From contig NW_003314433.1 in NCBI RefSeq assembly GCF_000143415.4, forward strand, positions 109,375 to 173,374: a DNA stretch of 64,000 bases, in the 5' to 3' direction. This DNA is from Selaginella moellendorffii. Its lineage: Eukaryota > Plantae > Lycopodiophyta. Both the position numbers and the translations under genes were made by a program. The notes under the pieces were generated by a model that had not been told where the DNA came from, ran no database searches, and was given only the letters and a program-made list of their open reading frames with translations. Positions 1 to 64,000 of the stretch are shown one piece after another; the stretch's first letter is position 1; the number at the start of each line of letters is the position of its first letter.

Positions 1-388
1 ATGGAAGGGAAGTTGCTACCTCCAAAACTCGTTTGTTTCTTCTACAACAGTGTCGATACGATACGCGGAGTAAAAAAGGAAGCAATCCAAAAAGAGGATG
101 TCCGTAAGATCACTACAGCTTAACCTCACTCTCGCAACTTGGCTCGGTGGTCTCTTCATGGAGGAATCCATGGCAGAAAGAGAAGGATCGTCAAGTCCGA
201 GCTTTTGCAAACGAGGGAGCGATCGAGCGAAACGACGGCTGCCGCACACTGTGGATTGATCGATAAGTCTCTAGCTGGAGACACGGAGAATCCACCGAGC
301 ATCTCGACAGGAACTTTCATGATCATCATCACGCGCTTCAAGCACGGCCTAGCTTAACATCAACGACTTTGGGCTTGGCAAAGTTCTT

Positions 389-393
<5 letters not shown>

Positions 394-420
<27 letters not shown>
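394..420 (+). repeat. (CT)n microsatellite, mirrored as (GA)n at ~11043-11068
   Basis: Read directly from the sequence. Confidence 0.9.
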
Positions 421-423
<3 letters not shown>

Positions 424-1068
424 CTGCTTGCTCGTGGATTTTTTAACGAATTTCTTCGTCTTTCGTGTGCTGCCGGGCTTGAGGAAATCTGTCCGAGAAA
501 CTGGGCATGTATCTTGTTTCCAGTTTGGGTTGCTTCGGACGACTTTCGTGCCGGTTGCCGGAGGAAAAAGAATTGTCATGGAAAAAACAATGGAACCTGT
601 AAGCGCTCTGGACAACACGTTAGCTTGTCACATCCTTGGCAAAAAGCTTAGACTTTGCTGGATGATCTGCGGCCTTGATCTCAGGCTAATGCCGTGCTGA
701 TCGCATCAGCGAGAGGAATTTAAAGACTTTTCCAGTCGACAAGAAGTGGTGGAGTGATCGGGCAGTGATCCATCGACTTCGAGCGAAACATGACATGGAT
801 CGAATCGTCCGAGTCCAAGTAGAAAAAGAAAAAGGACGAGATGGAGATGGAGGGATCAAAGAAGTGGAGCGCGGTAAAGTCAATCAAAGCCAGCGCCATT
901 TCTTTCTCTCCTCTCAGATTTTTGCGCTCTCTTTCCTTCAAACTTTCTGTGTGGCTGGCAACAAAAACAAAGGCCACACATGGGGAGCTAAAGAGGGAAC
1001 ATGGACTCCCAGCGAACAATAAAAATAAGCATTTTGGGGGCCCAAAACCGGACCACGGGCCGATTCCG

Positions 1069-1093
1069 GAATATTCTCCGGCAACGAATATTC
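1069..1093. promoter_or_regulatory. Pair of P1BS-consensus motifs (GAATATTC x2)
   Basis: GNATATNC matches at 1069-1076 and 1086-1093. One copy is retained in the mirror arm (10372-10379). Confidence 0.35.
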
Positions 1094-2085
1094 TATTATT
1101 CCTTAGGGTTAGGGCACCGCCCGAGTAAAAGGTGTTGCAATAGAGTCAGACCAATAATGACACGATGTAAAAAAGAAGAACTATTGTCATCCCCTTAGTT
1201 TTTGATTTCTAGGTTTAGCTACAGTGGCGTTCTCTCTTTTATTCTCTTTAACAAAGCCCAATGAATGGAGTTTCAAAACGTCGTACCCCACGTACTATAC
1301 GAGGGGTTGGTTGTCACGTAGAGGTGATCATGAGGAAGCACTACCAAGGATTGGAGGCGTATAATAAACTAGAGAGAAGCGTATGGTAGCGGTGGAGGCG
1401 TGGAGTGTACGGTGGCGGGTTCGAGTCCGCCGGTCCGTGGCTCGCGGCGCGGCATCCGCTGGTCCGGGCCCAGTGGTCCATTTTATGACCCAAACTGGAT
1501 TCCGACAAAAACCGGTTAGCTTAAATTAGAGGCAGATAGCCAAGTTGGCGCCAAGTCCGCGGTGGCTGGAATGTATATCCAGATGTAGCTGTGCCACGTG
1601 TCAAAAGGTCAATTCCCGACCTGGGTGGAATTGTACGTCATTTAGCTATTAGCTAGTAGATGGCTATGGCGAGGAGCGGCGCCTTTGCTCTTCTCTCTCT
1701 CTCGCCGAGCAAAGCGGGGATCTTGATGCGCTAGGGCATCGATTCTCGTTGATCGTGTTGGCAGCGCCTCGCAGCGGTGGCGGCATTGGGATTGTGACGC
1801 TTGCCCGGGCAATGTGTCGAATTTGAAGGCGCTGCGCCACTGTGTCACGGGCGCGATCGGCGAGCGCAGCGCGCGTCGACGGGGCATCGATGGAGCTAGG
1901 TAATCACACAAGGGGCTCGCGTTGAATCGAGCTTTTTCCTTCTTTCTCTCTGCTTCCCGTGATCTTCCTCGCTTTTCCCATTCGATCCTCGGCTTTCCAT
2001 GGCGAATTGGAGGTAATCGCTCCGAAATATTCCCTCCTGTCGGAAGCGCTTGCTCGAAATATTTCCACTCCGATCGATCCGCAAG

Positions 2086-3100
2086 ATGGAGCTCCACGGC
2101 GGCGACCCGGACCTCTGCTATGGCCTGGACGTGGATCTTGTGGGAGACAACGATGAGGCCTGGGCGAGGCGGTCGTCCAGGATCACGAGGATTTCAGCGA
2201 CGACGACATGGACGTGGACGAGCTGGAGAAGAGGATTTGGAACGATCGGCTGCGGCTCAAGCGGATCAAGGACAAGCAAAAGGCCAGGGTCAACAACGCA
2301 TTCTCCTCGAATCACTCGAATCACAGCAGCCATGCGCAGCCGCAGCAGCAGCAGCATCACGGCGGCCCAGCAGCGCAGCACCAGAATCTGGGCAATCTCC
2401 CCAAGCACAAGCAATCCCAGGAGCAAGCCCGGCGGAAGATGTTGCGAGCCCAGGACGGGATCCTCAAGTACACTCTCAAGATGATGGAGGTCTGCAAAGC
2501 CCAAGGATTCGTCTATGGTATCATCCCCGAGAAGGGCAAGCCAGTGAGCGGCGCCAGCGACAACATCCGCGCGTGGTGGAAGGAGAAGGTCCGCTTCGAT
2601 CGGAACGGCCCCGCCGCCATGGCCAAGTACGAGGCGGAGCACGGCATCTGCTCCAGATCCGGCGGAGGCGCTGGCCAGCTCTCCGCCGCCACCCCGACGC
2701 CACACACTCTCCAGGAGCTCCAGGACACCACCCTCGGATCGCTTCTCTCGGCGCTAATGCAGCACTGCGATCCACCCCAGCGGAGGTACCCGCTGGAGAA
2801 AGGGGTGGCGCCGCCGTGGTGGCCGAGCGGCGACGAGGAGTGGTGGCCCGAGCTTGGGCTTCCAAAGGGGCAGGGGCCGCCGCCGTATAAGAAGCCCCAT
2901 GATCTCAAGAAGGTGTGGAAGGTTGGAGTTCTCACTGCGGTGATCCGACACATGTCCCCGGATATCGAAGATCAGGAAGCTCGTGAGGCAGTCCAAGTGC
3001 GACTGCCAAGGAGAGCGCGACGTGGATCTCGGTGCTCAACCAGGAGGAGGCGCTGGCGAGGCAGTGGAATTTGATCGGGCAGCAGCAGCAGCAGCAGAGC
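2086..3100 (+). pseudogene. EIN3: EIN3/EIL transcription factor, N-terminal DNA-binding region; frameshifted and 3'-truncated
   Basis: Diagnostic EIN3 motifs include [69 protein letters not shown] and YKKPHDLKK. Frameshifts lie at ~2155 and ~2967 relative to the mirror copy. The C-terminal half is absent. Confidence 0.93.
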
Positions 3101-3517
3101 CACCACCACCGCCATAACCAGGTGATTGTGATGAGGATAACCCTTGAGACATTGCCTTGGATTGCTCTTCCAGGAAGAGGTCGAAGAGCAAGAAAACAAT
3201 GAGGAAGCACCAGACAGATCCATTCGAGGTATAGAAACTCTGAGAAGGAATTTGTGTGGAGCGACTCTTGAATGTTCTTTGCAGATTTCTATGTGAACGG
3301 AAGATCCCTTTTACGATTCGGCGGTATCTCCGAATGAGAGAGTGGTCCTCTTCGTGCGTTTCTAAGAGGCTACGAGATTGGGGAGGATTCTTGGAAGAGA
3401 CAAGTTGGAAACTAGAGAAAAATCTCAAAAGATTCGTGGGATACTATGCATATGCTTTTAGGGTTCTTTGTAGATTAGCTAAAGGAGAAAATTCGCTAGG
3501 GTTTTCTTTCATTTGTA

Positions 3518-5044
3518 ATGGCAGGGGCGCGGCTCGCGATCGTCTCCGATCTTGATGGAACAATGGTACGCACCGCTCGTTTCTTCTTCGATGCGCTCTG
3601 GGCCGCGGATTATTTCCATGACTCGCTTCTGGTGTTCTCGACTGGAATATCGCCGACGATGTATCGCCTGCTGAGGCGGGAGAGGCCGCTGCTCACGCCG
3701 GAGGTCACGATCTTGTCTGTGGGGTACGGCGATGCCATGGTTCCAGATTCTGGATGAGAGCAAGAACTAAACAAGGGGTGGGATAGGGCTGTTTGGAAGA
3801 GACTTCCAAGTTTCCAGAGCTTACATTCCAGGTAGAAAAATTCCATATCCTCTCTTTGATGCTGTTTACAACGTTTTTCTCTATCTCGTGCTGGCTTTTT
3901 TTATTTTTTTCCTGTAGGAACAAACAGAACAGCGACCTCACAAAGTCAGCTTCAAGCTGAAGAAGGCAGAGGCTCCTCGGGTTGTGGAGACACTGTTGAA
4001 TTGATTGATCGAGTGTGGGCCAAGTTTTTAGAGGATCGTTCGAAGCTTTCGTGATCTAATCCTTTTTCTTTTTTGTTCTTCCAGTTGGATGTAAAAATCA
4101 TATACAGCGGAGGACAGGATATGCTTGAGCAGCTGACAAGGGACAGCTCATGAGGGAAGGCAGAGCTCCTCAGAAAGTTCTTGTGATGCTGAGCTCTTTG
4201 CCGTCAAAGACGTTTTTGGAGTGATCGTAAGTTCTTGAAGTCGATTGATCACCCACTCACTCACTGACGATCTCAGGTCGGGAATGCGTTTGAAGATCTT
4301 ACGCAGTGGTACCTTGATAATGCCAAAGACAATCCCAAGATCTTTCGTGGCACTGAAAGATGCGCTTCGGGAATCTTACAAGCTATCCGAGAGTTCAAGT
4401 TTGATCCTTGTGTTTCGCCCAGGGATGCCGACTTACTGAGCCAGCTCACTGCTGGGGACACCGAAGGGTTGATCGGACGTGGAGTGGTGCTACTGTGTGA
4501 GATGGTTACGAGGCGAGGTTGAAAGCTCCCACGAGGTGTTTGAACACTTGAAAAGGCCAATGGTAAGTTCCCCGTGTTTAGTAGTTTTGGATGCTTGAGC
4601 AACGAAATGGCTGGCAGGCCCCTGACTCAACGCTGGTCACTCCGTGGGGACTAGAAGACGATCTTCGTACAAGCGTTGAGATTCTACGTCCCTCCACGGT
4701 ATTCACAGGGGAAAGAACTTCTGTATGTGGGTTGATCGAATTCGTGCGACGAAGGTTGGGGACGTTACTTGGGTTGTCAAGTTTGATAACTGGCAGCGAA
4801 CGGGTACGTTAAGTTCTTCTTTCTGATGCATTATTTTCTTGCTGGTGCATTCCAGACGAAGAGCTGAATTATCGCTTGACAACCGCCGTGTGTTTCAATA
4901 TAAGGTGGCGTTCTTATCGCTTTGTTTTGGTGGAGTTATTCAGCTTTGCTTCTCTTACAGGATGACATGCCTTATGCGAGTGTATTACGAATCCACGAAA
5001 CGTGGCTTGATGGTTATGCGGGAAGATCTTTGGTCCTAATGTAG
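3518..5044 (+). pseudogene. SPP: Sucrose-phosphate phosphatase (HAD S6PP + S6PP_C), multi-exon, with stops and deletions
   Basis: Motifs MAGARLAIVSDLDGTMV, HDSLLVFSTG, EQRPHKVSF, LDVKIIYSGG, ERCASGILQAI, WVDRI..WVVKFD and IHETWL. In-frame TGA at ~3755, with short GT-AG introns. Confidence 0.85.
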
Positions 5045-5744
5045 GAGGCACAGCCAACGGTAGGCGAAAAAATAAGCAGGGACGAGTCATCGTCCAGGTA
5101 ACCAAATATATTCCAGGTTTGCTGAGATTGATATATGGTGAAGAAAAACGAGACAAATGCGCACTCAGTGATGGAGCCCGTAGTGCGACGATCCATGGTC
5201 GAGGTCGACTTACAACGCGTTGATAAGTTCTACACTTAATGGAATGGCATGTGGATCCAAACGCACACGCGTGATCGACATTTGCGACAAGACGAGGGTA
5301 TGTTTACGCATTTATACTCATTCATTCATGGTGTAGAACAGGGTGACATCAGGATCAAAAGCGAGAATAAGATACACTCAGGTCGGAACGACAGGGATCA
5401 AACTCATCAGTAGCAACGGAGAGGTTTGTATTCTGGATTTAAATCGCGTCTCTCAGCAAGCTTTCGATGAACAGCAAATGGAAGGAGAAAAAACCCGGCG
5501 GGTTGGGGTCCACGTCGTCAACAAAACGATGCGGATCAATGTTAAAAACCCACAGACTGGTACGTGCAATGCTTTACAGCCAGAAGTTTTGGCTTTCTTA
5601 GCGAAGAATCGTGCAGAATCTGGCAAGGAAAAGGAAAAGTATAATCGGGCCACTAACAAGGTGGAGCATCGCGAATGGAAGATAAGCTAAAATGCATTTA
5701 TTTTCGTTCTCTTTCTTTCTCCGTGGTATGGGGGACTTCTCTCA

Positions 5745-5883
5745 GCATATCCCGAGCTGCATATCCAGTGATTCAAAGCAAAGTTCTCACCCTTATACCC
5801 CTCTTTGATGATAGTCGGGCAATTATCACACCACTATTCTTCCATGTCTTGTGTGTCTCTAGTCGGCCAACCAGAGTATAAAA
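5745..5883 (+). promoter_or_regulatory. Tandem P1BS motifs (GCATATCC at 5745-5752 and 5759-5766) and a TATA box (5877-5883) upstream of the PHO1-like gene
   Basis: GNATATNC consensus lies upstream of a PHO1-family fragment. PHO1;H1 is a known PHR1/P1BS target. The second spacer copy keeps one site (44520-44527). Confidence 0.55.
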
Positions 5884-6751
5884 TGCGACCACCACCTTCA
5901 TTGCAAACTCCCCCTGCTCCCTCTTCCTCTCGCAGAAGGAGAGAAGGCTCCAAGTTTTTGAGTGAGCAAAGGGCTCTCACCTCGAGAACTCGACAAGCTC
6001 CCTCGATTCCAAGCTTGGCTCCTTCGGTTATTCTTCTCCTCTTCGTCCCCTTGCAAGAGTAAGTTTTTTCTTTGCTTTCGTAGTTCTGAGCTTGCGATTC
6101 TTTCAGTTTGGTTGCGCCAGCAATCGGGATTCCGACGAAACAAAACGCTCCATAAGCGTGATTTCCAGAAAGAGTACGTGCATCGCTTCCTTCCATGCTT
6201 TAGATGCTCAAATGATTCTTTCATTCCCTTTCGCTCGCATAAATTACTCGTGTTGACAAGAAAAGAGTTGAAGTGTGTGAGAGTGTGTGTAAGTGTGTAA
6301 CTTACGACAGCTTCTTTTCATGTAGATTCCCCTGCATTCCCTGTCCTTTTGTTTCCTTTTTTAGTTCCATAGGCCAATGGATCGCTTGCTTCTTCGCTCC
6401 TCTTGCACTCTGCTGCGTCAGTTTCTCTCAGGAAAACGTATTCTTATGTAATTGTTCGCTGGCGTCGGTGAGAAACGAAGGCTTTCCCCCTTTTTTCCAG
6501 AGATGATCTTAAGGCGCTGTTTTCTTGTGAGAATTGGTGCTCCTCCCCAGCACAATGCATTTGATGATTCCACGCCACCATTTGTCTCGTCATATGCTCA
6601 TTGCCACTGTTCTTTTTCTGCTTCCAGAGCACAGGCGCCAGAAAAGTTTGAAGAGGCATTCTGAACTTGACACCATTTCCTCCAGGTATTTCATCTCTTG
6701 CTTGATCGTTTTCTTGACGATGTTCGCCTCAGGTAATCCAAGCTTTCAGAC

Positions 6752-7410
6752 ATGGTGAAGTTCCAGAAGCAGCTGGAGGGCCAGCTCGTCCCAGAGTGGC
6801 GGGTGAAGTACTGCGACTACAAGCAGCTCAAGAAAGTTGTCAAGAGAATCAAAAACCAGATCCTACACAGCAGCACAAGGTGTTCGATCCAAATGTCTTC
6901 TCGGATGACAAGAGCAAGCTTCAAAACTTGCTGCAAAATCCCAGCGCCATCCTGAGCAGCTGCTGCGAACAATCCATATCCTCGGAAACGTCCATGGATG
7001 TTCTGGACTGTAAAGACGAAACAAAACTCTTCAATACGATGAGGTTGTGCACAAGACGAGAATTGCAGATGGCGAGGATTTTTAAGAGAAGGAGCTGTTT
7101 GGAACTCGATCGGATCACGAAAAGAACTTCTTTTTCGGCCTTGACGATCAGCTCAACAAAGTGGACAAGTTTTTTAGATGCAAGGAAGACGAGTACGATG
7201 CTCAAGCACAGCAACTTCACATCCAAATGGAAGAGCTCATCGTTATGCAAGGTTTGTTATAGCAGCCTCTAAATCTGTAGCACTTAACTTGGAATCGTTT
7301 GACGTCTACCATGTTGTAGATGACGAATGTCAGAGCTTGAATAACAAAGGAAAGGTTCAGCGAGCATCCAAGATGCTCCAGACGGCCTTTGTCGATGCAA
7401 TCCCTCCAGG
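6752..7410 (+). pseudogene. PHO1: PHO1-family SPX-domain 5' fragment (spacer copy 1)
   Basis: Motifs [28 protein letters not shown] and FFGLDDQLNKVDKF. Frameshifted; the EXS domain is missing. Confidence 0.85.
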
Positions 7411-7704
7411 TAGTAAAGTTTATGGACCGCGCAGAGAGAGTGTTCACTCTGCACTTTACGAAAGGCAACCGAAAGCAAGCCAGGCCCATACACTCTGCGA
7501 GCAATCATGGAAATATAAACTTTATCCATTTCATGCATTCGGATCGTCGTTATTAATTAACCTTCTATCACCATTGATGATAGGACGCAGAGATTGTATA
7601 CTAGTAGTTTCATGGCAATGGCATTGCCTCTAGAAAAGGAAAGCACTGACCATACCTTTGGGAATAACTGTAATCTATTCATTTAATTTTCAGCTAGAAC
7701 TTTC

Positions 7705-7857
7705 ACGGACCTTATCGTTTCTTCTTGCTGCGCTCTTTGGAAGGTTTGGTAGCCTCCTCTTCGGCGTTGTGGTCGGCTTCAAGTCTCGCGAGCTGCAAAT
7801 CAAACAATGCTGTTGTGAGGATTCCTTCTTGAGACACCACTTTACCTTGTCAAGGAC
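7705..7857 (-). pseudogene. Last exon(s) of the kelch/DUF4110 (KLHDC4-like) gene, cut off at the palindrome junction
   Basis: The minus strand reads VLDK|GT..AG intron|LARLEADHNAEEEATK. In the 46857 arm the same sequence continues the kelch gene's RELKP. Confidence 0.6.
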
Positions 7858-8180
7858 CGCCGGGTTTTTTCTCCTTCCATTTGCTGTTCATCGAAAGCTT
7901 GCTGAGAGACGCGATTTAAATCCACAATACAAACCTCTCCGTTGCTACTGATGAGTTTGATCCCTGTCGTTCCAACCTGAGTGTGCCTGATTCTCGCTTT
8001 TGATCCTGATGTCACCTTGTTCTACAGCAACCACCATGAATGGATGAGTATAAATGTGTAAACATACCCTCGTTTTCCTTCACCATATATCAATCTCAGT
8101 AAACCTGGAATATATTTGTATGCCACTGCACACACAGCAGCATCCACTAAATTAGATTCCAGAGCTGATAACTTTTACAT

Positions 8181-8313
8181 GGTCACCTGGACGATGACAA
8201 GGACCAAAGGTCTTCCCACATAACCATCAAGCCACGTTTCGTGGATTTCGTAATACACTCGCATAAGGTATGCCATCCTGTAAGAGAAGCAAAGCTGAAT
8301 AACTCCACCAAAA
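8181..8313 (-). pseudogene. SPP: 3' fragment of SPP in the right arm, fused to the truncated EIN3 copy
   Basis: Reverse complement of ~4920-5100 (YASVLR..ETWLDGY). Confidence 0.7.
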
Positions 8314-9345
8314 CAAGCACTTGGACTGCCTCACGAGCTTCTGCTGCTGCTGCTGCCCGATCAAATTCCCCGAGCACTGCCTCGCCAGCGCCTCCTCCTG
8401 GTTGAGCACCGAGATCCACGTCGCGCTCTCCTTGGCAGTCATCTTGTCTTGCAAGCACTTGGACTGCCTCACGAGCTTCCTGATCTTCCCGATATCCGGG
8501 GACATGTGTCGGATCACCGCAGTGACAACTCCAACCTTCCACACCTTCTTGAGATCATGGGGCTTCTTATACGGCGGCGGCCCCTGCCCATTTGGAAGCC
8601 CAAGCTCGGGCCACCACTCCTCGTCGCCGCTCGGCCACCACGGCGGCGCCACCCCTTTCTCCAGCGGGTACCTCCGCTGGGGTGGATCGCAGTGCTGCAT
8701 TAGCGCCGAGAGAAGCGATCCGAGGGTGGTGTCCTGGAGCTCCTGGAGAGTGTGTGGCGTCGGGGCGGCGGCGGAGAGCTGGCCAGCGCCGCCGCCGGAT
8801 CTGGAGCAGATGCCCTCGTACTTGGCCATGGCGGCGGGGCCGTTCCGATCGAAGCGGACCTTCTCCTTCCATCACGCGGTTGTTGTTGCTGGCGCCGCTC
8901 ACTGGCTTGCCCTTCTCGGGGATGATGCCATAGACGAATCCTTGGGCTTTGCAGACCTCCATGAGGATCGCGTCCTGGGCTCACGACATCTTCTTCCGCC
9001 GGGCTTGCTCCTGGGATTGCTTGTGCTTGACGAGATTGCCCAGATTCTGGTGCTGCGCTGCTGGGCCGCCGTGATGCTGCTGCTGCTGCTGCTGGCCATG
9101 GCTGCTGTGATTCGAGTGATTCGAGGAGAATGCGTTGTTGACCCTGGACTTTTGCTTGTCCTTGATCCGCTTGAGCCGCAGCCGATCGTTCCAAATCCTC
9201 TCTCCAGCTCGTCCACGTCCATGTCGTCGTCGCTGAAATCCTCGTGATCCTGGACGACCGCCTCGCCCAGGCCTCCATCGTTGTCTCCCACAAGATCCAC
9301 GTCCAGGCCATAGCAGAGATCCGGGTCGCCGCCGTGGAGCTCCAT
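8314..9345 (-). pseudogene. EIN3: EIN3/EIL second copy with several frameshifts, 3'-truncated
   Basis: EIN3 motifs are split across ORFs 8899..9345, 8981..9424, 8567..8962 and 8227..8829 ([23 protein letters not shown]). Its lesions differ from those of copy 1. Confidence 0.92.
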
Positions 9346-11042
9346 CTTGCGGATCGATCGGAGTGGAAATATTTCGAGCGCGCGCTGCCGAGAGGAGGGA
9401 ATATTTCGGAGCGATTACCTCCAATTCGCCATGGATCGAATGGGAAAGCGAGGAAGATCACGGGAAGCAGAGAGAAAGAAGGAAAAAGCTCGATTCAACG
9501 CGAGCCCCTTGTTGATTACCTAGCTCCATCGATGCCCCGTCGACGCGCGCTGCGCTCGCCGATGGCGCCCGTGACACAGTGGCGCAGCGCCTTCAAATTC
9601 GACGGGCAAGCGTCACAATCCCAATGCCGCCACCGCTGCGAGGCGCTGCCCAACGAGAATCGATGCCCTAGCGCATCAAGATCCCCGCTTTGCTGCGAGA
9701 GAGAGAGAGAAGAGCAAAGGCGCAGCGCTCCTCGCCATAGCCAACTACTAGCTAATAGCTATCCATCCAAATGCTGTACAATTCCCCCCACTGCCTTTTT
9801 TACACGTGGCACAGCTACATCTGGTGGATGCCCTTTTCAGCCCTTCCGGCTTACGGCCAATTTGGCTATCTGCCTCAAATTTAGCTAAGCGGTTTGTTGC
9901 CAGATTTAGCAGCTCCCCGAAGCTGCCAGTTTGTCGGAATCCAGTTTGGGTCATAAAATGGACCACTGGGGGACCCCGGGCTCGAACCCGGATCAGTGGA
10001 TGCCGCTCGAGCCACGGACCGGCGGTCTCGTCGCCGGACTCGAACCCGCCACCGTACGCTCTACGCCTCCACCGCTACCATACGCCTCTCTCTAGTTTAT
10101 TATACGCCTCCAATCCTTGGTAGTGCTTCCTCATGATCACCTCTACGTGACAACCAACCCGGCGTAGAGTACGTGGGGTACGACGTTTGAAACTCCATTC
10201 ATTGGGCTTTGTTAAAGAGAATAAAAGAGAGAACGCCACTGTAGCTAAACCTAGAAATCAAAAACTAAACTACATCGTGCCATTATTGGTTTGACTCTAT
10301 GGCTTAGATGCAACACCTTTTACTCGGGCGGTGCCCTAATCCTCGCGAATAATAAAATATTCGCTGCCGGAGAATATTCCGGAATCGGCCCGTGGTGAGG
10401 TTTTGGGCCCCCCCCCAAAATGCTTATTTATATTGTTCGCTGGGAGTCCATGTTCCCTTTTTAGCTCCCCATGTGTGGCCTTTGTTTTTGTTGCCAGCCA
10501 AAGAAACACACAGAAAGTTTGAAGGAGAGAGAGAGAGCACAAAAATCTGAGAGGAGAGAAAGAAATGGCACTGGCTTTGATTGACTTTGCCGCGCTCCAC
10601 TTCTTTGATCCCTCCATCTCCATCTCGTCCTTTTTCTTTTTCTACTTGGACTCGGACGATTCGATCCATGTCATGTTTCGCTCGAAGTCGATGGATCACT
10701 GCCCGATCACTCCACCACTTCTTGTCGACTGGAAAAGTCTTTAAATTCCTCTCGCTGATGCGATCAGCACAGCATTAGCCTGAGATCAAGGCCGCGGATC
10801 ATCCAGCAAAGTCTAAGCTTTTTGCCACGGATGTGACAAGCTAACGTGTTGTCCAGAGCGCTTACAGGTTCCATTGTTTTTTCCATGACAATTCTTTTTC
10901 CTCCGGCGACCGGCACGAAAATCGTCCGAAGCAACCCAAACTGGAAACAAGATACATGCCCAGTTTCTCGGACAGATTTCCTCAAGCCCGGCAGCACACG
11001 GAAGACGAAGAAATTCGTTAAAAAATCCACGAGCAAGCAGCA

Positions 11043-11073
<31 letters not shown>

Positions 11074-13883
11074 AAGAACTTTGCCAAGCCCAAAGTCGTT
11101 GATGTTAAGCTAGGCCGTGCTTGAAGCGCGTGATGATGATCATGAAAGTTCCTGTCGAGATGCTCGGTGGATTCTCCGTGTCTCCAGCTAGAGACTTATC
11201 GATCAATCCACAGTGTGCGGCAGCCGTCGTTTTGCTCGATCGCTCCCTCGTTTGCAAAAGCTCGGACTTGACGATCCTTCTCTTTCTGCCATGGATTCCT
11301 CCATGAAGAGACCACCGAGCCAAGTTGCGAGAGTGAGGTTAAGCTGTAGTGATCTTACGGACATCCTCTTTTTGGATTGCTTCCTTTTTTACTCCTTGTA
11401 TCGTATCGACACTGTTGTAGAAGAAACAAACGAGTTTTGGAGGTAGCAACTTCCCTTCCATATGATTGATACATGAAGAACAAGACATCGCTTGCAAGTG
11501 GAAGATCACACGGGAGATGTTTGGAGTCAAACTGGAACTTTCGTGATTGTTACGAGCACCTCCCCTGAATCCAGCACCACACTATCTATCTGGTAATGTT
11601 TCAAAACGAGTAAACTAATCAGTGTTTGTTGGGAATGAATGTTTGTGCTGCTTGGCCACTTGCACTGCGGCAGCAGAGGAGGATGTTTTGCGGCAACTAT
11701 ACCCGACTAAATCGAAGTACTTTAATTGCAATTTGCAAGATCACAAGTACTAGTCCTGAAGAAAAACAGCGAGATGTGCTTATAATCAAGGCATTGTTGC
11801 AACGCAAGTGGAAATTCACTATGTTTAGCTGGGCTTTCTGGGGATGCTTCATCTGAATCACATAGTGTCACCTTGCCGTATGAAAAAGACAAGAGAAAAA
11901 TTCTTACTCACTAGAGTTTGGCAATTTTACTTTAGCTGCTACAATTTTTCCATTGTTGATACTCATTGTAGCTTCATTCAACTCCACACTTTTTTACTTG
12001 ATTAGAGATGTAAAGTTTTGTGTCAAGTTCTAAAATTTTGTCTATAGTTACAAAACCACAAGGTTATCCATAAATGGATTGATATTACTATAAACAATTA
12101 AAGAAAACAATTTGAAAGTCGATCAATAGGGTTCAAATATAAAAGGAAATGGCTCATGAATAAAAATACATTTTATTTTCCAAATGCACTTATTTTTCCA
12201 ATCGGTTAAAGGTTTTGGGATATTTGGGGTTAAGTGTCTCTAGGTTGGGTGACTTCCCGGGAATTTCAAATTCAAGAGTTTATAATTACTTCAATGTAAA
12301 GGTATAATTTCAACTTCTCTTTCTTCCTTTCAGCTTCTTTTTTTTGCTTTTCAATATGTAGTGAGTGAAATGCTTTCACTCGTAAGTTTTTTATAGGTGA
12401 GTGAATAAAATTTGTATAACTTACTTTTCCAAAGTTACATTTAAGATGGCCAAGTGAGCAGTGTGATGTGCTCTTACAACCAAGTGAATAGTTTCTTAAC
12501 TTGTGCTAATTAGAGTTTGCTCACAGATATAATACAAAATAAATGGGGATGCAATAAATTTATTCATTTCTCTCCTCGAGATAAATCATTCGTTTACTTC
12601 TTGTTAAATATATAATTTTTGATTGTGATGTTTTTCACTTTTCTTGAAGGGTGCAACATATACTCCCTTATCCAAAGATGCAGTTGTTGATTCCATGTTA
12701 TAGGTAAAAATTTGATAATTAGGATTGTTGCAAGTTTCAATATTAATTTTGGGACTAACTTCTAAAGTTTTACTGAGATTATTTTAAATTAATAAGTTCA
12801 AAACTTTTTTTGACAATCATAAGAAGTCAACACTTCAAGTTGGAAATATCACTAAGGTTAACCTTAACCATATAATATCCAATCTTATTACAACCAAATG
12901 TGGTTTAGATTATTCAATAGCAATCCAAACATTTAACCATATTCATCACTTGGAGATGCAATAATAATTATCAATAGTTTGCTTTAGATATTGCTTTCCA
13001 AGGAATTGTTCTCATAAAAAACAATGGCTTACTACTTTTATTCACAATCTTGAAAATTGTGGCTCTTATAGGAAACAATGTAAATACAATATACAGGCAT
13101 GAACTTGCAAAAAAGCATGATAGATTATAAACAACCAAAGATAATAACTTAAAAAATTATTAATATTGTTTCAAATATAGAATTTTACCCTTTGTTCCAA
13201 TTAGTTATAAGTCTTGAGTTATTTGAGATTAAGCATCTTTAAATAGTCTGATTATAGTGCCATAAATAATATAAGTTAATGTTTGTAAAGAACCTAGCAA
13301 AAAAGAAAACAATTTAAAATTAAACAACCTTTTAAAAATGAAATATTTACTAGAATGTTCAAAATAAGTATTTAGAAAGCATTTTCATTAGAGCTACTCT
13401 CAAGTAACACTTGATATGTTGTAAATGATTTCATAGTAAAAAATATTTTTATACTTCATTTTTAAAATAATTATAAGTGGTGTTTATTACATATTTTGTA
13501 GTTTGTAAAAGATGTCTACAGACACTCAAAAACCTTTTGCTGTTAAATTATTTTCATTCGAGCACTTGCTTATAATAGTTAAAGCATAATACAGTGTTTA
13601 GTTTTATGGGATGGCATATATATGTAATTGAAAAGAGTAAACAAATTTCTATATGGAGTTTAGTAAGTAAATAGAATTGTGAACAATGACAATTTTGATA
13701 AGTCTTTAAAGTGTAGTTTATAACATAGTTTAGCTAAACATTAATTTAAAAAATAAGTTGAAGTTAGTAAAGATAATATAAAGTTATCTCCTATAGTATG
13801 TGATGATAAATAACAATTAAGTACTTGTATTTAGTTTTGAAATGCATTACCTCAAAAGGTTTATTAATGTTAAATAACTTCAT

Positions 13884-14101
13884 TTGAGACACATAATCCC
13901 TAGGCCTAAAGTGGAGCAAAAAGGGTGCCATGTGGTAGTGGCCGAAGTGAAAGCCAAACGAGCGTAACACGTTTGGACTAAAAGGCTCCGACTTGAAATG
14001 TTAAGAGCGGGAGTGGAACTCCCAACGGAGTGCTCAAGGAACGAGCATGAAGCGAGCAATAAGCAAGGCTCCAAAAAGGGACCCAAAAAGGACTAACACA
14101 T
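13884..14101 (+). mobile_element. Truncated, diverged 5' ~220 bp of the long-LTR family found at 30202
   Basis: Matches 30203-30420 (gagacac..aagggtgccatgtggtagtggccgaag..gaccaacacat). It replaces ~54360-54650 of the paralogous flank. Confidence 0.8.
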
Positions 14102-15056
14102 AGTCTTTGTTAAATAAAACTAAAATCATAGATATATCTCAATGTAAAATACCTTTGTAAATCCATATTGTTTTATAATCCAAGGTTATAGGATGGATAT
14201 TAAAATATTTAGCCATGATTGTCTTTTAGTCAATTTCTTTCACAATTTTAGTTTTCATATCGAAATGTCATTAATATGAAATCATTTGATTAGTTTTTCC
14301 TTCACTTGGATTATTAAAAATTCAATACTGAAATAAACTTGAAACATTAGAATAAACATGAAATAATATTTTAGAGCAATAATGCAAACTTACCTCATTG
14401 ACTTCTATTACAAAATATAGCCTAATCATTCCAAAGACATATAACAATAACTATATAAAGCATATTTATTTACCTTCATCTTGCCAAATCACCTTGTAAA
14501 AATATAGATTGATGATCTGCTTTAGAATGGTGTTTGTTAAATAAAACTAAAAATTTAAATGTTAAATACCTTTGCAGACCTATATTTTTCTTTCTTCTAG
14601 GATTATGAGATGAAGAGCAAAACATATAATTAATGATTTACTTTAAATGCCCTACATAGCGTTTGTTAGATAAAACTAAAAGCATGGATATATTTCAATA
14701 TAAAATACCTTTGTAAATATATATTGTTTTATCATCCAAAGTATGGGATAAAAAATAAATTATTTGGTAGTTTTTCCTTCATTTAAAGCATTAAAAATTC
14801 AACACTGAAATGAACTTAAAACATTAGAATAAACAGGAAAGAATAATTTGGAGTTATAATGCAAACTTACCTCATTAACTTCTGCTATAAAATATACCCC
14901 AATCATACCAAAGACATATAATAATAACTATATAAAGCATATTTATTTACCTTAGTTTTACCAAACCACCTCATAAAAATTTAAATTGATGATCTATTTT
15001 AAAATGGTGTTTGTTAGATAAAACTAAAAACTTAAATATTAAATACCTTTGCAGAC

Positions 15057-18000
15057 TCATATTTTTTTTCCCTCTAAGATTGTGAGATGAAGAGCAAAAT
15101 ATTTTTCCATGATCATCTCCTGCTTTTCTTCTTTCTCAAATTTAGTTGTCACTAGCTTAAATATCTTTTGTACATCTTCTACTTTGGGATTTGTAGTTAG
15201 TTTGCTTTTGAGAAGAAATGAATCCAAAAAACTTATGAGGCTTCCCTTGATTTCGTCTACTATTGCATTCACAGTCTCTCCAACACCAGCAAAATGTCCT
15301 CCAACTTTAGCCCCAATAAATAATAGAATCAATGTATATTTAAATACTGGAGCAAATTTCTTGAGCCAGTTTGGTGGGAGATCCACTTCAATACCTTCAG
15401 AACTCTGCACTTGATGAGCTTTAAAAGTTCCTTCAAGCTATTCACACAAGTAGTGAAGTTTAACATGTGTTCCCAATATTTTGTTGTAATTTTTCCACCT
15501 ATTATTCTCATCAAGAATATATGGATATTTTGGGCAATCTATCTCCAATTTCAATAATACTTGCAAACACTTTGTATGGATTGCATTCACTTTATCCATG
15601 ATAGACTTTAGTCCATTTTTGAGCTCGTTAAGGATTACTTCAATGTCATCAAGTTTTGTATCCAACTTGTCAAAACGGTTCTCCATTTTATCAAACTTCT
15701 TATCAAAATATCTGAAGATTGCATTGAGTTTTGAGTCTTCAATATTCGGAAACTCAACAACATCTGATGATACTTTGGGAATTGTGACTTCTCCAACCTC
15801 CTCATAGTCCTTCAAAAATTCATAAAGTTCAATAAACTTCTTTACCCCTTCATGTTTTTGCTCGTTAGGCATCAATAGCTTAGCCAAAGCATTCTCATCT
15901 GAGACTTTCAAATCGTTAATCACATCCCAACTCTCTACTTCATGTGAATCATTCCAAGTGTGAGAGTAGTCTAAACCGCTTTCTCTTGCTTCACATTTGA
16001 CTTGTTTTAATGGATAAATAACTGCATCCCATGATTTTGGTTTGCCCACATTATTTAGTATCCTTCTCCACACATAACCAATATTCTTCTTGCAATAGTG
16101 TTGGCATTATCAACTCTTTGGGCAAGTTATGCCAATTCCCATCCCATGTATCATCCCTAGGCAATATCACTCCCATCTCATGGAGCACTCCAAGAATGTA
16201 CTCCACTATTTTGTCTTGGTTCCCACATTGTTGCTTCAACTGATGTTTAACTCTGTGTGTTTCCATTTGACTTTTGAGTTTGCTTGTCTCAGTATGTATG
16301 AAGAGTTGCACCACATCCCTCATAAACCATTGGACATCTAAGATGACAAATTGAGACACAATGTCGTCCTCTTCATGTCCCAAGCCAAAGTAAATTGCAT
16401 CACCAGAATCATGTGGAAATTGCAAGACGAATTTGAGAACATTCTTGGAACTCCTGTGAGGCAAAAGGATTTTGCCAACTTTATCTAGGGGTATGACCTT
16501 CTTGTGACTTGGATCTTGTACCAATTTCCTCTTTGCTTTGAGACATTCCCGTGGTATTTGTTGCTGGGCTGACAGCAGTTCTTCCAAGCAACTCCCCAAC
16601 ATGGTTTTTATCCCCCTTAAATCTTTCACTCGAGTGGCCACCACCTCAAAACAAAGATCTGTCCCAAACTCAAGTACTTGCCCATAGCCTTTGTCAGAGA
16701 TTATTGCAGAAACCACGTCCTTTGGGTCATAGTTGCATTTTGGAGTGAAAAAATTCAAGGCAATCAAGACCTTGGGCTTCCTTTTGGGTGAGGCTGATTG
16801 ATGTGAAGCGATGAACCTCAGCCAGTAAACCAAATTCTGCTTGAAAACGTCACAATTGTCATCCTCCACCTTGCATACGATCAAGAAGAGATCCTTCTCA
16901 CTTCCTCTAAGAAAGTACTGGTGGAAAACATGGAACTCTTCCTGTCCAGCCAGGTCGCAAATGAGTAGCTTTTGTTTGGTGGTTGCATAGACAAGTGGTT
17001 GCAGCTCAATGCCTGCTGTTGAAGCATGCCTTTGGAGACATGATGGAAACCAAGACACTCTGCGGCAGAGGTTGTTTTTTATTGTGGTTTTTCCAACCCC
17101 GCTAGCACCACACAAGAAGAGCTTTGCTGTTGACGGGTTGTCAAAGTCTTTGAATGCACTCTGCTGGAAGATTGCATTCCGCTCTAAAAGACCAGAACAC
17201 CTCTGCTTGAAAGCTTCAGAAGCTTCGGAATCATTGCCTATATCAAGCTCTTCCACGAGGCTTTGGTAGTTTTCCTCCAGGGCAGCCAGAATTTGTCTTT
17301 TCTGTGCATCACTTCCAAGATCAGGAGCCCTGAATCTGCGCACCTTGCATTTTGGATCCCCCAGCAACTGGCAAAGATCTTCCAGCTTTTCAAAATTTGG
17401 CTGAGATATTCTCAAGTCTTCAATGCTGCTTCCCAAAAGGCACCTCCATGGCAGTTCCGAGTCACATATCAAAGATTTCAGATACTTGCACCTGGTGATA
17501 GCTTTCCAAAAGAGCTCCCCATTCGTGATTTTGCACTCCGATATACCCAAATGCTCCAGTTGGCTCTTCTCTATGCCCTCGGCAAACTCCAACGTTAACT
17601 CATCTTCTCCTCCCGCGCTACCCCATATTTCCAAATGGCGCAGCTTACAATGTGGACTTGAGAGAGCTGACCACAGACTGCTGTCCCAGACCATTCCTCC
17701 TCCCTCGTTGGGACAATCAAGGTTGAGCTTGATCAGCTTGCAATTGGGATTTTGTAGCGCTTTGCCCAACCATCCACCACCATCACCTGGATAAAGTCTA
17801 ACGCTGAGTTCCTCCAAGCCACACTTAGCGCTGCTCAGGGCCTCACCCAGGCCCGTTGCATTGCTCAGGTCCTCACTCTGTCTCATTCTTCGGCAATCTA
17901 AAACTGAGAAGCTGGTGCCCTCCTGAAGAGCCTTGCATACCCATGGCAACACTCCAGCATCAGTATCCCGAGATAGGTCTAGTCTTTGCAGTGAACAGTT

Positions 18001-18930
18001 TGGACTAGTGAGTGCCTTGAAGAGTGCTTCACCTGCCTCCTCTGGAAATGATGCCGTCAGTTCTACTAGCTTATTGCAAATGCCATTCTGAAATGCCTGT
18101 TCCCACCCTTCCTTGCCAATGTCCTTATCTAGGATGGCTAACTCTTCCACCTTGCACTCCTGACTTGCCAGATCCCTACTCAATTTCCCAAATCCTTCCA
18201 CTGTCATCCTGTTCGAAGCCAAGGCGAGACGTTTCAAGTTGTTTCCTGGTTTCCTAAGGAGTTGGCTAAGGAGAGTCTCTGGGTTCCCAACCTTGTCCAA
18301 CCCGAGCTCTGTCAAGCAGTCGAGCTGAGCAAAGGCCAACTCAAGCTCCTGAGGTGGTGTGAGGATGTCTTTGCCTTCCCAATAGATACCTAGCCCTTTC
18401 AAGACTTTGAATTCCTCTGTCATCATCAGTAGCTTTGCAAACCTCTGCACCTCAATCTGGCCAATATCTTGTCCCTGCTGAGGAGGAGCAATGCCCTCTG
18501 CCACCCTTTGCATCCGATCACTGGGAATGCCCAACCTACAAGCGACCCTGGCAGCGAAGTGGATGAATCTGATGTCGAGCTGTGGTACCAAAGCGGCCTT
18601 GAGAATGTCAATGTGAGCAGCAGCAGCAGCAGCAGACGAACTGCCATCACCAGGAGCATCTCCCACATCCAGAGCCCTGTCTAAACTGGGTGGATTTGAA
18701 ATGCACCAGTTGAGCACACCAACCAGATCCTCCTCTGTGCCTCCAAAACTCTCGACGGTAGCACTCACCTTATCAACAAACTCGCCTTCGGATAGCTCCA
18801 GCCTCGAGAAAAGCCCACAAGAAAAGCCAATCGCATTGAAGTGCCGCTTGTTGTCCCGCTTCGCTGCGAGAGCCTCCTTGATCTCCTTGACAGAGCCACA
18901 GCTGATCCACACTCGTCGCTCCTCCTCCAT
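15057..18930 (-). pseudogene. LRR-Roc-COR (TORNADO1-like ROCO) copy 1
   Basis: Ribonuclease-inhibitor (RI)-type LRRs, P-loop GASGVGKTT, DLAGQEEF and COR. A ~0.4 kb frameshifting deletion lies at ~16080 and a TAG at 15438-15440. Confidence 0.9.
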
Positions 18931-19350
18931 GGAAGTTTGCCCTGGATCGAAGGGTATTTACAGGTATTCCCAGAGGTATGGTGAGTCCTTTCTTCACTAT
19001 TGAGAGTGGCCCTGTGCCACGTGGCTAGTCCACGTGGAGAGACACGAGTCTTCACCGGTTCACCATGTGACACATATGTACATTTTCCATTCCATATATG
19101 CTATGACGGATCTTGAGCACCATCACACGGTTTCACCTTTCGTTAGATGGTATCGGAGCAATGCCTGGGAGAGCGCAAAGAATACGAAACCGTAGGATCA
19201 GGGCGACACTCGCTAGGGTGAATCGGAGCCTCCGTCTACGTAGACAGAGGCGTGCCCTAATCCAAGCGCTCCAGGCCTTGCAAGAGGCACTGGACGACTA
19301 AGAACCTGGACCTAGACTTGAACGAGTGGTGGGATTGGGTGTCGGCACCC

Positions 19351-20601
19351 ATGGCAGCCACTGTTCCTACAAATCCGCCTCCAAATCCACCACCTATTTC
19401 CCCTCCCATCACAAATCCGACTGTGCCTACAGCGGATATCATTTCAGTGGACGCAAATCCACCAAAATTTGATGGGAGGAACTGGCGCTTCTGGAAGACA
19501 AAATTCGAATCCTATATGGATGAACGAGGCCTCTGGGACATCACCACAGGAACTGAGACACTTCCAGATACAGCTACAGTGGATGAAACTGCGAAGTATC
19601 GCAAGAAGGACCGGAGAGCTTTGGGCAAATTCCATGCAGCGCTGGAGGGGCGAGAATTCCATTGCATTGGACGGTGCAAGAGTGCAAAGGAAGCGTGGGA
19701 GGCCATGAAGCAGACTTACCAGATCCCTTCAACATCCCATCGCATATTTTTACGGAAGCAGCTTCATGCATTGGTGATGGTTGAAGGGGATGATCTCAAG
19801 GATCATCTTGCTGGTGTGAGAACCATCTTAGATGATCTTAAGGATGTAGGTGCAAACATAGAGGATGAAGAAGAAGCAGAGCTGGTGCTCGTCACACTTC
19901 CTCCATCCTTTGATCCTCTCATACGTAGCCTCACTACCACTGGAACTCCTCTAACCCTGAATGGCGTGATCAGTAGCCTCCAGGACGATGATCTGAGACG
20001 AAGAGCAACAACAGGATCAGAGGCCGTTGCATTCTACTCTTCTCTCAGGAAAGAAACAGTGAACAAAGGGAAACAAGGAGCCTCTTCATCCAAGAAGCCC
20101 AAGTGTTCTCATTGCAACAAGAAAGGCCATGACGAAGCTCAATGCTGGGTGAAAAATCCATCTCTCAAGCCTGTAAGGAACAATGCAAAGAAAAAGGTGG
20201 TACACGCCTTCATCTTGTCACGAGCTATGGCTGTGGCAGCACTGTCTGCAGAGTGCATCTACCTGGATTCTGCTGCCACAGACCATATGTTCAACAGTGA
20301 TAAGTACTTTGAAGCCTATGTTCCTACAGCCACAGAGGAGTATGTCATCGTTGGCAATGCCCAGCAGCTTGCTGTGAAAGGAGTTGGAACCATCAAGTTC
20401 ACTTTACCACAAGGAATAGTCGTAAAGATCCACGAGGTTCTTTATATTCCTGGTTTATGTGCTAATTTGTTCTCTGTGGGACAATTTGCTGAGGATGGGT
20501 ATCAGTTCGCCATTACACCTCGCCAATTCCAGCTGATCTCGACCACAGGAGCCATCCTCACAGCGTCCCGGCCTGGACGGCGTGACCTCTACCGCCTTAC
20601 C
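19351..20601 (+). CDS. Outer Copia gag + protease, interrupted by the nested element
   Basis: Motifs PPKFDGRNW, zinc knuckle CSHCNKKGHDEAQC and protease YLDSAATDHM. It rejoins 25352 in frame (YRLT|MLPD) when the insert and one TSD are removed. Confidence 0.9.
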
Positions 20602-23600
20602 TGTGGTATTATGAAACGGTGTTGTGTTATTATTATGACGGTTGATACATGGTTAAATGTATGGGTTTATCGTGACGATCCGTGGCGGCGTCTGGATCGC
20701 TCACGTGGCTGTGTGCTGACGTGGTCTTGTTCACTCCCACACTCCTCCTCAAGGCCAACGTCTAAGGTCAGCCCAAGTGCCTTCGTGAAGACTTCATGTT
20801 TAACACGAGGAAGTGGTTTTGTTAGCACGTCCGCTAGCATGGAGTTTGTCGGGCAGAACTCCAGCTCGATCATTCCTCTCTGGATCTGGAGTTCTTGGTC
20901 AAAGCTATTGCAGACTGGTTGTCACACAATAGCTTGACCACGCCCGTGTTGATTTGTAGATCCTGGAGAAGTCCCTTCAGCCACGCTGCTTCCTTGGTTG
21001 CAGCTGCTGCAGCTATGTACTCAGCCTCGGTACTCGACATCGCTGTAATAGCCTGTCGTTTGCTGCACCAGCTTGCGACATTTCCATTTAGCAGGAAAAC
21101 GTAGCCTGTGGTTGACTTCCTGTTGTCTGGATCCCCGGCCCAATCAGCATCAGAGTAACCAGCCAGCTTGTTGCCGCTCTCGCCTCTGGAGTACTTTAAA
21201 CTTAGCTGGTTAGTCCCTGCCACGTACCTCATAATACGTTTCAAAGCCTGCCAGTGTGCTGTGGAGGGACGGTCCAGGTACTTCGCCACTGTTCCCACAG
21301 CATACGCAAGGTCAGGCCGAGTGGAGATTACCAGGTAGATCAGGCTGCCGACCATAGAGCGATAGACTGCTCTAGATGCTTTCTCCTCCTCGGGAGATTG
21401 ATCAAGGTACTCTCCACTCTCAGCAGATAATTTCGTGCCTGTTTCCATGGGAGTAGCAACCGGATTAACATGAGCAAGGCCATACCTCTGGAGCACGTCG
21501 GAAACATATTTTGCCTGGCTTAGCTCCAGAGTGCCTCGTTCCCTGTTGCGCGTCACCTGGATACCGAGGCAGAAATGCAACTCACCGAGGTCTTTCATGG
21601 CAAATTTAGCGCCAAGGTACGTTTTAAATTTGTGGATCAAACGTAGCTGATTTGCCACGAGAATAGCATCGTCCACATATAGCGCAAGGAACAAATAGCC
21701 CTCAGCGTCAAAATATATGTAGAGGTTACAATCAGCAGCACTGCGCACGAAACCAAGGGAAATTAGAAAAGAATCTATTTTCGTGTACCATTGGTGCTTG
21801 AGTCCGTAGAGAGCTTTGTTAAGCTTGCAAACGAGGTGTTCTTCTCCAGGCTGGATAAAACCAGGAGGCTGAGCCATATACACCTCTTCATCGATGTCGC
21901 CGTTAAGGAACGCAGTACAAACGTCAAGTTGATGGAGCTCGAGATCCAATTCTGCAGCTAAGATTAGTAGCATACGAATGGTTGTGAGTTTCACCACCGG
22001 GCTGTAAGTCTCCGAGTAGTCCAGCCCATGAACTTGAGAAAATCCGCGTGCCACAAATCTCGCCTTGTAGCGCTCAATGCTTCCATCAGCGTTGTACTTT
22101 TTCTTAAACAACCACTTGGATGAGACGAGCTTTCTGCGAGCTGGAAGTTCAACCAGCGACCAAGTGTTGTTTTTCTGGAGAGAATCATACTCCTCCTGCA
22201 TAGCTGCCTGCCAGTGTTCAGCTTCTGGTCCATGTAGAGCCGCTTGGGGACCGAGAGAGGCAGGTGGAGCCGACAGAGCCCAGAAGTAGGCACGCTTTCC
22301 TATAGGCATCGCCTCCTTGGCTTTAAGAGATGGTTTCACGACACGACCCGAGCGTGTCACCACTGCTGTGCCGGCTGGAGGAGGTGGTAGCTTGGGAATG
22401 CTAGGAGGAGTGGTGGCATCTTGATATAACTCGTCGCCAACGAACAGGTCAGCCACAAGCGTGGAAAGATCTGGCTGTTCATTGGTGCTTGAGGATGCAG
22501 CCGCTGTGGCCTGTGGAGTCGTCAGAGGAGGTGTCGAAGGAAGAGAAGTACCGTGATCAGCTCCTCCTGCCAGATCGCCTCCTTCGGGCGCTCCTTCAGC
22601 AACTCCTCCTGGCTCTGCAGCGGCTGGATTGTCTGGTGCTGGGTGGAGATGTGGAACGTCGTCCAAAATCTCAGAAAGATCCACCAGAGATGGTGGAGAA
22701 ACAGGAGGGAGTCTCAGGGTATCTCGATAAAGACGAGCTTCATCAAACACCACATCTCGGCTCACCACCAGTTTCCTGCGCTGGCAGTTATAGAGTCGAT
22801 AGGCTTTTACCTGGGTGTGATAGCCCATGAAGATGCATTTCTCGCTCTTGGGATCCAGCTTCCGCCGCTGAACATCGGGGATGTGGGCGTAGGCTATGCA
22901 ACCAAACACCCTCAAGTGCCCTAACTTGGGGCGCTTCCCAGTCCATACTTGAAACGGCACCTGTCCTGTGGAACGTGTTGGCAGCCGGTTCCGGAGGTAC
23001 ACTGCTGTGTTGAGTGCCTCTCCCCAAAACACCTTGGGCATGCCAGCGTGCTGGAGAAGGCAGCGTACACAGTCCATAAGTGTCCTGTTCAGGCGCTCGG
23101 CGACCCCATTCTGCTGCGAGGTGTGGGCTGCGGTGTACTCGTGGTGGATGCCAGCCTGAGCAAGAAATGCCAGAAACTCCTTGCTCATATACTCACCGCC
23201 GCCATCTGAACGTAGTGTCCGGATGGTACAGCCAGTGGCATTTTCTGCCCAGCTTTTGTAGACCTGGAAGTGATGGTAGACCTCTCCCTTGTGTGCCATG
23301 AGAACAGCCACCGCATAGCGTGAGTAGTCGTCAATGAACGAAACGAAGTACCGCTTGTGACTGAGAGTTGCTTCTGGCACATGGCACACATCCGTGTGTA
23401 CCAGCTGAAGAAATCCTGAGGCGCCATCTTCTGGACTTCTGCGTGGAAAGGGTAGTCTTGGCTGCTTCCCCAGTTGGCACGTCTCACATACTCCCAGTTG
23501 GCTGGCACCGGTGAGGGTAAAGTCATCAGCAAGCTTGTGGCTAGCAAGTAGCTGGATGTCGTGAGAATTGGCATGCCCTAGCCGAGCGTGCCAGAGCTGG

Positions 23601-25346
23601 AGAGAGTTGGCAGCCCAGGAGCTGGGGCGAATTGCAAGCAAATGCCCCTGCTCGTGAGTTGAGAGGATCAACTGAGCATTGAGCTTGTAGAGAGTCTCAG
23701 CTCGTCTACCAAAAGCTACTGGATGGCCAGTCTCGTCAAAGATGGTGCATCCGTCTGCGTTGAAGAGTGTTGAGAAGCCTTGATCTGCTGCTACACCAAC
23801 TGAGAACACTGTCTGTCCTGCTTCTGGTACGTAGTAGACCTGGTTCACGAGCTTCTCAGCTCCACTCTCCAACTTTATGACCGTTCCTTGTCCTTCCACT
23901 GTTAAGGGGCGTTTGTCTCCTACAAAGACTTGCTTCTCCTGCTCCAGTGGCCGGTACTTGTGAAAAGCTCTCTTCAATGGTGTGAGGTGCATCGAGGCTC
24001 CAGAATCCATCCAGAGCACTTCGGCTTCGGACACAGTGGATGAAGATGCAGCGAGCGTCATCATCAACATCGTGTCAGGTTGGCGTGAAGAAGAGCTTCT
24101 TTCAGCGCGAGCTTTCTCTGCGGCTTTCTTGATCCGGCATTCACGCTCCACGTGGCCAGCTTTGCCGCAGTAGTTACATGGGCCCTTGCGTTTTTTATTG
24201 GTTGCAAATCCAGGGCTGGGAGAAGGGCTCTTTTGTCCTCGAACAGGGCCATCTCGTTTCTTCCCACCCGATTGCTTTCCCATGATCAAGGCCTGCTCCA
24301 CCCGAGCAGCCTGAGAGGGCGCCTTTTGTCTCCGCTCGTTCTGCTTTCGTTCTTCCTCGATCAGGTCCGAGTAGAGCGAGTCCAAGTCCTTTCCAGGTAC
24401 AGCCGAGAGCATCGATGCGAAAGGTTGGAGATCAGGGGAGACAGAGCTTAGAAGGAATGCCTTAGCTTGGTCAATGGTGATTGCCGCTTCCGCGTCCTTC
24501 AGCTCGGTGATCATCGCTTTAAACTTTCCAATGTAAGTGGCCATGGTGTCATCAGGTTGCATTCTCATCGTGAAGAACCTTTGTGTTAGCACCACCTTAG
24601 CATTGGCAGCTTTGGCAGCGAAGATTTGTGTAAGGGATGTCCAGTTCTGGTGGGCTGTTTTGGTAAGATCAAGGAGATGAACGAATTCATCCCCAAGACC
24701 TAACCCGATGACAGAGAGCGCTTTTCGATTCTTGGAGTCCCAGTCGAGCCGTTGGGTTACATCCGCAGCAGCCGGACGTTGAGTCGTTCCATCCACTATA
24801 GGCCAGCAGTCCTTGGCCAAAAGGATAAGCTGTACTTTTGTTTTCCAAGTGGAGAAATTCTGTCCCGTGAACTTTTGGAGAAGTTTCTCCCAGCCCCCAG
24901 AGTCCCAAGAATTTCCTGCTGCGTTAGCAGAAGACATTCTATCTATTAATCTAAGAATAGATTAAACAGAGAATTTAGAAAGGACGGCGTGGAGAAGAAT
25001 CGTGAAAAACTCGGCCGCAACAAGGGCACACCATCCGGCAGGCTGGGCAAAGAGCTTGTTGGCGCTTTCGGTCCTGGATCTTCCGCTCCACCCGCGCCAG
25101 CACTGCCAAAGCCCTCGCGCGCTCCTGAGCCAAGGGTTCCTGGCCCCTTTGATTCTTCATCTGCCACTGTCCTCTTGCCATTAGATCGTTCGCTGCTCCG
25201 ATACCATGTGGTATTATGAAACGGTGTTGTGTTATTATTATGACGGTTGATACACGGTTAAATGTATGGGTTTATCGTGACGATCCGTGGCGGCGTCTGG
25301 ATCGCTCACGTGGCTGTGTGCTGACGTGGTCTTGTTCACTCCCACA
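20602..25346 (-). mobile_element. Nested Ty1/Copia LTR retrotransposon, antisense to the outer element
   Basis: 140-bp TG..CA LTRs at 20602-20741 and 25207-25346, with 1 mismatch seen. TSD TTACC at 20597-20601 and 25347-25351. PBS at 25195-25206 on the minus strand; PPT at 20742-20750. Confidence 0.97.
20870..24937 (-). CDS. Nested Copia gag-pol polyprotein, with small deletions in RT and RNase H
   Basis: Motifs CNYCGKAGHVEREC, WMDSGAS, integrase HTD..SD..E, LYVDD and GYSDADWAG. LYGLK-HQW lacks the usual QAPR, and the RNase H end is frameshifted at ~20880. Confidence 0.9.
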   Translation of the reverse strand: MSSANAAGNSWDSGGWEKLLQKFTGQNFSTWKTKVQLILLAKDCWPIVDGTTQRPAAADVTQRLDWDSKNRKALSVIGLGLGDEFVHLLDLTKTAHQNWTSLTQIFAAKAANAKVVLTQRFFTMRMQPDDTMATYIGKFKAMITELKDAEAAITIDQAKAFLLSSVSPDLQPFASMLSAVPGKDLDSLYSDLIEEERKQNERRQKAPSQAARVEQALIMGKQSGGKKRDGPVRGQKSPSPSPGFATNKKRKGPCNYCGKAGHVERECRIKKAAEKARAERSSSSRQPDTMLMMTLAASSSTVSEAEVLWMDSGASMHLTPLKRAFHKYRPLEQEKQVFVGDKRPLTVEGQGTVIKLESGAEKLVNQVYYVPEAGQTVFSVGVAADQGFSTLFNADGCTIFDETGHPVAFGRRAETLYKLNAQLILSTHEQGHLLAIRPSSWAANSLQLWHARLGHANSHDIQLLASHKLADDFTLTGASQLGVCETCQLGKQPRLPFPRRSPEDGASGFLQLVHTDVCHVPEATLSHKRYFVSFIDDYSRYAVAVLMAHKGEVYHHFQVYKSWAENATGCTIRTLRSDGGGEYMSKEFLAFLAQAGIHHEYTAAHTSQQNGVAERLNRTLMDCVRCLLQHAGMPKVFWGEALNTAVYLRNRLPTRSTGQVPFQVWTGKRPKLGHLRVFGCIAYAHIPDVQRRKLDPKSEKCIFMGYHTQVKAYRLYNCQRRKLVVSRDVVFDEARLYRDTLRLPPVSPPSLVDLSEILDDVPHLHPAPDNPAAAEPGGVAEGAPEGGDLAGGADHGTSLPSTPPLTTPQATAAASSSTNEQPDLSTLVADLFVGDELYQDATTPPSIPKLPPPPAGTAVVTRSGRVVKPSLKAKEAMPIGKRAYFWALSAPPASLGPQAALHGPEAEHWQAAMQEEYDSLQKNNTWSLVELPARRKLVSSKWLFKKKYNADGSIERYKARFVARGFSQVHGLDYSETYSPVVKLTTIRMLLILAAELDLELHQLDVCTAFLNGDIDEEVYMAQPPGFIQPGEEHLVCKLNKALYGLKHQWYTKIDSFLISLGFVRSAADCNLYIYFDAEGYLFLALYVDDAILVANQLRLIHKFKTYLGAKFAMKDLGELHFCLGIQVTRNRERGTLELSQAKYVSDVLQRYGLAHVNPVATPMETGTKLSAESGEYLDQSPEEEKASRAVYRSMVGSLIYLVISTRPDLAYAVGTVAKYLDRPSTAHWQALKRIMRYVAGTNQLSLKYSRGESGNKLAGYSDADWAGDPDNRKSTTGYVFLLNGNVASWCSKRQAITAMSSTEAEYIAAAAATKEAAWLKGLLQDLQINTGVVKLLCDNQSAIALTKNSRSREE

Positions 25347-25351
25347 TTACC

Positions 25352-28183
25352 ATGCTGCCAGATCTTGCTGGACGGAGTCTGGGCCTACACGCACAAAAGA
25401 CAACGACCAGTCACTCACTGGAGCTTTGGCACGCACGCCTGGGGCATCCTAGTGCTGATAGAATCAAGCAGCTCACACGCGAGCAGATGGTTGAAGGTCT
25501 AGACCTGGACCCAAGAGCCGTTCTTCCATTTTGCCAGGGCTGTCAGCTAGGAAAATCTACTCGCCAACCTTTCCCCAAGACTGGAGCATCTCGAGCTACA
25601 GAGCTCATGGAACTTGTACACACTGATGTGTGTGGCCCGATGGCCACCACAGCAGTGGGAGGTATCCAATACTTTATCAGTTTCATTGATGACTACAGTC
25701 GTCGCACTATGATCTACCCTATGGCTCGCAAATCCCAATCGTTACACTACTTCCAGACTTTCAAGGATATGGGAGAAACACAAACTGGGAAAATGCTCAA
25801 GCGATTGAGAAGTGATGGTGGAGGCGAATTCACTTCCAATGCTTTCAACCAGCTGTGTGAGCAAGGAGGGATTGTGCGAGAACTTACAACGCGAGAGACT
25901 CCACAACAGAATGGCGTAGCTGAGCGCAAGAATCGCACACTAGTGGAGAGTGCTCGGGCAATGCTACTTTCCAGTGGTTTGCCTCGCAGCTTCTGGTTTC
26001 ACGCTGTCTTGACGGCGAACTATCTCCAGAACCGGCTCCCCACCTCTGCCCTTGCTGACATCACTCCTGAAGAAGCATGGAGTGGCAAGAAACCTACAGT
26101 TACGCATCTGAGAATATTCGGGTGTGAAGCGTGGGCACACATCCCTGATGGAATGCGCAAGAAATTGGATCCCAAGAGCCAGAAGGCTGTGTTTGTGGGC
26201 TACAGCCTCGATCACAAAGCCTATCGTCTCTGGAATCCAATCACGAAGCAGGAGATCCTGAGCAGAGATGTGGTTTTCAACGAGAATTCGTTTCTTCCTT
26301 CTAGTCAAGGTTCTACTTCCAGACCTACCTTGACCGAAGAAAATGACGTTGAAGCGGAACAAGATCAGTTGACTGTCGGCACGATCACTGTGCCGCTTCA
26401 AACAGTCCCTACACAACAACCCATGCCCGCTTCTACTCCAACACCACCAACCCCGCCGCCTCCTCCAGATCCTCTACGCAGATCGATCCGCACAAGGCGG
26501 CCTACTGAGCGTCTCATCGAGACAATGGTCTCCTCTCGTGCAGCTGGGACTCCTACTGTTCCGAGGACCTATGGAGAAGCCATGGCCTCACAGGAAGCGT
26601 CTTACTGGCGTGTAGCAATGGAAGCCGAGATTGCTTCACAGCAAAAGAACGAGACACATGTTCTTGTTCCAACTGTGCCTTCCAATCGCCAGATTATCAA
26701 GAGCATGTGGGTGTATGCTCTGAAGCTTAATCCTGATGGCTCGGTTCGCTACAAGGCGCGATTGGTGGCGAAAGGATGCTCGCAAGTTCCTGGACTTGAC
26801 TACAACGACACCTTTGCTCCAGTGGTTAAGCATTCTACTCTTCGTTCCTTGATTAATTTTGCTGCGGTGGGAGACTTTGATCTGGAACAGATGGATGTGA
26901 CCACGGCGTTTCTTTATGGCGCGCTTGAAGAAGAAATCTATATGGCACAGCCAGAAGGATTTCTAGCCGCTGGAAAAGAGGATCATCTCTGGCTTCTCAA
27001 GAAAGCTGTCTACGGCTTGAAACAAGCACCCAGATCTTGGTACAAACGCTTTGACGATTTTATACTAAGTGTGGGCTTTTCCCGTAGCGAGGCAGACCCG
27101 AATCTTTATATTCAGGTGGAGGGTGAATCATTTGTGATCATCGCTCTTTATGTTGATGATACTCTTGTCATCCATAACCATCGCTTAATGTTTCTCCAGG
27201 TTAAGCCAGATCTTTGCAGCCAATTTGAGATGAAAACTCTTGGCTCGGCTTCCTACTTTCTTGGCATGGAACTTGTGCGTGATCGCTCTCAACGCACTAT
27301 CTATCTTCACCAAGCCAAGTATATAGAAGAGATGCTGGCCAGGTTTTCTATGACGAGCTCTAATCCAGTGGCGACACCAATGGAACTAGGCTGCCAGCTT
27401 TCACGAGCCATGTCTCCTGAGACAGAGGACGACAAGAGAGCCATGGACTCCATCCCTTACAGACAAGCTGTTGGCAGTCTCATGTATCCAGCTGTTTGTA
27501 CGCGCCCAGATATTTCTTTTGCCGTGAGCAAAGTTAGCCAATTCCTGGCTAATCCTGGATCTCAACATTGGGCAGCGGTGAAACGCATCTTCAGGTACCT
27601 TCGAGGTACTACTTACCTTGGATTGTGCTACCAGGGAAAAGCGCTTACCCTCACGGGCTACTGTGATGCTGATTTTGGGGGAGACTGTGACACACGCAAG
27701 TCCACCTCTGGCTATTCATTTTCCCTGGGCAGTGCGACAGTCTCGTGGTGCAGCAGGAAGCAAAGTACAGTGGCAACCTCTAGTACTGAAGCAGAATATT
27801 TGGCAGCCTCACAAGCTACCAAAGAAGGTGTGTGGTTACGCTCACTACTTTCTAACCTTGGTGTGAGTGTGAAGACTCCCACTCGCCTCTTCTGTGACAA
27901 TCAAAGCTGCATTGCGTTAGCGGCCAATCCTCGCTTTCATTCACGCACCAAACACTTTGGGATTCATCATCATTTTGTTCGTGAGAAAGTGGAAGATGGC
28001 ACAATTGAGCTGATCTACTGCGACACGACCACTCAGGTTGCAGATATCTTCACAAAAGCACTACCCCGAGATCGATTTCAAGTCCATCGCGAAGGGCTGG
28101 GACTTTCTCCACTGATGAGCATCACTCGTGATGGCCACAGTGCCAGTGGGAGTGTTGAGAGTGGCCCTGTGCCACGTGGCTAG
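25352..28183 (+). CDS. Outer Copia pol (integrase, RT, RNase H)
   Basis: Motifs LWHARLGH, VHTDVCGP, RLRSDGGGEF, YGLKQAPRSW, LYVDD, YCDADFGG and ADIFTKAL. Confidence 0.93.
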   Translation: MLPDLAGRSLGLHAQKTTTSHSLELWHARLGHPSADRIKQLTREQMVEGLDLDPRAVLPFCQGCQLGKSTRQPFPKTGASRATELMELVHTDVCGPMATTAVGGIQYFISFIDDYSRRTMIYPMARKSQSLHYFQTFKDMGETQTGKMLKRLRSDGGGEFTSNAFNQLCEQGGIVRELTTRETPQQNGVAERKNRTLVESARAMLLSSGLPRSFWFHAVLTANYLQNRLPTSALADITPEEAWSGKKPTVTHLRIFGCEAWAHIPDGMRKKLDPKSQKAVFVGYSLDHKAYRLWNPITKQEILSRDVVFNENSFLPSSQGSTSRPTLTEENDVEAEQDQLTVGTITVPLQTVPTQQPMPASTPTPPTPPPPPDPLRRSIRTRRPTERLIETMVSSRAAGTPTVPRTYGEAMASQEASYWRVAMEAEIASQQKNETHVLVPTVPSNRQIIKSMWVYALKLNPDGSVRYKARLVAKGCSQVPGLDYNDTFAPVVKHSTLRSLINFAAVGDFDLEQMDVTTAFLYGALEEEIYMAQPEGFLAAGKEDHLWLLKKAVYGLKQAPRSWYKRFDDFILSVGFSRSEADPNLYIQVEGESFVIIALYVDDTLVIHNHRLMFLQVKPDLCSQFEMKTLGSASYFLGMELVRDRSQRTIYLHQAKYIEEMLARFSMTSSNPVATPMELGCQLSRAMSPETEDDKRAMDSIPYRQAVGSLMYPAVCTRPDISFAVSKVSQFLANPGSQHWAAVKRIFRYLRGTTYLGLCYQGKALTLTGYCDADFGGDCDTRKSTSGYSFSLGSATVSWCSRKQSTVATSSTEAEYLAASQATKEGVWLRSLLSNLGVSVKTPTRLFCDNQSCIALAANPRFHSRTKHFGIHHHFVREKVEDGTIELIYCDTTTQVADIFTKALPRDRFQVHREGLGLSPLMSITRDGHSASGSVESGPVPRG

Positions 28184-28307
28184 TCCACGTGGAGAGACAC
28201 GAGTCTTCACCGGTTCACCATGTGACACATATGTACATTTTTCATTCCATATATGCTATGACGGATCTTGAGCACCATCACACGGTTTCACCTTTCATTA
28301 GATTCAC

Positions 28308-30027
28308 ACCTTGTCCGACGTTGCAAAGTGAGAGTTTTCGACCATCTTGAGGTAACTGCCAGACTCCAGTCACCTGAAAATTTAAATAACCTTTTTAGAA
28401 GTCCGCAGTAATTTTCCATTTTCCATAAGTACCTTGTCATATTTCTTGCGGATCTTGACGAATGCCATCACGTTCAAGGAGCTGCCAAGTGAGTTTTCAA
28501 CACTTTGAGAACATGGATCAATCGTATAGAGGTCATTCACCTGAAGTTTCTTAGGAGTCGAAGCCCACGATAAAATTCGACAAAGGCCGTCTGGAGCATC
28601 TTGGCTGCTCGCTGAACCTTTCCTTTGTTGCCAGGCTCCCCTTCAAGCTCTGAGATTCGTCATCTACAACATGGCAGAGATCAAACGATTCCAAGTTAAG
28701 TGCCACAGAATTAGAGGCTGCTAGAACGAACCTTGCATAGCGATGAGCTCTTCCATTTGGATGTGAAGTTGCCGTGCTTGAGCATCGTACTCGTCTTCCT
28801 TGCATCTAAAAAACTTGTCCACTTTGTTGAGCTGATCGTCAAGGCCGAAAAAGAAGCTCTTTTCGTGATCTGATCGAGTTCCAAACAGCTCCGTCTCGTA
28901 AAAATCCTCACCATCTCCAATTCTCGTCTTGTGCACAACCTGATCGTATTGAAGTGTTTTGTTTTGTCTTTACAGTCCAGAACATCCATGGACGTTTCCG
29001 AGGATATGGATTGTTCGCAGCAGCTGCTCAGGATGGCGCTGGGATTTTGCAGCAAGTTTTGAAGCTTGCTCTTGTCAACCGAGAAGACATTTGGATCGAA
29101 CACCTTGTGCTGCTGGTTCTTGGTATGTAGGATCTGGTTTTTGATTCTCTTGACAACTTTCTTGAGCTGCTTGTAGTCGCAGTACTTCACCCACCACTCT
29201 GGGACGAGCTGGCCCTCCAGCTGCTTCTGGAACTTCACCATGTCTGAAAGCTTGGATTACCTGAGGCGAACATCGTCAAGAAAACGATCAAGCAAGAGAT
29301 GAAATACCTGGAGGAAATGGTGTCAAGTTCAGAATGCCTCTTCAAACTTTTCTGGCGCCTGTGCTCTGGAAGCAGAGGAAGAACAGTGGCAGTGAGCATA
29401 TGACGAGACAAATGGTGGCGTGGAATCATCAAATGCATTGTGCTGGGGAGGAGCACCACCAATTCTCACAAGAAAACAGCACCTTAAGATCATCTCTGGA
29501 AAAAAGGAGGAAAGCCTTCTTCTCACCGAGGCCAGCGAACAATTACATAAGAATACGTTTTCCCGAGTGAAACTGACGCAGCAGAGTGCAGGAGGAGAGA
29601 AGAAGCAAGCGATCCATTGGCCTATGGAACTAAAAAAGGAAGCAAAAGGACAGGGAATGCAGGGGAATCTACATGAAAAGAAGTTGTCGTAAGTTACACA
29701 CTTACACACACTCTCACACACTTCAACTCTTTTCTTGTCAACACGAGTAATTTATGCGAGCGAAAGGGAATGAAAGAATCATTTGAGCATCTAAAGCATG
29801 GAAGGAAGCGAGGCACGTACTCTTTCCGGAAATCACGCTTATGGAACGTTTTGTTTTGTCGGAGTCCCAATTGCTGGCGCAACCAAACTGAAAGAATTGC
29901 ACAATCAATCGCAAGCCAAGCTTGGAATCGAGAGAGCTTGTTGAGTTCTTGAGGTGAGAGCCTTTTGCTCACTCAAAAACTTGGAGCCTTCTCTCCTTCT
30001 GCGAGAGGAAGAGGGAGTGGGGGAGTT
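28308..30027 (-). pseudogene. PHO1: Third, partial copy of the PHO1 5' region (leader and SPX exons; ATG at 29241), running into the 5' leader of ROCO copy 1
   Basis: [16 protein letters not shown] at 29241. Exons ..FSSLNVMAFVKIRKKYDK and ..YLKMVENSHFATSDK are present. It is contiguous with 18997 once the Copia is removed. Confidence 0.85.
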
Positions 30028-30429
30028 TAATGATCTGTTTTAAAATAGTGTTTGTTAAAAAAAACAAAAAACTTAAATGCTAAATACCTTTGCAGACTCA
30101 TATTTGTTTTCCCTCCAAGATTATGGGATGAAGAGCAAAATATTTTTCCATGATTGTCTCCTGTTTTTCTTCTTTCCCAACTGTAGTTGTCACTAGCTTA
30201 ATGTGAGACACAAAATTCCTAGGCCCCAAAGTGGAGCCCGAAGGGTGCCATGTGGTAGTGGCCGAAGCGAAAGCCAAACGAGTGTAACACGTTTGGGCCA
30301 AAAGCTCCGACTTGAAAGGTCGAGAGCAGGAGTGGAACTCCTAACGAAGTGCTCAAGGAATGAGCACAAGGCGAGCAATAAGCGAGGCTCCAAAAAGGGA
30401 CCTAAAAGGACCAACACATGACACGTGGA

Positions 30430-31030
30430 GGAGTCTGAGATGGAGTCCGAGATGGACCCGAGGTGGAGTCCGAGATGGACCCGAGATGGAGTCTGAGGTG
30501 GACCCGAGATGGACCCGAGATGGAGTCCGAGATGGAGTCCGAGATGGACCCGAGGTGGAGTCCGAGATGGACCCGAGATGGAGTCCGAGATGGACCCGAG
30601 GTGGAGTCCGAGATGGACCCGAGATGGAGTCCGAGATGGACCCGAGATGGACCCGAGATGGAGTCCAAGATGGAGTCCGAGATGGACCCGAGGTGGAGTC
30701 CGAGATGGACCCGAGATGGAGTCCGAGGTGGACCCGAGATGGACCCGAGATGGAGTCCGAGATGGAGTCCGAGATGGACCCGAGGTGGAGTCCGAGATGG
30801 ACCCGAGATGGAGTCCGAGATGGACCCGAGATGGAGTCCAAGATGGAGTCCGAGATGGACCCGAGATGGAGTCCGAAGTCGAGACCGAGACCGGGACCGA
30901 GACCGAGACCGAGATCGGGACCGAGACCGAGACCAAGGCCGAGACCGAGCCCGAGCCCGAGTCCGAGTCCGAGTCCGAATCCAAGTCCGAGTCCAAGTCC
31001 GAGTCCGAGTCCGAGTCCGAGTCCGAGCCT
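30430..31030 (+). repeat. Tandem array in the 5' LTR: GAGATGGAGTCC/GAGATGGACCC 12/11-mers, then GAGACC/GAGCCC/GAGTCC hexamers
   Basis: Read directly; it produces repetitive spurious ORFs in several frames. Confidence 0.95.
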
Positions 31031-34000
31031 GAGAGGGTGAAAGCCCAAAGCGTTCGTCTCCCAGACCCTGGGGGGTTTGGTGAGCTCCAAAAGTATAGTA
31101 GGGGGAGGACTGCAGTGGAGCCAGTTTGGCCCAGGAAGGCCGGACCCAGTGTTGGGTGATGAGCTGCCCACTGGGAAGTCCAAGACTAGAGTGAACACGG
31201 ACCGACAAGCGGGGTAGCTTGGTGAAGTGTTCAAGAGCCGGCTCTAGTTCCCCCGGGAGATCGACTGGCCGATGCTCCTAGTCCAAGTGTGGGTGGCACT
31301 ACCTACTTGGATACCTGGTGTGGCTCAACGGAACCCGCTCTAAGCCCATGGCTAGAGCACCCAAGGGCAGAAGGCGAGGAGAGTACCCAGGTGGCTTGCG
31401 TAAGGCCACTGTGTTTCGAAATGTTGTCCCAAAGGCCCAGACTGTGGAAAGGAAGAGGAGCAGTCCTCTGGGGTAGTGACCAAGGACACAGTCGTGTGGT
31501 GAGGAAGTCCCAGAGGACCGTGGGACTTAGTGGTCGGGCCTGTGGGTCTCAATCCAGTGGCAGTGTTGGCAAACACGGCCAGGGGCAGAAAGGGACTTAG
31601 TGGGGACTGACAGAGGGATATTGGGGAAGGCTATTCCCCTTGTCGGTGGGCATCCTAAGGATGCTAAGGAGTGGATCTCAGATGACCACTCACGGATGGT
31701 TTGCCTAGTCTTGGAGAGCCAAGACTGTGATGCAAGTGGTAATGGACTACCAGCGTGGCAAAGGTGATTGGGCATGGCCTTAGCGTAACAGACTGCCATG
31801 TCGGTGGTACCTTTGAGTGTCGGTCATGGGATCGGACACGGGGAGCACTTGGACCAAGTGCAAATGTTGAGTGGCATGGATGCCATTCTCAGGGCTAGCA
31901 AGTCCCAAGTCCTGGATTGGACTTATGGAGGTTGTGAATGAGACTCCTCCAAGTGGTCGGAGGTGTGGTTAAGTGACTAAAGTAGAATGGAAAATTTAGT
32001 CCCTTACAATTTGGTATCGGAGCTGTTCCTTAGTCCGACTTTTATTGGTGCTCAAGTATATCACCACTGGTGTTGGCAACGGAAGGTCTGAGAAGTGGGC
32101 CTATCCTTGAGGAGTAGTAGGTCGGGAAGACATGGCTCTCCATTACAGTTCATGTGTGAACTTGTAGACAAGGTGGTGGATAGAAAAGGGGCCAATAATG
32201 GAACGACTTTGGGATCTTGGGAACAGTGCAAGGTTTTCCTCATTGAGTTGAGGAGGTGATCCAGATGAGCGTTTGACTCAGCAAACGGGCTAATGTAGTT
32301 GGGGTAAACAACTATAGTTGGGATCACAGGGAAGATAGAGACTCCAAAAATAATAAAGGAGTCACAAGTTTATCCTCACATGGTTGAGGCTGGTGCTCAT
32401 GAAGGTGAGACCGGAATGGATGACCGTGAGAGGTCAAGTATGGATGAGGACACGAGTTCTCGAAATGGTAACCGGGACTACCTCTAATAAATGCTGGAAC
32501 AACCCAAGGAGTTGGGGGTGTATTAAGTGGATGAGTTGGTATTCTCATCACATGGACAAGTAGTCCTAAGGGGCAAAGGTTGCCCCCAGAGAACAAAATC
32601 AAGTGTCAGAGTAACACTTGTGAAAATAGTCCTTTTGAGTAGGACAGGAATGCAAGAAGTGTATTCAAGTGAGCTAGTGCCTCACAAGTGGGACCTTACG
32701 GGTCTGTGGATTAACCAAGTCCAAAACTGCTGGATGACTCAAGTAGAGTCAAGGAATGGTCCTAAAAGGACTAATGGAAGCATTTGGACTGTACCCCATG
32801 AAGGATGGAGGGGGGATCATAGGATCCAAGGATGAGAATAGAGGGTATCTTATCGATGGCAAAATGTGCCATGCTAAAGTCGTGGGAAAGGTGTTCCCAA
32901 AAAGAAAACAACTTTGACACAAAGTTGTGTGTGACCTCTATAATGCAGTGCTAATGAATGGTTGGCATGAGAAAGAGTGGTATCGGTTTTGGCAAAGACT
33001 TAGACACAAAGAAGAAGTGTTATAGAGGTAAGCTCGTAGAGCCGATGGTGTGGAGACACCAAAGGTGCCAATGTGTGATACCTTGAGGCTATGTTGGTGG
33101 GTTCATGGGAACCCCTTGCCAAAGGAATCCCAATAGAAATGGGAATGGCATAGCCTAAGCTGCAGAGCATGCAGTTGGAGTGTGGTGACCCAGATAATGA
33201 TGGAGGTGTGGAAGCACCAGCAATGAGTTGTAGGACTTGACAACTACAAGGCAACTAAGCAAGAGGTGCAAAATAATTGGTTAAACGGGTAGAAGGTAGC
33301 TACCCAAGCCTTCTTAATGGCATAGGGAAGTTGGATATACCTTTACGGGGGATAAGTTACTTATGTTGTGATATAGTAAGTCAATGTCATAAAAGGAAAT
33401 ACTCATTGTCAAGGAAGCCGTCATTGGGACACCCGAACACTCTAAAACACCAGGAGGTGGTGTTTGATGTCGCGAGGGCAGTAGATAAGGCCTAAGGGAC
33501 TAAGTCCCTAGCGAATGATGGATAGTAGGTGCTATCCAAATGTCCAAGGTGGCGGAGACAGGAGAAGACTGTCTACTCGAATTGGACAAAGCCAAAAATG
33601 GAATTTTGGCAAGGCTAGCGATGGGCATGCAAAGGCTCGTAAGCAACAACGTAATCCCGGTGTGTGGGATTATAGGGTGAGCATACATGGATTGAGGAAC
33701 CACTCCCTAGGCTATCGGGTAGGTTCATCCCTAAGAATACTTGCTAAGGCATGATAGAAAGTGCAAAGCTATCCTCCTGGTCTGGAGGAGAATGACTGAA
33801 GGAAAGGTGTGAAGCCAAAAGGAAGAAGTAAGGGGATAGAACCAAACCATAGGAATCGAAGGGCATAACCAATGTTGGTTATGCCAGCTGGGAATGGAGA
33901 ATCAAGTGGGGGCTCGAGGGTGTTGCCGCTAGCAACCGTGATGCCATGGAGAGTCGAAAATATGGAATTGTCCATGTTAGACTATATGGTAATTGGAAAG

Positions 34001-34121
34001 CTTGCAGAAAGGGGGGCCTTAGCAAGCTAAGGGACAGAGTTCCTTCAAGGTTCCCAAAGAGGATTCTAGGTAGCTTAGTACCTAGAAAGGCCAAGTGTAA
34101 ATGGTTCATGGAATGCGCGAA

Positions 34122-34148
34122 ATCAGAGTGGCGCAGCAGAAGCGTGGT
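34122..34148 (+). other. 5' fragment (27 nt) of plant initiator tRNA-Met inside the retroelement
   Basis: ATCAGAGTGGCGCAGCAGAAGCGTGGT compared with the plant tRNA-iMet 5' end ATCAGAGTGGCGCAGCGGAAGCGTGGT (recalled sequence): one mismatch. Confidence 0.75.
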
Positions 34149-36295
34149 ATTGAAGCTTGCCATGAGGCAAGGCTATCAAGGTTAGGGAAGTAGTTCCCGA
34201 GTGTTCAAAGAGAGGGCTTTGAACGAAAGTCGATGGTCAAGGACTTTCACGCTTATGCAGGAACCATGTTACAGTGGTCGGAGGACTTGCCAAGCGAGAT
34301 TGGCAAGTCAGGGGAACAAATACCCTAGTTGAAGGTGATAACTTCAAAAAGGGTGGGCCATGGGGCCAAGCATGGAGGAGTCCATGCATGATCACAGACT
34401 TGTCAAGTGAGAGGACTTGGTAGTGTGGAGGAACTAGGTTCCTAAGTTGTGATCTGTAGCGCGCTTTAAATATAGGTTGGTGCACCGGCGTGGGGAGTCA
34501 CGCCAAGCATCTTGTGTGATGCCGTCCGTAGATGCATATACGGAGGTTGGGTTCGAGTCCCGACCCTCTAGTGCTTGGGTTCGAGTCCCAAATCACTAGG
34601 GCGTGGTGATGGTTTGGAATATGAGGACACTCATATTTCGGTGGTCATGGACTCTCAGTGTGGAGACTGGTTTGGGCACACCGCCAAGCGAGGGATGCCT
34701 CGGAGTCGTGATGCACAGTTAGATTGCTTAGTGTGAAAGCTCGGCATATTTAACTTGAACGCTTTGGTGCAACTGGCACCAAGGTCGTGGTGAGTGAGAT
34801 GGGGACACCTAATCTCAGTTGCTATGAACCCCCAAGTTGGCCGTAAGGGCTAGCTTGGGTGCACCGCCAAGTGTGGGGGATGCCCCCGGGGTTATAGTCA
34901 ACAACTTGGAGGTCTAGAAGACCAAGTACCTCTTGGCAACTCTGTTAAGGTGCCAAGGTGAGATCACTAGATGATCTTATGGCCAAATAAGGACAATGTC
35001 CTTGGTTGGCTAAAGAATGAAGTTCCTGGTTTAAAATGTTGAAATTAAACTGTTTAAGGTGGTGTGGCTTGGTCGTGATGACCAAGTGGGAAGAGCACCT
35101 AAGGGAAATAAACTATGTCCGTGCGATGGCATAGTGAGTCCAAGGAAAGTAGTCTCTATAAAAGACCCATGGGAGGGTCACGAAGTTGGGCCGTGGATAA
35201 AGCCCATAGCAGAAGATGCTAAAGAGACGTATTAGGGGTGAATATCCTTCGGACTTGGCAAAGAAGAGTCTTTGCTATGGAACCGAAAGGATACCTCAAA
35301 AATGGAGGTAGCGATCCTATGTTGCTAGGTGCAACAATCAAGGATAGGAGCAAAGGACTAGTGGCCAAGTTTGGGCCATGGAATTTAATGGAAGGGATCC
35401 AAATGGCAAAGTTAGCCAAGGAACACTAATGTATTCGATGTTAACAGCTTGTGGGAAAGGAAGTGGACTTCCAAGGATGGATTCCTAAGTGCTTCAATTT
35501 GGCGAAGTAAAAGCTCCAAGTGAGGGAGTGGTAAGGTAGCCAAATGATAGAGCCATGGACAACCCTAGCACAAAGTATGATAAATGGAACTTAGTGCCCA
35601 AGGTGGCACGAAAAAGAAGAGAGGATGCTGGTGCCCTCAAGTAATGAACTTCCTAGGATGGGGAAGTGGAGTTGCACAATCTGTGCAATGCAAGGTGTTG
35701 GAGACACTTAGGAAATTGACTTCCAAAAGTCAAAAGAGTAAAAGTTCCAAGGTGCAAACGTTCAATAGATAGAAATTGAGATTACTCGAGGAGTAGTGGG
35801 ATTGACTTAGAGAAGGGTCTCTAAGAGGTTTAGCGAGAACTAAACCAATAAAAGGAGAGAACCACTACATGTGGTCCAAAGAGTCTCTAAGTTGGGGAGA
35901 CTACCCTCCTTAGAGGATGGACAAGGCATGGTGAGCCTTTGGTGTCAAACCATAGACAAAGATTGGCTAGGTGCCAAGGATGGAAATGGTAACACGTGTG
36001 GGTGTTACTTTATGAAAGGGTTTACCGTTCGATGAGGACATCGAACTTCGTCTATGGGTGGTGGAGTTGTGAGACACAAAATCCCTAGGCCCCAAAGTGG
36101 AGCCCGAAGGGTGCCATGTGGTAGTGGCCGAAGTGAAAGCCAAACGAGTGTAACACGTTTGGGCCAAAAGCTCCGACTTGAAAGGTCGAGAGCGGGAGTG
36201 GAACTCCTAACGAAGTGCTCAAGGAATGAGCACAAGGCGAGCAATAAGCGAGGCTCCAAAAAGGGACCCAAAAGGACCAACACATGACACGTGGA

Positions 36296-36890
36296 GGAGT
36301 CTGAGATGGAGTCCGAGATGGACCCGAGGTGGAGTCCGAGATGGACCCGAGATGGAGTCTGAGGTGGACCCGAGATGGACCCGAGATGGAGTCCGAGATG
36401 GAGTCCGAGATGGACCCGAGGTGGAGTCCGAGATGGACCCGAGATGGAGTCCGAGATGGACCTGAGGTGGAGTCCGAGATGGACCCGAGATGGAGTCCGA
36501 GATGGACCCGAGATGGACCCGAGATGGAGTCCAAGATGGAGTCCGAGATGGACCCGAGGTGGAGTCCGAGATGGACCCGAGATGGAGTCCAAGGTGGACC
36601 CGAGATGGACCCGAGATGGAGTCCGAGATGGAGTCCGAGATGGACCCGAGGTGGAGTCCGAGATGGACCCGAGATGGAGTCCGAGATGGACCCGAGATGG
36701 AGTCCGAGATGGACCCGAGATGGAGTCCGAAGTCGAGACCGAGACCGGGACCGAGACCGAGACCGAGATCGGGACCGAGACCGAGACCAAGGCCAAGGCC
36801 GAGACCGAGCCCGAGCCCGAGCCCGAGTCCGAGTCCGAATCCGAGTCCGAGTCCGAGTCCGAGTCCGAGTCCGAGTCCGAGTCCGAGCCT
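36296..36890 (+). repeat. Tandem array in the 3' LTR (same units, different copy number)
   Basis: Read directly from the sequence. Confidence 0.95.
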
Positions 36891-39800
36891 GAGAGGGTGA
36901 AAGCCCAAAGCGTTCGTCTCCCAGACCCTGGGGGGTTTGGTGAGCTCCAAAAGTATAGTAGGGGGAGGACTGCAGTGGAGCCAGTTTGGCCCAGGAAGGC
37001 CGGACCTAGTGTTGGGTGATGAGCTGCCCACTGGGAAGTCCAAGACTAGAGTGAACACGGACCGACAAGCGGGGTAGCTTGGTGAAGTGTTCAAGAGCCG
37101 GCTCTAGTTCCCCCGGGAGATCGACTGGCCGATGCTCCTAGTCCAAGTGTGGGTGGCACTACCTACTTGGATACCTGGTGTGGCTCAACGGAACCCGCTC
37201 TAAGCCCATGGCTAGAGCACCCAAGGGCAGAAGGCGAGGAGAGTACCCAGGTGGCTTGCGTAAGGCCACGGTGTTTCGAAATGTTGTCCCAAAGGCCCAG
37301 ACTGTGGAAAGGAAGAGGAGCAGTCCTCTGGGGTAGTGACCAAGGACACAGTCGTGTGGTGAGGAAGTCCCAGAGGACCGTGGGACTTAGTGGTCGGGCC
37401 TGTGGGTCTCGATCCAGTGGCAGTGTTGGCAAACACGGCCAGGGGCAGAAAGGGACTTAGTGGGGACTGACAGAGGGATATTGGGGAAGGCTATTCCCCT
37501 TGTCGGTGGGCATCCTAAGGATGCTAAGGAGTGGATCTCAGATGACCACTCACGGATGGTTTGCCTAGTCTTGGAGAGCCAAGACTGTGATGCAAGTGGT
37601 AATGGACTACCAGCGTGGCAAAGGTGATTGGGCATGGCCTTAGCGTAACAGACTGCCATGTCGGTGGTACCTTTGAGTGTCGGTCATGGGATCGGACACG
37701 GGGAGCACTTGGACCAAGTGCAAATGTTGAGTGGCATGGATGCCATTCTCAGGGCTAGCAAGTCCCAAGTCCTGGATTGGACTTATGGAGGTTGTGAATG
37801 AGACTCCTCCAAGTGGTCGGAGGTGTGGTTAAGTGACTAAAGTAGAATGGAAAATTTAGTCCCTTACACTTAAATATCTCTTGCACATCTTCCGCTTTGG
37901 GATTTGTAATTAGCTTGCTTTTGAGAAGACATGAATCCAAAAAGCTTATGAGCTTTCCCTTGGTTTCATCCACCATTGCATTCACTATCTCTCTAGCACC
38001 AGCAAAATGTCCTCCAACTTTGGCCCCAATAAATAATAGGATCAATGTATATTTAAGTACTGGAGCAAATTTATTGAGCCAATTTGGTGGGATATTCAAT
38101 TCAACACCTTCAGAACTCTTCACTTGATGACCTTTAGAAGTTCCTTGAGGCCATTCACACAAATAGTGAAGTCTACCATGTGTTCCCAATATTTTACTGT
38201 AATTTTTCCACCTATTATTCTCATCAAGAATATATGGATATTTTGGGCAATCTGTCTCCAATTTCAATAATACTTGAAAACACGTTGTATGGATTGCATT
38301 CACTTTATCCATGATAGACTTGAGTCCATTCTTCAGCTCGTTAAGGCTTACTTCAATGTTATCAAGTTTTGTATCCAATTTGTCAAACCGGTTCTCCATT
38401 TTATCAAACTTCTTATCAAAATATCTAAAGATTGCATCGAGTTTTGGGTCTTCAATGTTCGAAAACTCAACAACATCTGATGATGCTTTGGGAATTGTGA
38501 CTTCTCTAACCTCCTCATAGTCCTTCAAAAATTCATAAAGTTCAATAAACTTCTTTACCCCTTCATGTTTTTGCTCGTTAGGCATCAATAGCTTAGCCAA
38601 AGCATTCCATCTGAGACTTTCAAATCGTTAATCACATCCCAACTCTCTACTTCATGTGAATCATTCCAAGTATGAGAGTAGTCTAAACCGCTTTCTCTTG
38701 CTTCACATTTGACTTGCTTTAATGGATAAATAACTGCATCCCATGATTTTGGTTTGCCCACATTATTTAGTATCCTTCTCCACACATAACCACGTCTCAT
38801 TACATTTTCTTCAATTTCCAAACATGGGCAATCCTCCAAACATACCCCAATAATGCAATTTCTAATTTTTTCCATCCATCCTTTAGCTTCCTTTTCCAAA
38901 TCTGGCCTTAGTGTATTCTCTACCTCTTTTGGGTAATAGATGATGACATCAACCCATTGCCTATCTTTCCAATTGTCTGTGTCTCCCCCAACTCTCACAA
39001 TTGTCTTGATAAGGTTTTCTTTCAAAGCCACCCATCCATTCCCAAGCCTGAAATCTTTCTTGCTTAATTTGTGAAGTTTAACTTGGATCTTTGTGAAAAT
39101 ACTTGCAGGAAACAATTTCAAGTCCTTGTCTTTGCATTCAAACCTCCTGCCCCAGTAGTTGTGGTTTTTTTGAGTGTCAATTGGCACTGAGGGTGACAAT
39201 AAATATTCTGGAGGTGAATATTCTTCTTGCAATAGTGTTGGCATTCTCAACTCTTTGGGCAAGTTATGCCAATTCCCATCCCATGTATCATCCCAAGGCA
39301 ATATCACTCCCATCTCATGGAGCACTCCAAGAATGTACTCCACTATTTTGTCTTGGTTCCCACATTGTTGCTTCAACTGATGTTTAACTCTGTGTGTTTC
39401 CATTTGACTTTTGAGTTTGCTTGTCTCAGTATGTATGAAGAGTTGCACCACATCCCTCATAAACCATTGGACATCTAAGATGACAAATTGAGACACAATG
39501 TCGTCCTCTTCATGTCCCAAGCCAAAGTAAATTGCATCACCAGAATCATGTAGAAATTGCAAGACGAATTTGAGAACATCCTTGGAACTCCTGTGAGGCA
39601 AAAGGATTTTGCCAACTTTATCTAGGGGTATGACCTTCTTGTGAGTTGGATCTTGTACCAATTTCCTCTTTGCTTTGAGACATTCCCGTGGTATTTTTTG
39701 CTGGGCTGACAGCAGTTCTTCCAAGCAACTCCCCAACATGGTTTTTATCCCCCTTAAATCTTTCACTTGAGTGGCCACCACCTCAAAACAAAGATCTGTC

Positions 39801-42129
39801 CCAAACTCAAGTACTTGCTCATAGCCTTTGTCGGAGATTATTGCAGAAACCACCTCCTTTGGGTCAAAGTCGGGTTCTGGAGTGAAAAAGTTCGAGGCAA
39901 TCAAGACCCTGGGCTTCCTTTTGGGTGAGGCTGATTGATGTGAAGCGATGAACCTCAGCCAGTAAACCAAATTCTGCTTGAAAACGTCACAATTGTCATC
40001 CTCCACCTTGCATACGATCAAGAAGAGATCGTTCTCACTTCCTCTGAGAAAGTACTGGTGGAAAGCATGGAACTCTTCCTGTCCAGCCAGGTCGCAAATG
40101 AGCAGCTTTTGTTTGGTGGTCGCATAGACAAGTGGTTGCAGCTCAATGCCTGCTGTTGAAGCATGCCTTTGGAGACATGATGGAAACCAAGACACTCTGC
40201 GGCAGAGGTTTTTTTTTATTGTGGTCTTTCCAACCCTGCTAGCACCACACAAGAAGAGCTTTGCTGTTGACGGGTTGTCAAAGTCTTTGAATGCACTCTG
40301 CTGGAAGATTGCATTCCGCTCTAAAAGACCAGAACACCTCTGCTTGAAAGCTTCAGAAGCTTCGGAATCCCAGCCTAGATCAAGCTCTTCCACGAGGCTT
40401 TGGTAGTTTTCCTCCAGGGCAGCCAGAATTTGTCTTTTCTGTGCATCACTTGTAAGATCAGGAGCCCTGAATCTGCGCACCTTGCATTTTGGATCCCCCA
40501 GCAACTGGCAAAGCTCTTCCAGGTTTTCAAATTTTCGCTCAGATATTTTCAAGTCTTCAATGCTGCTTCCCAAAAGGCACCTCCATGGCAGTTCCGACTC
40601 ACACAACAAAGCTTTCAGAGACTTGCAGCTGGAGATAGCTTTCCAAAAGAGCTCCCCATTCGTGATTTTGCAACTCCATATACCCAAATGCTCCAGTTGG
40701 CTCTTCTCTATGCCCTCGGCAAACTCCAACGTTAACTCATCTTGTCCACCACTTATTACCAAATGGCGCAGCTTACAATGTGGACTTGAGAGGGCTGACC
40801 ACAGACTGCTGTCACCGACCATTCCTCCTCCCTCGTTGGGCGAAAAAAGATGAAGCTTGATCAGCTTGCAATTGGGATTTTGTAGCGCTTTGCCCAACCA
40901 TCCACCACCTGGATAAAGAGTAACGCTGAGTTCCTCCAAGCCACACTTAGCGCTGCTCAGGGCCTCACCCAGGCCCGTTGCATTGCTCAGGTCCTCACTC
41001 TGTCTCATTTCTTGGCAATCTAAAACTGACAGGCTGGTGCCCTCCTGAAGAGCCTTGCATACCCATGGCAACACTGCAGGATCAGTTTCCCAAAGTAGGT
41101 TTAGTCTTTGCAGTGAACAGCTTGGACAAGTGAGTGCCTTGAAGAGTGCTTCACCTGCCTCCTCTGGAAACGAATATGCCTGCAGTGCCACTAGCTTATT
41201 GCAAATGCCATTCTGAAATGCCTGTTCCCACCGTGCCTTGCCTAAACCCTCATCTCTGATGGCTAACTCTTCCACCTTGCACTCCTGACTTGCCAGATCC
41301 CTACTCAATTTCCCAAATCCTTCCACTGTCATCCTGTTCCCCAGCAATTGGAGACGTTTCAAGTTGTTTCCTGGTTTCCTAAGGAGTTGGCTAAGGAGAG
41401 TCTCTGGGTTCCCAACATTGCGCAAGCAGAGCTCTGTCAAGCAGTCGAGCTGAGCAAAGGCCAACTCAAGCTCCTGAGGTGGTGTGAGGATGTCTTTGCC
41501 TAGCCAATTGAATTCTAGCCCTTTCAAGACCTTGAATTCCTCTGTCATCGTCAGTAGCTTTGCAAACCTCTGCATCTCAATCTGCCAAATATCCTGTCCC
41601 TGCTGAGGAGGAGCAATGCCCTCTGCCACCCTTTGCATTCGATCACTGGGAATGCCCAACCTACAAGCGACCCTGGCAACGGCGTTGATGAATCTGATGT
41701 CGAGCTGTGGTACCAAAGCGGCCTTGAGAATGTCAATGTGAGCAGCAGCAGCAGCAGACGAACTGCCATCACCAGGAGCATCTCCCACATCCAGAGCCCT
41801 GTCTAACCAGGGTGGATTTGAAATGCACCAGTTGAGCACACCAATCAGATCCTCCTCTGTGCCTCCAAACCACTCGACGGTAGCACTCACCTCATCAACA
41901 AACTCACCTTTGGATGCGTCAAGCGCCTCCAGCTTCCCGATGTGCCCACAATAAAACCCAATCGTATTGAAGTGCCGCTTGTTGTCCCGCTTCGCTGCGA
42001 GAGCCTCCTTGATCTCCTTGACAGAGATACAGTAGGTCCACACTCGTCGCTCCTCCTCCATGGAAGTTTGCCCTGGATCGAAGGGACAGTGGAGAGCACG
42101 AGTAAACTTGTAAAAGTGAACCTTGCCAG

Positions 42130-42260
42130 CAGTGGAAGCAAAGCAGTAAAGAAAGTATGCCAGCTGTGCAAGAAAAGCAAAGCATATGCCAGCTGTGCAA
42201 GAAAAGCAAAGCATATGCCAGCTGTGGAAGCAAAGCCATCGTATGGAAGCAAAGCGGACA
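42130..42260 (-). repeat. ~29-bp tandem repeats (GCATATGCCAGCTGTG core) in the ROCO copy 2 leader; mirrored at ~48915-49030
   Basis: Read directly. GCATATGC occurs at 42182, 42211, 48939 and 48963. Confidence 0.8.
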
Positions 42261-42297
42261 GTACAAGCAAGAGTTAATTTAGGTTTTAGGGTTCTTC

Positions 42298-44286
42298 GAG
42301 CAAGACGGCCGAGAAGCGAGCTCATCGCGACGAGAAGAAGGTGTGGGACGAGGATGATATTGATGCGATCTTGGTAAGCAAAGCACTGGCCAAAGACTCT
42401 CAATCGTTTTCCTTCTTGTCAGGCTAAACTCCACGAGGAGAGAGCAAAGAAGAGCGAAATTCATGTCGATGAGAATGTAGCAGCTCCTTCACCACAATGC
42501 AATTGCTCTGTGCGTAAGAACTCGATTGAAATCTCCACTCTGGAAGCTCACATTCTCTAGAATTCTTCTTTTCTTGCGTTTCAGGTGACTGTAAATCCCG
42601 TCAAGGACACTGCGCTGATCGTCCATGGAGGTGAATACCAACAATGGTGACAAGGTTTGTGGTTAGTTTCGCTACGGTGATTTGATCTTCGTGTTTGCTA
42701 TGCTAGACTTACGTTTATGGTGATCTCTACCAATACAACATCGAGAAGAACGAGTGGAAGCCTGTCACCAGTCCAAACTCTCCTCCCCGAGAAGCGCTCA
42801 CCAGGGGGTTGCGTGGAAAAACTGGCGCTTCAGTTTTGGTATGATGTATTTTTCAGGACTTCTCTTGATTTTGGCAGTGTAGGTGGTGAATTCGGTTTCA
42901 TCACTATAAGGTGACTTACAAGAGAGTTCTTGCAGGATTTATGGAGACTGGATTTAAACACAAACGTGTGGCGGGAGCAGCTTCAACTAAAAGGCTGTCC
43001 AGGTGCTCGTTCCGGACATAGATTGGTATGTATTGCGCTTCTAAACATAATCTTTATTTTTTTCTTTCTTGCCACAGAAACATAAACTTATTCTATTTGG
43101 TGGATTTTATGACACGCTGAGGGAAGAAAGGTCGGCCGTTTCAGCAGTGTAGATGTTTAGTATTGAATTTTTGACACAGGTACTTCAATAATCTTTAAGT
43201 GCTGGATTTAGACGATTATAAGGTTTGTTTCTGTCGCTCATCGCTCTTCCTTGTTTTTTAACAACTAAACTGATTTCCTTTTGCAGGTGATTCCCTGCAC
43301 AGCGTTTTTATGATCGAGATGTATATGCTTTCCAGATGGTTTGTATCTCGTCGATTTTTTTAAAATTATCTAAACACCATCGCTCGCAGGTATCCTTTGG
43401 AGCTTCTCAAGCCAAAGAGCCTAAAGATTAAGGTATGGCAATCTGAGATTGTGTAGTGGTTAAGTGTGCATCCAAAGCAGAAGAAAGTGGCTGATCCAAA
43501 TGTGGAAAATGCGTCTCAACGTTGAGCGTTCTGCTTGAAGGTTGTTGCCTGGTGGAAGAATGAATGCTGGAATGGTCGTTGGAAAGGATACTTTGTTTCT
43601 GTATGGAGGTATGAAAGAAGTCGGCAAAAAAAAAGTGACACGACGACCTTTCCTCGCTGGACCTTCGATGTGTGGAAGTGCATTATTGAGGTTAGTATGA
43701 TCGAGCCATCATCCAGCCTCATACTAATGTCTCAAGCAGGAAACACAAAGCGCGTGGATTGAAGCTAGTAAGGAGAAAGGCGAAACTGATGGTGACAACA
43801 GTCACCATGCTGGATCGATTAATAAAGGAAAAGACGAAGAGGACGATGACGAGGTAGTAAAAAAGAAGGATGTAAGAAAACTTGTCGGTTTCCTTTTGTA
43901 TTCTAGGATGCAGTGGAGTCACTGTGAAGAGGCAGCTGCTATTCTTAGGGGCGAAGGCAAAAAGCTGACACAGAAAGCACGGAAATTAAAGATCGATCCG
44001 AGCTGGGCCTGGCTGATTCCCAACAAACACTTTTGGTGAGTGCTGATAGTAGTTCATCTTCCTGTTTTGTTATTGATTTGTCTTTCAGCCTGGAGAAACG
44101 CTGAGGGATTTTTTATCTTGGACGATCATGTGTTGGCAAATGGCACCTTACGATCACACCCAACACACTGGAAAGGTGACAACGCAGGTTTTCTTTCGCT
44201 CGTTCTTCATGCTCTATGCATCTATCAGGAGCTCAGGAAGGATGGATTTGACTTGGCAAAGAGACGCTACAGAGAACTTAAACCCG
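42298..44286 (+). pseudogene. Kelch-domain/DUF4110 gene (KLHDC4-like), degraded and truncated at the spacer
   Basis: Exons read DEDDIDAIL, VYGDLYQYNIEKNEW, GCPGARSGHR, HKLILFGGFYDTLRE and WQMAPYDHTQHTGK|ELRKDGFDLAKRRYRELKP. Confidence 0.85.
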
Positions 44287-45506
44287 GTTGGGGTCCACGT
44301 CGTCAACAAAACGATGCGGATCAATGTTAAAAACCCACAGACTGGTACGTGCAATGCTTTACAGCCAGAAGTTTTGGCTTTCTTAGCGAAAAATCGTGCA
44401 GAATCTGGCAAGGAAAAGGAAAAGTATAATCGGGCCACTAACATTGCGAATGGAAGATAAGCTAAAATGCATTTATTTTCGTTCTCTTTCTTTCTGCGTG
44501 GTATGGCGGACTTCTCTCAGCATATCCCGAGCTCCATATCCAGTGATTCAAAGCAAAGTTCTCACCCTTATACCCCTCTTTGATGATAGTCGGGCAATTA
44601 TCACACCACTATTCTTCCATGTCTTGTGTGTCTCTAGTCGGCCAACCAGAGTATAAAATGCGCCCACCACCTTCATTGCAAACTCCCCCCGCTCCCTCTT
44701 CCTCTCGCAGAAGGAGAGAAGGCTCCAAGTTTTTGAGTGAGCAAAGGGCTCTCACCTCGAGAACTCGACAAGCTCTCTCGATTCCAAGCTTGGCTCCTTC
44801 GGTTATTCTTCTCCTCTTTGTCCCCTTGCAAGAGTAAGTTTTTTCTTTGCTTTCGTAGTTCTGAGCTTGCGATTCTTTCAGTTTGGTTGCGCCAGCAATC
44901 GGGACTCTGACGAAACAAAACGCTCCATAAGCGTGATTTCCAGAAAGAGTACGTGCCTCGCTTCCTTCCATGCTTTAGATGCTCAAATGATTCTTTCATT
45001 CCCTTTCGCTCCATAAATTCCCTTTCTCGTGTTGACAAGAAAAGAGTTGAAGTGTGTGAGAGTGTGTGTAAGTGTGTAACTTACGACAGCTTCTTTTCAT
45101 GTAGATTCCCCTGCATTCCCTGTCCTTTTGCTTCCTTTTTTAGTTCCATAGGCCAATGGATCGCTTGCTTCTTCTCTCCTCCTGCGCTCTGCTGCGTCAG
45201 TTTCACTCGGGAAAACGTATTCTTATGTAATTGTTCGCTGGCCTCGGTGAGAAACGAAGGCTTTCCCCCTTTTTTCCAGAGATGATCTTAAGGCGCTGTT
45301 TTCTTGTGAGAATTGGTGATGATTCCACGCCACCATTTGTCTCGTCATATGCTCACTGCCACTGTTCTTCCTCTGCTTCCAGAGCACAGGCGCCAGAAAA
45401 GTTTGAAGAGGCATTCTGAACTTGACACCATTTCCTCCAGGTATTTCATCTCTTGCTTGATCGTTTTCTTGACGATGTTCGCCTCAGGTAATCCAAGCTT
45501 TCAGAC

Positions 45507-46416
45507 ATGGTGAAGTTCCAGAAGCAGCTGGAGGGCCAGCTCGTCCCAGAGTGGCGGGTGAAGTACTGCGACTACAAGCAGCTCAAGAAAGTTGTCAAGA
45601 GAATCAAAACCCAGATCCTACATACCAAGAACCAGCAGCACAAGGTGTTCGATCCAAATGTCTTCTCGGTTGACAAGAGCAAGCTTGAAAACTTGCTGCA
45701 AAATCCCAGCGCCATCCTGAGCAGCTGCTGCGAACAATCCATATCCTCGGAAACGTCCATGGTCTGTGATGATGGTCTAAAACACTTCAATATGATCAGG
45801 TTGTGCACAAGACGAGAATTGGAGATGGCGAGGATTTTTACGAGACAGAGCTGTTTGGAACTCGATCGGATCACGAAAAGAGCTTCTTTTTCGGCCTTGA
45901 CGATCAGCTCAACAAAGTGGACAAGTTTTTTAGATGCAAGGAAGACGAGTACGATGCTCAAGCACGGCAACTTCACATCCAAATGGAAGAGCTCATCCCT
46001 ATGCAAGGTTCGTTCTAGCAGCCTCTAATTCTGTGGCACTTAACTTGGAATCGTTTGATCTCTGCCATGTTGTAGATGACGAATCTCAGAGCTTGAAGGG
46101 GAGCCCGGCAACAAAGGAAAGGTTCAGCGAGCAGCCAAGATGCTCCAGACGGCCTTTGTCGAATTTTATCGTGGGCTTCGACTCCTAAGAAACTTCAGGT
46201 GAATGACCTCTATACGATTGATCCATGTTCTCAAAGTGTTGACAACTTACTTGGCAGCTCCTTGAACATGATGGCATTCGTCAAGATCCGCAAGAAATAT
46301 GAAAAGGTACTTATGGAAAATGGAAAATTAGTGCAGACTTCTAAAAAGGTTTTTTAAATTTTCAGGTGACTGGAGTCTGGCAGTCGAAAACTCTCACTTT
46401 GCAACGTCGGACAAGG
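45507..46416 (+). pseudogene. PHO1: PHO1-family SPX 5' fragment (spacer copy 2)
   Basis: Motifs [31 protein letters not shown]|SSLNMMAFVKIRKKY and ENSHFATSDK. No EXS domain. Confidence 0.87.
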
Positions 46417-46709
46417 TGTGAAGAAATTTTCCTTTTGAGGGTCTTGCTGATGGAATTTCATTGCTCCAATGCACTCCAAGCGAGCAATCATGGAAATATA
46501 AACTTTATCCTGGGTAAGAGCAGGATATCCATTTCATGCATTCGGACCGTCGTTATTAATTAACCTTCTATCACCATTGATGATGCGACGCAGAGATTGT
46601 ATACTAGTGGTTTCATGGCAATGGCATTGCCTCTAGAAAAGGAAAGCAGTCACCATACCTTTGGGAATAACTGTAATCTATTCATTTAATTTTCAGCTAG
46701 AACTTTCAG

Positions 46710-48870
46710 AGATCACGGACCTTATCGTTTCTTCTTGCTGCGCTTTTGGTAGCCTCCTCTTCGGCGTTGTGGTCGGCTTCAAGTCTCGTGAGCTGCAAAT
46801 CAAACAATGCTGTAGTGAGGATTCCTTCTTGAGACACCACTTTACCTTGTCAAGGACGGGTTTAAGTTCTCTGTAGCGTGTCTTTGCCAAGTCAAATCCA
46901 TCCTTCCTGAGCTCCTGATAGATGCATAGAGCATGAAGAACGAGCGAAAGAAAACCTGCGTTGTCACCTTTCCAGTGTGTTGGGTGTGATCGTAAGGTGC
47001 CATTTGCCAATACATGATCGTCCAAGAGAAAAAATCTCTCAGCGTTTCTCCAGGCTGAAAGACAAATCAATAACAAAACAGGAAGATGAACTACTATCAG
47101 CACTCACCAAAAGTGTTTGTTGGGAATCAGCCATGCCCAGCTCGGATCGACCTTTAATTTCCGTGCTTTCTGTGTCAGTTTTTTGCCTTCGCCCCTAAGA
47201 ATAGCAGCTGCCTCTTCACAGTGACTCCACTGCATCCTAGAATACAAAAGGAAACCGACAAGTTTTCTTACATCCTTCTTTTTTACTACCTCGTCATCGT
47301 CCTCTTCGTCTTTTCCTTTATTAATCGATCCAGCATGGTGACTGTTGTCACCATCAGTTTCGCCTTTCTCCTTACTAGCTTCAATCCACGCGCTTTGTGT
47401 TTCCTGCTTGAGACATTAGTATGAGGCTGGATGATGGCTCGATCATACTAACCTCAATAATGCACTTCCACACATCGAAGGTCCAGCGAGGAAAGGTCGT
47501 CGTGTCACTTTTTTTTCGCCGACTTCTTTCATACCTCCATACAGAAACAAAGTATCCTTTCCAACGACCATTCCAGCATTCATTCTTCCACCAGGCAACA
47601 ACCTTCAAGCAGAACGCTCAACGTTGAGACGCATTTTCCACATTTGGATCAGCCACTTTCTTCTGCTTTGGATGCACACTTAACCACTACACAATCTCAG
47701 ATTGCCATACCTTAATCTTTAGGCTCTTTGGCTTGAGAAGCTCCAAAGGATACCTGCGAGCGATGGTGTTTAGATAATTTTAAAAAAATCGACGAGATAC
47801 AAACCATCTGGAAAGCATATACATCTCGATCATAAAAACGCTGTGCAGGGAATCACCTGCAAAAGGAAATCAGTTTAGTTGTTAAAAAACAAGGAAGAGC
47901 GATGAGCGACAGAAACAAACCTTATAATCGTCTAAATCCAGCACTTAAAGATTATTGAAGTACCTGTGTCAAAAATTCAATACTAAACATCTACACTGCT
48001 GAAACGGCCGACCTTTCTTCCCTCAGCGTGTCATAAAATCCACCAAATAGAATAAGTTTATGTTTCTGTGGCAAGAAAGAAAAAAATAAAGATTATGTTT
48101 AGAAGCGCAATACATACCAATCTATGTCCGGAACGAGCACCTGGACAGCCTTTTAGTTTGAAGCTGCTCCAGCCACACATATTTGTGTTTAAATCCAGTC
48201 TCCATAAATCCTGCAAGAACTCTCTTGTAAGTCAGCTAGAAACACAGCTTATAGTGATGAAACCGAATTCACCACCTACACTGCCAAAATCAAGAGAAGT
48301 CCTGGAAAAATACATCATACCAAAACTGAAGAGCCAGTTTTTCCACGCAACCCCCTGGTGAGCGCTTCTCGGGGAGGAGGGTTTGGACTGGTGACAGGCT
48401 TCCACTCGTTCTTCTCGATGTTGTATTGGTAGAGATCACCATAAACGTAAGTCTAGCATAGCAAACACGAAGATCAAATCACCGTAGCGAAACTAACCAC
48501 AAACCTTGTCACCATTGTTGGTATTCACCTCCATAGACGATCAGCGCAGTGTCCTTGACGGGATTTACAGTCACCTGAAACGCAAGGAAAGAAGAATTCT
48601 AGAGAATGTGAGCTTCCAGAGTGGAGATTTCAATCGAGTTCTTACGCACAGAGCAATTGCATTGTGGTGAAGGAGCTGCTACATTCTCATCGACATGAAT
48701 TTCGCTCTTCTTTGCTTTCTCCTCGTGGAGTTTAGCCTGACAAGAAGGAAAACGATTGAGAGTCTTTGGCCAGAGCTTTGCTTACCAAGATCGCATCAAT
48801 ATCATCCTCGTCCCACACCTTCTTCTCGTCGCGATGAGCTCGCTTCTCCGCCGCCTTGGCCGTCTTGCTC
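46710..48870 (-). pseudogene. Kelch-domain/DUF4110 gene, mirror copy retaining its native 3' exon
   Basis: Reverse complement of 42298-44286, continuing RELKPVLDK|intron|LTRLEADHNAEEEATK into the spacer. Confidence 0.82.
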
Positions 48871-49088
48871 GAAGAACCCTAAAACCTAAATTAACTCTTG
48901 CTTGTACTGTCCGCTTTGCTTTCATACTTCCACAGCTGGCATATGCTTTGCTTCCACAGCTGGCATATGCTTTGCTTTTCTTCCACAGCTGGCATACTTT
49001 CTTTAGTGCTTTGCTTCCACTGCTGGCAAGGTTCACTTTCAAGTTTACTCGTGCTCTCCACTGCCCCTTCGATCCAGGGCAAACTTCC

Positions 49089-52000
49089 ATGGAGGAGGAG
49101 CGACGAGAGTGGATCATCTGTGATTCTGTCAAGGAGATCAAGGAGGCTCTCGCAGCGAAGCGGGACAACAAGCGGCACTTCAATGCGATTCGGTTTGATT
49201 GTGGGGAGAGGCTGGATGCGCTTGACTCATCCAAAGGTGAGTTTGTTGATGAGGTGAGTGCTACCGTTGAGGGGTTTGGAGGCACAGAGGAGGATCTGAT
49301 TGGTGTGCTCAACTGGTGCATTTCAAATCCACCCTGGTTAGACGGGGCTCTGGATGTGGGAGATGCTCCTGGTGATGGCAGTTCGTCTGCTGCTGCTGCT
49401 GCTGCTCACATTGACATTCTCAAGGCCGCTTTGGTACCACAGCTCGACATCAGATTCATCCACTTCGCTGCCAGGGTCGCTTGTAGGTTGGGCATTCCCA
49501 GTGATCGAATGCAAAGGGTGGCAGAGGGCATTGCTCCTCCTCAGCAGGGACGGGATATTCGCCAGATTGAGGTGCAGAGGTTTGCAAAGCTACTGATGAT
49601 GACAGAGGAATTCAAAGTCTTGAAATTGCTAATATTCAATTGGGAAGGCAAAGACGTCCTCACACCACCTCAGGAGCTTGAGTTGGCCTTTGCTCAGCTC
49701 GACTGCTTGACAGACCTCCAGTTGTGGCATGTTGGGAACCCAGAGACTCTACTTAGCCAACTCCTTAGGAAAGCAGGAAACAACTTGAAACATCTCTGGT
49801 TGGAGAGGAACAGGATGACAGTGGAAGGATTTGGGAAATTGAGTAGGGATCTGGCAAGTCAGGAGTGCAAGGTGGAAGAGTTAGCCATCGTTCTGGATGA
49901 GGACATTGACAAGGAAGGGTGGGAACAGGCATTTCAGAATGGCATTTGCAATAAGCTAATAGAACTGAAGGCACTGTTTCCAGAGGGGGCAGGTGAAGCA
50001 CTCTTCAAGGCACTCACGAGTCCAAACTGTTCACTGCAAAGACTATACCTACTTTGGGATAGTGATCCTGCAGTGTTGCCATGGGTATGCAAGGCTCTTC
50101 AGGAGGGCACCAGCCTGTCAGTTTTAGATTGCCGAAGTGAGGACCTGAGCAATGCAACGGGCCTGGGTGAGGCCCTGAGCAGCGCTAAGTGTGGCTTGGA
50201 GGAACTCATCGTTACACTTTATCCAGGTGATGGTGGTGGATGGTTGGGCAGAGCGCTACAAAATCCCAATTGCAAGCTGATCAAGCTTAAACTTTCTTTT
50301 CGCAACGAGGGAGGAGGAGTGGTCTGTGACAGCAGTCTGTGGTCAGCCCTCTCAAGTCCACATTTTAAGCTGCGCCATTTGGAAATATGGAGTAGTAGAG
50401 AAGATGAGTTAACGTTGGAGTTTGCCGAGGGCATAGAGAAGAGCCAACTGGAGCATTTGGATATATGGAGCTGCAAAATCACGAATGGGGAGCTCTTTTG
50501 GAAAGCTATCACCAGCTGCAAGTATCTGAAAGCTTTGTCATGTGAGTCGGAGCTGCCATGGAGGTGCCTTTTGGGAAGCAGCATTGAAGACTTGAGAATA
50601 TCTCAGCGAAATTTTGAAAACCTGGAAGACCTTTGCCAGTTGCTGGGAGATCCAAAATGCAAGTTGCTCAAATTCAGGGCTCCTTCTCTTAGAAGTGATG
50701 CACAGAAGAGACAAATTCTGGCTGCCCTGGAGGAAAACTACCAAAGCCTCGTGGAAGAGCTTGATATAGGCAATGATTCCGAAGCTTCTGAAGCTTTCAA
50801 GCAGAGGTGTTCTGATCTTTTAGAGCGGAATGCAATCTTCCAGCAGAGTGCATTCAAAGACTTTGACAACCCGTCAACAGCAAAGCTCTTCTTGTGTGGT
50901 GCTAGCAGGGTTGGAAAGACCACAATAAAGAAAAACCTCTGCCGCAGAGTGTCTTGGTTTCCATCATGTCTCCAAGGGCATGCTTCAACAGCAGGCATTG
51001 AGCTGCAACCACTTGTTTATGCGACCACCAAACAAAAGCTGCTCATTTGCGACCTGGCTGGACAGGAAGAGTTCCATGCTTTCCACCAGTACTTTCTCAG
51101 AGGAAGTGAGAAGGATCTCTTCTTGATCGTATGCAAGGTGGAGGATGACAATTGTGACGTTTTCAAGCAGAATTTGGTTTACTGGCTGAGGTTCATCGCT
51201 TCACATCAATCAGCCTCACCCAAAAGAAAGCCCAGGGTCTTGATTGCCTTGAATTTTTTCACTCGAAAATGCAGCTATGACCCAAAGAAGGTGGTTTCTG
51301 CAATAATCTCCGACAAAGACAAAGGCTATGGGCAAGTACTTGAGTTTGGGACAGATCCTTGTTTTAAGGTGGTGGCCACTCAAGTGAAAGATTTAAGGGG
51401 GATAAAAACCATGTTGGGGAGTTGCTTGCACGAACTGCTGTCATCCCAGCAACAAATACCACGGGAATGTCTCGAAGCAAAGAGGAAACTGGTACAAGGT
51501 GCCAGTCAGAAGAAGGTCATACCCCTAGACAAAGTTGGCGAAATCCTCTTGCCTAACAGCAGTTTCAAAAGTGAAGAAGCCTGGAAGAATGTTATTAAAT
51601 TCGTCTTGCAGTTTCTACATGATTGTGGAGATGCAATTTACTTTGGCTTGGGACATGAAGAGGGTGACATTGTGTCTCAATTTGTCATCTTAGATGTCCA
51701 ATGGTTTATGAGGGATGTGGTGCAACTCTTCATACCTACAGGGAAGATCAGCAAATTCAAAAGTCAAATGGAAACACACCAAGTTGAACATCGATTGCAA
51801 GAACAATGTGGGAACCAAGACAAAATAGTGGAGTACATTCTTGGAGTGCTCCATGAGATGGGACTGATATTGCCTTGGGATGAAACATGGGATGGGAATT
51901 GGCATAACTTGCCCAAAAAGTTGAAAATGCCAACACTATTGCAAGAAGAATATTCACCTCCAGAATATTTATCATTGCCATCAGTGCCAATTGACACTCA

Positions 52001-53420
52001 AAAAAACCACAACTACTGGGGCAGGAGGTTTGAATGCAAAGACAAGGACTTGAAATTGTTTCCTGCAAGTATTTTCACAAAGATCCAAATTAAACTTCAC
52101 AAATTAAGCAAGAAAGGTTTTAGGCCTGGGAATGGATGGGTGGCTTTGAAAGAGAACCTTATCAAGACAATTGTGAGAGTTGGGGGAGACACAGACAATT
52201 GGAAAGATAGGCAATGGGTTGATGTCATCATCTATTACCCAAAAGAGGTAAAGAATGCACCAAGGCCAGATTTGGAAAAAGAAGCTGAAGGATGGATGGA
52301 AAAAATTAGAAATTGCATTATTGGGGTATGTATGGAGGATTGCCCATCTTTGGAAATTGAAGAAAATGTGATGAGACGTGGTTATGTATGGAGAAGGATA
52401 CTAAATAAGGGGGACAAACTAGAATTATGGGCTTCAGTTATTTGTCCACTAAAGGAAGTCAAATGTGAAGCAAAAGAAAGAGGTTTAGAATACTCCCACA
52501 CTTGGAATTATTCACATGAAGTAGAGGACTGGGATGTGAATAATGATTTGAAGGTCTCAGATGAGAATGCTTTGGCTAAGCTATTGATGCCCAATGAGCA
52601 AAAACATGAACTGGTGAATAAGTTTGTTGAACTTCATGAACTCTTGAAGGACTATGACGAGGTTGGAGAAGTCACAATTCCCAAAGCATCATCAGATGTT
52701 ATTAAGTTTCCAAACATTGAAGACCCAAAACTTGATGCAATCCTCAGATATATTAAGAAGATGTTTGATAAAATGGAGAACCGTTTTGACAAGTTGGATA
52801 CAAAACTTAATGACATTGAAGTAAGCGTTAACGAGCTCAAGAATGGAATCAAGTTTATCATGGATAAAGTGAATGCAATCCATACAACGTGTTTTCAAGT
52901 ATTATTGAAATTGGAGACAGATTGCCCAAAATATCCATATATTCTTGATGAGAATAATAGGTGGAAAAATTACAGCAAAATATTGGGAACACATGGTAGA
53001 CTTCACTATTTGTGTGAATGGCCTGAAGGAACTTCTAAAGGTCATCAAGTGAAGAGTTCTGAAGGTGTTGAATTGAATATCCCACCAAACTGGCTCGAGA
53101 AATTTGCTCCAGTACTTAAATATACATTGATTCTATTATTTATTGGGGCCAAAGTTGGAGGACATTTTGCTGGTATTGGAGAGATAGTGAATGCAATAGT
53201 GGATGAGATCAAGGGAAGCCTTATAAGTTTTTTGGATTCATGTCTTCTCAAAAGCAAGCTAACTACAAATCCCAAAGCAGAAGATGTGCAAGAGATATTT
53301 AAGCTAGTGACAACTAAATTTGGGAAAGAAGAAAAACAGGAGACAATCATGGAAAAATATTTTGCTCTTCATCCTATAATCTTGGAGGGAAAACAAATAT
53401 GGGTCTGCAAAGGTATTTAG
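49089..53420 (+). CDS. Intact intronless LRR-Roc-COR protein (TORNADO1-like ROCO), 1443 aa from MEEERR
   Basis: Uninterrupted ORF with RI-type LRRs (ALQNPNCKLIKL, ALSSPHFKLRHL), P-loop GASRVGKTT, G3 DLAGQ, COR, a coiled coil and a TRN1-like tail (RLHYLCEW..HQV..WLEKFAP..IWVCKG). The track's TTG start at 48756 is probably not used, because all four copies share the MEEERR start. Confidence 0.9.
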   Translation: MEEERREWIICDSVKEIKEALAAKRDNKRHFNAIRFDCGERLDALDSSKGEFVDEVSATVEGFGGTEEDLIGVLNWCISNPPWLDGALDVGDAPGDGSSSAAAAAAHIDILKAALVPQLDIRFIHFAARVACRLGIPSDRMQRVAEGIAPPQQGRDIRQIEVQRFAKLLMMTEEFKVLKLLIFNWEGKDVLTPPQELELAFAQLDCLTDLQLWHVGNPETLLSQLLRKAGNNLKHLWLERNRMTVEGFGKLSRDLASQECKVEELAIVLDEDIDKEGWEQAFQNGICNKLIELKALFPEGAGEALFKALTSPNCSLQRLYLLWDSDPAVLPWVCKALQEGTSLSVLDCRSEDLSNATGLGEALSSAKCGLEELIVTLYPGDGGGWLGRALQNPNCKLIKLKLSFRNEGGGVVCDSSLWSALSSPHFKLRHLEIWSSREDELTLEFAEGIEKSQLEHLDIWSCKITNGELFWKAITSCKYLKALSCESELPWRCLLGSSIEDLRISQRNFENLEDLCQLLGDPKCKLLKFRAPSLRSDAQKRQILAALEENYQSLVEELDIGNDSEASEAFKQRCSDLLERNAIFQQSAFKDFDNPSTAKLFLCGASRVGKTTIKKNLCRRVSWFPSCLQGHASTAGIELQPLVYATTKQKLLICDLAGQEEFHAFHQYFLRGSEKDLFLIVCKVEDDNCDVFKQNLVYWLRFIASHQSASPKRKPRVLIALNFFTRKCSYDPKKVVSAIISDKDKGYGQVLEFGTDPCFKVVATQVKDLRGIKTMLGSCLHELLSSQQQIPRECLEAKRKLVQGASQKKVIPLDKVGEILLPNSSFKSEEAWKNVIKFVLQFLHDCGDAIYFGLGHEEGDIVSQFVILDVQWFMRDVVQLFIPTGKISKFKSQMETHQVEHRLQEQCGNQDKIVEYILGVLHEMGLILPWDETWDGNWHNLPKKLKMPTLLQEEYSPPEYLSLPSVPIDTQKNHNYWGRRFECKDKDLKLFPASIFTKIQIKLHKLSKKGFRPGNGWVALKENLIKTIVRVGGDTDNWKDRQWVDVIIYYPKEVKNAPRPDLEKEAEGWMEKIRNCIIGVCMEDCPSLEIEENVMRRGYVWRRILNKGDKLELWASVICPLKEVKCEAKERGLEYSHTWNYSHEVEDWDVNNDLKVSDENALAKLLMPNEQKHELVNKFVELHELLKDYDEVGEVTIPKASSDVIKFPNIEDPKLDAILRYIKKMFDKMENRFDKLDTKLNDIEVSVNELKNGIKFIMDKVNAIHTTCFQVLLKLETDCPKYPYILDENNRWKNYSKILGTHGRLHYLCEWPEGTSKGHQVKSSEGVELNIPPNWLEKFAPVLKYTLILLFIGAKVGGHFAGIGEIVNAIVDEIKGSLISFLDSCLLKSKLTTNPKAEDVQEIFKLVTTKFGKEEKQETIMEKYFALHPIILEGKQIWVCKGI

Positions 53421-54370
53421 CATTTAAGTTTTTTGTTTTATCTAACAAACACCATTCTAAAGCAGATCATTAATCTATATTTTTATAAGGTGGGTTAGCA
53501 AAATGAAGGTAAATAAATATGCTTTATATAGTTATTACTATATATCTTTGGTATGATTCAGGTCTATTTTGTAGTTGAAGTTAATGAGGTAAGTTTGTAT
53601 TATAACTTTAAATTATCCTTTCCTGCTTATTTTAATGTTTCAAGTTTATTTCAGTGTTGAATATCTAATATTTTAAGTGAAGGAAAAGCTACCAAATATT
53701 TTATTTTTTATCCCATAATTTGGATGATAAAACAATATATATTTACAAAGGTATTTTATATTGAAATATATCCATGCTTTTAATTTTATCTAATAGAGGC
53801 TATATAGGGCATTTGAAGTAAATCATTAATTATATATTTTGCTCTTCATCCCATAATCCTGGATGAAAGAAAAATATGGATCTGCAAAGGTATTTAACAT
53901 TTAAGATTTTAGTTTTATCTAACAAACACCATTCTAAAGCAGATCATCAATATATATTTTTACGAGGTAGTTGGAAAGATGAAGATAAATGAACATACTT
54001 TATATAATTATTACTATATGTCTTGGAATGATTGGGCTATATTTTGTAAGAAAAGTTGATGAAGTAAGTTTTACATTATTGCTCTAAAATATTATTTCAC
54101 GTTTATTCTAATGTTTGAAGTTTATTTCAGTGTTGAATTTTTAATAATCAAAGTGAAGGAAAAACTCATCAAATGATTTCATATTAATGATATTTCGATA
54201 TGAAAACAAAAATTGTGAAAGAAATTGACCATAAGACAATCATGGCCAAATATTTTAATATCCATCCTATAACTTTGGATTATAAAATAGTATGGATTTA
54301 CAAAGGTATTTTACATTGAAATATATCTATGATTTTAGTTTGATTTAACAAAGACTATGTAGGGCATTTA
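53341..54370 (+). repeat. Degenerate tandem repeats of the ROCO terminal ~25 codons plus flank (four motif copies); mirrored at ~14102-15120
   Basis: The motif ...TATTTT..CATCC.ATAA..TGGA...AAAGGTATTT recurs at ~53355-53420, ~53695-53760, ~53835-53895 and ~54245-54310. Confidence 0.75.
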
Positions 54371-57185
54371 AATAAATAATTGATTATATTGATTTTTGAG
54401 ATTATTTGGCAAAGCAATGATAAATCAAATGTCCTCTATATTGTTATAGCTATGGCAGAATGTTATTTGTACTATGATTATGCTACATTTCCTGATATAA
54501 GTTGATGAGGTATCTTTACATATTGCTCTAAAATAATTTTTATATTTATTCTGATGTTTCAGTATTGAATGCTTTAAAGAAAAGCTACTAAGATGATTTC
54601 ATGTTAGAGGCATTTTTTATTTTGGCATCTTTGGTAAAACAATTCTAGGAATGAAGTTAATTAAAATTAATAAACCTTTTGAGGTAATGCATTTCAAAAC
54701 TAAATACAAGTGCTTAACTGTTATTTATCATCACATACTATAGGAGATAACTTTATATTATCTTTACCAACTTCAACTTATTCTTTAAATTAATGTTTAG
54801 CTAAAATATGTTACAAACTACAGTTTAAAGTCTTATGAAAATTGTCATTATTCACAATTCCATTTACTTACTAAACTCTATATAGAAATTTGTTTACTCT
54901 CCTCAATTATATATATATGTCATCCCATAAAACTAAACACTGTATTGTGCTTTAACTATTGTAAGCAATAATTTAACAAAAAAAAGTTTTTGAGTGTTTG
55001 TAGACACTTTTTACAAAATACAAAATATGTATTAAACACCATTTATATTTATTTTAAAAATGAAGTATAAAGATATTTTTTACTATGAAATCATTTGCAA
55101 CACATCAAGTGTTACTTGAGAGTAGCTCTAATGAAAATGCTTTCTAAATACTTATTTTGAAAATTCTAGTAAATATTCATTTTTGAAAGGTTGTTTAATT
55201 TTAAATTGTTTTCTTTCTTGCTAGGTTATTTACAAATATTAACTTATATTATTTATGGCACTATAATCTCCTGAATTTGGGCTTTCTAAAAGGTCATCTA
55301 ACCCAATACTATTTAAAGATGCTTAATCTCAAATAACCCAAAACTTATAACTAATTGGAACAAAGGGTACATTTCTATATTTAAAACAATATTAATAATT
55401 TTTTAAGTTATTATCTTTGGTTGTTTATAATCCATCATGCTTTTTTGGAAGTTCACGCCTTCGTAAATGGAAGTTGAAAGTTGCAACTCTTCTAAGAGTC
55501 CCGCTCTTTTAACACCTTACCCCTCGAGTTGAAATTGGAGTAAAGTAAACTTAATAAATATCAATCTTAACATGTGGTGTGATTTCTTTAATCAATTAAT
55601 AGAGTCACACCTTAGACTTCTCTAATACCAAATATAAGTTTTTAAATTTGGACTTCATAAAAGGTTATTTAGCCATTTGGGTATCCAAAAGTGGAACTGG
55701 ACACATAGAGCATTTAAACTAAGTACAAAGTTGATGTGGTTACAAGAACACATTTTAAAGTTAGCAAACACCCAAATTAATATCAGGGCCTATAGAGATT
55801 ATGAGTGAGACTCCTTTAGATGATCCTAAAGTAAAAAAAAAATTAATCATTTATAAAGATGCCGAAAGCATGGTGATGGTTGCGATCACCACCACCATAA
55901 CAAAAATGACAAGCCATAATTATAGTATACTGCTATTTACATTGCCTTGATAAGCATTTATAACATGCAAAAATTCAAAAATAAACTTTATTGAAACCTT
56001 TGCAAACTCAACCAAGTTTATGAGCTAAATGAAGAAGTTTGGTTTAGAGATGTTTGCCTAAGCTCACTCCCAATCTTTATCTCATCCTTGTCTAGAGAAC
56101 CAACATCTCAATCATTTATTATACCTTGTAAATTGGTAAGAAAAAGCTTCAAATTATCACTAATATACTGGTTTATATGATTTTTCAAATTTTTGGGCTA
56201 GTATTTAGTATTAGGTTGCTAAGATTTTATGCCAAGCTAAGTAATTTCTCAAGAGAAAGATTTAAGTGAATTTGAAATAAACTCTTTGTAGACAATAACT
56301 TACAAAAGAAAAAAGGGTAAGTCACTATATTATTTATATATGGAACTTATTAAAGAGGACCTGCTCGATAAAAAATACATTGTCCAACTTAGGGCTTTAT
56401 GTATTGATTGAGTGGAGATAGATTATCAAGCAAAGATGAACATTTGGCTAAAGCTTTGATTTATTAATGGTTTTGTTGAGATTGGGCAAAATGTTATTAT
56501 AAATTTATAGTTCATTTTGTAAGTGATTGGATTAATTTTTGTTACTCTTTACAGTTGGACAATCTCAAGAGTTTCCTCTTTTGCTTTTGAAGGAGAGCTT
56601 TGTTTGTGCTTGTACAAATAAGTTAAGTAAGACAATCCAAATACAAAAGGAATCCATATGACCGCTGCCACGTGTATCAAAAAATTGTAGCTTTTCTTAT
56701 AATTATTTTTAGCTGTGCATCATTTACAAAACTTACACTCTACAAATCTCACTCGCAAGAGGTTTTTACTATATCACCAAAGTTGTTAGTAACCTTGTGT
56801 AAAATTGATACCTTCTCCTTAAATATCAACAATGGATTGTATTTCATTTTCATATCCAACATAGAAAAATTTATGGATGCCTTGTGGTACTAAGTATTTA
56901 CCAAATGACCACTTAATTCTAGATTCAATGTTTGTATTACAAAGAAAAAAAAGCAAGAGAAGGAATATTTGGATTTTATGCTCCAAAAGTAATAAGAGTG
57001 AGAGTAGCACCTTAGAATATCTAAACCAAATAACACTTGAGATTCATTAATTGTCCTTGAAAGCCAAGATATCAACAAAAAGTAGTGATCACAAAAATAA
57101 TAGAATAAGTGGTTGCATTTGAAATGTTGGAGATAAGTTAATATTACATTCTCAAAATAAATACTATAAATAGAGAATGTTATTA

Positions 57186-57250
57186 GGTGACTGGAGTCTG
57201 GCAATTACCTCAAGATGGTCGAAAACTCTCACTTTGCAATGTCGGACAAG
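57186..57250 (+). pseudogene. Isolated PHO1 exon fused to the ROCO copy 4 leader
   Basis: Reads YLKMVENSHFAMSDK|GT, the same fusion as upstream of copy 1. Confidence 0.75.
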
Positions 57251-57319
57251 GTGTGAAGAAAGGACTAACCATACCTCTGGGAATACCTGTAAATACCCTT
57301 CGATCCAGGGCAAACTTCC

Positions 57320-58282
57320 ATGGAGGAGGAGCGACGAGTGTGGATCCCCTGTTTGTCTGTCAAGGAGATCAAGGAGGCTCTCGCAGCGAAGCAGGACAAC
57401 AAGCGGCACTTCAATGCGATTGTGTTTCATTGTGGGAAGATCTGGAGGCTGGAGGCGCTTGACACATCCAAAGGTGAGTTTGTTGATGAGGTGAGTGCTA
57501 CCGTTGAGGGGTTTGGAGGCACAGAGGAGGATCTGATTGGTGTGCTCAACTGGTGCATTTCAAATCCACCCAGTTTAGACGGGGCTCTGGATGTGGGAGA
57601 TGCTCCTGGTGATGGCAGTTCGTCTGCTGCTGCTGCTGCTGCTCACATTGACATTCTCAAGACCGCTTTGGTACCACAGCTCGACATCAGATTCATCCAG
57701 TTCGCTGCCAGGGTCGCTTGTAGGTTGGGCATTCCCAGTGATCGAATGCAAAGGGTGGCAGAGGGCATTGCTCCTCCTCAGCAGGGACAGGATATTTGGC
57801 AGATTGAGGTGCAGAGGTTTGCAAAGCTTCTCATGACAGAGGAATTCAAAGTCTTGAAAGTGCTACGTTTCAATTGGCAAGGAGGCAAAGACATCCTCAC
57901 ACCACCTCAGGAGCTTGAGTTGGCCTTTGCTCAGCTCGACTGCTTGACAGAGCTTTGGTTGTACAGGGTTGGGAACCCAGAGACTCTCCTTAGCCAACTC
58001 CTTAGGAAACCAGGAAACAACTTGAAACGTCTCCAATTGCTGGGGAACAGGATGACAGTGGAAGGATTTGGGAAATTGAGTAGGGATCTGGCAAGTCAGG
58101 AGTGCAGGGTGGAAGAGTTAGTCATCGAAGATAACCACATTGGCAAGGAAGGGTGGGAACAGGCATTTCAGAGTGGCATTTGCATTAAGCTAGTAAAACT
58201 GGTGGCAACGTTTCGAGAGGAGGCAGGTGAAGCACTCTTCAAGGCACTCACTTGTTCAAACTGTTCGCTGCAAAGACTATAC
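57320..58282 (+). pseudogene. LRR-Roc-COR copy 4, interrupted in the LRR region by a DNA transposon
   Basis: Homology to copy 3 stops abruptly after CAAAGACTATAC (58282). Confidence 0.9.
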
Positions 58283-58824
58283 GGGCGCGGACCATACTTG
58301 AGCTCACGAGTTGAAGAGTTGAGCTCACGAGTTGAGGTCAATTTTCAATTGTAATTTAGTACGAACATTATAAATTTTAAAATTTTAAGGTTATGGCGAA
58401 CCTAATAATTTAATAACTCTCTATATATTATATAGATAAAAATGTTCTAAAGAACACATTTTGTTCTAATAATTTAAATATTTACTACATGCAATGATAG
58501 GGACATTTGTTAGAACATAAAATAAAATGTTTGAAAAAAGAGTATTCTTGTCACTTCTTTAAATTTGTACTCTATACTTTTTGGCTAGTAAATATTAGGT
58601 TTGTCAGAATTAAAAAATTATTAAATTTGAAATAAGATTCTATGTGAAACCATATAACCGTTTGAAAGGAAAAAAAATAACCGTTGATGTAAGTTTATTG
58701 CATATAAAAGAAAGACTTGGTTCTTTGTAGAATACATTCTTGAGGGGTTTGTCGTAGCATACTGTCTAGAATTTATAGATCTTCATTCACACTCTCATTC
58801 AAAAAAAGGGAAATACACCCACAA

Positions 58825-59277
58825 ATGTCTATGGGTTCTAGTGTTGGTAATTTTAACTCTCACAATCTTTCTTCCCAGAGCTCAAGGGCTAGGAGATGCA
58901 ATAACTATCCCATTGCACAGCATAACCAAATCACACAAGAGAATGAAAGAGAGGATAGTGAGGATAGTGATCATGAGTTGGAGATAAATGCAATGACAGA
59001 GGGTGCAACAAATTGGGTGAAAAAGAATGCCCTCTTACTTGTTTTAGAAAAGTGCAATTCTGCCACTTTCAAGAAGTGCCCCATATGTTTTCTAGCGTCT
59101 GGTGGAAACAATGGCAATGATCAGTATGATGGTATATATGCTCTTGCGACACACTGCAATATCACGCACCCGAAAGACTACCATGAAATCTTTTTTGAGA
59201 TGGTAAAGACAGAAATGGAGACACACGAGTACTATGAGCAGTATTGCGAGAAGAACACTCGGAAGCATATAAAATGA
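58825..59277 (+). CDS. Small transposon accessory ORF with a C2H2-type, zf-XS-like zinc finger, convergent with the transposase
   Basis: 150-aa ATG-initiated ORF in AT-rich DNA, containing CPIC..YDGIYALATH..H..H. Confidence 0.55.
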   Translation: MSMGSSVGNFNSHNLSSQSSRARRCNNYPIAQHNQITQENEREDSEDSDHELEINAMTEGATNWVKKNALLLVLEKCNSATFKKCPICFLASGGNNGNDQYDGIYALATHCNITHPKDYHEIFFEMVKTEMETHEYYEQYCEKNTRKHIK

Positions 59278-59368
59278 AAAGTGAAATGAAAAAGCACATT
59301 TGTATTAATTATATAAAGTATAATAAGTTTTATTAATAGAGAATAAACATCAATAGTGTTGGAGAAAT

Positions 59369-62300
59369 CTAATCAGCTCCAAAAGTTTTTTGCAACTCAG
59401 CAATAGTAAGGCTTGCTTGGTGTATATGAATATCCACTTTAGGATCCTGGTGCAAGATGTTGATGAAGATGTAGTACATATGCTTGCAAGGAGCATATGC
59501 CTTCCCATGTTCCTCGCGCTTCGTAAAGTCTGGACATGTGCAAGAAGGAAAGTCAATTGTGTACTCTTCACCTTCTGTTTTGACTATGTACTCCTTTGCA
59601 AGCGCAGTGATGTACTTCGTAGAGAGAATCTCACACTCAAGTGTTTGAGCCAAGTTTATTTTACCTTGTTTCTGCTTGGAGACGGTACCAATAAATTTAA
59701 CTGCTTTACCTTTTCGTGCTGGCCTCCTGTGCATCTCTGTAGGAATAGTCCTGCTCCTGTCACTCATGTCTCCAACTCTCCTCTCAAGATTAAAACCAGA
59801 TTTCTCAAGATTTTCAATCTCATCCGAGGTGAGCGCGACCCCATTAACAACCGGCCATTCTTTAGGTACTACATCAGGTTTAGTCACTATAGTGTCTTCA
59901 AGCCGCTTCGTATGGTTGGCGTCGGTGTTGCAACAATATAGCCAGCACCATCTTGAAAATCCTGCTTGCTTTCGTTCCCCATAGAAACATGGGGCTGGAA
60001 CAGAAGCAGATTTTTCACCACGAATCCAGGCCCAACACTTGCCCCTCGGAAGCATCCCCACACACCTTACATTTGATTTTGCTGGCACACGTCGGATTGC
60101 CCATTGCTTCGGCTCCACACTACGGTAAGCAATTTCAACCTGTTGCGATGCACTCTCTTCATCAGCCACTTGAGGTGGCTCAGTCCGAGAGCGGTGTCTT
60201 GGAGCAGAATGGTACTCGACATCAGGCCTGTGGGAGCTTTTTGCTCCAAGGTCCGTACCAACATCTTCCCCAGCAAAGGAAAAACGACGCTTTGAGCGGA
60301 CAGTCTTCATATCACTAATAGAAGCTCGGGGAGTGTACTCCATAGATGTGCCATGGACCACTTCCTCAACTGCAGTTGCCACTGTTCGGGCGGGTGGAGT
60401 TAATTTTCTCTTCATCCTATCATGTAACATCTCAACAAAAGGCCCTGTTCCCATGTATCTTCCTTCCTCGAATGCCAGTGCTTTTGAAGATTGCTCTATA
60501 GCACGTATCAAATCTGATAGACAGGCTTCGTATAGACTCATCTTCCCTTTCCCTGCCTCAGAGGAACGCCAACTCCAATGCTTACTTTCGGAGAGATTCA
60601 CAGTTGGGGTGTATGCGAGGTCCTCAAGTGGTTGATCCTAATGGAAAAGGCAATATTAAAAGGTAATAAAAGGAGAAGAAAAAATATAAACCAACCTGAA
60701 AAGAGTGATGTCCCCATTGGAACATCCTAACTTCCCACCATCCTAACCATGACTCAAGTTGTGGTAGGCAACTTACGTTTGTATGGCCATCTTCATGCCA
60801 CCACATTCGGATCTCGTTTGCTTTTGCCTCATGCTCTTCTTCAGAAGGTGCAACCTGCCATTGTTTGCACAACTCCTTAAATATTGATTGAAACTCTGGC
60901 TTGATAAGGTGGCAATGCTGGTTTAGGCTTTGAGCCCAATGGAACTCACAAGTCCTCTCACGACCTTCCAATGGTTGACCATTCCCAAAAACTGCTCGGA
61001 TACCATTCCAGTTTGCACCAACCCCATCTGCCATGAAACCACGAAAGTTTGCAGGCTTACCAGTCCGCTTTAGGACAATATCAGAGAGGGACTTCCAAAA
61101 TATTTCCTGTGCTGTCTGGTCTTGTACTTTAAACTCTGCTGTCGCAATTGTTAAGTTACAACGTAACCTATGAAAACATAAATATTATAACAATTTCAAT
61201 ATAATGAGAATAAAAATTACCTTGGATCATACACATGAGCTCCCATGGTTGTCCAACCGGATACACGCTCCATATGGTCAAAATGTACCCATGCATTTGC
61301 AAGGTCACTGGACCCAAACATGTCCATTCGGGAGACAAGATCTACGCCAGAGGCAGGGCCCATGGTAGACATTTTGAAGACGAAGGGGCGCTCTTGCTCA
61401 TTCACAACTTGGTCTGGAAACAAACTTTCGTGGATGAACTCGTATGGACAGGTCTGTTTCAATTCAAGGATGGAGTCAATTTTTGATTGCAACTTCCCCT
61501 CTCGAGATTCACACATCCAAGATTTTATCCTAAACAATATAATGTAAGAAAAAATTATTATTATAACGTATGAAAAATAATGGATGTACCTCCTTAGGCT
61601 AGTAGCAAGTTGTACTCCTCGTAGTAAGTCCCACAAGCTAGCCTCGTTTAGTTGAGTCTTTTGGCAACCTGGATTGAGTAAGGTATTTGTGATAAAATCC
61701 TTGAGGACGGTCTTCTGAACATGCTTCGGAGTTGCAGATGAATTTCTCATAGTCTCTTCCTGTACAGCATCTTTGAAACGGTTGAGAGAACTCCTTTGTA
61801 TCCCTTCCTGCATTGGATGCATATGTGTGCCAACATGCACTGCAGCTCTTCCAGCCACTCCATCCCGTGGAAGAAAGTAGTACATCTTGGCCTCGCAGAT
61901 AGCACGACATAGAGGAGCATTTTTGCAGAATCGACATTTGAATCCAACAGCAATGGTGTCACAGGCTGGAGGATTGACTGCAGACCCTTCGAAAAATATA
62001 GAGTTTCTAGAGCGGTCTCGATTGCATGCTTCATCCACACAATCTAAATGCCCGCCACAATGAACTATAGACACTGTGCCTTCAAAATGTTGGAAGTGTG
62101 TGGTTTTGATCTTGCACCAATTGTGGACATCCTGCTTGGTTTCCATCCCCTTCCGTTTGGAACCTGTGCTGCTGACAAGAGGTGGTAGCTCGAAGAAAAT
62201 GTTGCCGTTGTAGGAGGATGGAAGCTCACTCACAAGCCTATACAAAAACAAGTGCACGTCGATTGAGAGGCGTGAAAACTGGAAAGCATTGCTAATGGCT

Positions 62301-62707
62301 TTGAATATTGCTGAAGTTGGAGCTGGAGCTGTTGAATTTGGCGCCGACACTAGCATGACATCTTCACTTGAACTAGAAGAGGACAAGAGGATAACGATTG
62401 ACTCTTGCTTCACATTCACTTTGGCTGGAGCACATTTTGGCATTTTGACTGGAGATCCAAACACTCGAATCTCCTTCGACTTGGAATTTTGTAAATCCCA
62501 TTGTTGTCCACCCTCGCCCACACCAGAAATAAGAAACTCCGAGTATGCAACTATACCGGTGTCGTTGTGGATCACAGCCTCTAAAGAAATAGAGCCAAGA
62601 CGAAGATCAAAACGCCGACATAAAAAACTTTCAGAAACAATACTCTGAGAGAATGAAAGAGGTGGGTGATCTCGAAAATGAAGAAGAAACCTCTCCATCC
62701 TTCTCAA
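59369..62707 (-). CDS. MULE transposase with an N-terminal GCM/WRKY-like zinc domain and a C-terminal SWIM finger; about 4 exons, start uncertain
   Basis: Catalytic candidates VHFD, FMADG, CEFH (CxxH) and NLSES; SWIM finger CTCPDF..CKH. Predicted GT-AG introns at ~61530-61589, ~61168-61220 and ~60638-60695. Confidence 0.8.
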
Positions 62708-63599
62708 TAGGTTTTGGAGTTCTCTCTCTTTATGCTACTTGTAAAAATCTATAGTGAAACATAATTGAAATTTAAATAGAGTAATAAGAAGACAACGTAA
62801 AAAATGAATTTAAATTCTATAGCAAATTTAACATGTGTAAGTGTGATAGTATTAATATTACTGTCATCTATTATGATGTCTGATGCATGTATACATATAG
62901 ATCCAAGGAAAGATTTTCAGCACGTGAAGTTTGATAGTTAATAATGATACCAGTAATGACATTCTGCTATAACGTGTCAAACCAAGAGATCCAATCTAAC
63001 TATCAGTACGTGTGATATGTCAAGTTGTCAAATTTTAAGTGGTAGATGATAATAAATCTTGTCAAATCTTATTCTTCAATAACAGATTTGATTCGTAGTA
63101 CAACTCAAGTTTTATCCATAATTGTGAACACTGCTCAATGACATTTAAAGCACGTGCCTATTGTTTAGGATATAATACAGTACAAAATAAATTTCTGGAT
63201 GAGGATTCATCCATTCATAGATGGATATAGTACAACATATTTTAACATGCCTTATTTATACTCTTTGAAGTTCTTGTAACGATTCCAAAATATGTACAAA
63301 ATAGTGATGAGAATGCATCCTTTCTAGATAATTTGTAAAATATAATATCATATCTCTAATAACAGAAATGTTGATAGGTGCTAGTTATACCATCATTAAA
63401 ATATACAAAATAAAGAAGCATAATTTACATATAATAATAATGATAAGATAAAATAAGATCAAAGATATTGTGATGGTTGAGATTTAGGTTATTCGGAATG
63501 AACGGCCAGGATGAGAGATAGGTTAGGGTTAGGGCAGCCGTCAGGATTAGGGTTAGGGTAGCTGCCAAGATTAGGTTACTGTTCGCATCATGAGTGGAG

Positions 63600-63835
63600 C
63601 GCGCGAGAGATCGAGGGATTGAGCGCGAAGGAGATCGAGCGATTGAGCGTGCAAGAGATCGAGAGATTGAGCGTGCAAGAGATCGAGAGATTGAGCGTGC
63701 AAGAGATCGAGAGATTGAGCGCGCGAGCGGGAGAGATTGAGCGTGCGAGCGGGAGAGATTGAGTGCGCGAGCGGGAGAGATTGAGTGCGCGAGCGGGAGA
63801 GATTGAGTGCGCGAGCGGGAGAGATTGAGCGCACA
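63600..63835 (+). repeat. Tandem 24-bp (GAGATCGAGAGATTGAGCGTGCAA) and 22-bp (GCGGGAGAGATTGAGTGCGCGA) repeats, probably subterminal to the MULE
   Basis: Read directly from the sequence. Confidence 0.85.
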
Positions 63836-64000
63836 AGAAATCTAGCACGATCAAGAAATCGAGGGAGGAAAGATGCCGCCAAGGGTGAGTTTCGATTTGA
63901 TTGCTTCCACTTCCATTCCATTTCTTCCCTTTTTTTTTCTTGATTGCTTCTTTGCTGGCCAAGGTCGAGCTCGGGCAGGCCACCTCGGGCAGTTTGCTGC

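Follow-up and report, generated by a model that had tools for sequence, protein, structure and literature searches.

Related systems

Balanced inversions in tandem gene clusters and segmental-duplication arrays arise by two breaks followed by end joining. The locus described here lies in the window, the whole 64,000-nucleotide stretch of Selaginella moellendorffii DNA that was analysed, and resembles such inversions in its two breakpoints with reciprocal novel joints, the reversal of everything between them, and the head-to-head and tail-to-tail paralogues at its ends. It differs in that both joints are base-perfect, with an overlap of at most 1 nt, and in that the breaks lie 2.4–2.6 kb apart in repeat phase, giving palindromes that share a spacer. 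We know of no textbook example described as two spacer-sharing palindromes, a statement with no systematic literature search behind it. Inversion breakpoint surveys include 10.1101/2021.12.20.472354 and PMC2988034.

Palindromes built of arms and a spacer are present on mammalian sex chromosomes, for example on the primate X (PMC8327919). Shared with our locus are kilobase-sized inverted arms that carry gene copies and enclose a unique spacer, as well as traces of homogenisation between the arms near the centre (here, a common deletion and a 639-bp perfect stretch); NAHR between arms could flip the spacer in either case. Unlike those palindromes, the arms in the window are only 88–96% identical distally, are not sister copies, and appear to have been juxtaposed through inversion of pre-existing tandem units.

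In the staggered-break model, known from Drosophila, the event creates duplicated pieces, which come to lie at opposite ends of the inversion. The likeness is an inversion with flanking inverted repeats (a paper related to inversions with inverted duplications at their breakpoints is PMC7584159). In our case, by contrast, the event would have duplicated nothing, and each inverted pair lies at one end. Alternative transposition of Ac/Ds-type elements also drives rearrangements. As there, the breakpoints are the two ends of one repeated segment (S) present in two direct copies; however, S has no terminal inverted repeats, target-site duplication or transposase, and each of its ends falls within an exon that is uninterrupted in the ancestral PHO1 or kelch gene.

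The reference array

In the public assembly of S. moellendorffii, units of about 22 kb form a direct tandem array. Each unit contains, in order, an EIN3 fragment, an SPP fragment, a PHO1 5'/SPX fragment, a kelch/DUF4110 gene on the minus strand, a ROCO gene and a spacer. Self-matches of at least 800 bp in a 103-kb array (GL377608.1:1516557-1619360) comprise 88 direct and no inverted ones, which makes direct repetition the ground state. The intact EIN3-SPP-PHO1-kelch source block that the earlier note placed elsewhere was located in this assembly, in several copies.

Eight reference loci (L001 to L008) were compared with the window. A, the EIN3-SPP part, runs uninterrupted into S in L005 as well as in L003 and L007, which are the ancestral Myb-ROCO-PHO1 loci. 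The joint between S and B, the kelch and ROCO part, is contiguous in L001, L002, L004, L005, L006 and L008, the last of these carrying a full-length kelch gene. Neither of the two other joints of the window, S/A' and B'/S, is found in any of the eight loci, and homology to every one of them ends exactly at these joints. Contiguity across the reference units thus confirms the earlier assignment of A/S and S/B as native and of S/A' and B'/S as novel.

Overall structure of the locus

Self-BLAST and a repeat finder reveal two large palindromes, A-S-A' and B'-S-B, each with a copy of spacer S bounded in the same way, as had been described from the sequence before. The arms of palindrome 1 (1-5501 and 11461-7857) are 90–93% identical by BLAST, or 90–99.6% by substitutions, and about 1.9 kb of A in the SPP region (3097-4922) is missing from A'. 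Those of palindrome 2 (37869-44286 and 53303-46857) are 94% identical over their whole length, a figure that rises to about 99% for the inner 2.2 kb. The two spacers, S1 (5501..7857) and S2 (44286..46857), are in direct orientation relative to one another and 97–99% identical by substitutions, except in a single patch rich in indels (7001-7500); S2 is 99.1% identical to the S of L005. Absent from the earlier note are a third, partial and inverted copy of S, a third ROCO block, three LTR retrotransposons inside the inverted interval, the extension of A' to about 13100 and the clipping of arm A by the window start.

Arm A (1..5500, plus strand) is colinear in forward orientation with L005, L001 and L006, and would be the outer, un-inverted part of a first unit. 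It contains an EIN3 fragment (ORF 2208-3074, Pfam EIN3_DNA-bd E=1e-108) and, from 3518, sucrose-phosphatase fragments (S6PP E=8e-13). These belong to a chimeric EIN3-SPP gene model, whose terminal exon (5343-5690) spans the A/S joint. S1 (plus strand), with its native joint on the left at 5501 and a novel one on the right at 7857, contains the 3' end of this model, a PHO1-derived promoter and SPX exons (ATG at 6752, SPX E=1.5e-14) and the 3' end of a minus-strand kelch/DUF4110 gene. Arm A' (7858..13100, minus strand) would be the inverted A of a third unit plus inter-unit spacer; its EIN3-SPP copy (ORF 8015-7842) is cut by the joint and stops four codons into S1.

Next comes an inverted ROCO pseudogene block, ROCO3 (13250..18997, minus strand, Pfam Roc/COR-A), in reversed colinearity with L005 16072-9981. 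More widely, window positions 7858-18954 are colinear with reversed L005 23018-9981, covering EIN3, spacer and ROCO. Nested copia retrotransposons (18998..28302, plus strand) are followed by S3 (28303..30028, minus strand), 97.6% identical to L001 5481-7036. S3 is a remnant of the middle unit, of which the kelch part and the A part have been deleted. Another LTR retrotransposon (30202..37868, plus strand), without a long ORF, lies in the 3' end of ROCO2 and borders arm B' (37869..44285, minus strand by the orientation census), which would be the inverted B of unit 1. S2 (plus strand) has its novel joint on the left, at 44286, and its native joint on the right, at 46857. Arm B and the sequence beyond it (46858..57185, plus strand), with kelch, ROCO1 and inter-unit spacer, would be the outer, un-inverted part of unit 3.

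A census of orientation against the reference separates the interval 7858-44285 from its surroundings. Outside it, all reference-homologous bases are forward (5455 in A, 2354 in S1, 2570 in S2 and 11443 in B). Inside it, the non-transposon homologous bases are reversed (5096, all of those in A', then 5487, 1599 and 6417), the exceptions in orientation being the transposons and 212 bases of small repeat.

The joints at base level

Read directly, the four joints match base for base the strings given earlier. The native A/S joint at 5501 reads ..AAAAAACCCGGCG-G-GTTGGGG.. and the native S/B joint at 46857 ..GTCAAGGA-C-GGGTTTAAG.., while the novel joints read ..GTCAAGGA-C-CGCCGGGTTTTTT.. at 7857 (S/A') and ..CTTAAACCC-G-GTTGGGG.. 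at 44286 (B'/S). Alignment bears out the claim of an exact swap in which no base is gained or lost: the novel joints are reciprocal exchanges of the two native ones, with zero net change in sequence, neither filler nor deletion, and a single base (G/C) that could belong to either side. That both joints are perfect is somewhat cleaner than is typical of end joining.

The S/B joint lies within the last exon of the minus-strand kelch gene in B, which extends into S2. The frame ..RYRELKP followed across the joint by VLDKVKWCLKKESS.. is kept in six units, including the one with a full-length, 623-amino acid kelch gene, and the DUF4110 match runs 12 residues past S/B (30.5 bits). At B'/S the match halts (20.1 bits), and the kelch copy in B' is truncated by the joint and gains a foreign tail of 14 codons. 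The reading-through of the kelch exon at S/B, noted before, is borne out both by the domain match and by the conservation of the frame in the six units.

The inverted 7-mer AAACCCG/CGGGTTT is present next to both breakpoints, as had been remarked, and lies on both sides of S in all native units; of position pairs drawn at random from the window, only 0.25% have a match of this kind within 12 nt (p ~0.0025). In the alignment the 7-mer is offset by 4 nt from one break and is not the crossover point; the joints fall outside it and A' retains an extra GCG. In L008, at 24246, a separate rearrangement, a complex deletion independent of the one in the window, also ends at the S/B nucleotide: block B starts there at exactly the base where it starts in the novel joint of the window, but what it adjoins is A-distal sequence followed by 27 nt of EIN3 and a further 7 nt. 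The 7-mer at both breaks and this coincidence are left unexplained by a plain two-break model, and the break sites may be non-random.

A probable single balanced inversion

The two palindromes are very likely the two ends of one clean 36-kb inversion in a tandem array of ROCO units. Specifically, we consider it highly probable that one balanced inversion of 36,428 bp took place, with breaks at the S/B position of one unit and at the A/S position two units further on. It would have started from three consecutive units arranged head to tail, with one break in unit 1, where it cut the last kelch exon, and the other in unit 3, where it cut the final exon of the chimeric EIN3-SPP gene. The intervening piece, which measures 36,428 bp today including later retrotransposon insertions, would have been re-inserted in reverse, and its ends rejoined without loss or gain of bases and with an overlap of at most 1 nt. 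The chemistry was presumably end joining of two clean double-strand breaks.

Since the breaks are at different phases of the repeat, 2.4–2.6 kb apart, the geometry forces A-S-A' on the left and B'-S-B on the right. The segment between the two phases, S, would become the spacer of both palindromes, its copies keeping their original orientation and the native joints remaining outermost. Any such inversion in a tandem array gives two palindromes that share the segment between the break phases; the event is an ordinary kind of structural change, here unusually clear. The reciprocal joints, the confinement of reversal to the interval and the lack of net sequence change are those of a balanced inversion, and inversion as the cause, already put forward in the earlier note, is upheld by the joints and the orientation census.

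Alternative explanations

Tandem arrays are difficult to assemble, and contigs flipped or mis-joined, or haplotypes fused within the array, would mean that the plant has no palindromes. The joints are known from the assembly alone, and the identity of the window to the reference is a mosaic of 92–99.4% matches to different units, the closest near-allelic at 99.2–99.4% and the others paralogous. Since the window is such a mosaic, and no un-inverted counterpart exactly allelic to its three units was found, the pre-inversion state is reconstructed rather than observed. Mis-joins, however, arise in shared repeats and not at two non-homologous positions where they make new sequence, and an artefact gives no reason for exactly reciprocal joints without base loss. 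The arms differ by 1–12% and by kilobase-sized indels and are therefore not read-level fold-back chimeras. An assembly artefact is thus quite unlikely.

The breakpoints could instead be specific, recurrently cut sites (targets of a nuclease or of a transposase that uses cryptic ends, or points of replication pausing), S being a cassette that is excised, flipped or rearranged again and again. Besides the coincidence in L008 and the inverted 7-mer at both sites, a deletion in L001 that ends 12 nt from A/S would fit. Against this, S has neither terminal inverted repeats nor target-site duplications, its ends fall inside ordinary exons contiguous in ancestral genes, and exact recurrence at A/S was not found. 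The 10 longest ORFs of the window, along with 10 short ones around S and the joints, were scanned against Pfam; they matched EIN3, S6PP, SPX, DUF4110, a weak Kelch_4, Roc/COR-A and copia gag-pol, with a few sub-threshold matches at chance level. In these ORFs no recombinase or DNA-transposase domain was found, and the sole integrases are those of the copia elements. The one coincidence, among some 15 junctions inspected, is improbable (about 0.4%) but was judged post hoc. A cassette of this kind is very unlikely; there is a slim chance that S/B (..CAAGGA^CGGGTTT..), and perhaps A/S, mark places in the Selaginella ROCO array where sequence-directed breakage recurs. A nuclease, cryptic transposase target or replication barrier at S/B would then repeatedly reshuffle the flanks of S, switching which kelch or EIN3-SPP copies retain an intact 3' end.

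The route proposed in the earlier note was an inversion of S within one A-S-B unit, after which recombination with a forward S elsewhere inverted the interval. It gives the same two novel joint sequences, and the S copies, at 97–99% identity, would be able to recombine. Its two steps nevertheless predict A-S-A' ... B'-S'-B, with S2 reversed and a novel joint outermost, whereas in the window S2 is forward and the native joints are outermost; to reach the observed order it would have to add an arm-to-arm flip, making three events where the balanced inversion takes one. A unit with S inverted in place is absent from the eight reference loci. This route has very little chance of being correct, and the 'invertible architecture' suggested around the ROCO genes may exist, as a possibility only; neither a flip isomer nor an unusual hairpin turned up, nor a recombinase in the scanned ORFs.

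Two independent fold-backs or inverted duplications at S, through hairpin-capped breaks or template switching at AAACCCG/CGGGTTT, would draw on the 7-mer that brackets S in all native units, and fold-back priming classically yields palindromes around a short unique spacer. Sister arms would then be expected, but the ROCO part of B and that of B' resemble each other less than each resembles a reference unit, and not the same unit in the two cases: ROCO1 matches L001 in its 5' part and L002 in its 3' part at 99.4%, ROCO2 groups with L005 at 96.7%, and the two are about 93% identical to each other. By sequence, the distal arms are not sisters; they would be older paralogous units brought face to face. 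Furthermore, A' is followed by spacer and ROCO3 in the colinear order of an inverted array, the joints lie outside the 7-mer with the extra GCG in A', hairpins at the breakpoints are unexceptional (z from -0.5 to +0.3), and two independent events would not yield base-exact reciprocal joints. Fold-back is extremely unlikely.

Derived changes common to both arms are confined to the inner 2.2 kb of palindrome 2, and are found neither in its distal arms nor in palindrome 1. They comprise a substitution and a deletion of roughly 436 bp, located near 47866 in B and near 43277 in B', that is absent from the five reference units compared. The longest perfect identity of the arms, 639 bp (47518..48156, partner about 43625-42987), spans this deletion. 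These changes point to homogenisation of the inner arms, which could have preceded or followed the inversion and for which gene conversion would be the simplest explanation.

Two further candidates were rejected: NAHR between inverted repeats, as the breakpoints are in non-homologous sequence with an overlap of at most 1 nt; and S as a transposable element, its ends (GTTGGGGTCC.. and ..CTTGTCAAGGA) not being inverted repeats and both being contiguous with their flanks in L003 and L007 (PHO1) and in L008 (kelch). A programmed invertible DNA switch is unlikely, the scanned ORFs containing no recombinase and the only boundary motif being the 7-mer, 4 nt off one break.

Genes and retrotransposons

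The genes in the arms are mostly fragments or pseudogenes. Outside the inverted piece, ROCO1 (49089-53420, 1443 codons) is intact, while both ROCO copies inside it are pseudogenes. ROCO2 (ATG at 42061) has a 1-nt frameshift and the LTR insertion, its displaced 3' end lying at 30024-30201. ROCO3, by the list of indels, has lost 425 bp at 16080 that all other copies retain.

Of the retrotransposons, the outer copia element has 149-bp LTRs and the target-site duplication TTCAC. The inner one (20602-25346, minus strand) is flanked by TTACC and contains an intact ORF for a 1355-amino acid polyprotein. We infer that the copia elements inserted after the inversion and lie outside its mechanism. The third element, in ROCO2, has 1.8-kb LTRs with a 23-bp tandem array and TG..CA ends, a target-site duplication CTTAA and the primer-binding site TGGTATCGGAGC.

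Palindromes, spacers and joints

The two large palindromes with a common spacer described in an earlier note, made from the sequence alone, were recovered with a repeat finder and self-BLAST. The first is formed by arms A (1–5501) and A' (11461–7857), an inverted pair enclosing spacer S1 (5501–7857); the second is formed by arms B' (37869–44286) and B (53303–46857), likewise an inverted pair, enclosing spacer S2 (44286–46857). S1 and S2 are direct copies of one another. Not recorded in that note were a third, partial copy of the spacer in inverted orientation (S3, 28303–30028), a third ROCO block (13250–18997), a fourth, partial ROCO copy (57253–58282) and three LTR retrotransposons within the inverted interval. 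A Pfam scan places an EIN3 domain (2208–3074) and an S6PP domain (from 3518) in A, the start of an SPX domain at 6752 in S1 and at 45507 in S2, and DUF4110 and kelch pieces on the minus strand in B; it also finds three Roc/COR-A open reading frames and nested copia elements (19318–28183).

When the joints A/S (5501), S/A' (7857), B'/S (44286) and S/B (46857) are aligned, S/A' and B'/S prove to be exact reciprocal swaps of A/S and S/B, with a single ambiguous base (G/C) and zero bases gained or lost, as had been claimed; the four joint strings quoted in the earlier note agree with the sequence letter for letter. An inverted 7-mer, AAACCCG/CGGGTTT, adjoins both breakpoints; a comparable match occurs in 0.25% of random window position pairs.

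Joint status was determined with queries reaching 300 bp to either side of each joint and with pattern searches across eight S. moellendorffii reference loci (L001 to L008, from scaffolds GL377608.1, GL377709.1 and GL377737.1). A/S is contiguous in L005 and in the putatively ancestral PHO1 loci L003 and L007, while S/B is contiguous in L001, L002, L004, L005, L006 and L008, including a unit with a full-length 623-aa kelch gene. At S/A' and B'/S, homology to every reference locus ends exactly at the joint. At the protein level, the Pfam DUF4110 match in the open reading frame over S/B extends 12 residues into S (30.5 bits), that in the frame over B'/S stops at the joint (20.1 bits), and the reading frame RYRELKP/VLDKVKWCLKKESS over S/B is kept in six units. 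The proposed assignment of A/S and S/B as native and of S/A' and B'/S as novel is therefore correct.

A probable single inversion in a tandem array

Among the ROCO gene loci fetched from the S. moellendorffii reference, scaffold GL377608.1 carries, at 1.52–1.62 Mb, a tandem array with a unit of about 22 kb and the order EIN3, (SPP), SPX, kelch (minus), ROCO (plus) and spacer, with additional unit copies on GL377709.1 and GL377737.1. The EIN3-SPP-PHO1-kelch source block, expected to lie elsewhere in the genome, is thus present in many copies. L004, L008, L001 and L006 can be stitched via perfect overlaps into a reference of 103 kb, in which self-matches of at least 800 bp comprise 88 direct and 0 inverted pairs, so that the array in its ground state is purely direct.

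An orientation census against all reference units shows that outside 7858–44285 the homologous bases are 100% forward (5455 in A, 2354 in S1, 2570 in S2 and 11443 in B and beyond). Inside this interval, the homologous bases that do not belong to transposons are reversed (5096 in A' and spacer, 5487 in the third ROCO block, 1599 in S3 and 6417 in B'), with 212 bases of small repeat as the sole exception. Window positions 7858–18954 are colinear with reversed L005 23018–9981, containing EIN3, spacer and ROCO. Turning 7858–44285 round again restores three head-to-tail units, namely A1-S1-kelch-ROCO2, a reduced S3-ROCO3 and A3-S2-kelch-ROCO1; one 36,428-bp inversion would therefore suffice to account for the whole arrangement. 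Its breaks would lie at S/B of unit 1 and at A/S of unit 3. By geometry alone, inverting part of a tandem array between break phases p2 < p1 generates two palindromes, each with p2..p1 as its spacer, and keeps both spacers in their original orientation and the native joints outermost, which is the arrangement in the window.

The earlier interpretation, that S was inverted in place and that recombination between S and inverted S followed, leaving an invertible architecture, holds insofar as an inversion occurred and the joints were rightly assigned, but the route appears simpler than proposed, and invertibility is a possibility only. Inversion of S in place yields the identical two joint sequences; however, once S has recombined with its inverted form, the order is A-S-A' ... 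B'-S'-B, the second palindrome has its novel joint on the outside, and a third event, an arm-to-arm flip, is needed to match the window. S inverted in place is present in none of the eight reference loci. The one-inversion route is preferred, as it takes one event instead of three. An assembly artefact is unlikely, because the reciprocal joints fall at non-homologous positions and the arms have diverged. S itself is not a transposon: terminal repeats and a target-site duplication are absent, and both of its ends lie within exons.

The feature adds a further case to an already known type of structural change; no specific description of a Selaginella ROCO array or of this palindrome geometry emerged from literature searches. 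It provides a clean, base-resolved case of how a single inversion in a tandem array would lead to paired palindromes with a common spacer, a pattern open to misreading as a special invertible element or as fold-back amplification. For genome scans it gives a working rule: where two palindromes have a spacer in common and their joints are reciprocal, an inversion within a repeat array, seen at both of its ends, is the explanation to consider first.

Ancestry and homogenisation of the arms

Trees and identity tables place the 5' part (1.9 kb) of ROCO1, the outer copy in B, with L001 (99.4% identical) and its 3' part (2.3 kb) with L002, on another scaffold (also 99.4%). ROCO2, in B', groups with L005 (96.7%), and ROCO1 and ROCO2 are about 93% identical. 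As the two are nearer to different reference units than to each other, fold-back or inverted duplication is excluded as the origin of the arms, which, judging by these affinities, are old paralogues rather than new copies. The split affinity of ROCO1 to L001 and L002 (window 49100–53300) suggests that units or haplotypes recombined or underwent conversion, or that one of the two assemblies is chimeric here. An un-inverted allelic haplotype was sought in the reference, without yielding any single counterpart. At the DNA level, several kilobase stretches of the window are 99.1–99.4% identical to the S. moellendorffii assembly, which places the source in that species or a very close relative; the best matches form a mosaic (99.4% L001, 99.4% L002, 99.1% L005 and 99.2% reference 31554–34948).

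In the inner 2.2 kb of palindrome 2 the arms are about 99% identical, which is not proof of palindrome-specific conversion, as the reference units are all 98.6–99.2% alike there. Better evidence of homogenisation is a common derived deletion: the same stretch of about 436 bp is missing from both arms, which also agree in a substitution; neither change is carried by any of five reference units, and a 639-bp perfect stretch spans the deletion. The inner part of these arms has therefore been homogenised, most simply by gene conversion, be it before the inversion or after it.

Breakpoints

At the joints, homology is limited to one base, with neither filler nor loss of sequence, and the simplest reading is that two double-strand breaks were rejoined by end joining, possibly via compatible overhangs of 1 nt. 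A crossover within the 7-mer is excluded, as the 4 extra bases that separate the 7-mer from the break are still present in A'. Neither is a hairpin or cruciform a visible cause: DNA folds of 61-nt windows at the four joints are about as stable as those of shuffles (z from -0.48 to +0.30). Pfam scans of the longest open reading frames of the window and of short ones around S and the joints detected no recombinase or DNA-transposase domain.

In L008, block B starts, at position 24246, at the exact nucleotide of the window's novel joint, equivalent to S/B at 46857. There (24180–24290; GL377608.1, reversed) its partner is a different one: A-distal sequence, followed by 27 nt of EIN3 coding sequence and by 7 nt. 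This junction is an independent rearrangement with the same base-exact breakpoint, which this 34-nt filler fails to explain. In L001, a deletion ends 12 nt from A/S. Given about 15 junctions inspected in 22-kb units, the chance of the exact coincidence is about 0.4%, which, with the inverted 7-mer, would be compatible with a break-prone site. The recurrent breakpoint at S/B is the only hint of anything beyond the ordinary, with a small chance of more if recurrence proves general.

Gene content and origin of the unit

The setting is an expanded lycophyte ROCO (TORNADO1-like) cluster assembled from gene fragments. L003 (GL377608.1:1457888–1482245) and L007 (GL377709.1:75829–100189) contain a single-copy locus with Myb, ROCO, SPP-like and full-length PHO1 (SPX and EXS) genes, contiguous with most of S as well as with the portion of A nearest to S. 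The ROCO and PHO1-5' parts of the unit appear to descend from this locus. The homology of S to PHO1 stops at window position 46478, and L003 9114–9257, upstream of the ancestral ROCO, matches 46566–46716, which suggests that the original tandem-duplication joint is located at about 46478–46566. Public gene models in L001, L004, L005 and L006 merge EIN3, S6PP and SPX domains into single genes; array units therefore carry predicted chimeric genes built of fragments.

ROCO1 is intact (1443 codons; open reading frame 49089–53417), and its protein is 91% identical to S. moellendorffii 'TORNADO 1'/ROCO proteins; exact-protein look-ups for ROCO1 and for the copia polyprotein gave no matching record. 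Both inverted copies are pseudogenised, ROCO2 by a 1-nt frameshift and an LTR-element insertion, ROCO3 by a 425-bp deletion. The kelch copy in B' has its last exon cut and has gained a foreign tail of 14 codons, while that in B retains the native end. In A', EIN3-SPP is interrupted 63 codons ahead of its stop and runs 4 codons into S1 before terminating. The case records structural variation, pseudogenisation of two ROCO copies and local homogenisation of arms.

Retrotransposons and flanking sequences

The three retrotransposons are simple insertions, with clean target-site duplications (TTCAC, TTACC and CTTAA) and LTRs that are 98–99% identical. The outer copia (within 18998–28302, TTCAC) is located at an earlier deletion that eliminated the kelch gene of the middle unit, and hosts the inner copia (TTACC), whose minus-strand polyprotein (20870–24937) is apparently intact at 1355 aa. 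The third element, of 7.7 kb (30202–37868, CTTAA), lies inside the 3' end of ROCO2. Its 1.8-kb LTRs each contain about 18–20 copies of a 23-bp tandem repeat, it has a tRNA-Met-like primer-binding site, and its 4-kb interior shows a strong G and A skew and no open reading frame of at least 120 aa. A 75%-identical relative is present at L002 570–2093.

The fourth ROCO copy, a 1-kb 5' fragment, follows ROCO1 and a spacer, and L002 has a matching arrangement. In 58300–64000 there are two long minus-strand open reading frames (59369–60601 and 61217–62707), for which neither Pfam nor the reference loci fetched gave a homologous match. The inter-unit spacers (12000–16000 and 54000–56000) are markedly AT-rich, with 26–30% G+C versus 45–57% in the genic parts, and a direct repeat of about 345 bp lies within them (14279–14622 and 14757–15099).

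What the first reader, a model, noticed from the sequence alone, without database searches (positions are those of the whole stretch)
15057..58282. Cluster of LRR-Roc-COR (ROCO) genes with hypervariable exposed LRR residues: candidate non-NLR immune-receptor system
Seen: the four paralogues are almost identical in their LRR helices and Roc domain but differ at the x positions of successive LxxLxLxx strands. Examples for copies 1/2/3/4 are LKGLGIYWE / LKGLEFNWL / LKLLIFNWE / LKVLRFNWQ; LTELGLDKV / LTELCLRNV / LTDLQLWHV / LTELWLYRV; LKRLALASN / LKRLQLLGN / LKHLWLERN / LKRLQLLGN; and AIGFSC / TIGFYC / AIRFDC / AIVFHC. The changes are radical and often multi-nucleotide. Known: this is the signature of diversifying selection on the concave ligand-binding face of plant NLR LRRs, whereas angiosperm TORNADO1 is a conserved developmental gene, and ROCO LRR diversification has been proposed as immune-related in brown algae. 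Inference: a TRN1-derived family here acts as a rapidly evolving intracellular receptor array under birth-and-death evolution (1 intact, 3 disrupted).
Basis: partly seen in the sequence, partly recalled or inferred. Interest (0 to 1): 0.9.

Follow-up and report, generated by a model that had tools for sequence, protein, structure and literature searches.

The report
Hypervariable LRR-GTPase receptor gene cluster, Selaginella
A spikemoss gene cluster encodes four copies (one intact) of a leucine-rich-repeat GTPase whose predicted ligand-binding surface is evolving under very strong diversifying selection, as in plant disease-resistance genes, which makes it a credible non-NLR receptor family in a plant that has almost no NLRs.

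Summary
The window is Selaginella moellendorffii DNA. It carries four paralogues of an LRR–Roc–COR–C-terminal-domain gene. Copy 3 is intact. Copy 1 has a 425-bp frameshifting deletion. Copy 2 has a 1-bp frameshift and a young LTR-element insertion. Copy 4 is truncated.

An AlphaFold model (pLDDT 83.8) shows 17 beta strands in a ribonuclease-inhibitor/NLRP-like LRR. I compared the window copies with eight reference-genome paralogues.
- Codons in the structure-defined strands (+2 residues) have dN/dS 2.67 (bootstrap CI 1.83–4.25), and 47% of their codon differences are multi-nucleotide.
- The rest of the N-terminal domain has dN/dS 1.0, and COR plus the C-terminal domain 0.45.
- Codon site models reject neutrality (M1a/M2a 2ΔlnL 426; M7/M8 455). 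About 16% of sites have ω≈14.
- 33 of 51 selected sites lie in the strand class (p=2.5e-13).
- An allelic pair with 98.5%-identical flanks is only 93.4% identical in the gene, and whole LRR modules have moved between paralogues.

The family is not the TRN1 orthologue. It belongs to a separate lycophyte/fern ROCO clade that shares TRN1's full architecture. Immune function is inferred, not shown. I found no published description of it.

The parts
49089..53420 (+). Copy 3: the intact LRR-Roc-COR-CTD gene. One uninterrupted reading frame of 1443 codons. S. moellendorffii homologues splice out a ~50-bp terminal intron after ...IWVCK.
   Evidence: ORF and start codon; Pfam Roc above cutoff; 91% identical to S. 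moellendorffii P0001/P0002; terminal intron inferred from L001.
49089..50768 (+). Copy 3 N-terminal LRR domain (aa 1-560). It has 17 beta strands, with a helical insert at aa 40-177 between strands 2 and 3. It carries 51 codons with posterior >0.95 for ω>1.
   Evidence: AlphaFold2 model, pLDDT 83.8, pTM 0.80; Foldseek top hits NLRP9, NLRP14 and ribonuclease inhibitor, E 1e-11 to 1e-9; site models.
50883..51221 (+). Copy 3 Roc GTPase domain. The P-loop (GASRVGKT) and switch II (DLAGQ) are canonical. The G4 motif NKxD is replaced by N-F-F-T.
   Evidence: Pfam PF08477, 40.5 bits against a cutoff of 27; alignment to Rab10, LRRK2 Roc and prokaryotic Roco 4wnr; motif table.
51459..51869 (+). Copy 3 COR-A domain.
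   Evidence: Pfam PF16095, 24.8-32.1 bits, below the 35.3 cutoff. The same family is precomputed for the reference homologues.
52389..53417 (+). Copy 3 C-terminal domain (aa 1101-1443): a long helix, a small sheet carrying invariant Cys/Glu/His (RLHxLCE...H.V.G), and a hydrophobic helical hairpin. It is under purifying selection and is shared with TRN1.
   Evidence: dN/dS 0.43; conserved in fern, liverwort and other Selaginella ROCOs; hhalign to Ipomoea TRN1 probability 99.5%, E 3e-22; AF2 pLDDT 64.7; no fold match.
15040..18930 (-). Copy 1: pseudogene. A 425-bp frameshifting deletion in COR has its junction at 16080 (equivalent to copy 3 positions 51955-52378).
   Evidence: blastn against copy 3; indel list; the ORF ends at 16051.
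37869..42061 (-). Copy 2: pseudogene. A 1-bp deletion near 38600 shifts the frame, and the coding sequence is cut at 37869 by an LTR element.
30024..30201 (-). Displaced 3' end of copy 2, on the far side of the LTR insertion.
   Evidence: 94% match to copy 3 positions 53299-53476; junction sequences.
30202..37868 (.). Non-autonomous LTR retrotransposon inserted in copy 2. The LTRs are at 30202-32008 and 36068-37868 (98.3% identical), with TG...CA ends and a 5-bp target-site duplication CTTAA. Both LTRs contain 23-bp tandem repeats. It has no long internal ORF.
57320..58282 (+). Copy 4: a 5' fragment of about 320 codons of the LRR domain. Homology ends at 58282. The same breakpoint occurs in reference copies L007 and L002b.
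19318..28183 (.). Two Copia-type retrotransposon bodies between copy 1 and the copy 2 tail: a 1355-aa gag-pol ORF at 20870-24937(-) and a 943-aa integrase-RT-RNase H ORF at 25352-28183(+).
   Evidence: ORF translations show integrase and RT motifs. Identified by reading the translation; no Pfam run was made on them.

Best explanation
The window holds part of a tandem cluster of TRN1-like ROCO genes of Selaginella moellendorffii. The architecture is an N-terminal ribonuclease-inhibitor-type LRR, a Roc GTPase, COR, and a conserved C-terminal domain.

Shown:
- The solvent-facing residues of the LRR beta strands and the loop just after them (the concave face) are under very strong diversifying selection.
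- The LRR framework, Roc, COR and the C-terminal domain are conserved.
- Alleles and paralogues differ mainly at these contact positions.
- Whole LRR modules and single strand 'cassettes' are exchanged between paralogues.
- Copies are born and die quickly through a deletion, a frameshift, a truncation and an LTR insertion.

Inferred:
- Each paralogue is a cytosolic receptor whose LRR binds a different, fast-changing ligand. No signal peptide is evident in the N-terminal sequence.
- Binding is relayed through the Roc-COR nucleotide switch to the conserved C-terminal output domain. This is analogous to LRR to NB-ARC to CC/TIR in NLRs, but with a GTPase instead of a STAND ATPase.
- The most likely ligands are pathogen-derived, because S. 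moellendorffii has only about 2 canonical NLRs. On this reading the family would act as a non-NLR intracellular immune-receptor repertoire.
For: Identity and architecture:
- Roc is above the Pfam cutoff and COR-A is just below it.
- The LRR fold comes from an AF2 model with pLDDT 83.8, which matches NLRP and ribonuclease-inhibitor LRRs.
- The C-terminal domain is homologous to that of TRN1.
- Copy 3 is about 100% identical, piecewise, to two S. moellendorffii reference genes.

Selection:
- My codon-model code reproduces IQ-TREE's GY lnL exactly, -5104.008.
- For the N-terminal 560 codons, M0 ω=1.99, M1a lnL is -4977.87 and M2a -4765.05 (2ΔlnL 425.6; 16% of sites at ω=14.3).
- M7 lnL is -4985.24, M8 -4757.78 and M8a -4977.87.
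- Four sub-partitions, each with its own tree, all give 2ΔlnL of 63-186.
- 33 of 51 selected sites lie in DSSP strands +2 residues, which are 113 of 560 residues (Fisher p=2.5e-13).
- NG86 dN/dS for that structure-defined class is 2.67 (CI 1.83-4.25). The rest of the N-terminal domain gives 1.01, and COR plus the C-terminal domain gives 0.45.

Alleles and exchange:
- L004 and L005 have flanks 98.5% identical but genes 93.4% identical, with strand pN/pS 2.4.
- Region trees conflict, and strand variants are shared in a mosaic pattern.

Birth and death.

Context:
- About 2 NLRs are reported for S. moellendorffii (PMC3782705).
- LRR-ROCOs with selected concave sites have been proposed as immune receptors in brown algae (PMC11378527).
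Against: - There is no functional, expression or pathogen-response evidence of any kind.
- The C-terminal output domain has no recognisable fold or known effector homology.
- The only characterised protein that shares this domain, TRN1, is developmental.
- The G4 guanine-specificity motif is degenerate (N-F-F-T), so GTP-switch behaviour is not assured.
- Recombination among paralogues violates the single-tree assumption of site models. I mitigated this by partitioning and by tree-free NG86 counts, but did not remove it.
- The posteriors are naive empirical Bayes, from 12 sequences.
- dN/dS is about 1 outside the strands in the N-terminal domain, and there is a weaker signal in Roc-COR (2ΔlnL 45). 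Either could partly reflect relaxed constraint in pseudogenised copies.
'Concave face' rests on standard LRR geometry.
Confidence: 0.6

Rival explanations
1. The selection is real but the receptors are not immune. On this reading the family recognises fast-evolving endogenous partners. Examples would be self/non-self or gametic compatibility factors, selfish genetic elements or transposon products, or a co-evolving developmental ligand system related to TRN1 signalling.
For: The only studied protein with this architecture and C-terminal domain, TRN1, is developmental (Cnops et al. 2006, as cited in PMC11378527). There is no homology to known defence effectors. The cluster is embedded in transposon-rich DNA.
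Against: The following combination is the classic signature of pathogen-driven receptor families: tandem clustering, allelic hyperdivergence, many pseudogenes and ω≈14 on an LRR surface. The family is outside the TRN1 clade. The host is NLR-poor.
Confidence: 0.22
2. The family is simply decaying. On this reading the variability reflects relaxed constraint in a set of mostly dead duplicates.
For: Three of the four window copies are broken, as are several reference copies (L006 has an internal stop and L007 a large deletion). dN/dS is about 1 in the non-strand part of the N-terminal domain and in Roc.
Against: Neutral decay cannot give ω well above 1. The structure-defined strand class has dN/dS 2.67 with a lower confidence bound of 1.83, and M2a and M8 beat the neutral models by more than 420 lnL units (2ΔlnL). 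Variation is periodic (i, i+2) while the interleaved Leu codons are invariant. COR and the C-terminal domain are under purifying selection (0.45). Five reference copies and copy 3 are intact.
Confidence: 0.04
3. The pattern is an artefact of misalignment around indels, of gene conversion between paralogues, or of chimeric assembly of near-identical tandem units.
For: There are many in-frame indels in the N-terminal domain. There is clear mosaicism between copies. Copy 3 is a perfect L001/L002 chimera relative to the reference assembly.
Against: Codons within 2 positions of any indel were masked. The quoted motifs are ungapped and flanked by identical sequence. Each of four partitions with its own tree is significant. 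Tree-free pairwise counts agree. Conversion or chimerism reshuffles existing variants but cannot create an excess of non-synonymous over synonymous differences.
Confidence: 0.04
4. Copy 3 is the Selaginella TRN1 orthologue, with a conserved developmental role, and the other copies are dead duplicates of it.
For: NCBI's automatic name 'protein TORNADO 1' is given to P0001, P0002 and P0161. The full architecture is shared with TRN1.
Against: Ipomoea TRN1 matches copy 3 only at E=1.3e-5 and 25% identity, yet it matches moss, fern, Marchantia and Chara proteins at 209-368 bits, against about 100 bits for the best of the Selaginella ROCOs scored. The Roc-COR tree places the family in a separate lycophyte/fern clade. 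At least 12 copies exist, and they show ω>1.
Confidence: 0.02

Closest known systems
Brown-algal LRR-ROCO candidate immune receptors (Ectocarpus, Saccharina; Zambounis et al. 2012; PMC11378527)
   Same: LRR-Roc-COR order. A multi-copy family with many pseudogenes. PAML-type positive selection confined to a few positions on the concave LRR face. An immune role proposed from evolution alone.
   Different: In brown algae each 23-24-aa LRR is a separate 72-bp exon, and diversity comes from exon shuffling and alternative splicing. Here the whole LRR domain (26-29-aa RI-type repeats) lies in one exon, and diversity comes from point substitutions (often multi-nucleotide) plus exchange between paralogues. 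This family also carries the TRN1-type C-terminal domain. That paper found that brown-algal ROCOs are not close to green-lineage ROCOs.
TORNADO1 (TRN1/LOPPED1) of angiosperms
   Same: The same four-part architecture. The C-terminal domain is homologous (hhalign 99.5%), including the RLHxLCE...H.V motif and the terminal W-I-C.
   Different: TRN1 is a conserved developmental gene. It sits in a different Roc-COR clade and is 25% identical. Ipomoea TRN1 has non-canonical GKN and WNLAGQ motifs, whereas this family keeps GKT and DxxGQ. This family is tandemly expanded and hypervariable.
Plant NLR (NB-ARC-LRR) resistance-gene clusters
   Same: Hypervariable solvent-exposed xxLxLxx positions, tandem clusters, divergent alleles, sequence exchange between paralogues, transposon-rich surroundings and frequent pseudogenes.
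   Different: No NB-ARC, TIR, CC or RPW8 domain was detected. The switch is a Roc-COR small-GTPase module. The LRR is N-terminal rather than C-terminal. The output domain is unknown.
Ribonuclease inhibitor and animal NLRP LRR domains
   Same: These are the best structural matches to the predicted N-terminal domain: alternating strand/helix repeats of about 27-29 residues, Foldseek E 1e-11 to 1e-9, TM up to 0.64 normalised by the target length.
   Different: Sequence identity is only 14-20% and the flanking domains are unrelated. A 138-residue helical insert lies between strands 2 and 3.
Other ROCO GTPases (LRRK2, MFHAS1/MASL1, prokaryotic Roco such as 4wnr)
   Same: The Roc domain aligns to LRRK2 Roc and to the prokaryotic Roco structure 4wnr. 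The LRR lies before Roc-COR, as in prokaryotic Roco and MFHAS1.
   Different: No kinase. The G4 motif lacks the Lys and Asp of NKxD. There is a plant-specific C-terminal domain.

Membership tests
ROCO proteins | Roc (Ras of complex) GTPase domain | tested here: met
   PF08477 scores 40.5-41.8 bits against a cutoff of 27 in copies 1-3. The P-loop and DxxGQ are present. The G4 NKxD motif is degenerate (N-F-F-T).
ROCO proteins | COR domain immediately C-terminal to Roc | tested here: inconclusive
   PF16095 COR-A scores 24.8-32.1 bits, below the 35.3 cutoff, at the expected position. The same family is precomputed for the 82-91% identical reference proteins. COR-B was not detected.
LRR-ROCO subclass (LRR-Roc-COR) | Leucine-rich repeat domain N-terminal to Roc | tested here: met
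   There is no significant Pfam LRR hit. However, the AF2 model (pLDDT 83.8) is a 17-strand alpha/beta solenoid that matches RI and NLRP LRRs at E down to 8.5e-12.
TRN1 orthologue group | Placement inside the clade containing angiosperm TRN1 | tested here: not met
   In the Roc-COR maximum-likelihood tree the family lies in a lycophyte/fern clade (99) and TRN1 in a separate clade (98). phmmer scores agree. The tree was a quick search, rooted only at the midpoint.
TRN1-like plant ROCO architecture | Shared C-terminal domain after COR | tested here: met
   hhalign of the C-terminal-domain profile against the Ipomoea TRN1 C-terminus gives probability 99.5%, E 3.2e-22, over 334 columns.
NLR / STAND immune receptors | NB-ARC or NACHT nucleotide-binding domain | tested here: not met
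   Pfam scans of the full proteins list only Roc, Ras, COR-A and MMR_HSR1. There are no PADLOC hits.
Rapidly evolving immune-receptor families (evolutionary criteria) | ω>1 concentrated on the predicted ligand-binding surface | tested here: met
Rapidly evolving immune-receptor families (evolutionary criteria) | Tandem cluster with birth-and-death evolution, divergent alleles and exchange between paralogues | tested here: met
Immune receptors (functional criteria) | Pathogen-dependent activation, or a resistance or cell-death phenotype | not testable with these tools
   No expression or genetic data are available here. No paper on these genes was found.

The most novel reading that the evidence does not exclude
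Lycophytes, and probably ferns, use an expanded family of LRR-Roc-COR proteins as a main intracellular immune-receptor repertoire in place of NLRs. These proteins would be GTPase-switch receptors with a TRN1-type output domain. If so, the plant-specific ROCO architecture that survives in seed plants only as the developmental gene TRN1 would be a relic of an ancient second class of intracellular receptors, convergent with brown-algal ROCOs.
Probability: 0.35. Interest if true: 0.9.

Novelty: new variant of a known kind. Interest (0 to 1): 0.78.

Why it matters
Plant intracellular immunity is thought to rest almost entirely on NLRs, yet S. moellendorffii is reported to have only about 2 of them (PMC3782705). 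The literature I could search says that plants have 'one or two ROCO genes' of poorly understood function (PMC11378527).

This locus shows a land-plant ROCO family with at least a dozen copies. It carries the full evolutionary signature of resistance genes on an LRR surface, coupled to a different molecular switch and to an uncharacterised, conserved output domain.

If the family is functional in immunity, three things would follow:
- It would reveal a second, NLR-independent receptor architecture in land plants.
- It would give a testable hypothesis for how NLR-poor lineages detect pathogens.
- It would offer a new view of what TRN1's domains do.

The 51 candidate contact residues and the natural LRR-module swap (copy 3 against L001 and L002) are ready-made material for specificity experiments.

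Tried and rejected
- Pfam does not recognise the LRR. The best hits (LRR_1, LRR_4) have E 0.03-0.08, so I had to rely on structure prediction.
- The C-terminal domain gave nothing useful by several routes:
  - Pfam gave only sub-threshold coiled-coil-type hits (FlaC_arch, Baculo_PEP_C, BLOC1_2), which I dismissed.
  - Foldseek against PDB and BFVD gave nothing below E 0.1.
  - PADLOC gave no hit.
  - A word-indexed profile search for stand-alone homologues found none.
- The weak membrane-protein matches (MscS, claudin, TARP) are not significant and I do not use them.
- P0007 has no contig on record.
- L007 codons 321-573 and all codons near indels were masked rather than trusted.
- Relaxed constraint, misalignment or gene-conversion artefact, and TRN1 orthology were considered and rejected (see the rival explanations).
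- I did not compute solvent accessibility, because model coordinates are not exposed by the tools.
- I did not run PAML or HyPhy, which are not installed. I wrote GY94 F3x4 M0/M1a/M2a/M7/M8/M8a models and validated them against IQ-TREE's likelihood.
- I did not search for a Selaginella member of the TRN1 clade.

Full report
**What is in the window**

The window is eukaryotic DNA with Copia-type retrotransposons and four copies of one large gene. Start codons (MEEERR...) lie at 18930(-), 42061(-), 49089(+) and 57320(+). I mapped the copies with blastn of copy 3 against the window and a MAFFT indel list.
- Copy 3 (49089-53420) is an uninterrupted reading frame of 1443 codons.
- Copy 1 has a 425-bp frameshifting deletion, with its junction at 16080.
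- Copy 2 has a 1-bp deletion near 38600. Its last ~40 codons are separated from the rest by a 7.7-kb insertion.
- Copy 4 is a 5' fragment of about 320 codons ending at 58282.

The insertion in copy 2 (30202-37868) is a non-autonomous LTR retrotransposon. Its 1.8-kb LTRs are 98.3% identical. It has TG...CA ends and a CTTAA target-site duplication. So 'one intact, three disrupted' is correct.

**Origin**

The closest proteins are eight Selaginella moellendorffii entries, named 'ROCO family protein', 'protein TORNADO 1' or 'uncharacterized', at 82-91% identity. I fetched seven of their loci from assembly GCA_000143415.2.

Copy 3 is about 100% identical to the gene in L001 (scaffold GL377608.1) over nucleotides 1-1700 and about 1 kb upstream. 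It is 99-100% identical to the gene in L002 (GL377737.1) from about nucleotide 2000 to the end. The surrounding 11 kb is collinear with L002.

The window is therefore S. moellendorffii. Copy 3 is a recombinant relative to the reference, carrying the LRR module of one paralogue on the body of another. Trees for the LRR, Roc-COR and C-terminal regions disagree accordingly. I cannot tell whether this is a real ectopic exchange or an assembly chimera in one of the assemblies.

The cluster is built from a repeated unit of about 20 kb: an EIN3-like/SPX gene, a DUF4110/kelch gene and the ROCO gene.

**Domains**

- Pfam finds Roc above the cutoff and COR-A just below it. It finds no NB-ARC, NACHT, TIR or kinase domain.
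- Pfam does not recognise the LRR. An AlphaFold2 model of residues 1-600 (pLDDT 83.8, pTM 0.80) is a solenoid of 17 strand-helix repeats with a helical insert at residues 40-177.
- The best PDB matches of that model are NLRP9, NLRP14 and other NLRP LRRs, and ribonuclease inhibitor (E 8.5e-12 to 1e-9).
- Roc has a canonical P-loop and DxxGQ, but the NKxD motif reads N-F-F-T.
- The last ~340 residues form a domain that is also present in other Selaginella, fern and liverwort ROCOs. Profile comparison shows it in bona fide TRN1 of Ipomoea as well (99.5%, E 3e-22).
- That domain has invariant Cys, Glu and His residues and a hydrophobic helical hairpin. It has no significant fold match, no defence-system match and no stand-alone homologues.

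**Test of the hypervariability**

I projected 12 sequences onto copy 3's codons and masked codons within two positions of any indel. The 12 were the four window copies, seven reference genes and the fragment L002b. Amino-acid variability is concentrated in short periodic blocks.

Pooled Nei-Gojobori dN/dS by region:

| Region | dN/dS |
|---|---|
| Residues 1-560 (LRR domain) | 1.46 |
| Linker + Roc | 1.0 |
| COR | 0.47 |
| C-terminal domain | 0.43 |

No PAML was available, so I wrote GY94/F3x4 site models. M0 reproduces IQ-TREE's likelihood exactly, -5104.008. Results for residues 1-560:

| Model | lnL | Note |
|---|---|---|
| M0 | -5104.01 | ω=1.99 |
| M1a | -4977.87 | |
| M2a | -4765.05 | 2ΔlnL 425.6 against M1a; 16% of sites at ω=14.3 |
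| M7 | -4985.24 | |
| M8a | -4977.87 | |
| M8 | -4757.78 | 2ΔlnL 455 against M7 and 440 against M8a |

Recombination can inflate these tests. I therefore repeated M1a/M2a on four sub-partitions, each with its own tree, and all are significant (2ΔlnL 186, 84, 63 and 69). Roc-COR gives a much weaker signal (2ΔlnL 45, ω2=4.7). The C-terminal domain gives almost none (2ΔlnL 6.8).

**Where the selected sites are**

Fifty-one codons have posterior >0.95. Of these, 33 fall in the 113 residues that are DSSP strands plus the two following residues (odds ratio 9.8, p=2.5e-13). They follow an i, i+2 pattern: L-x-x-L-x*-L-x*-x*, and in some repeats the third position as well.

This strand class was defined from the model only, and it includes the invariant buried leucines. 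Class-level results:

| Site class | dN/dS (bootstrap 95% CI) | Differing codons with ≥2 nucleotide changes |
|---|---|---|
| Strands +2 residues | 2.67 (1.83-4.25) | 47% |
| Rest of the N-terminal domain | 1.01 (0.69-1.59) | 13% |
| COR + C-terminal domain | 0.45 (0.36-0.57) | not computed |

Within the window alone, 44% of strand-class codon comparisons are non-synonymous and 1.6% are synonymous. Most strands have 7-9 different variants among about 10 sequences. The variants are shared in a mosaic way: copy 2 shares one strand with L005 and the next with the copy 4 group.

**Alleles**

L004 and L005 lie on two scaffolds with collinear flanks that are 98.5-98.6% identical. I recall about 98.5% as the reported haplotype divergence for this genome; that figure is from memory, not from a tool. 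The two genes are only 93.4% identical, and strand-class pN/pS is 2.4. Allelic hyperdivergence focused on the same sites argues for selection that is still acting within the species.

**Relationship to TRN1**

A full HMMER scan of 1.84 billion representatives finds only one 50%-identity cluster for this family. The next hits are other Selaginella ROCO subfamilies and Adiantum proteins at 31-39% identity, then liverwort, moss and Chara proteins. Ipomoea TRN1 appears only at E=1.3e-5.

TRN1 itself scores far higher against moss, Ceratopteris, Marchantia MPTK1_5g17320 and Chara proteins than against the Selaginella ROCOs in the set scored.

In a Roc-COR tree of 82 sequences, the family lies in a lycophyte/fern clade (SH-aLRT 99). 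TRN1 lies in a separate clade (98) together with moss, liverwort and Chara members. The tree is from a quick search and is only midpoint-rooted. Many rows are of unknown origin.

The family is thus a TRN1-like paralogous lineage, not the TRN1 orthologue and not a recent derivative of it.

**Interpretation**

The shown facts are:
- a surface-restricted ω well above 1 on an LRR;
- a conserved switch and output;
- clustering;
- hyperdivergent alleles;
- module exchange between paralogues;
- rapid pseudogenisation.

Together these are the signature of receptor families engaged in an arms race.

The step to 'intracellular immune receptor' is inference. The points in its favour are the analogy with NLRs and with brown-algal LRR-ROCOs (PMC11378527), the report that S. 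moellendorffii has only about 2 NLRs (PMC3782705), and the lack of an evident N-terminal signal peptide. The proposed mechanism is that ligand binding at the LRR releases or changes the Roc-COR nucleotide state and activates the C-terminal domain. This is untested. The degenerate G4 motif and the unknown output domain are its weak points.

**Novelty**

The proteins are in public databases. I found no paper that describes their expansion or their hypervariability. The recent ROCO literature states that plants have one or two ROCO genes. I class the finding as a new variant of a known kind: LRR-ROCO candidate receptors, and R-gene-like clusters.

A protein-level hint suggests that the pattern extends to ferns and to another Selaginella subfamily. 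The differences within the pairs P0010/P0160 and P0011/P0161 are about three times denser before Roc, and in the fern pair P0010/P0160 they recur at roughly 27-residue intervals.

Noticed in passing
window 48000-53420 (copy 3) versus L001 and L002: Copy 3 is a clean chimera relative to the reference assembly. Positions 48000-50800 are about 100% identical to the GL377608.1 gene, and 51100-53420 are about 100% identical to the GL377737.1 gene. The switch lies in the conserved linker/Roc stretch. This is either a recent exchange of a whole LRR module or an assembly chimera.
   Followed up: partly
L004 versus L005 (GL377608.1 and GL377709.1), gene at 10001-14360: This is an apparent haplotype pair. 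The 10-kb flanks are 98.5-98.6% identical but the ROCO gene is only 93.4% identical. The excess divergence is concentrated in the LRR strands.
   Followed up: yes
window 30202-37868: A young non-autonomous LTR element with 1.8-kb LTRs (98.3% identical), TG...CA ends and a CTTAA target-site duplication. Its LTRs consist largely of 23-bp tandem repeats, which give long spurious ORFs in several frames.
   Followed up: yes
window 51300-51330 (copy 3 Roc G4 region) and homologues: The guanine-specificity motif NKxD reads N-F-F-T here, and N-[FY]-[FH]-x in the lycophyte/fern clade. The TRN1 clade has T-H-x-D. Ipomoea TRN1 also has GKN and WNLAGQ in place of GKT and DxxGQ. Nucleotide specificity of plant ROCOs may be unusual.
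   Followed up: partly
window 52389-53417 (C-terminal domain): A conserved plant-ROCO C-terminal domain with invariant Cys/Glu/His (RLHxLCE...H.V.G), a terminal W-x-C and a hydrophobic helical hairpin. It is shared with TRN1. It has no match in PDB, BFVD, Pfam or PADLOC, and no stand-alone homologues were found.
   Followed up: partly
window 53308-54560 and 14100-15170: AT-rich tandem repeats (GC 26-33%) with a unit of about 470 bp start inside the last ~110 bp of the ROCO coding sequence and run downstream of both copy 3 and copy 1.
   Followed up: no
whole gene, all copies: Synonymous divergence is very uneven along the gene: pS is about 0.03-0.045 in the LRR framework and Roc, 0.07 in COR and 0.14 in the C-terminal domain. 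It is 0.085 within the hypervariable strands. This suggests homogenisation of the 5' half by conversion while the contact codons stay old or diverse.
   Followed up: partly
window 1-13100, 28300-29900, 42100-48700; loci L001-L007: The ROCO genes sit in a repeated unit of about 20 kb, together with an EIN3-like/SPX chimeric gene and a DUF4110/kelch gene. The window contains inverted partial copies of this unit (EIN3 DNA-binding ORF at 2208-3074; SPX fragments at 45507-46025 and 28714-29241).
   Followed up: partly
P0010/P0160 (Adiantum nelumboides) and P0011/P0161 (Selaginella subfamily C): Near-identical protein pairs differ about three times more densely in the region before Roc than after it. 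In the fern pair P0010/P0160 the differences recur at roughly 27-residue intervals. This hints that LRR-surface diversification is not limited to this one cluster.
   Followed up: partly
window 58943-64000: Collinearity with L002 ends at 58943. Two long ORFs (59369-60601 and 61217-62707, both on the minus strand) have no Pfam family. This may be an unclassified insertion separating copy 4 from any remaining fragments.
   Followed up: no
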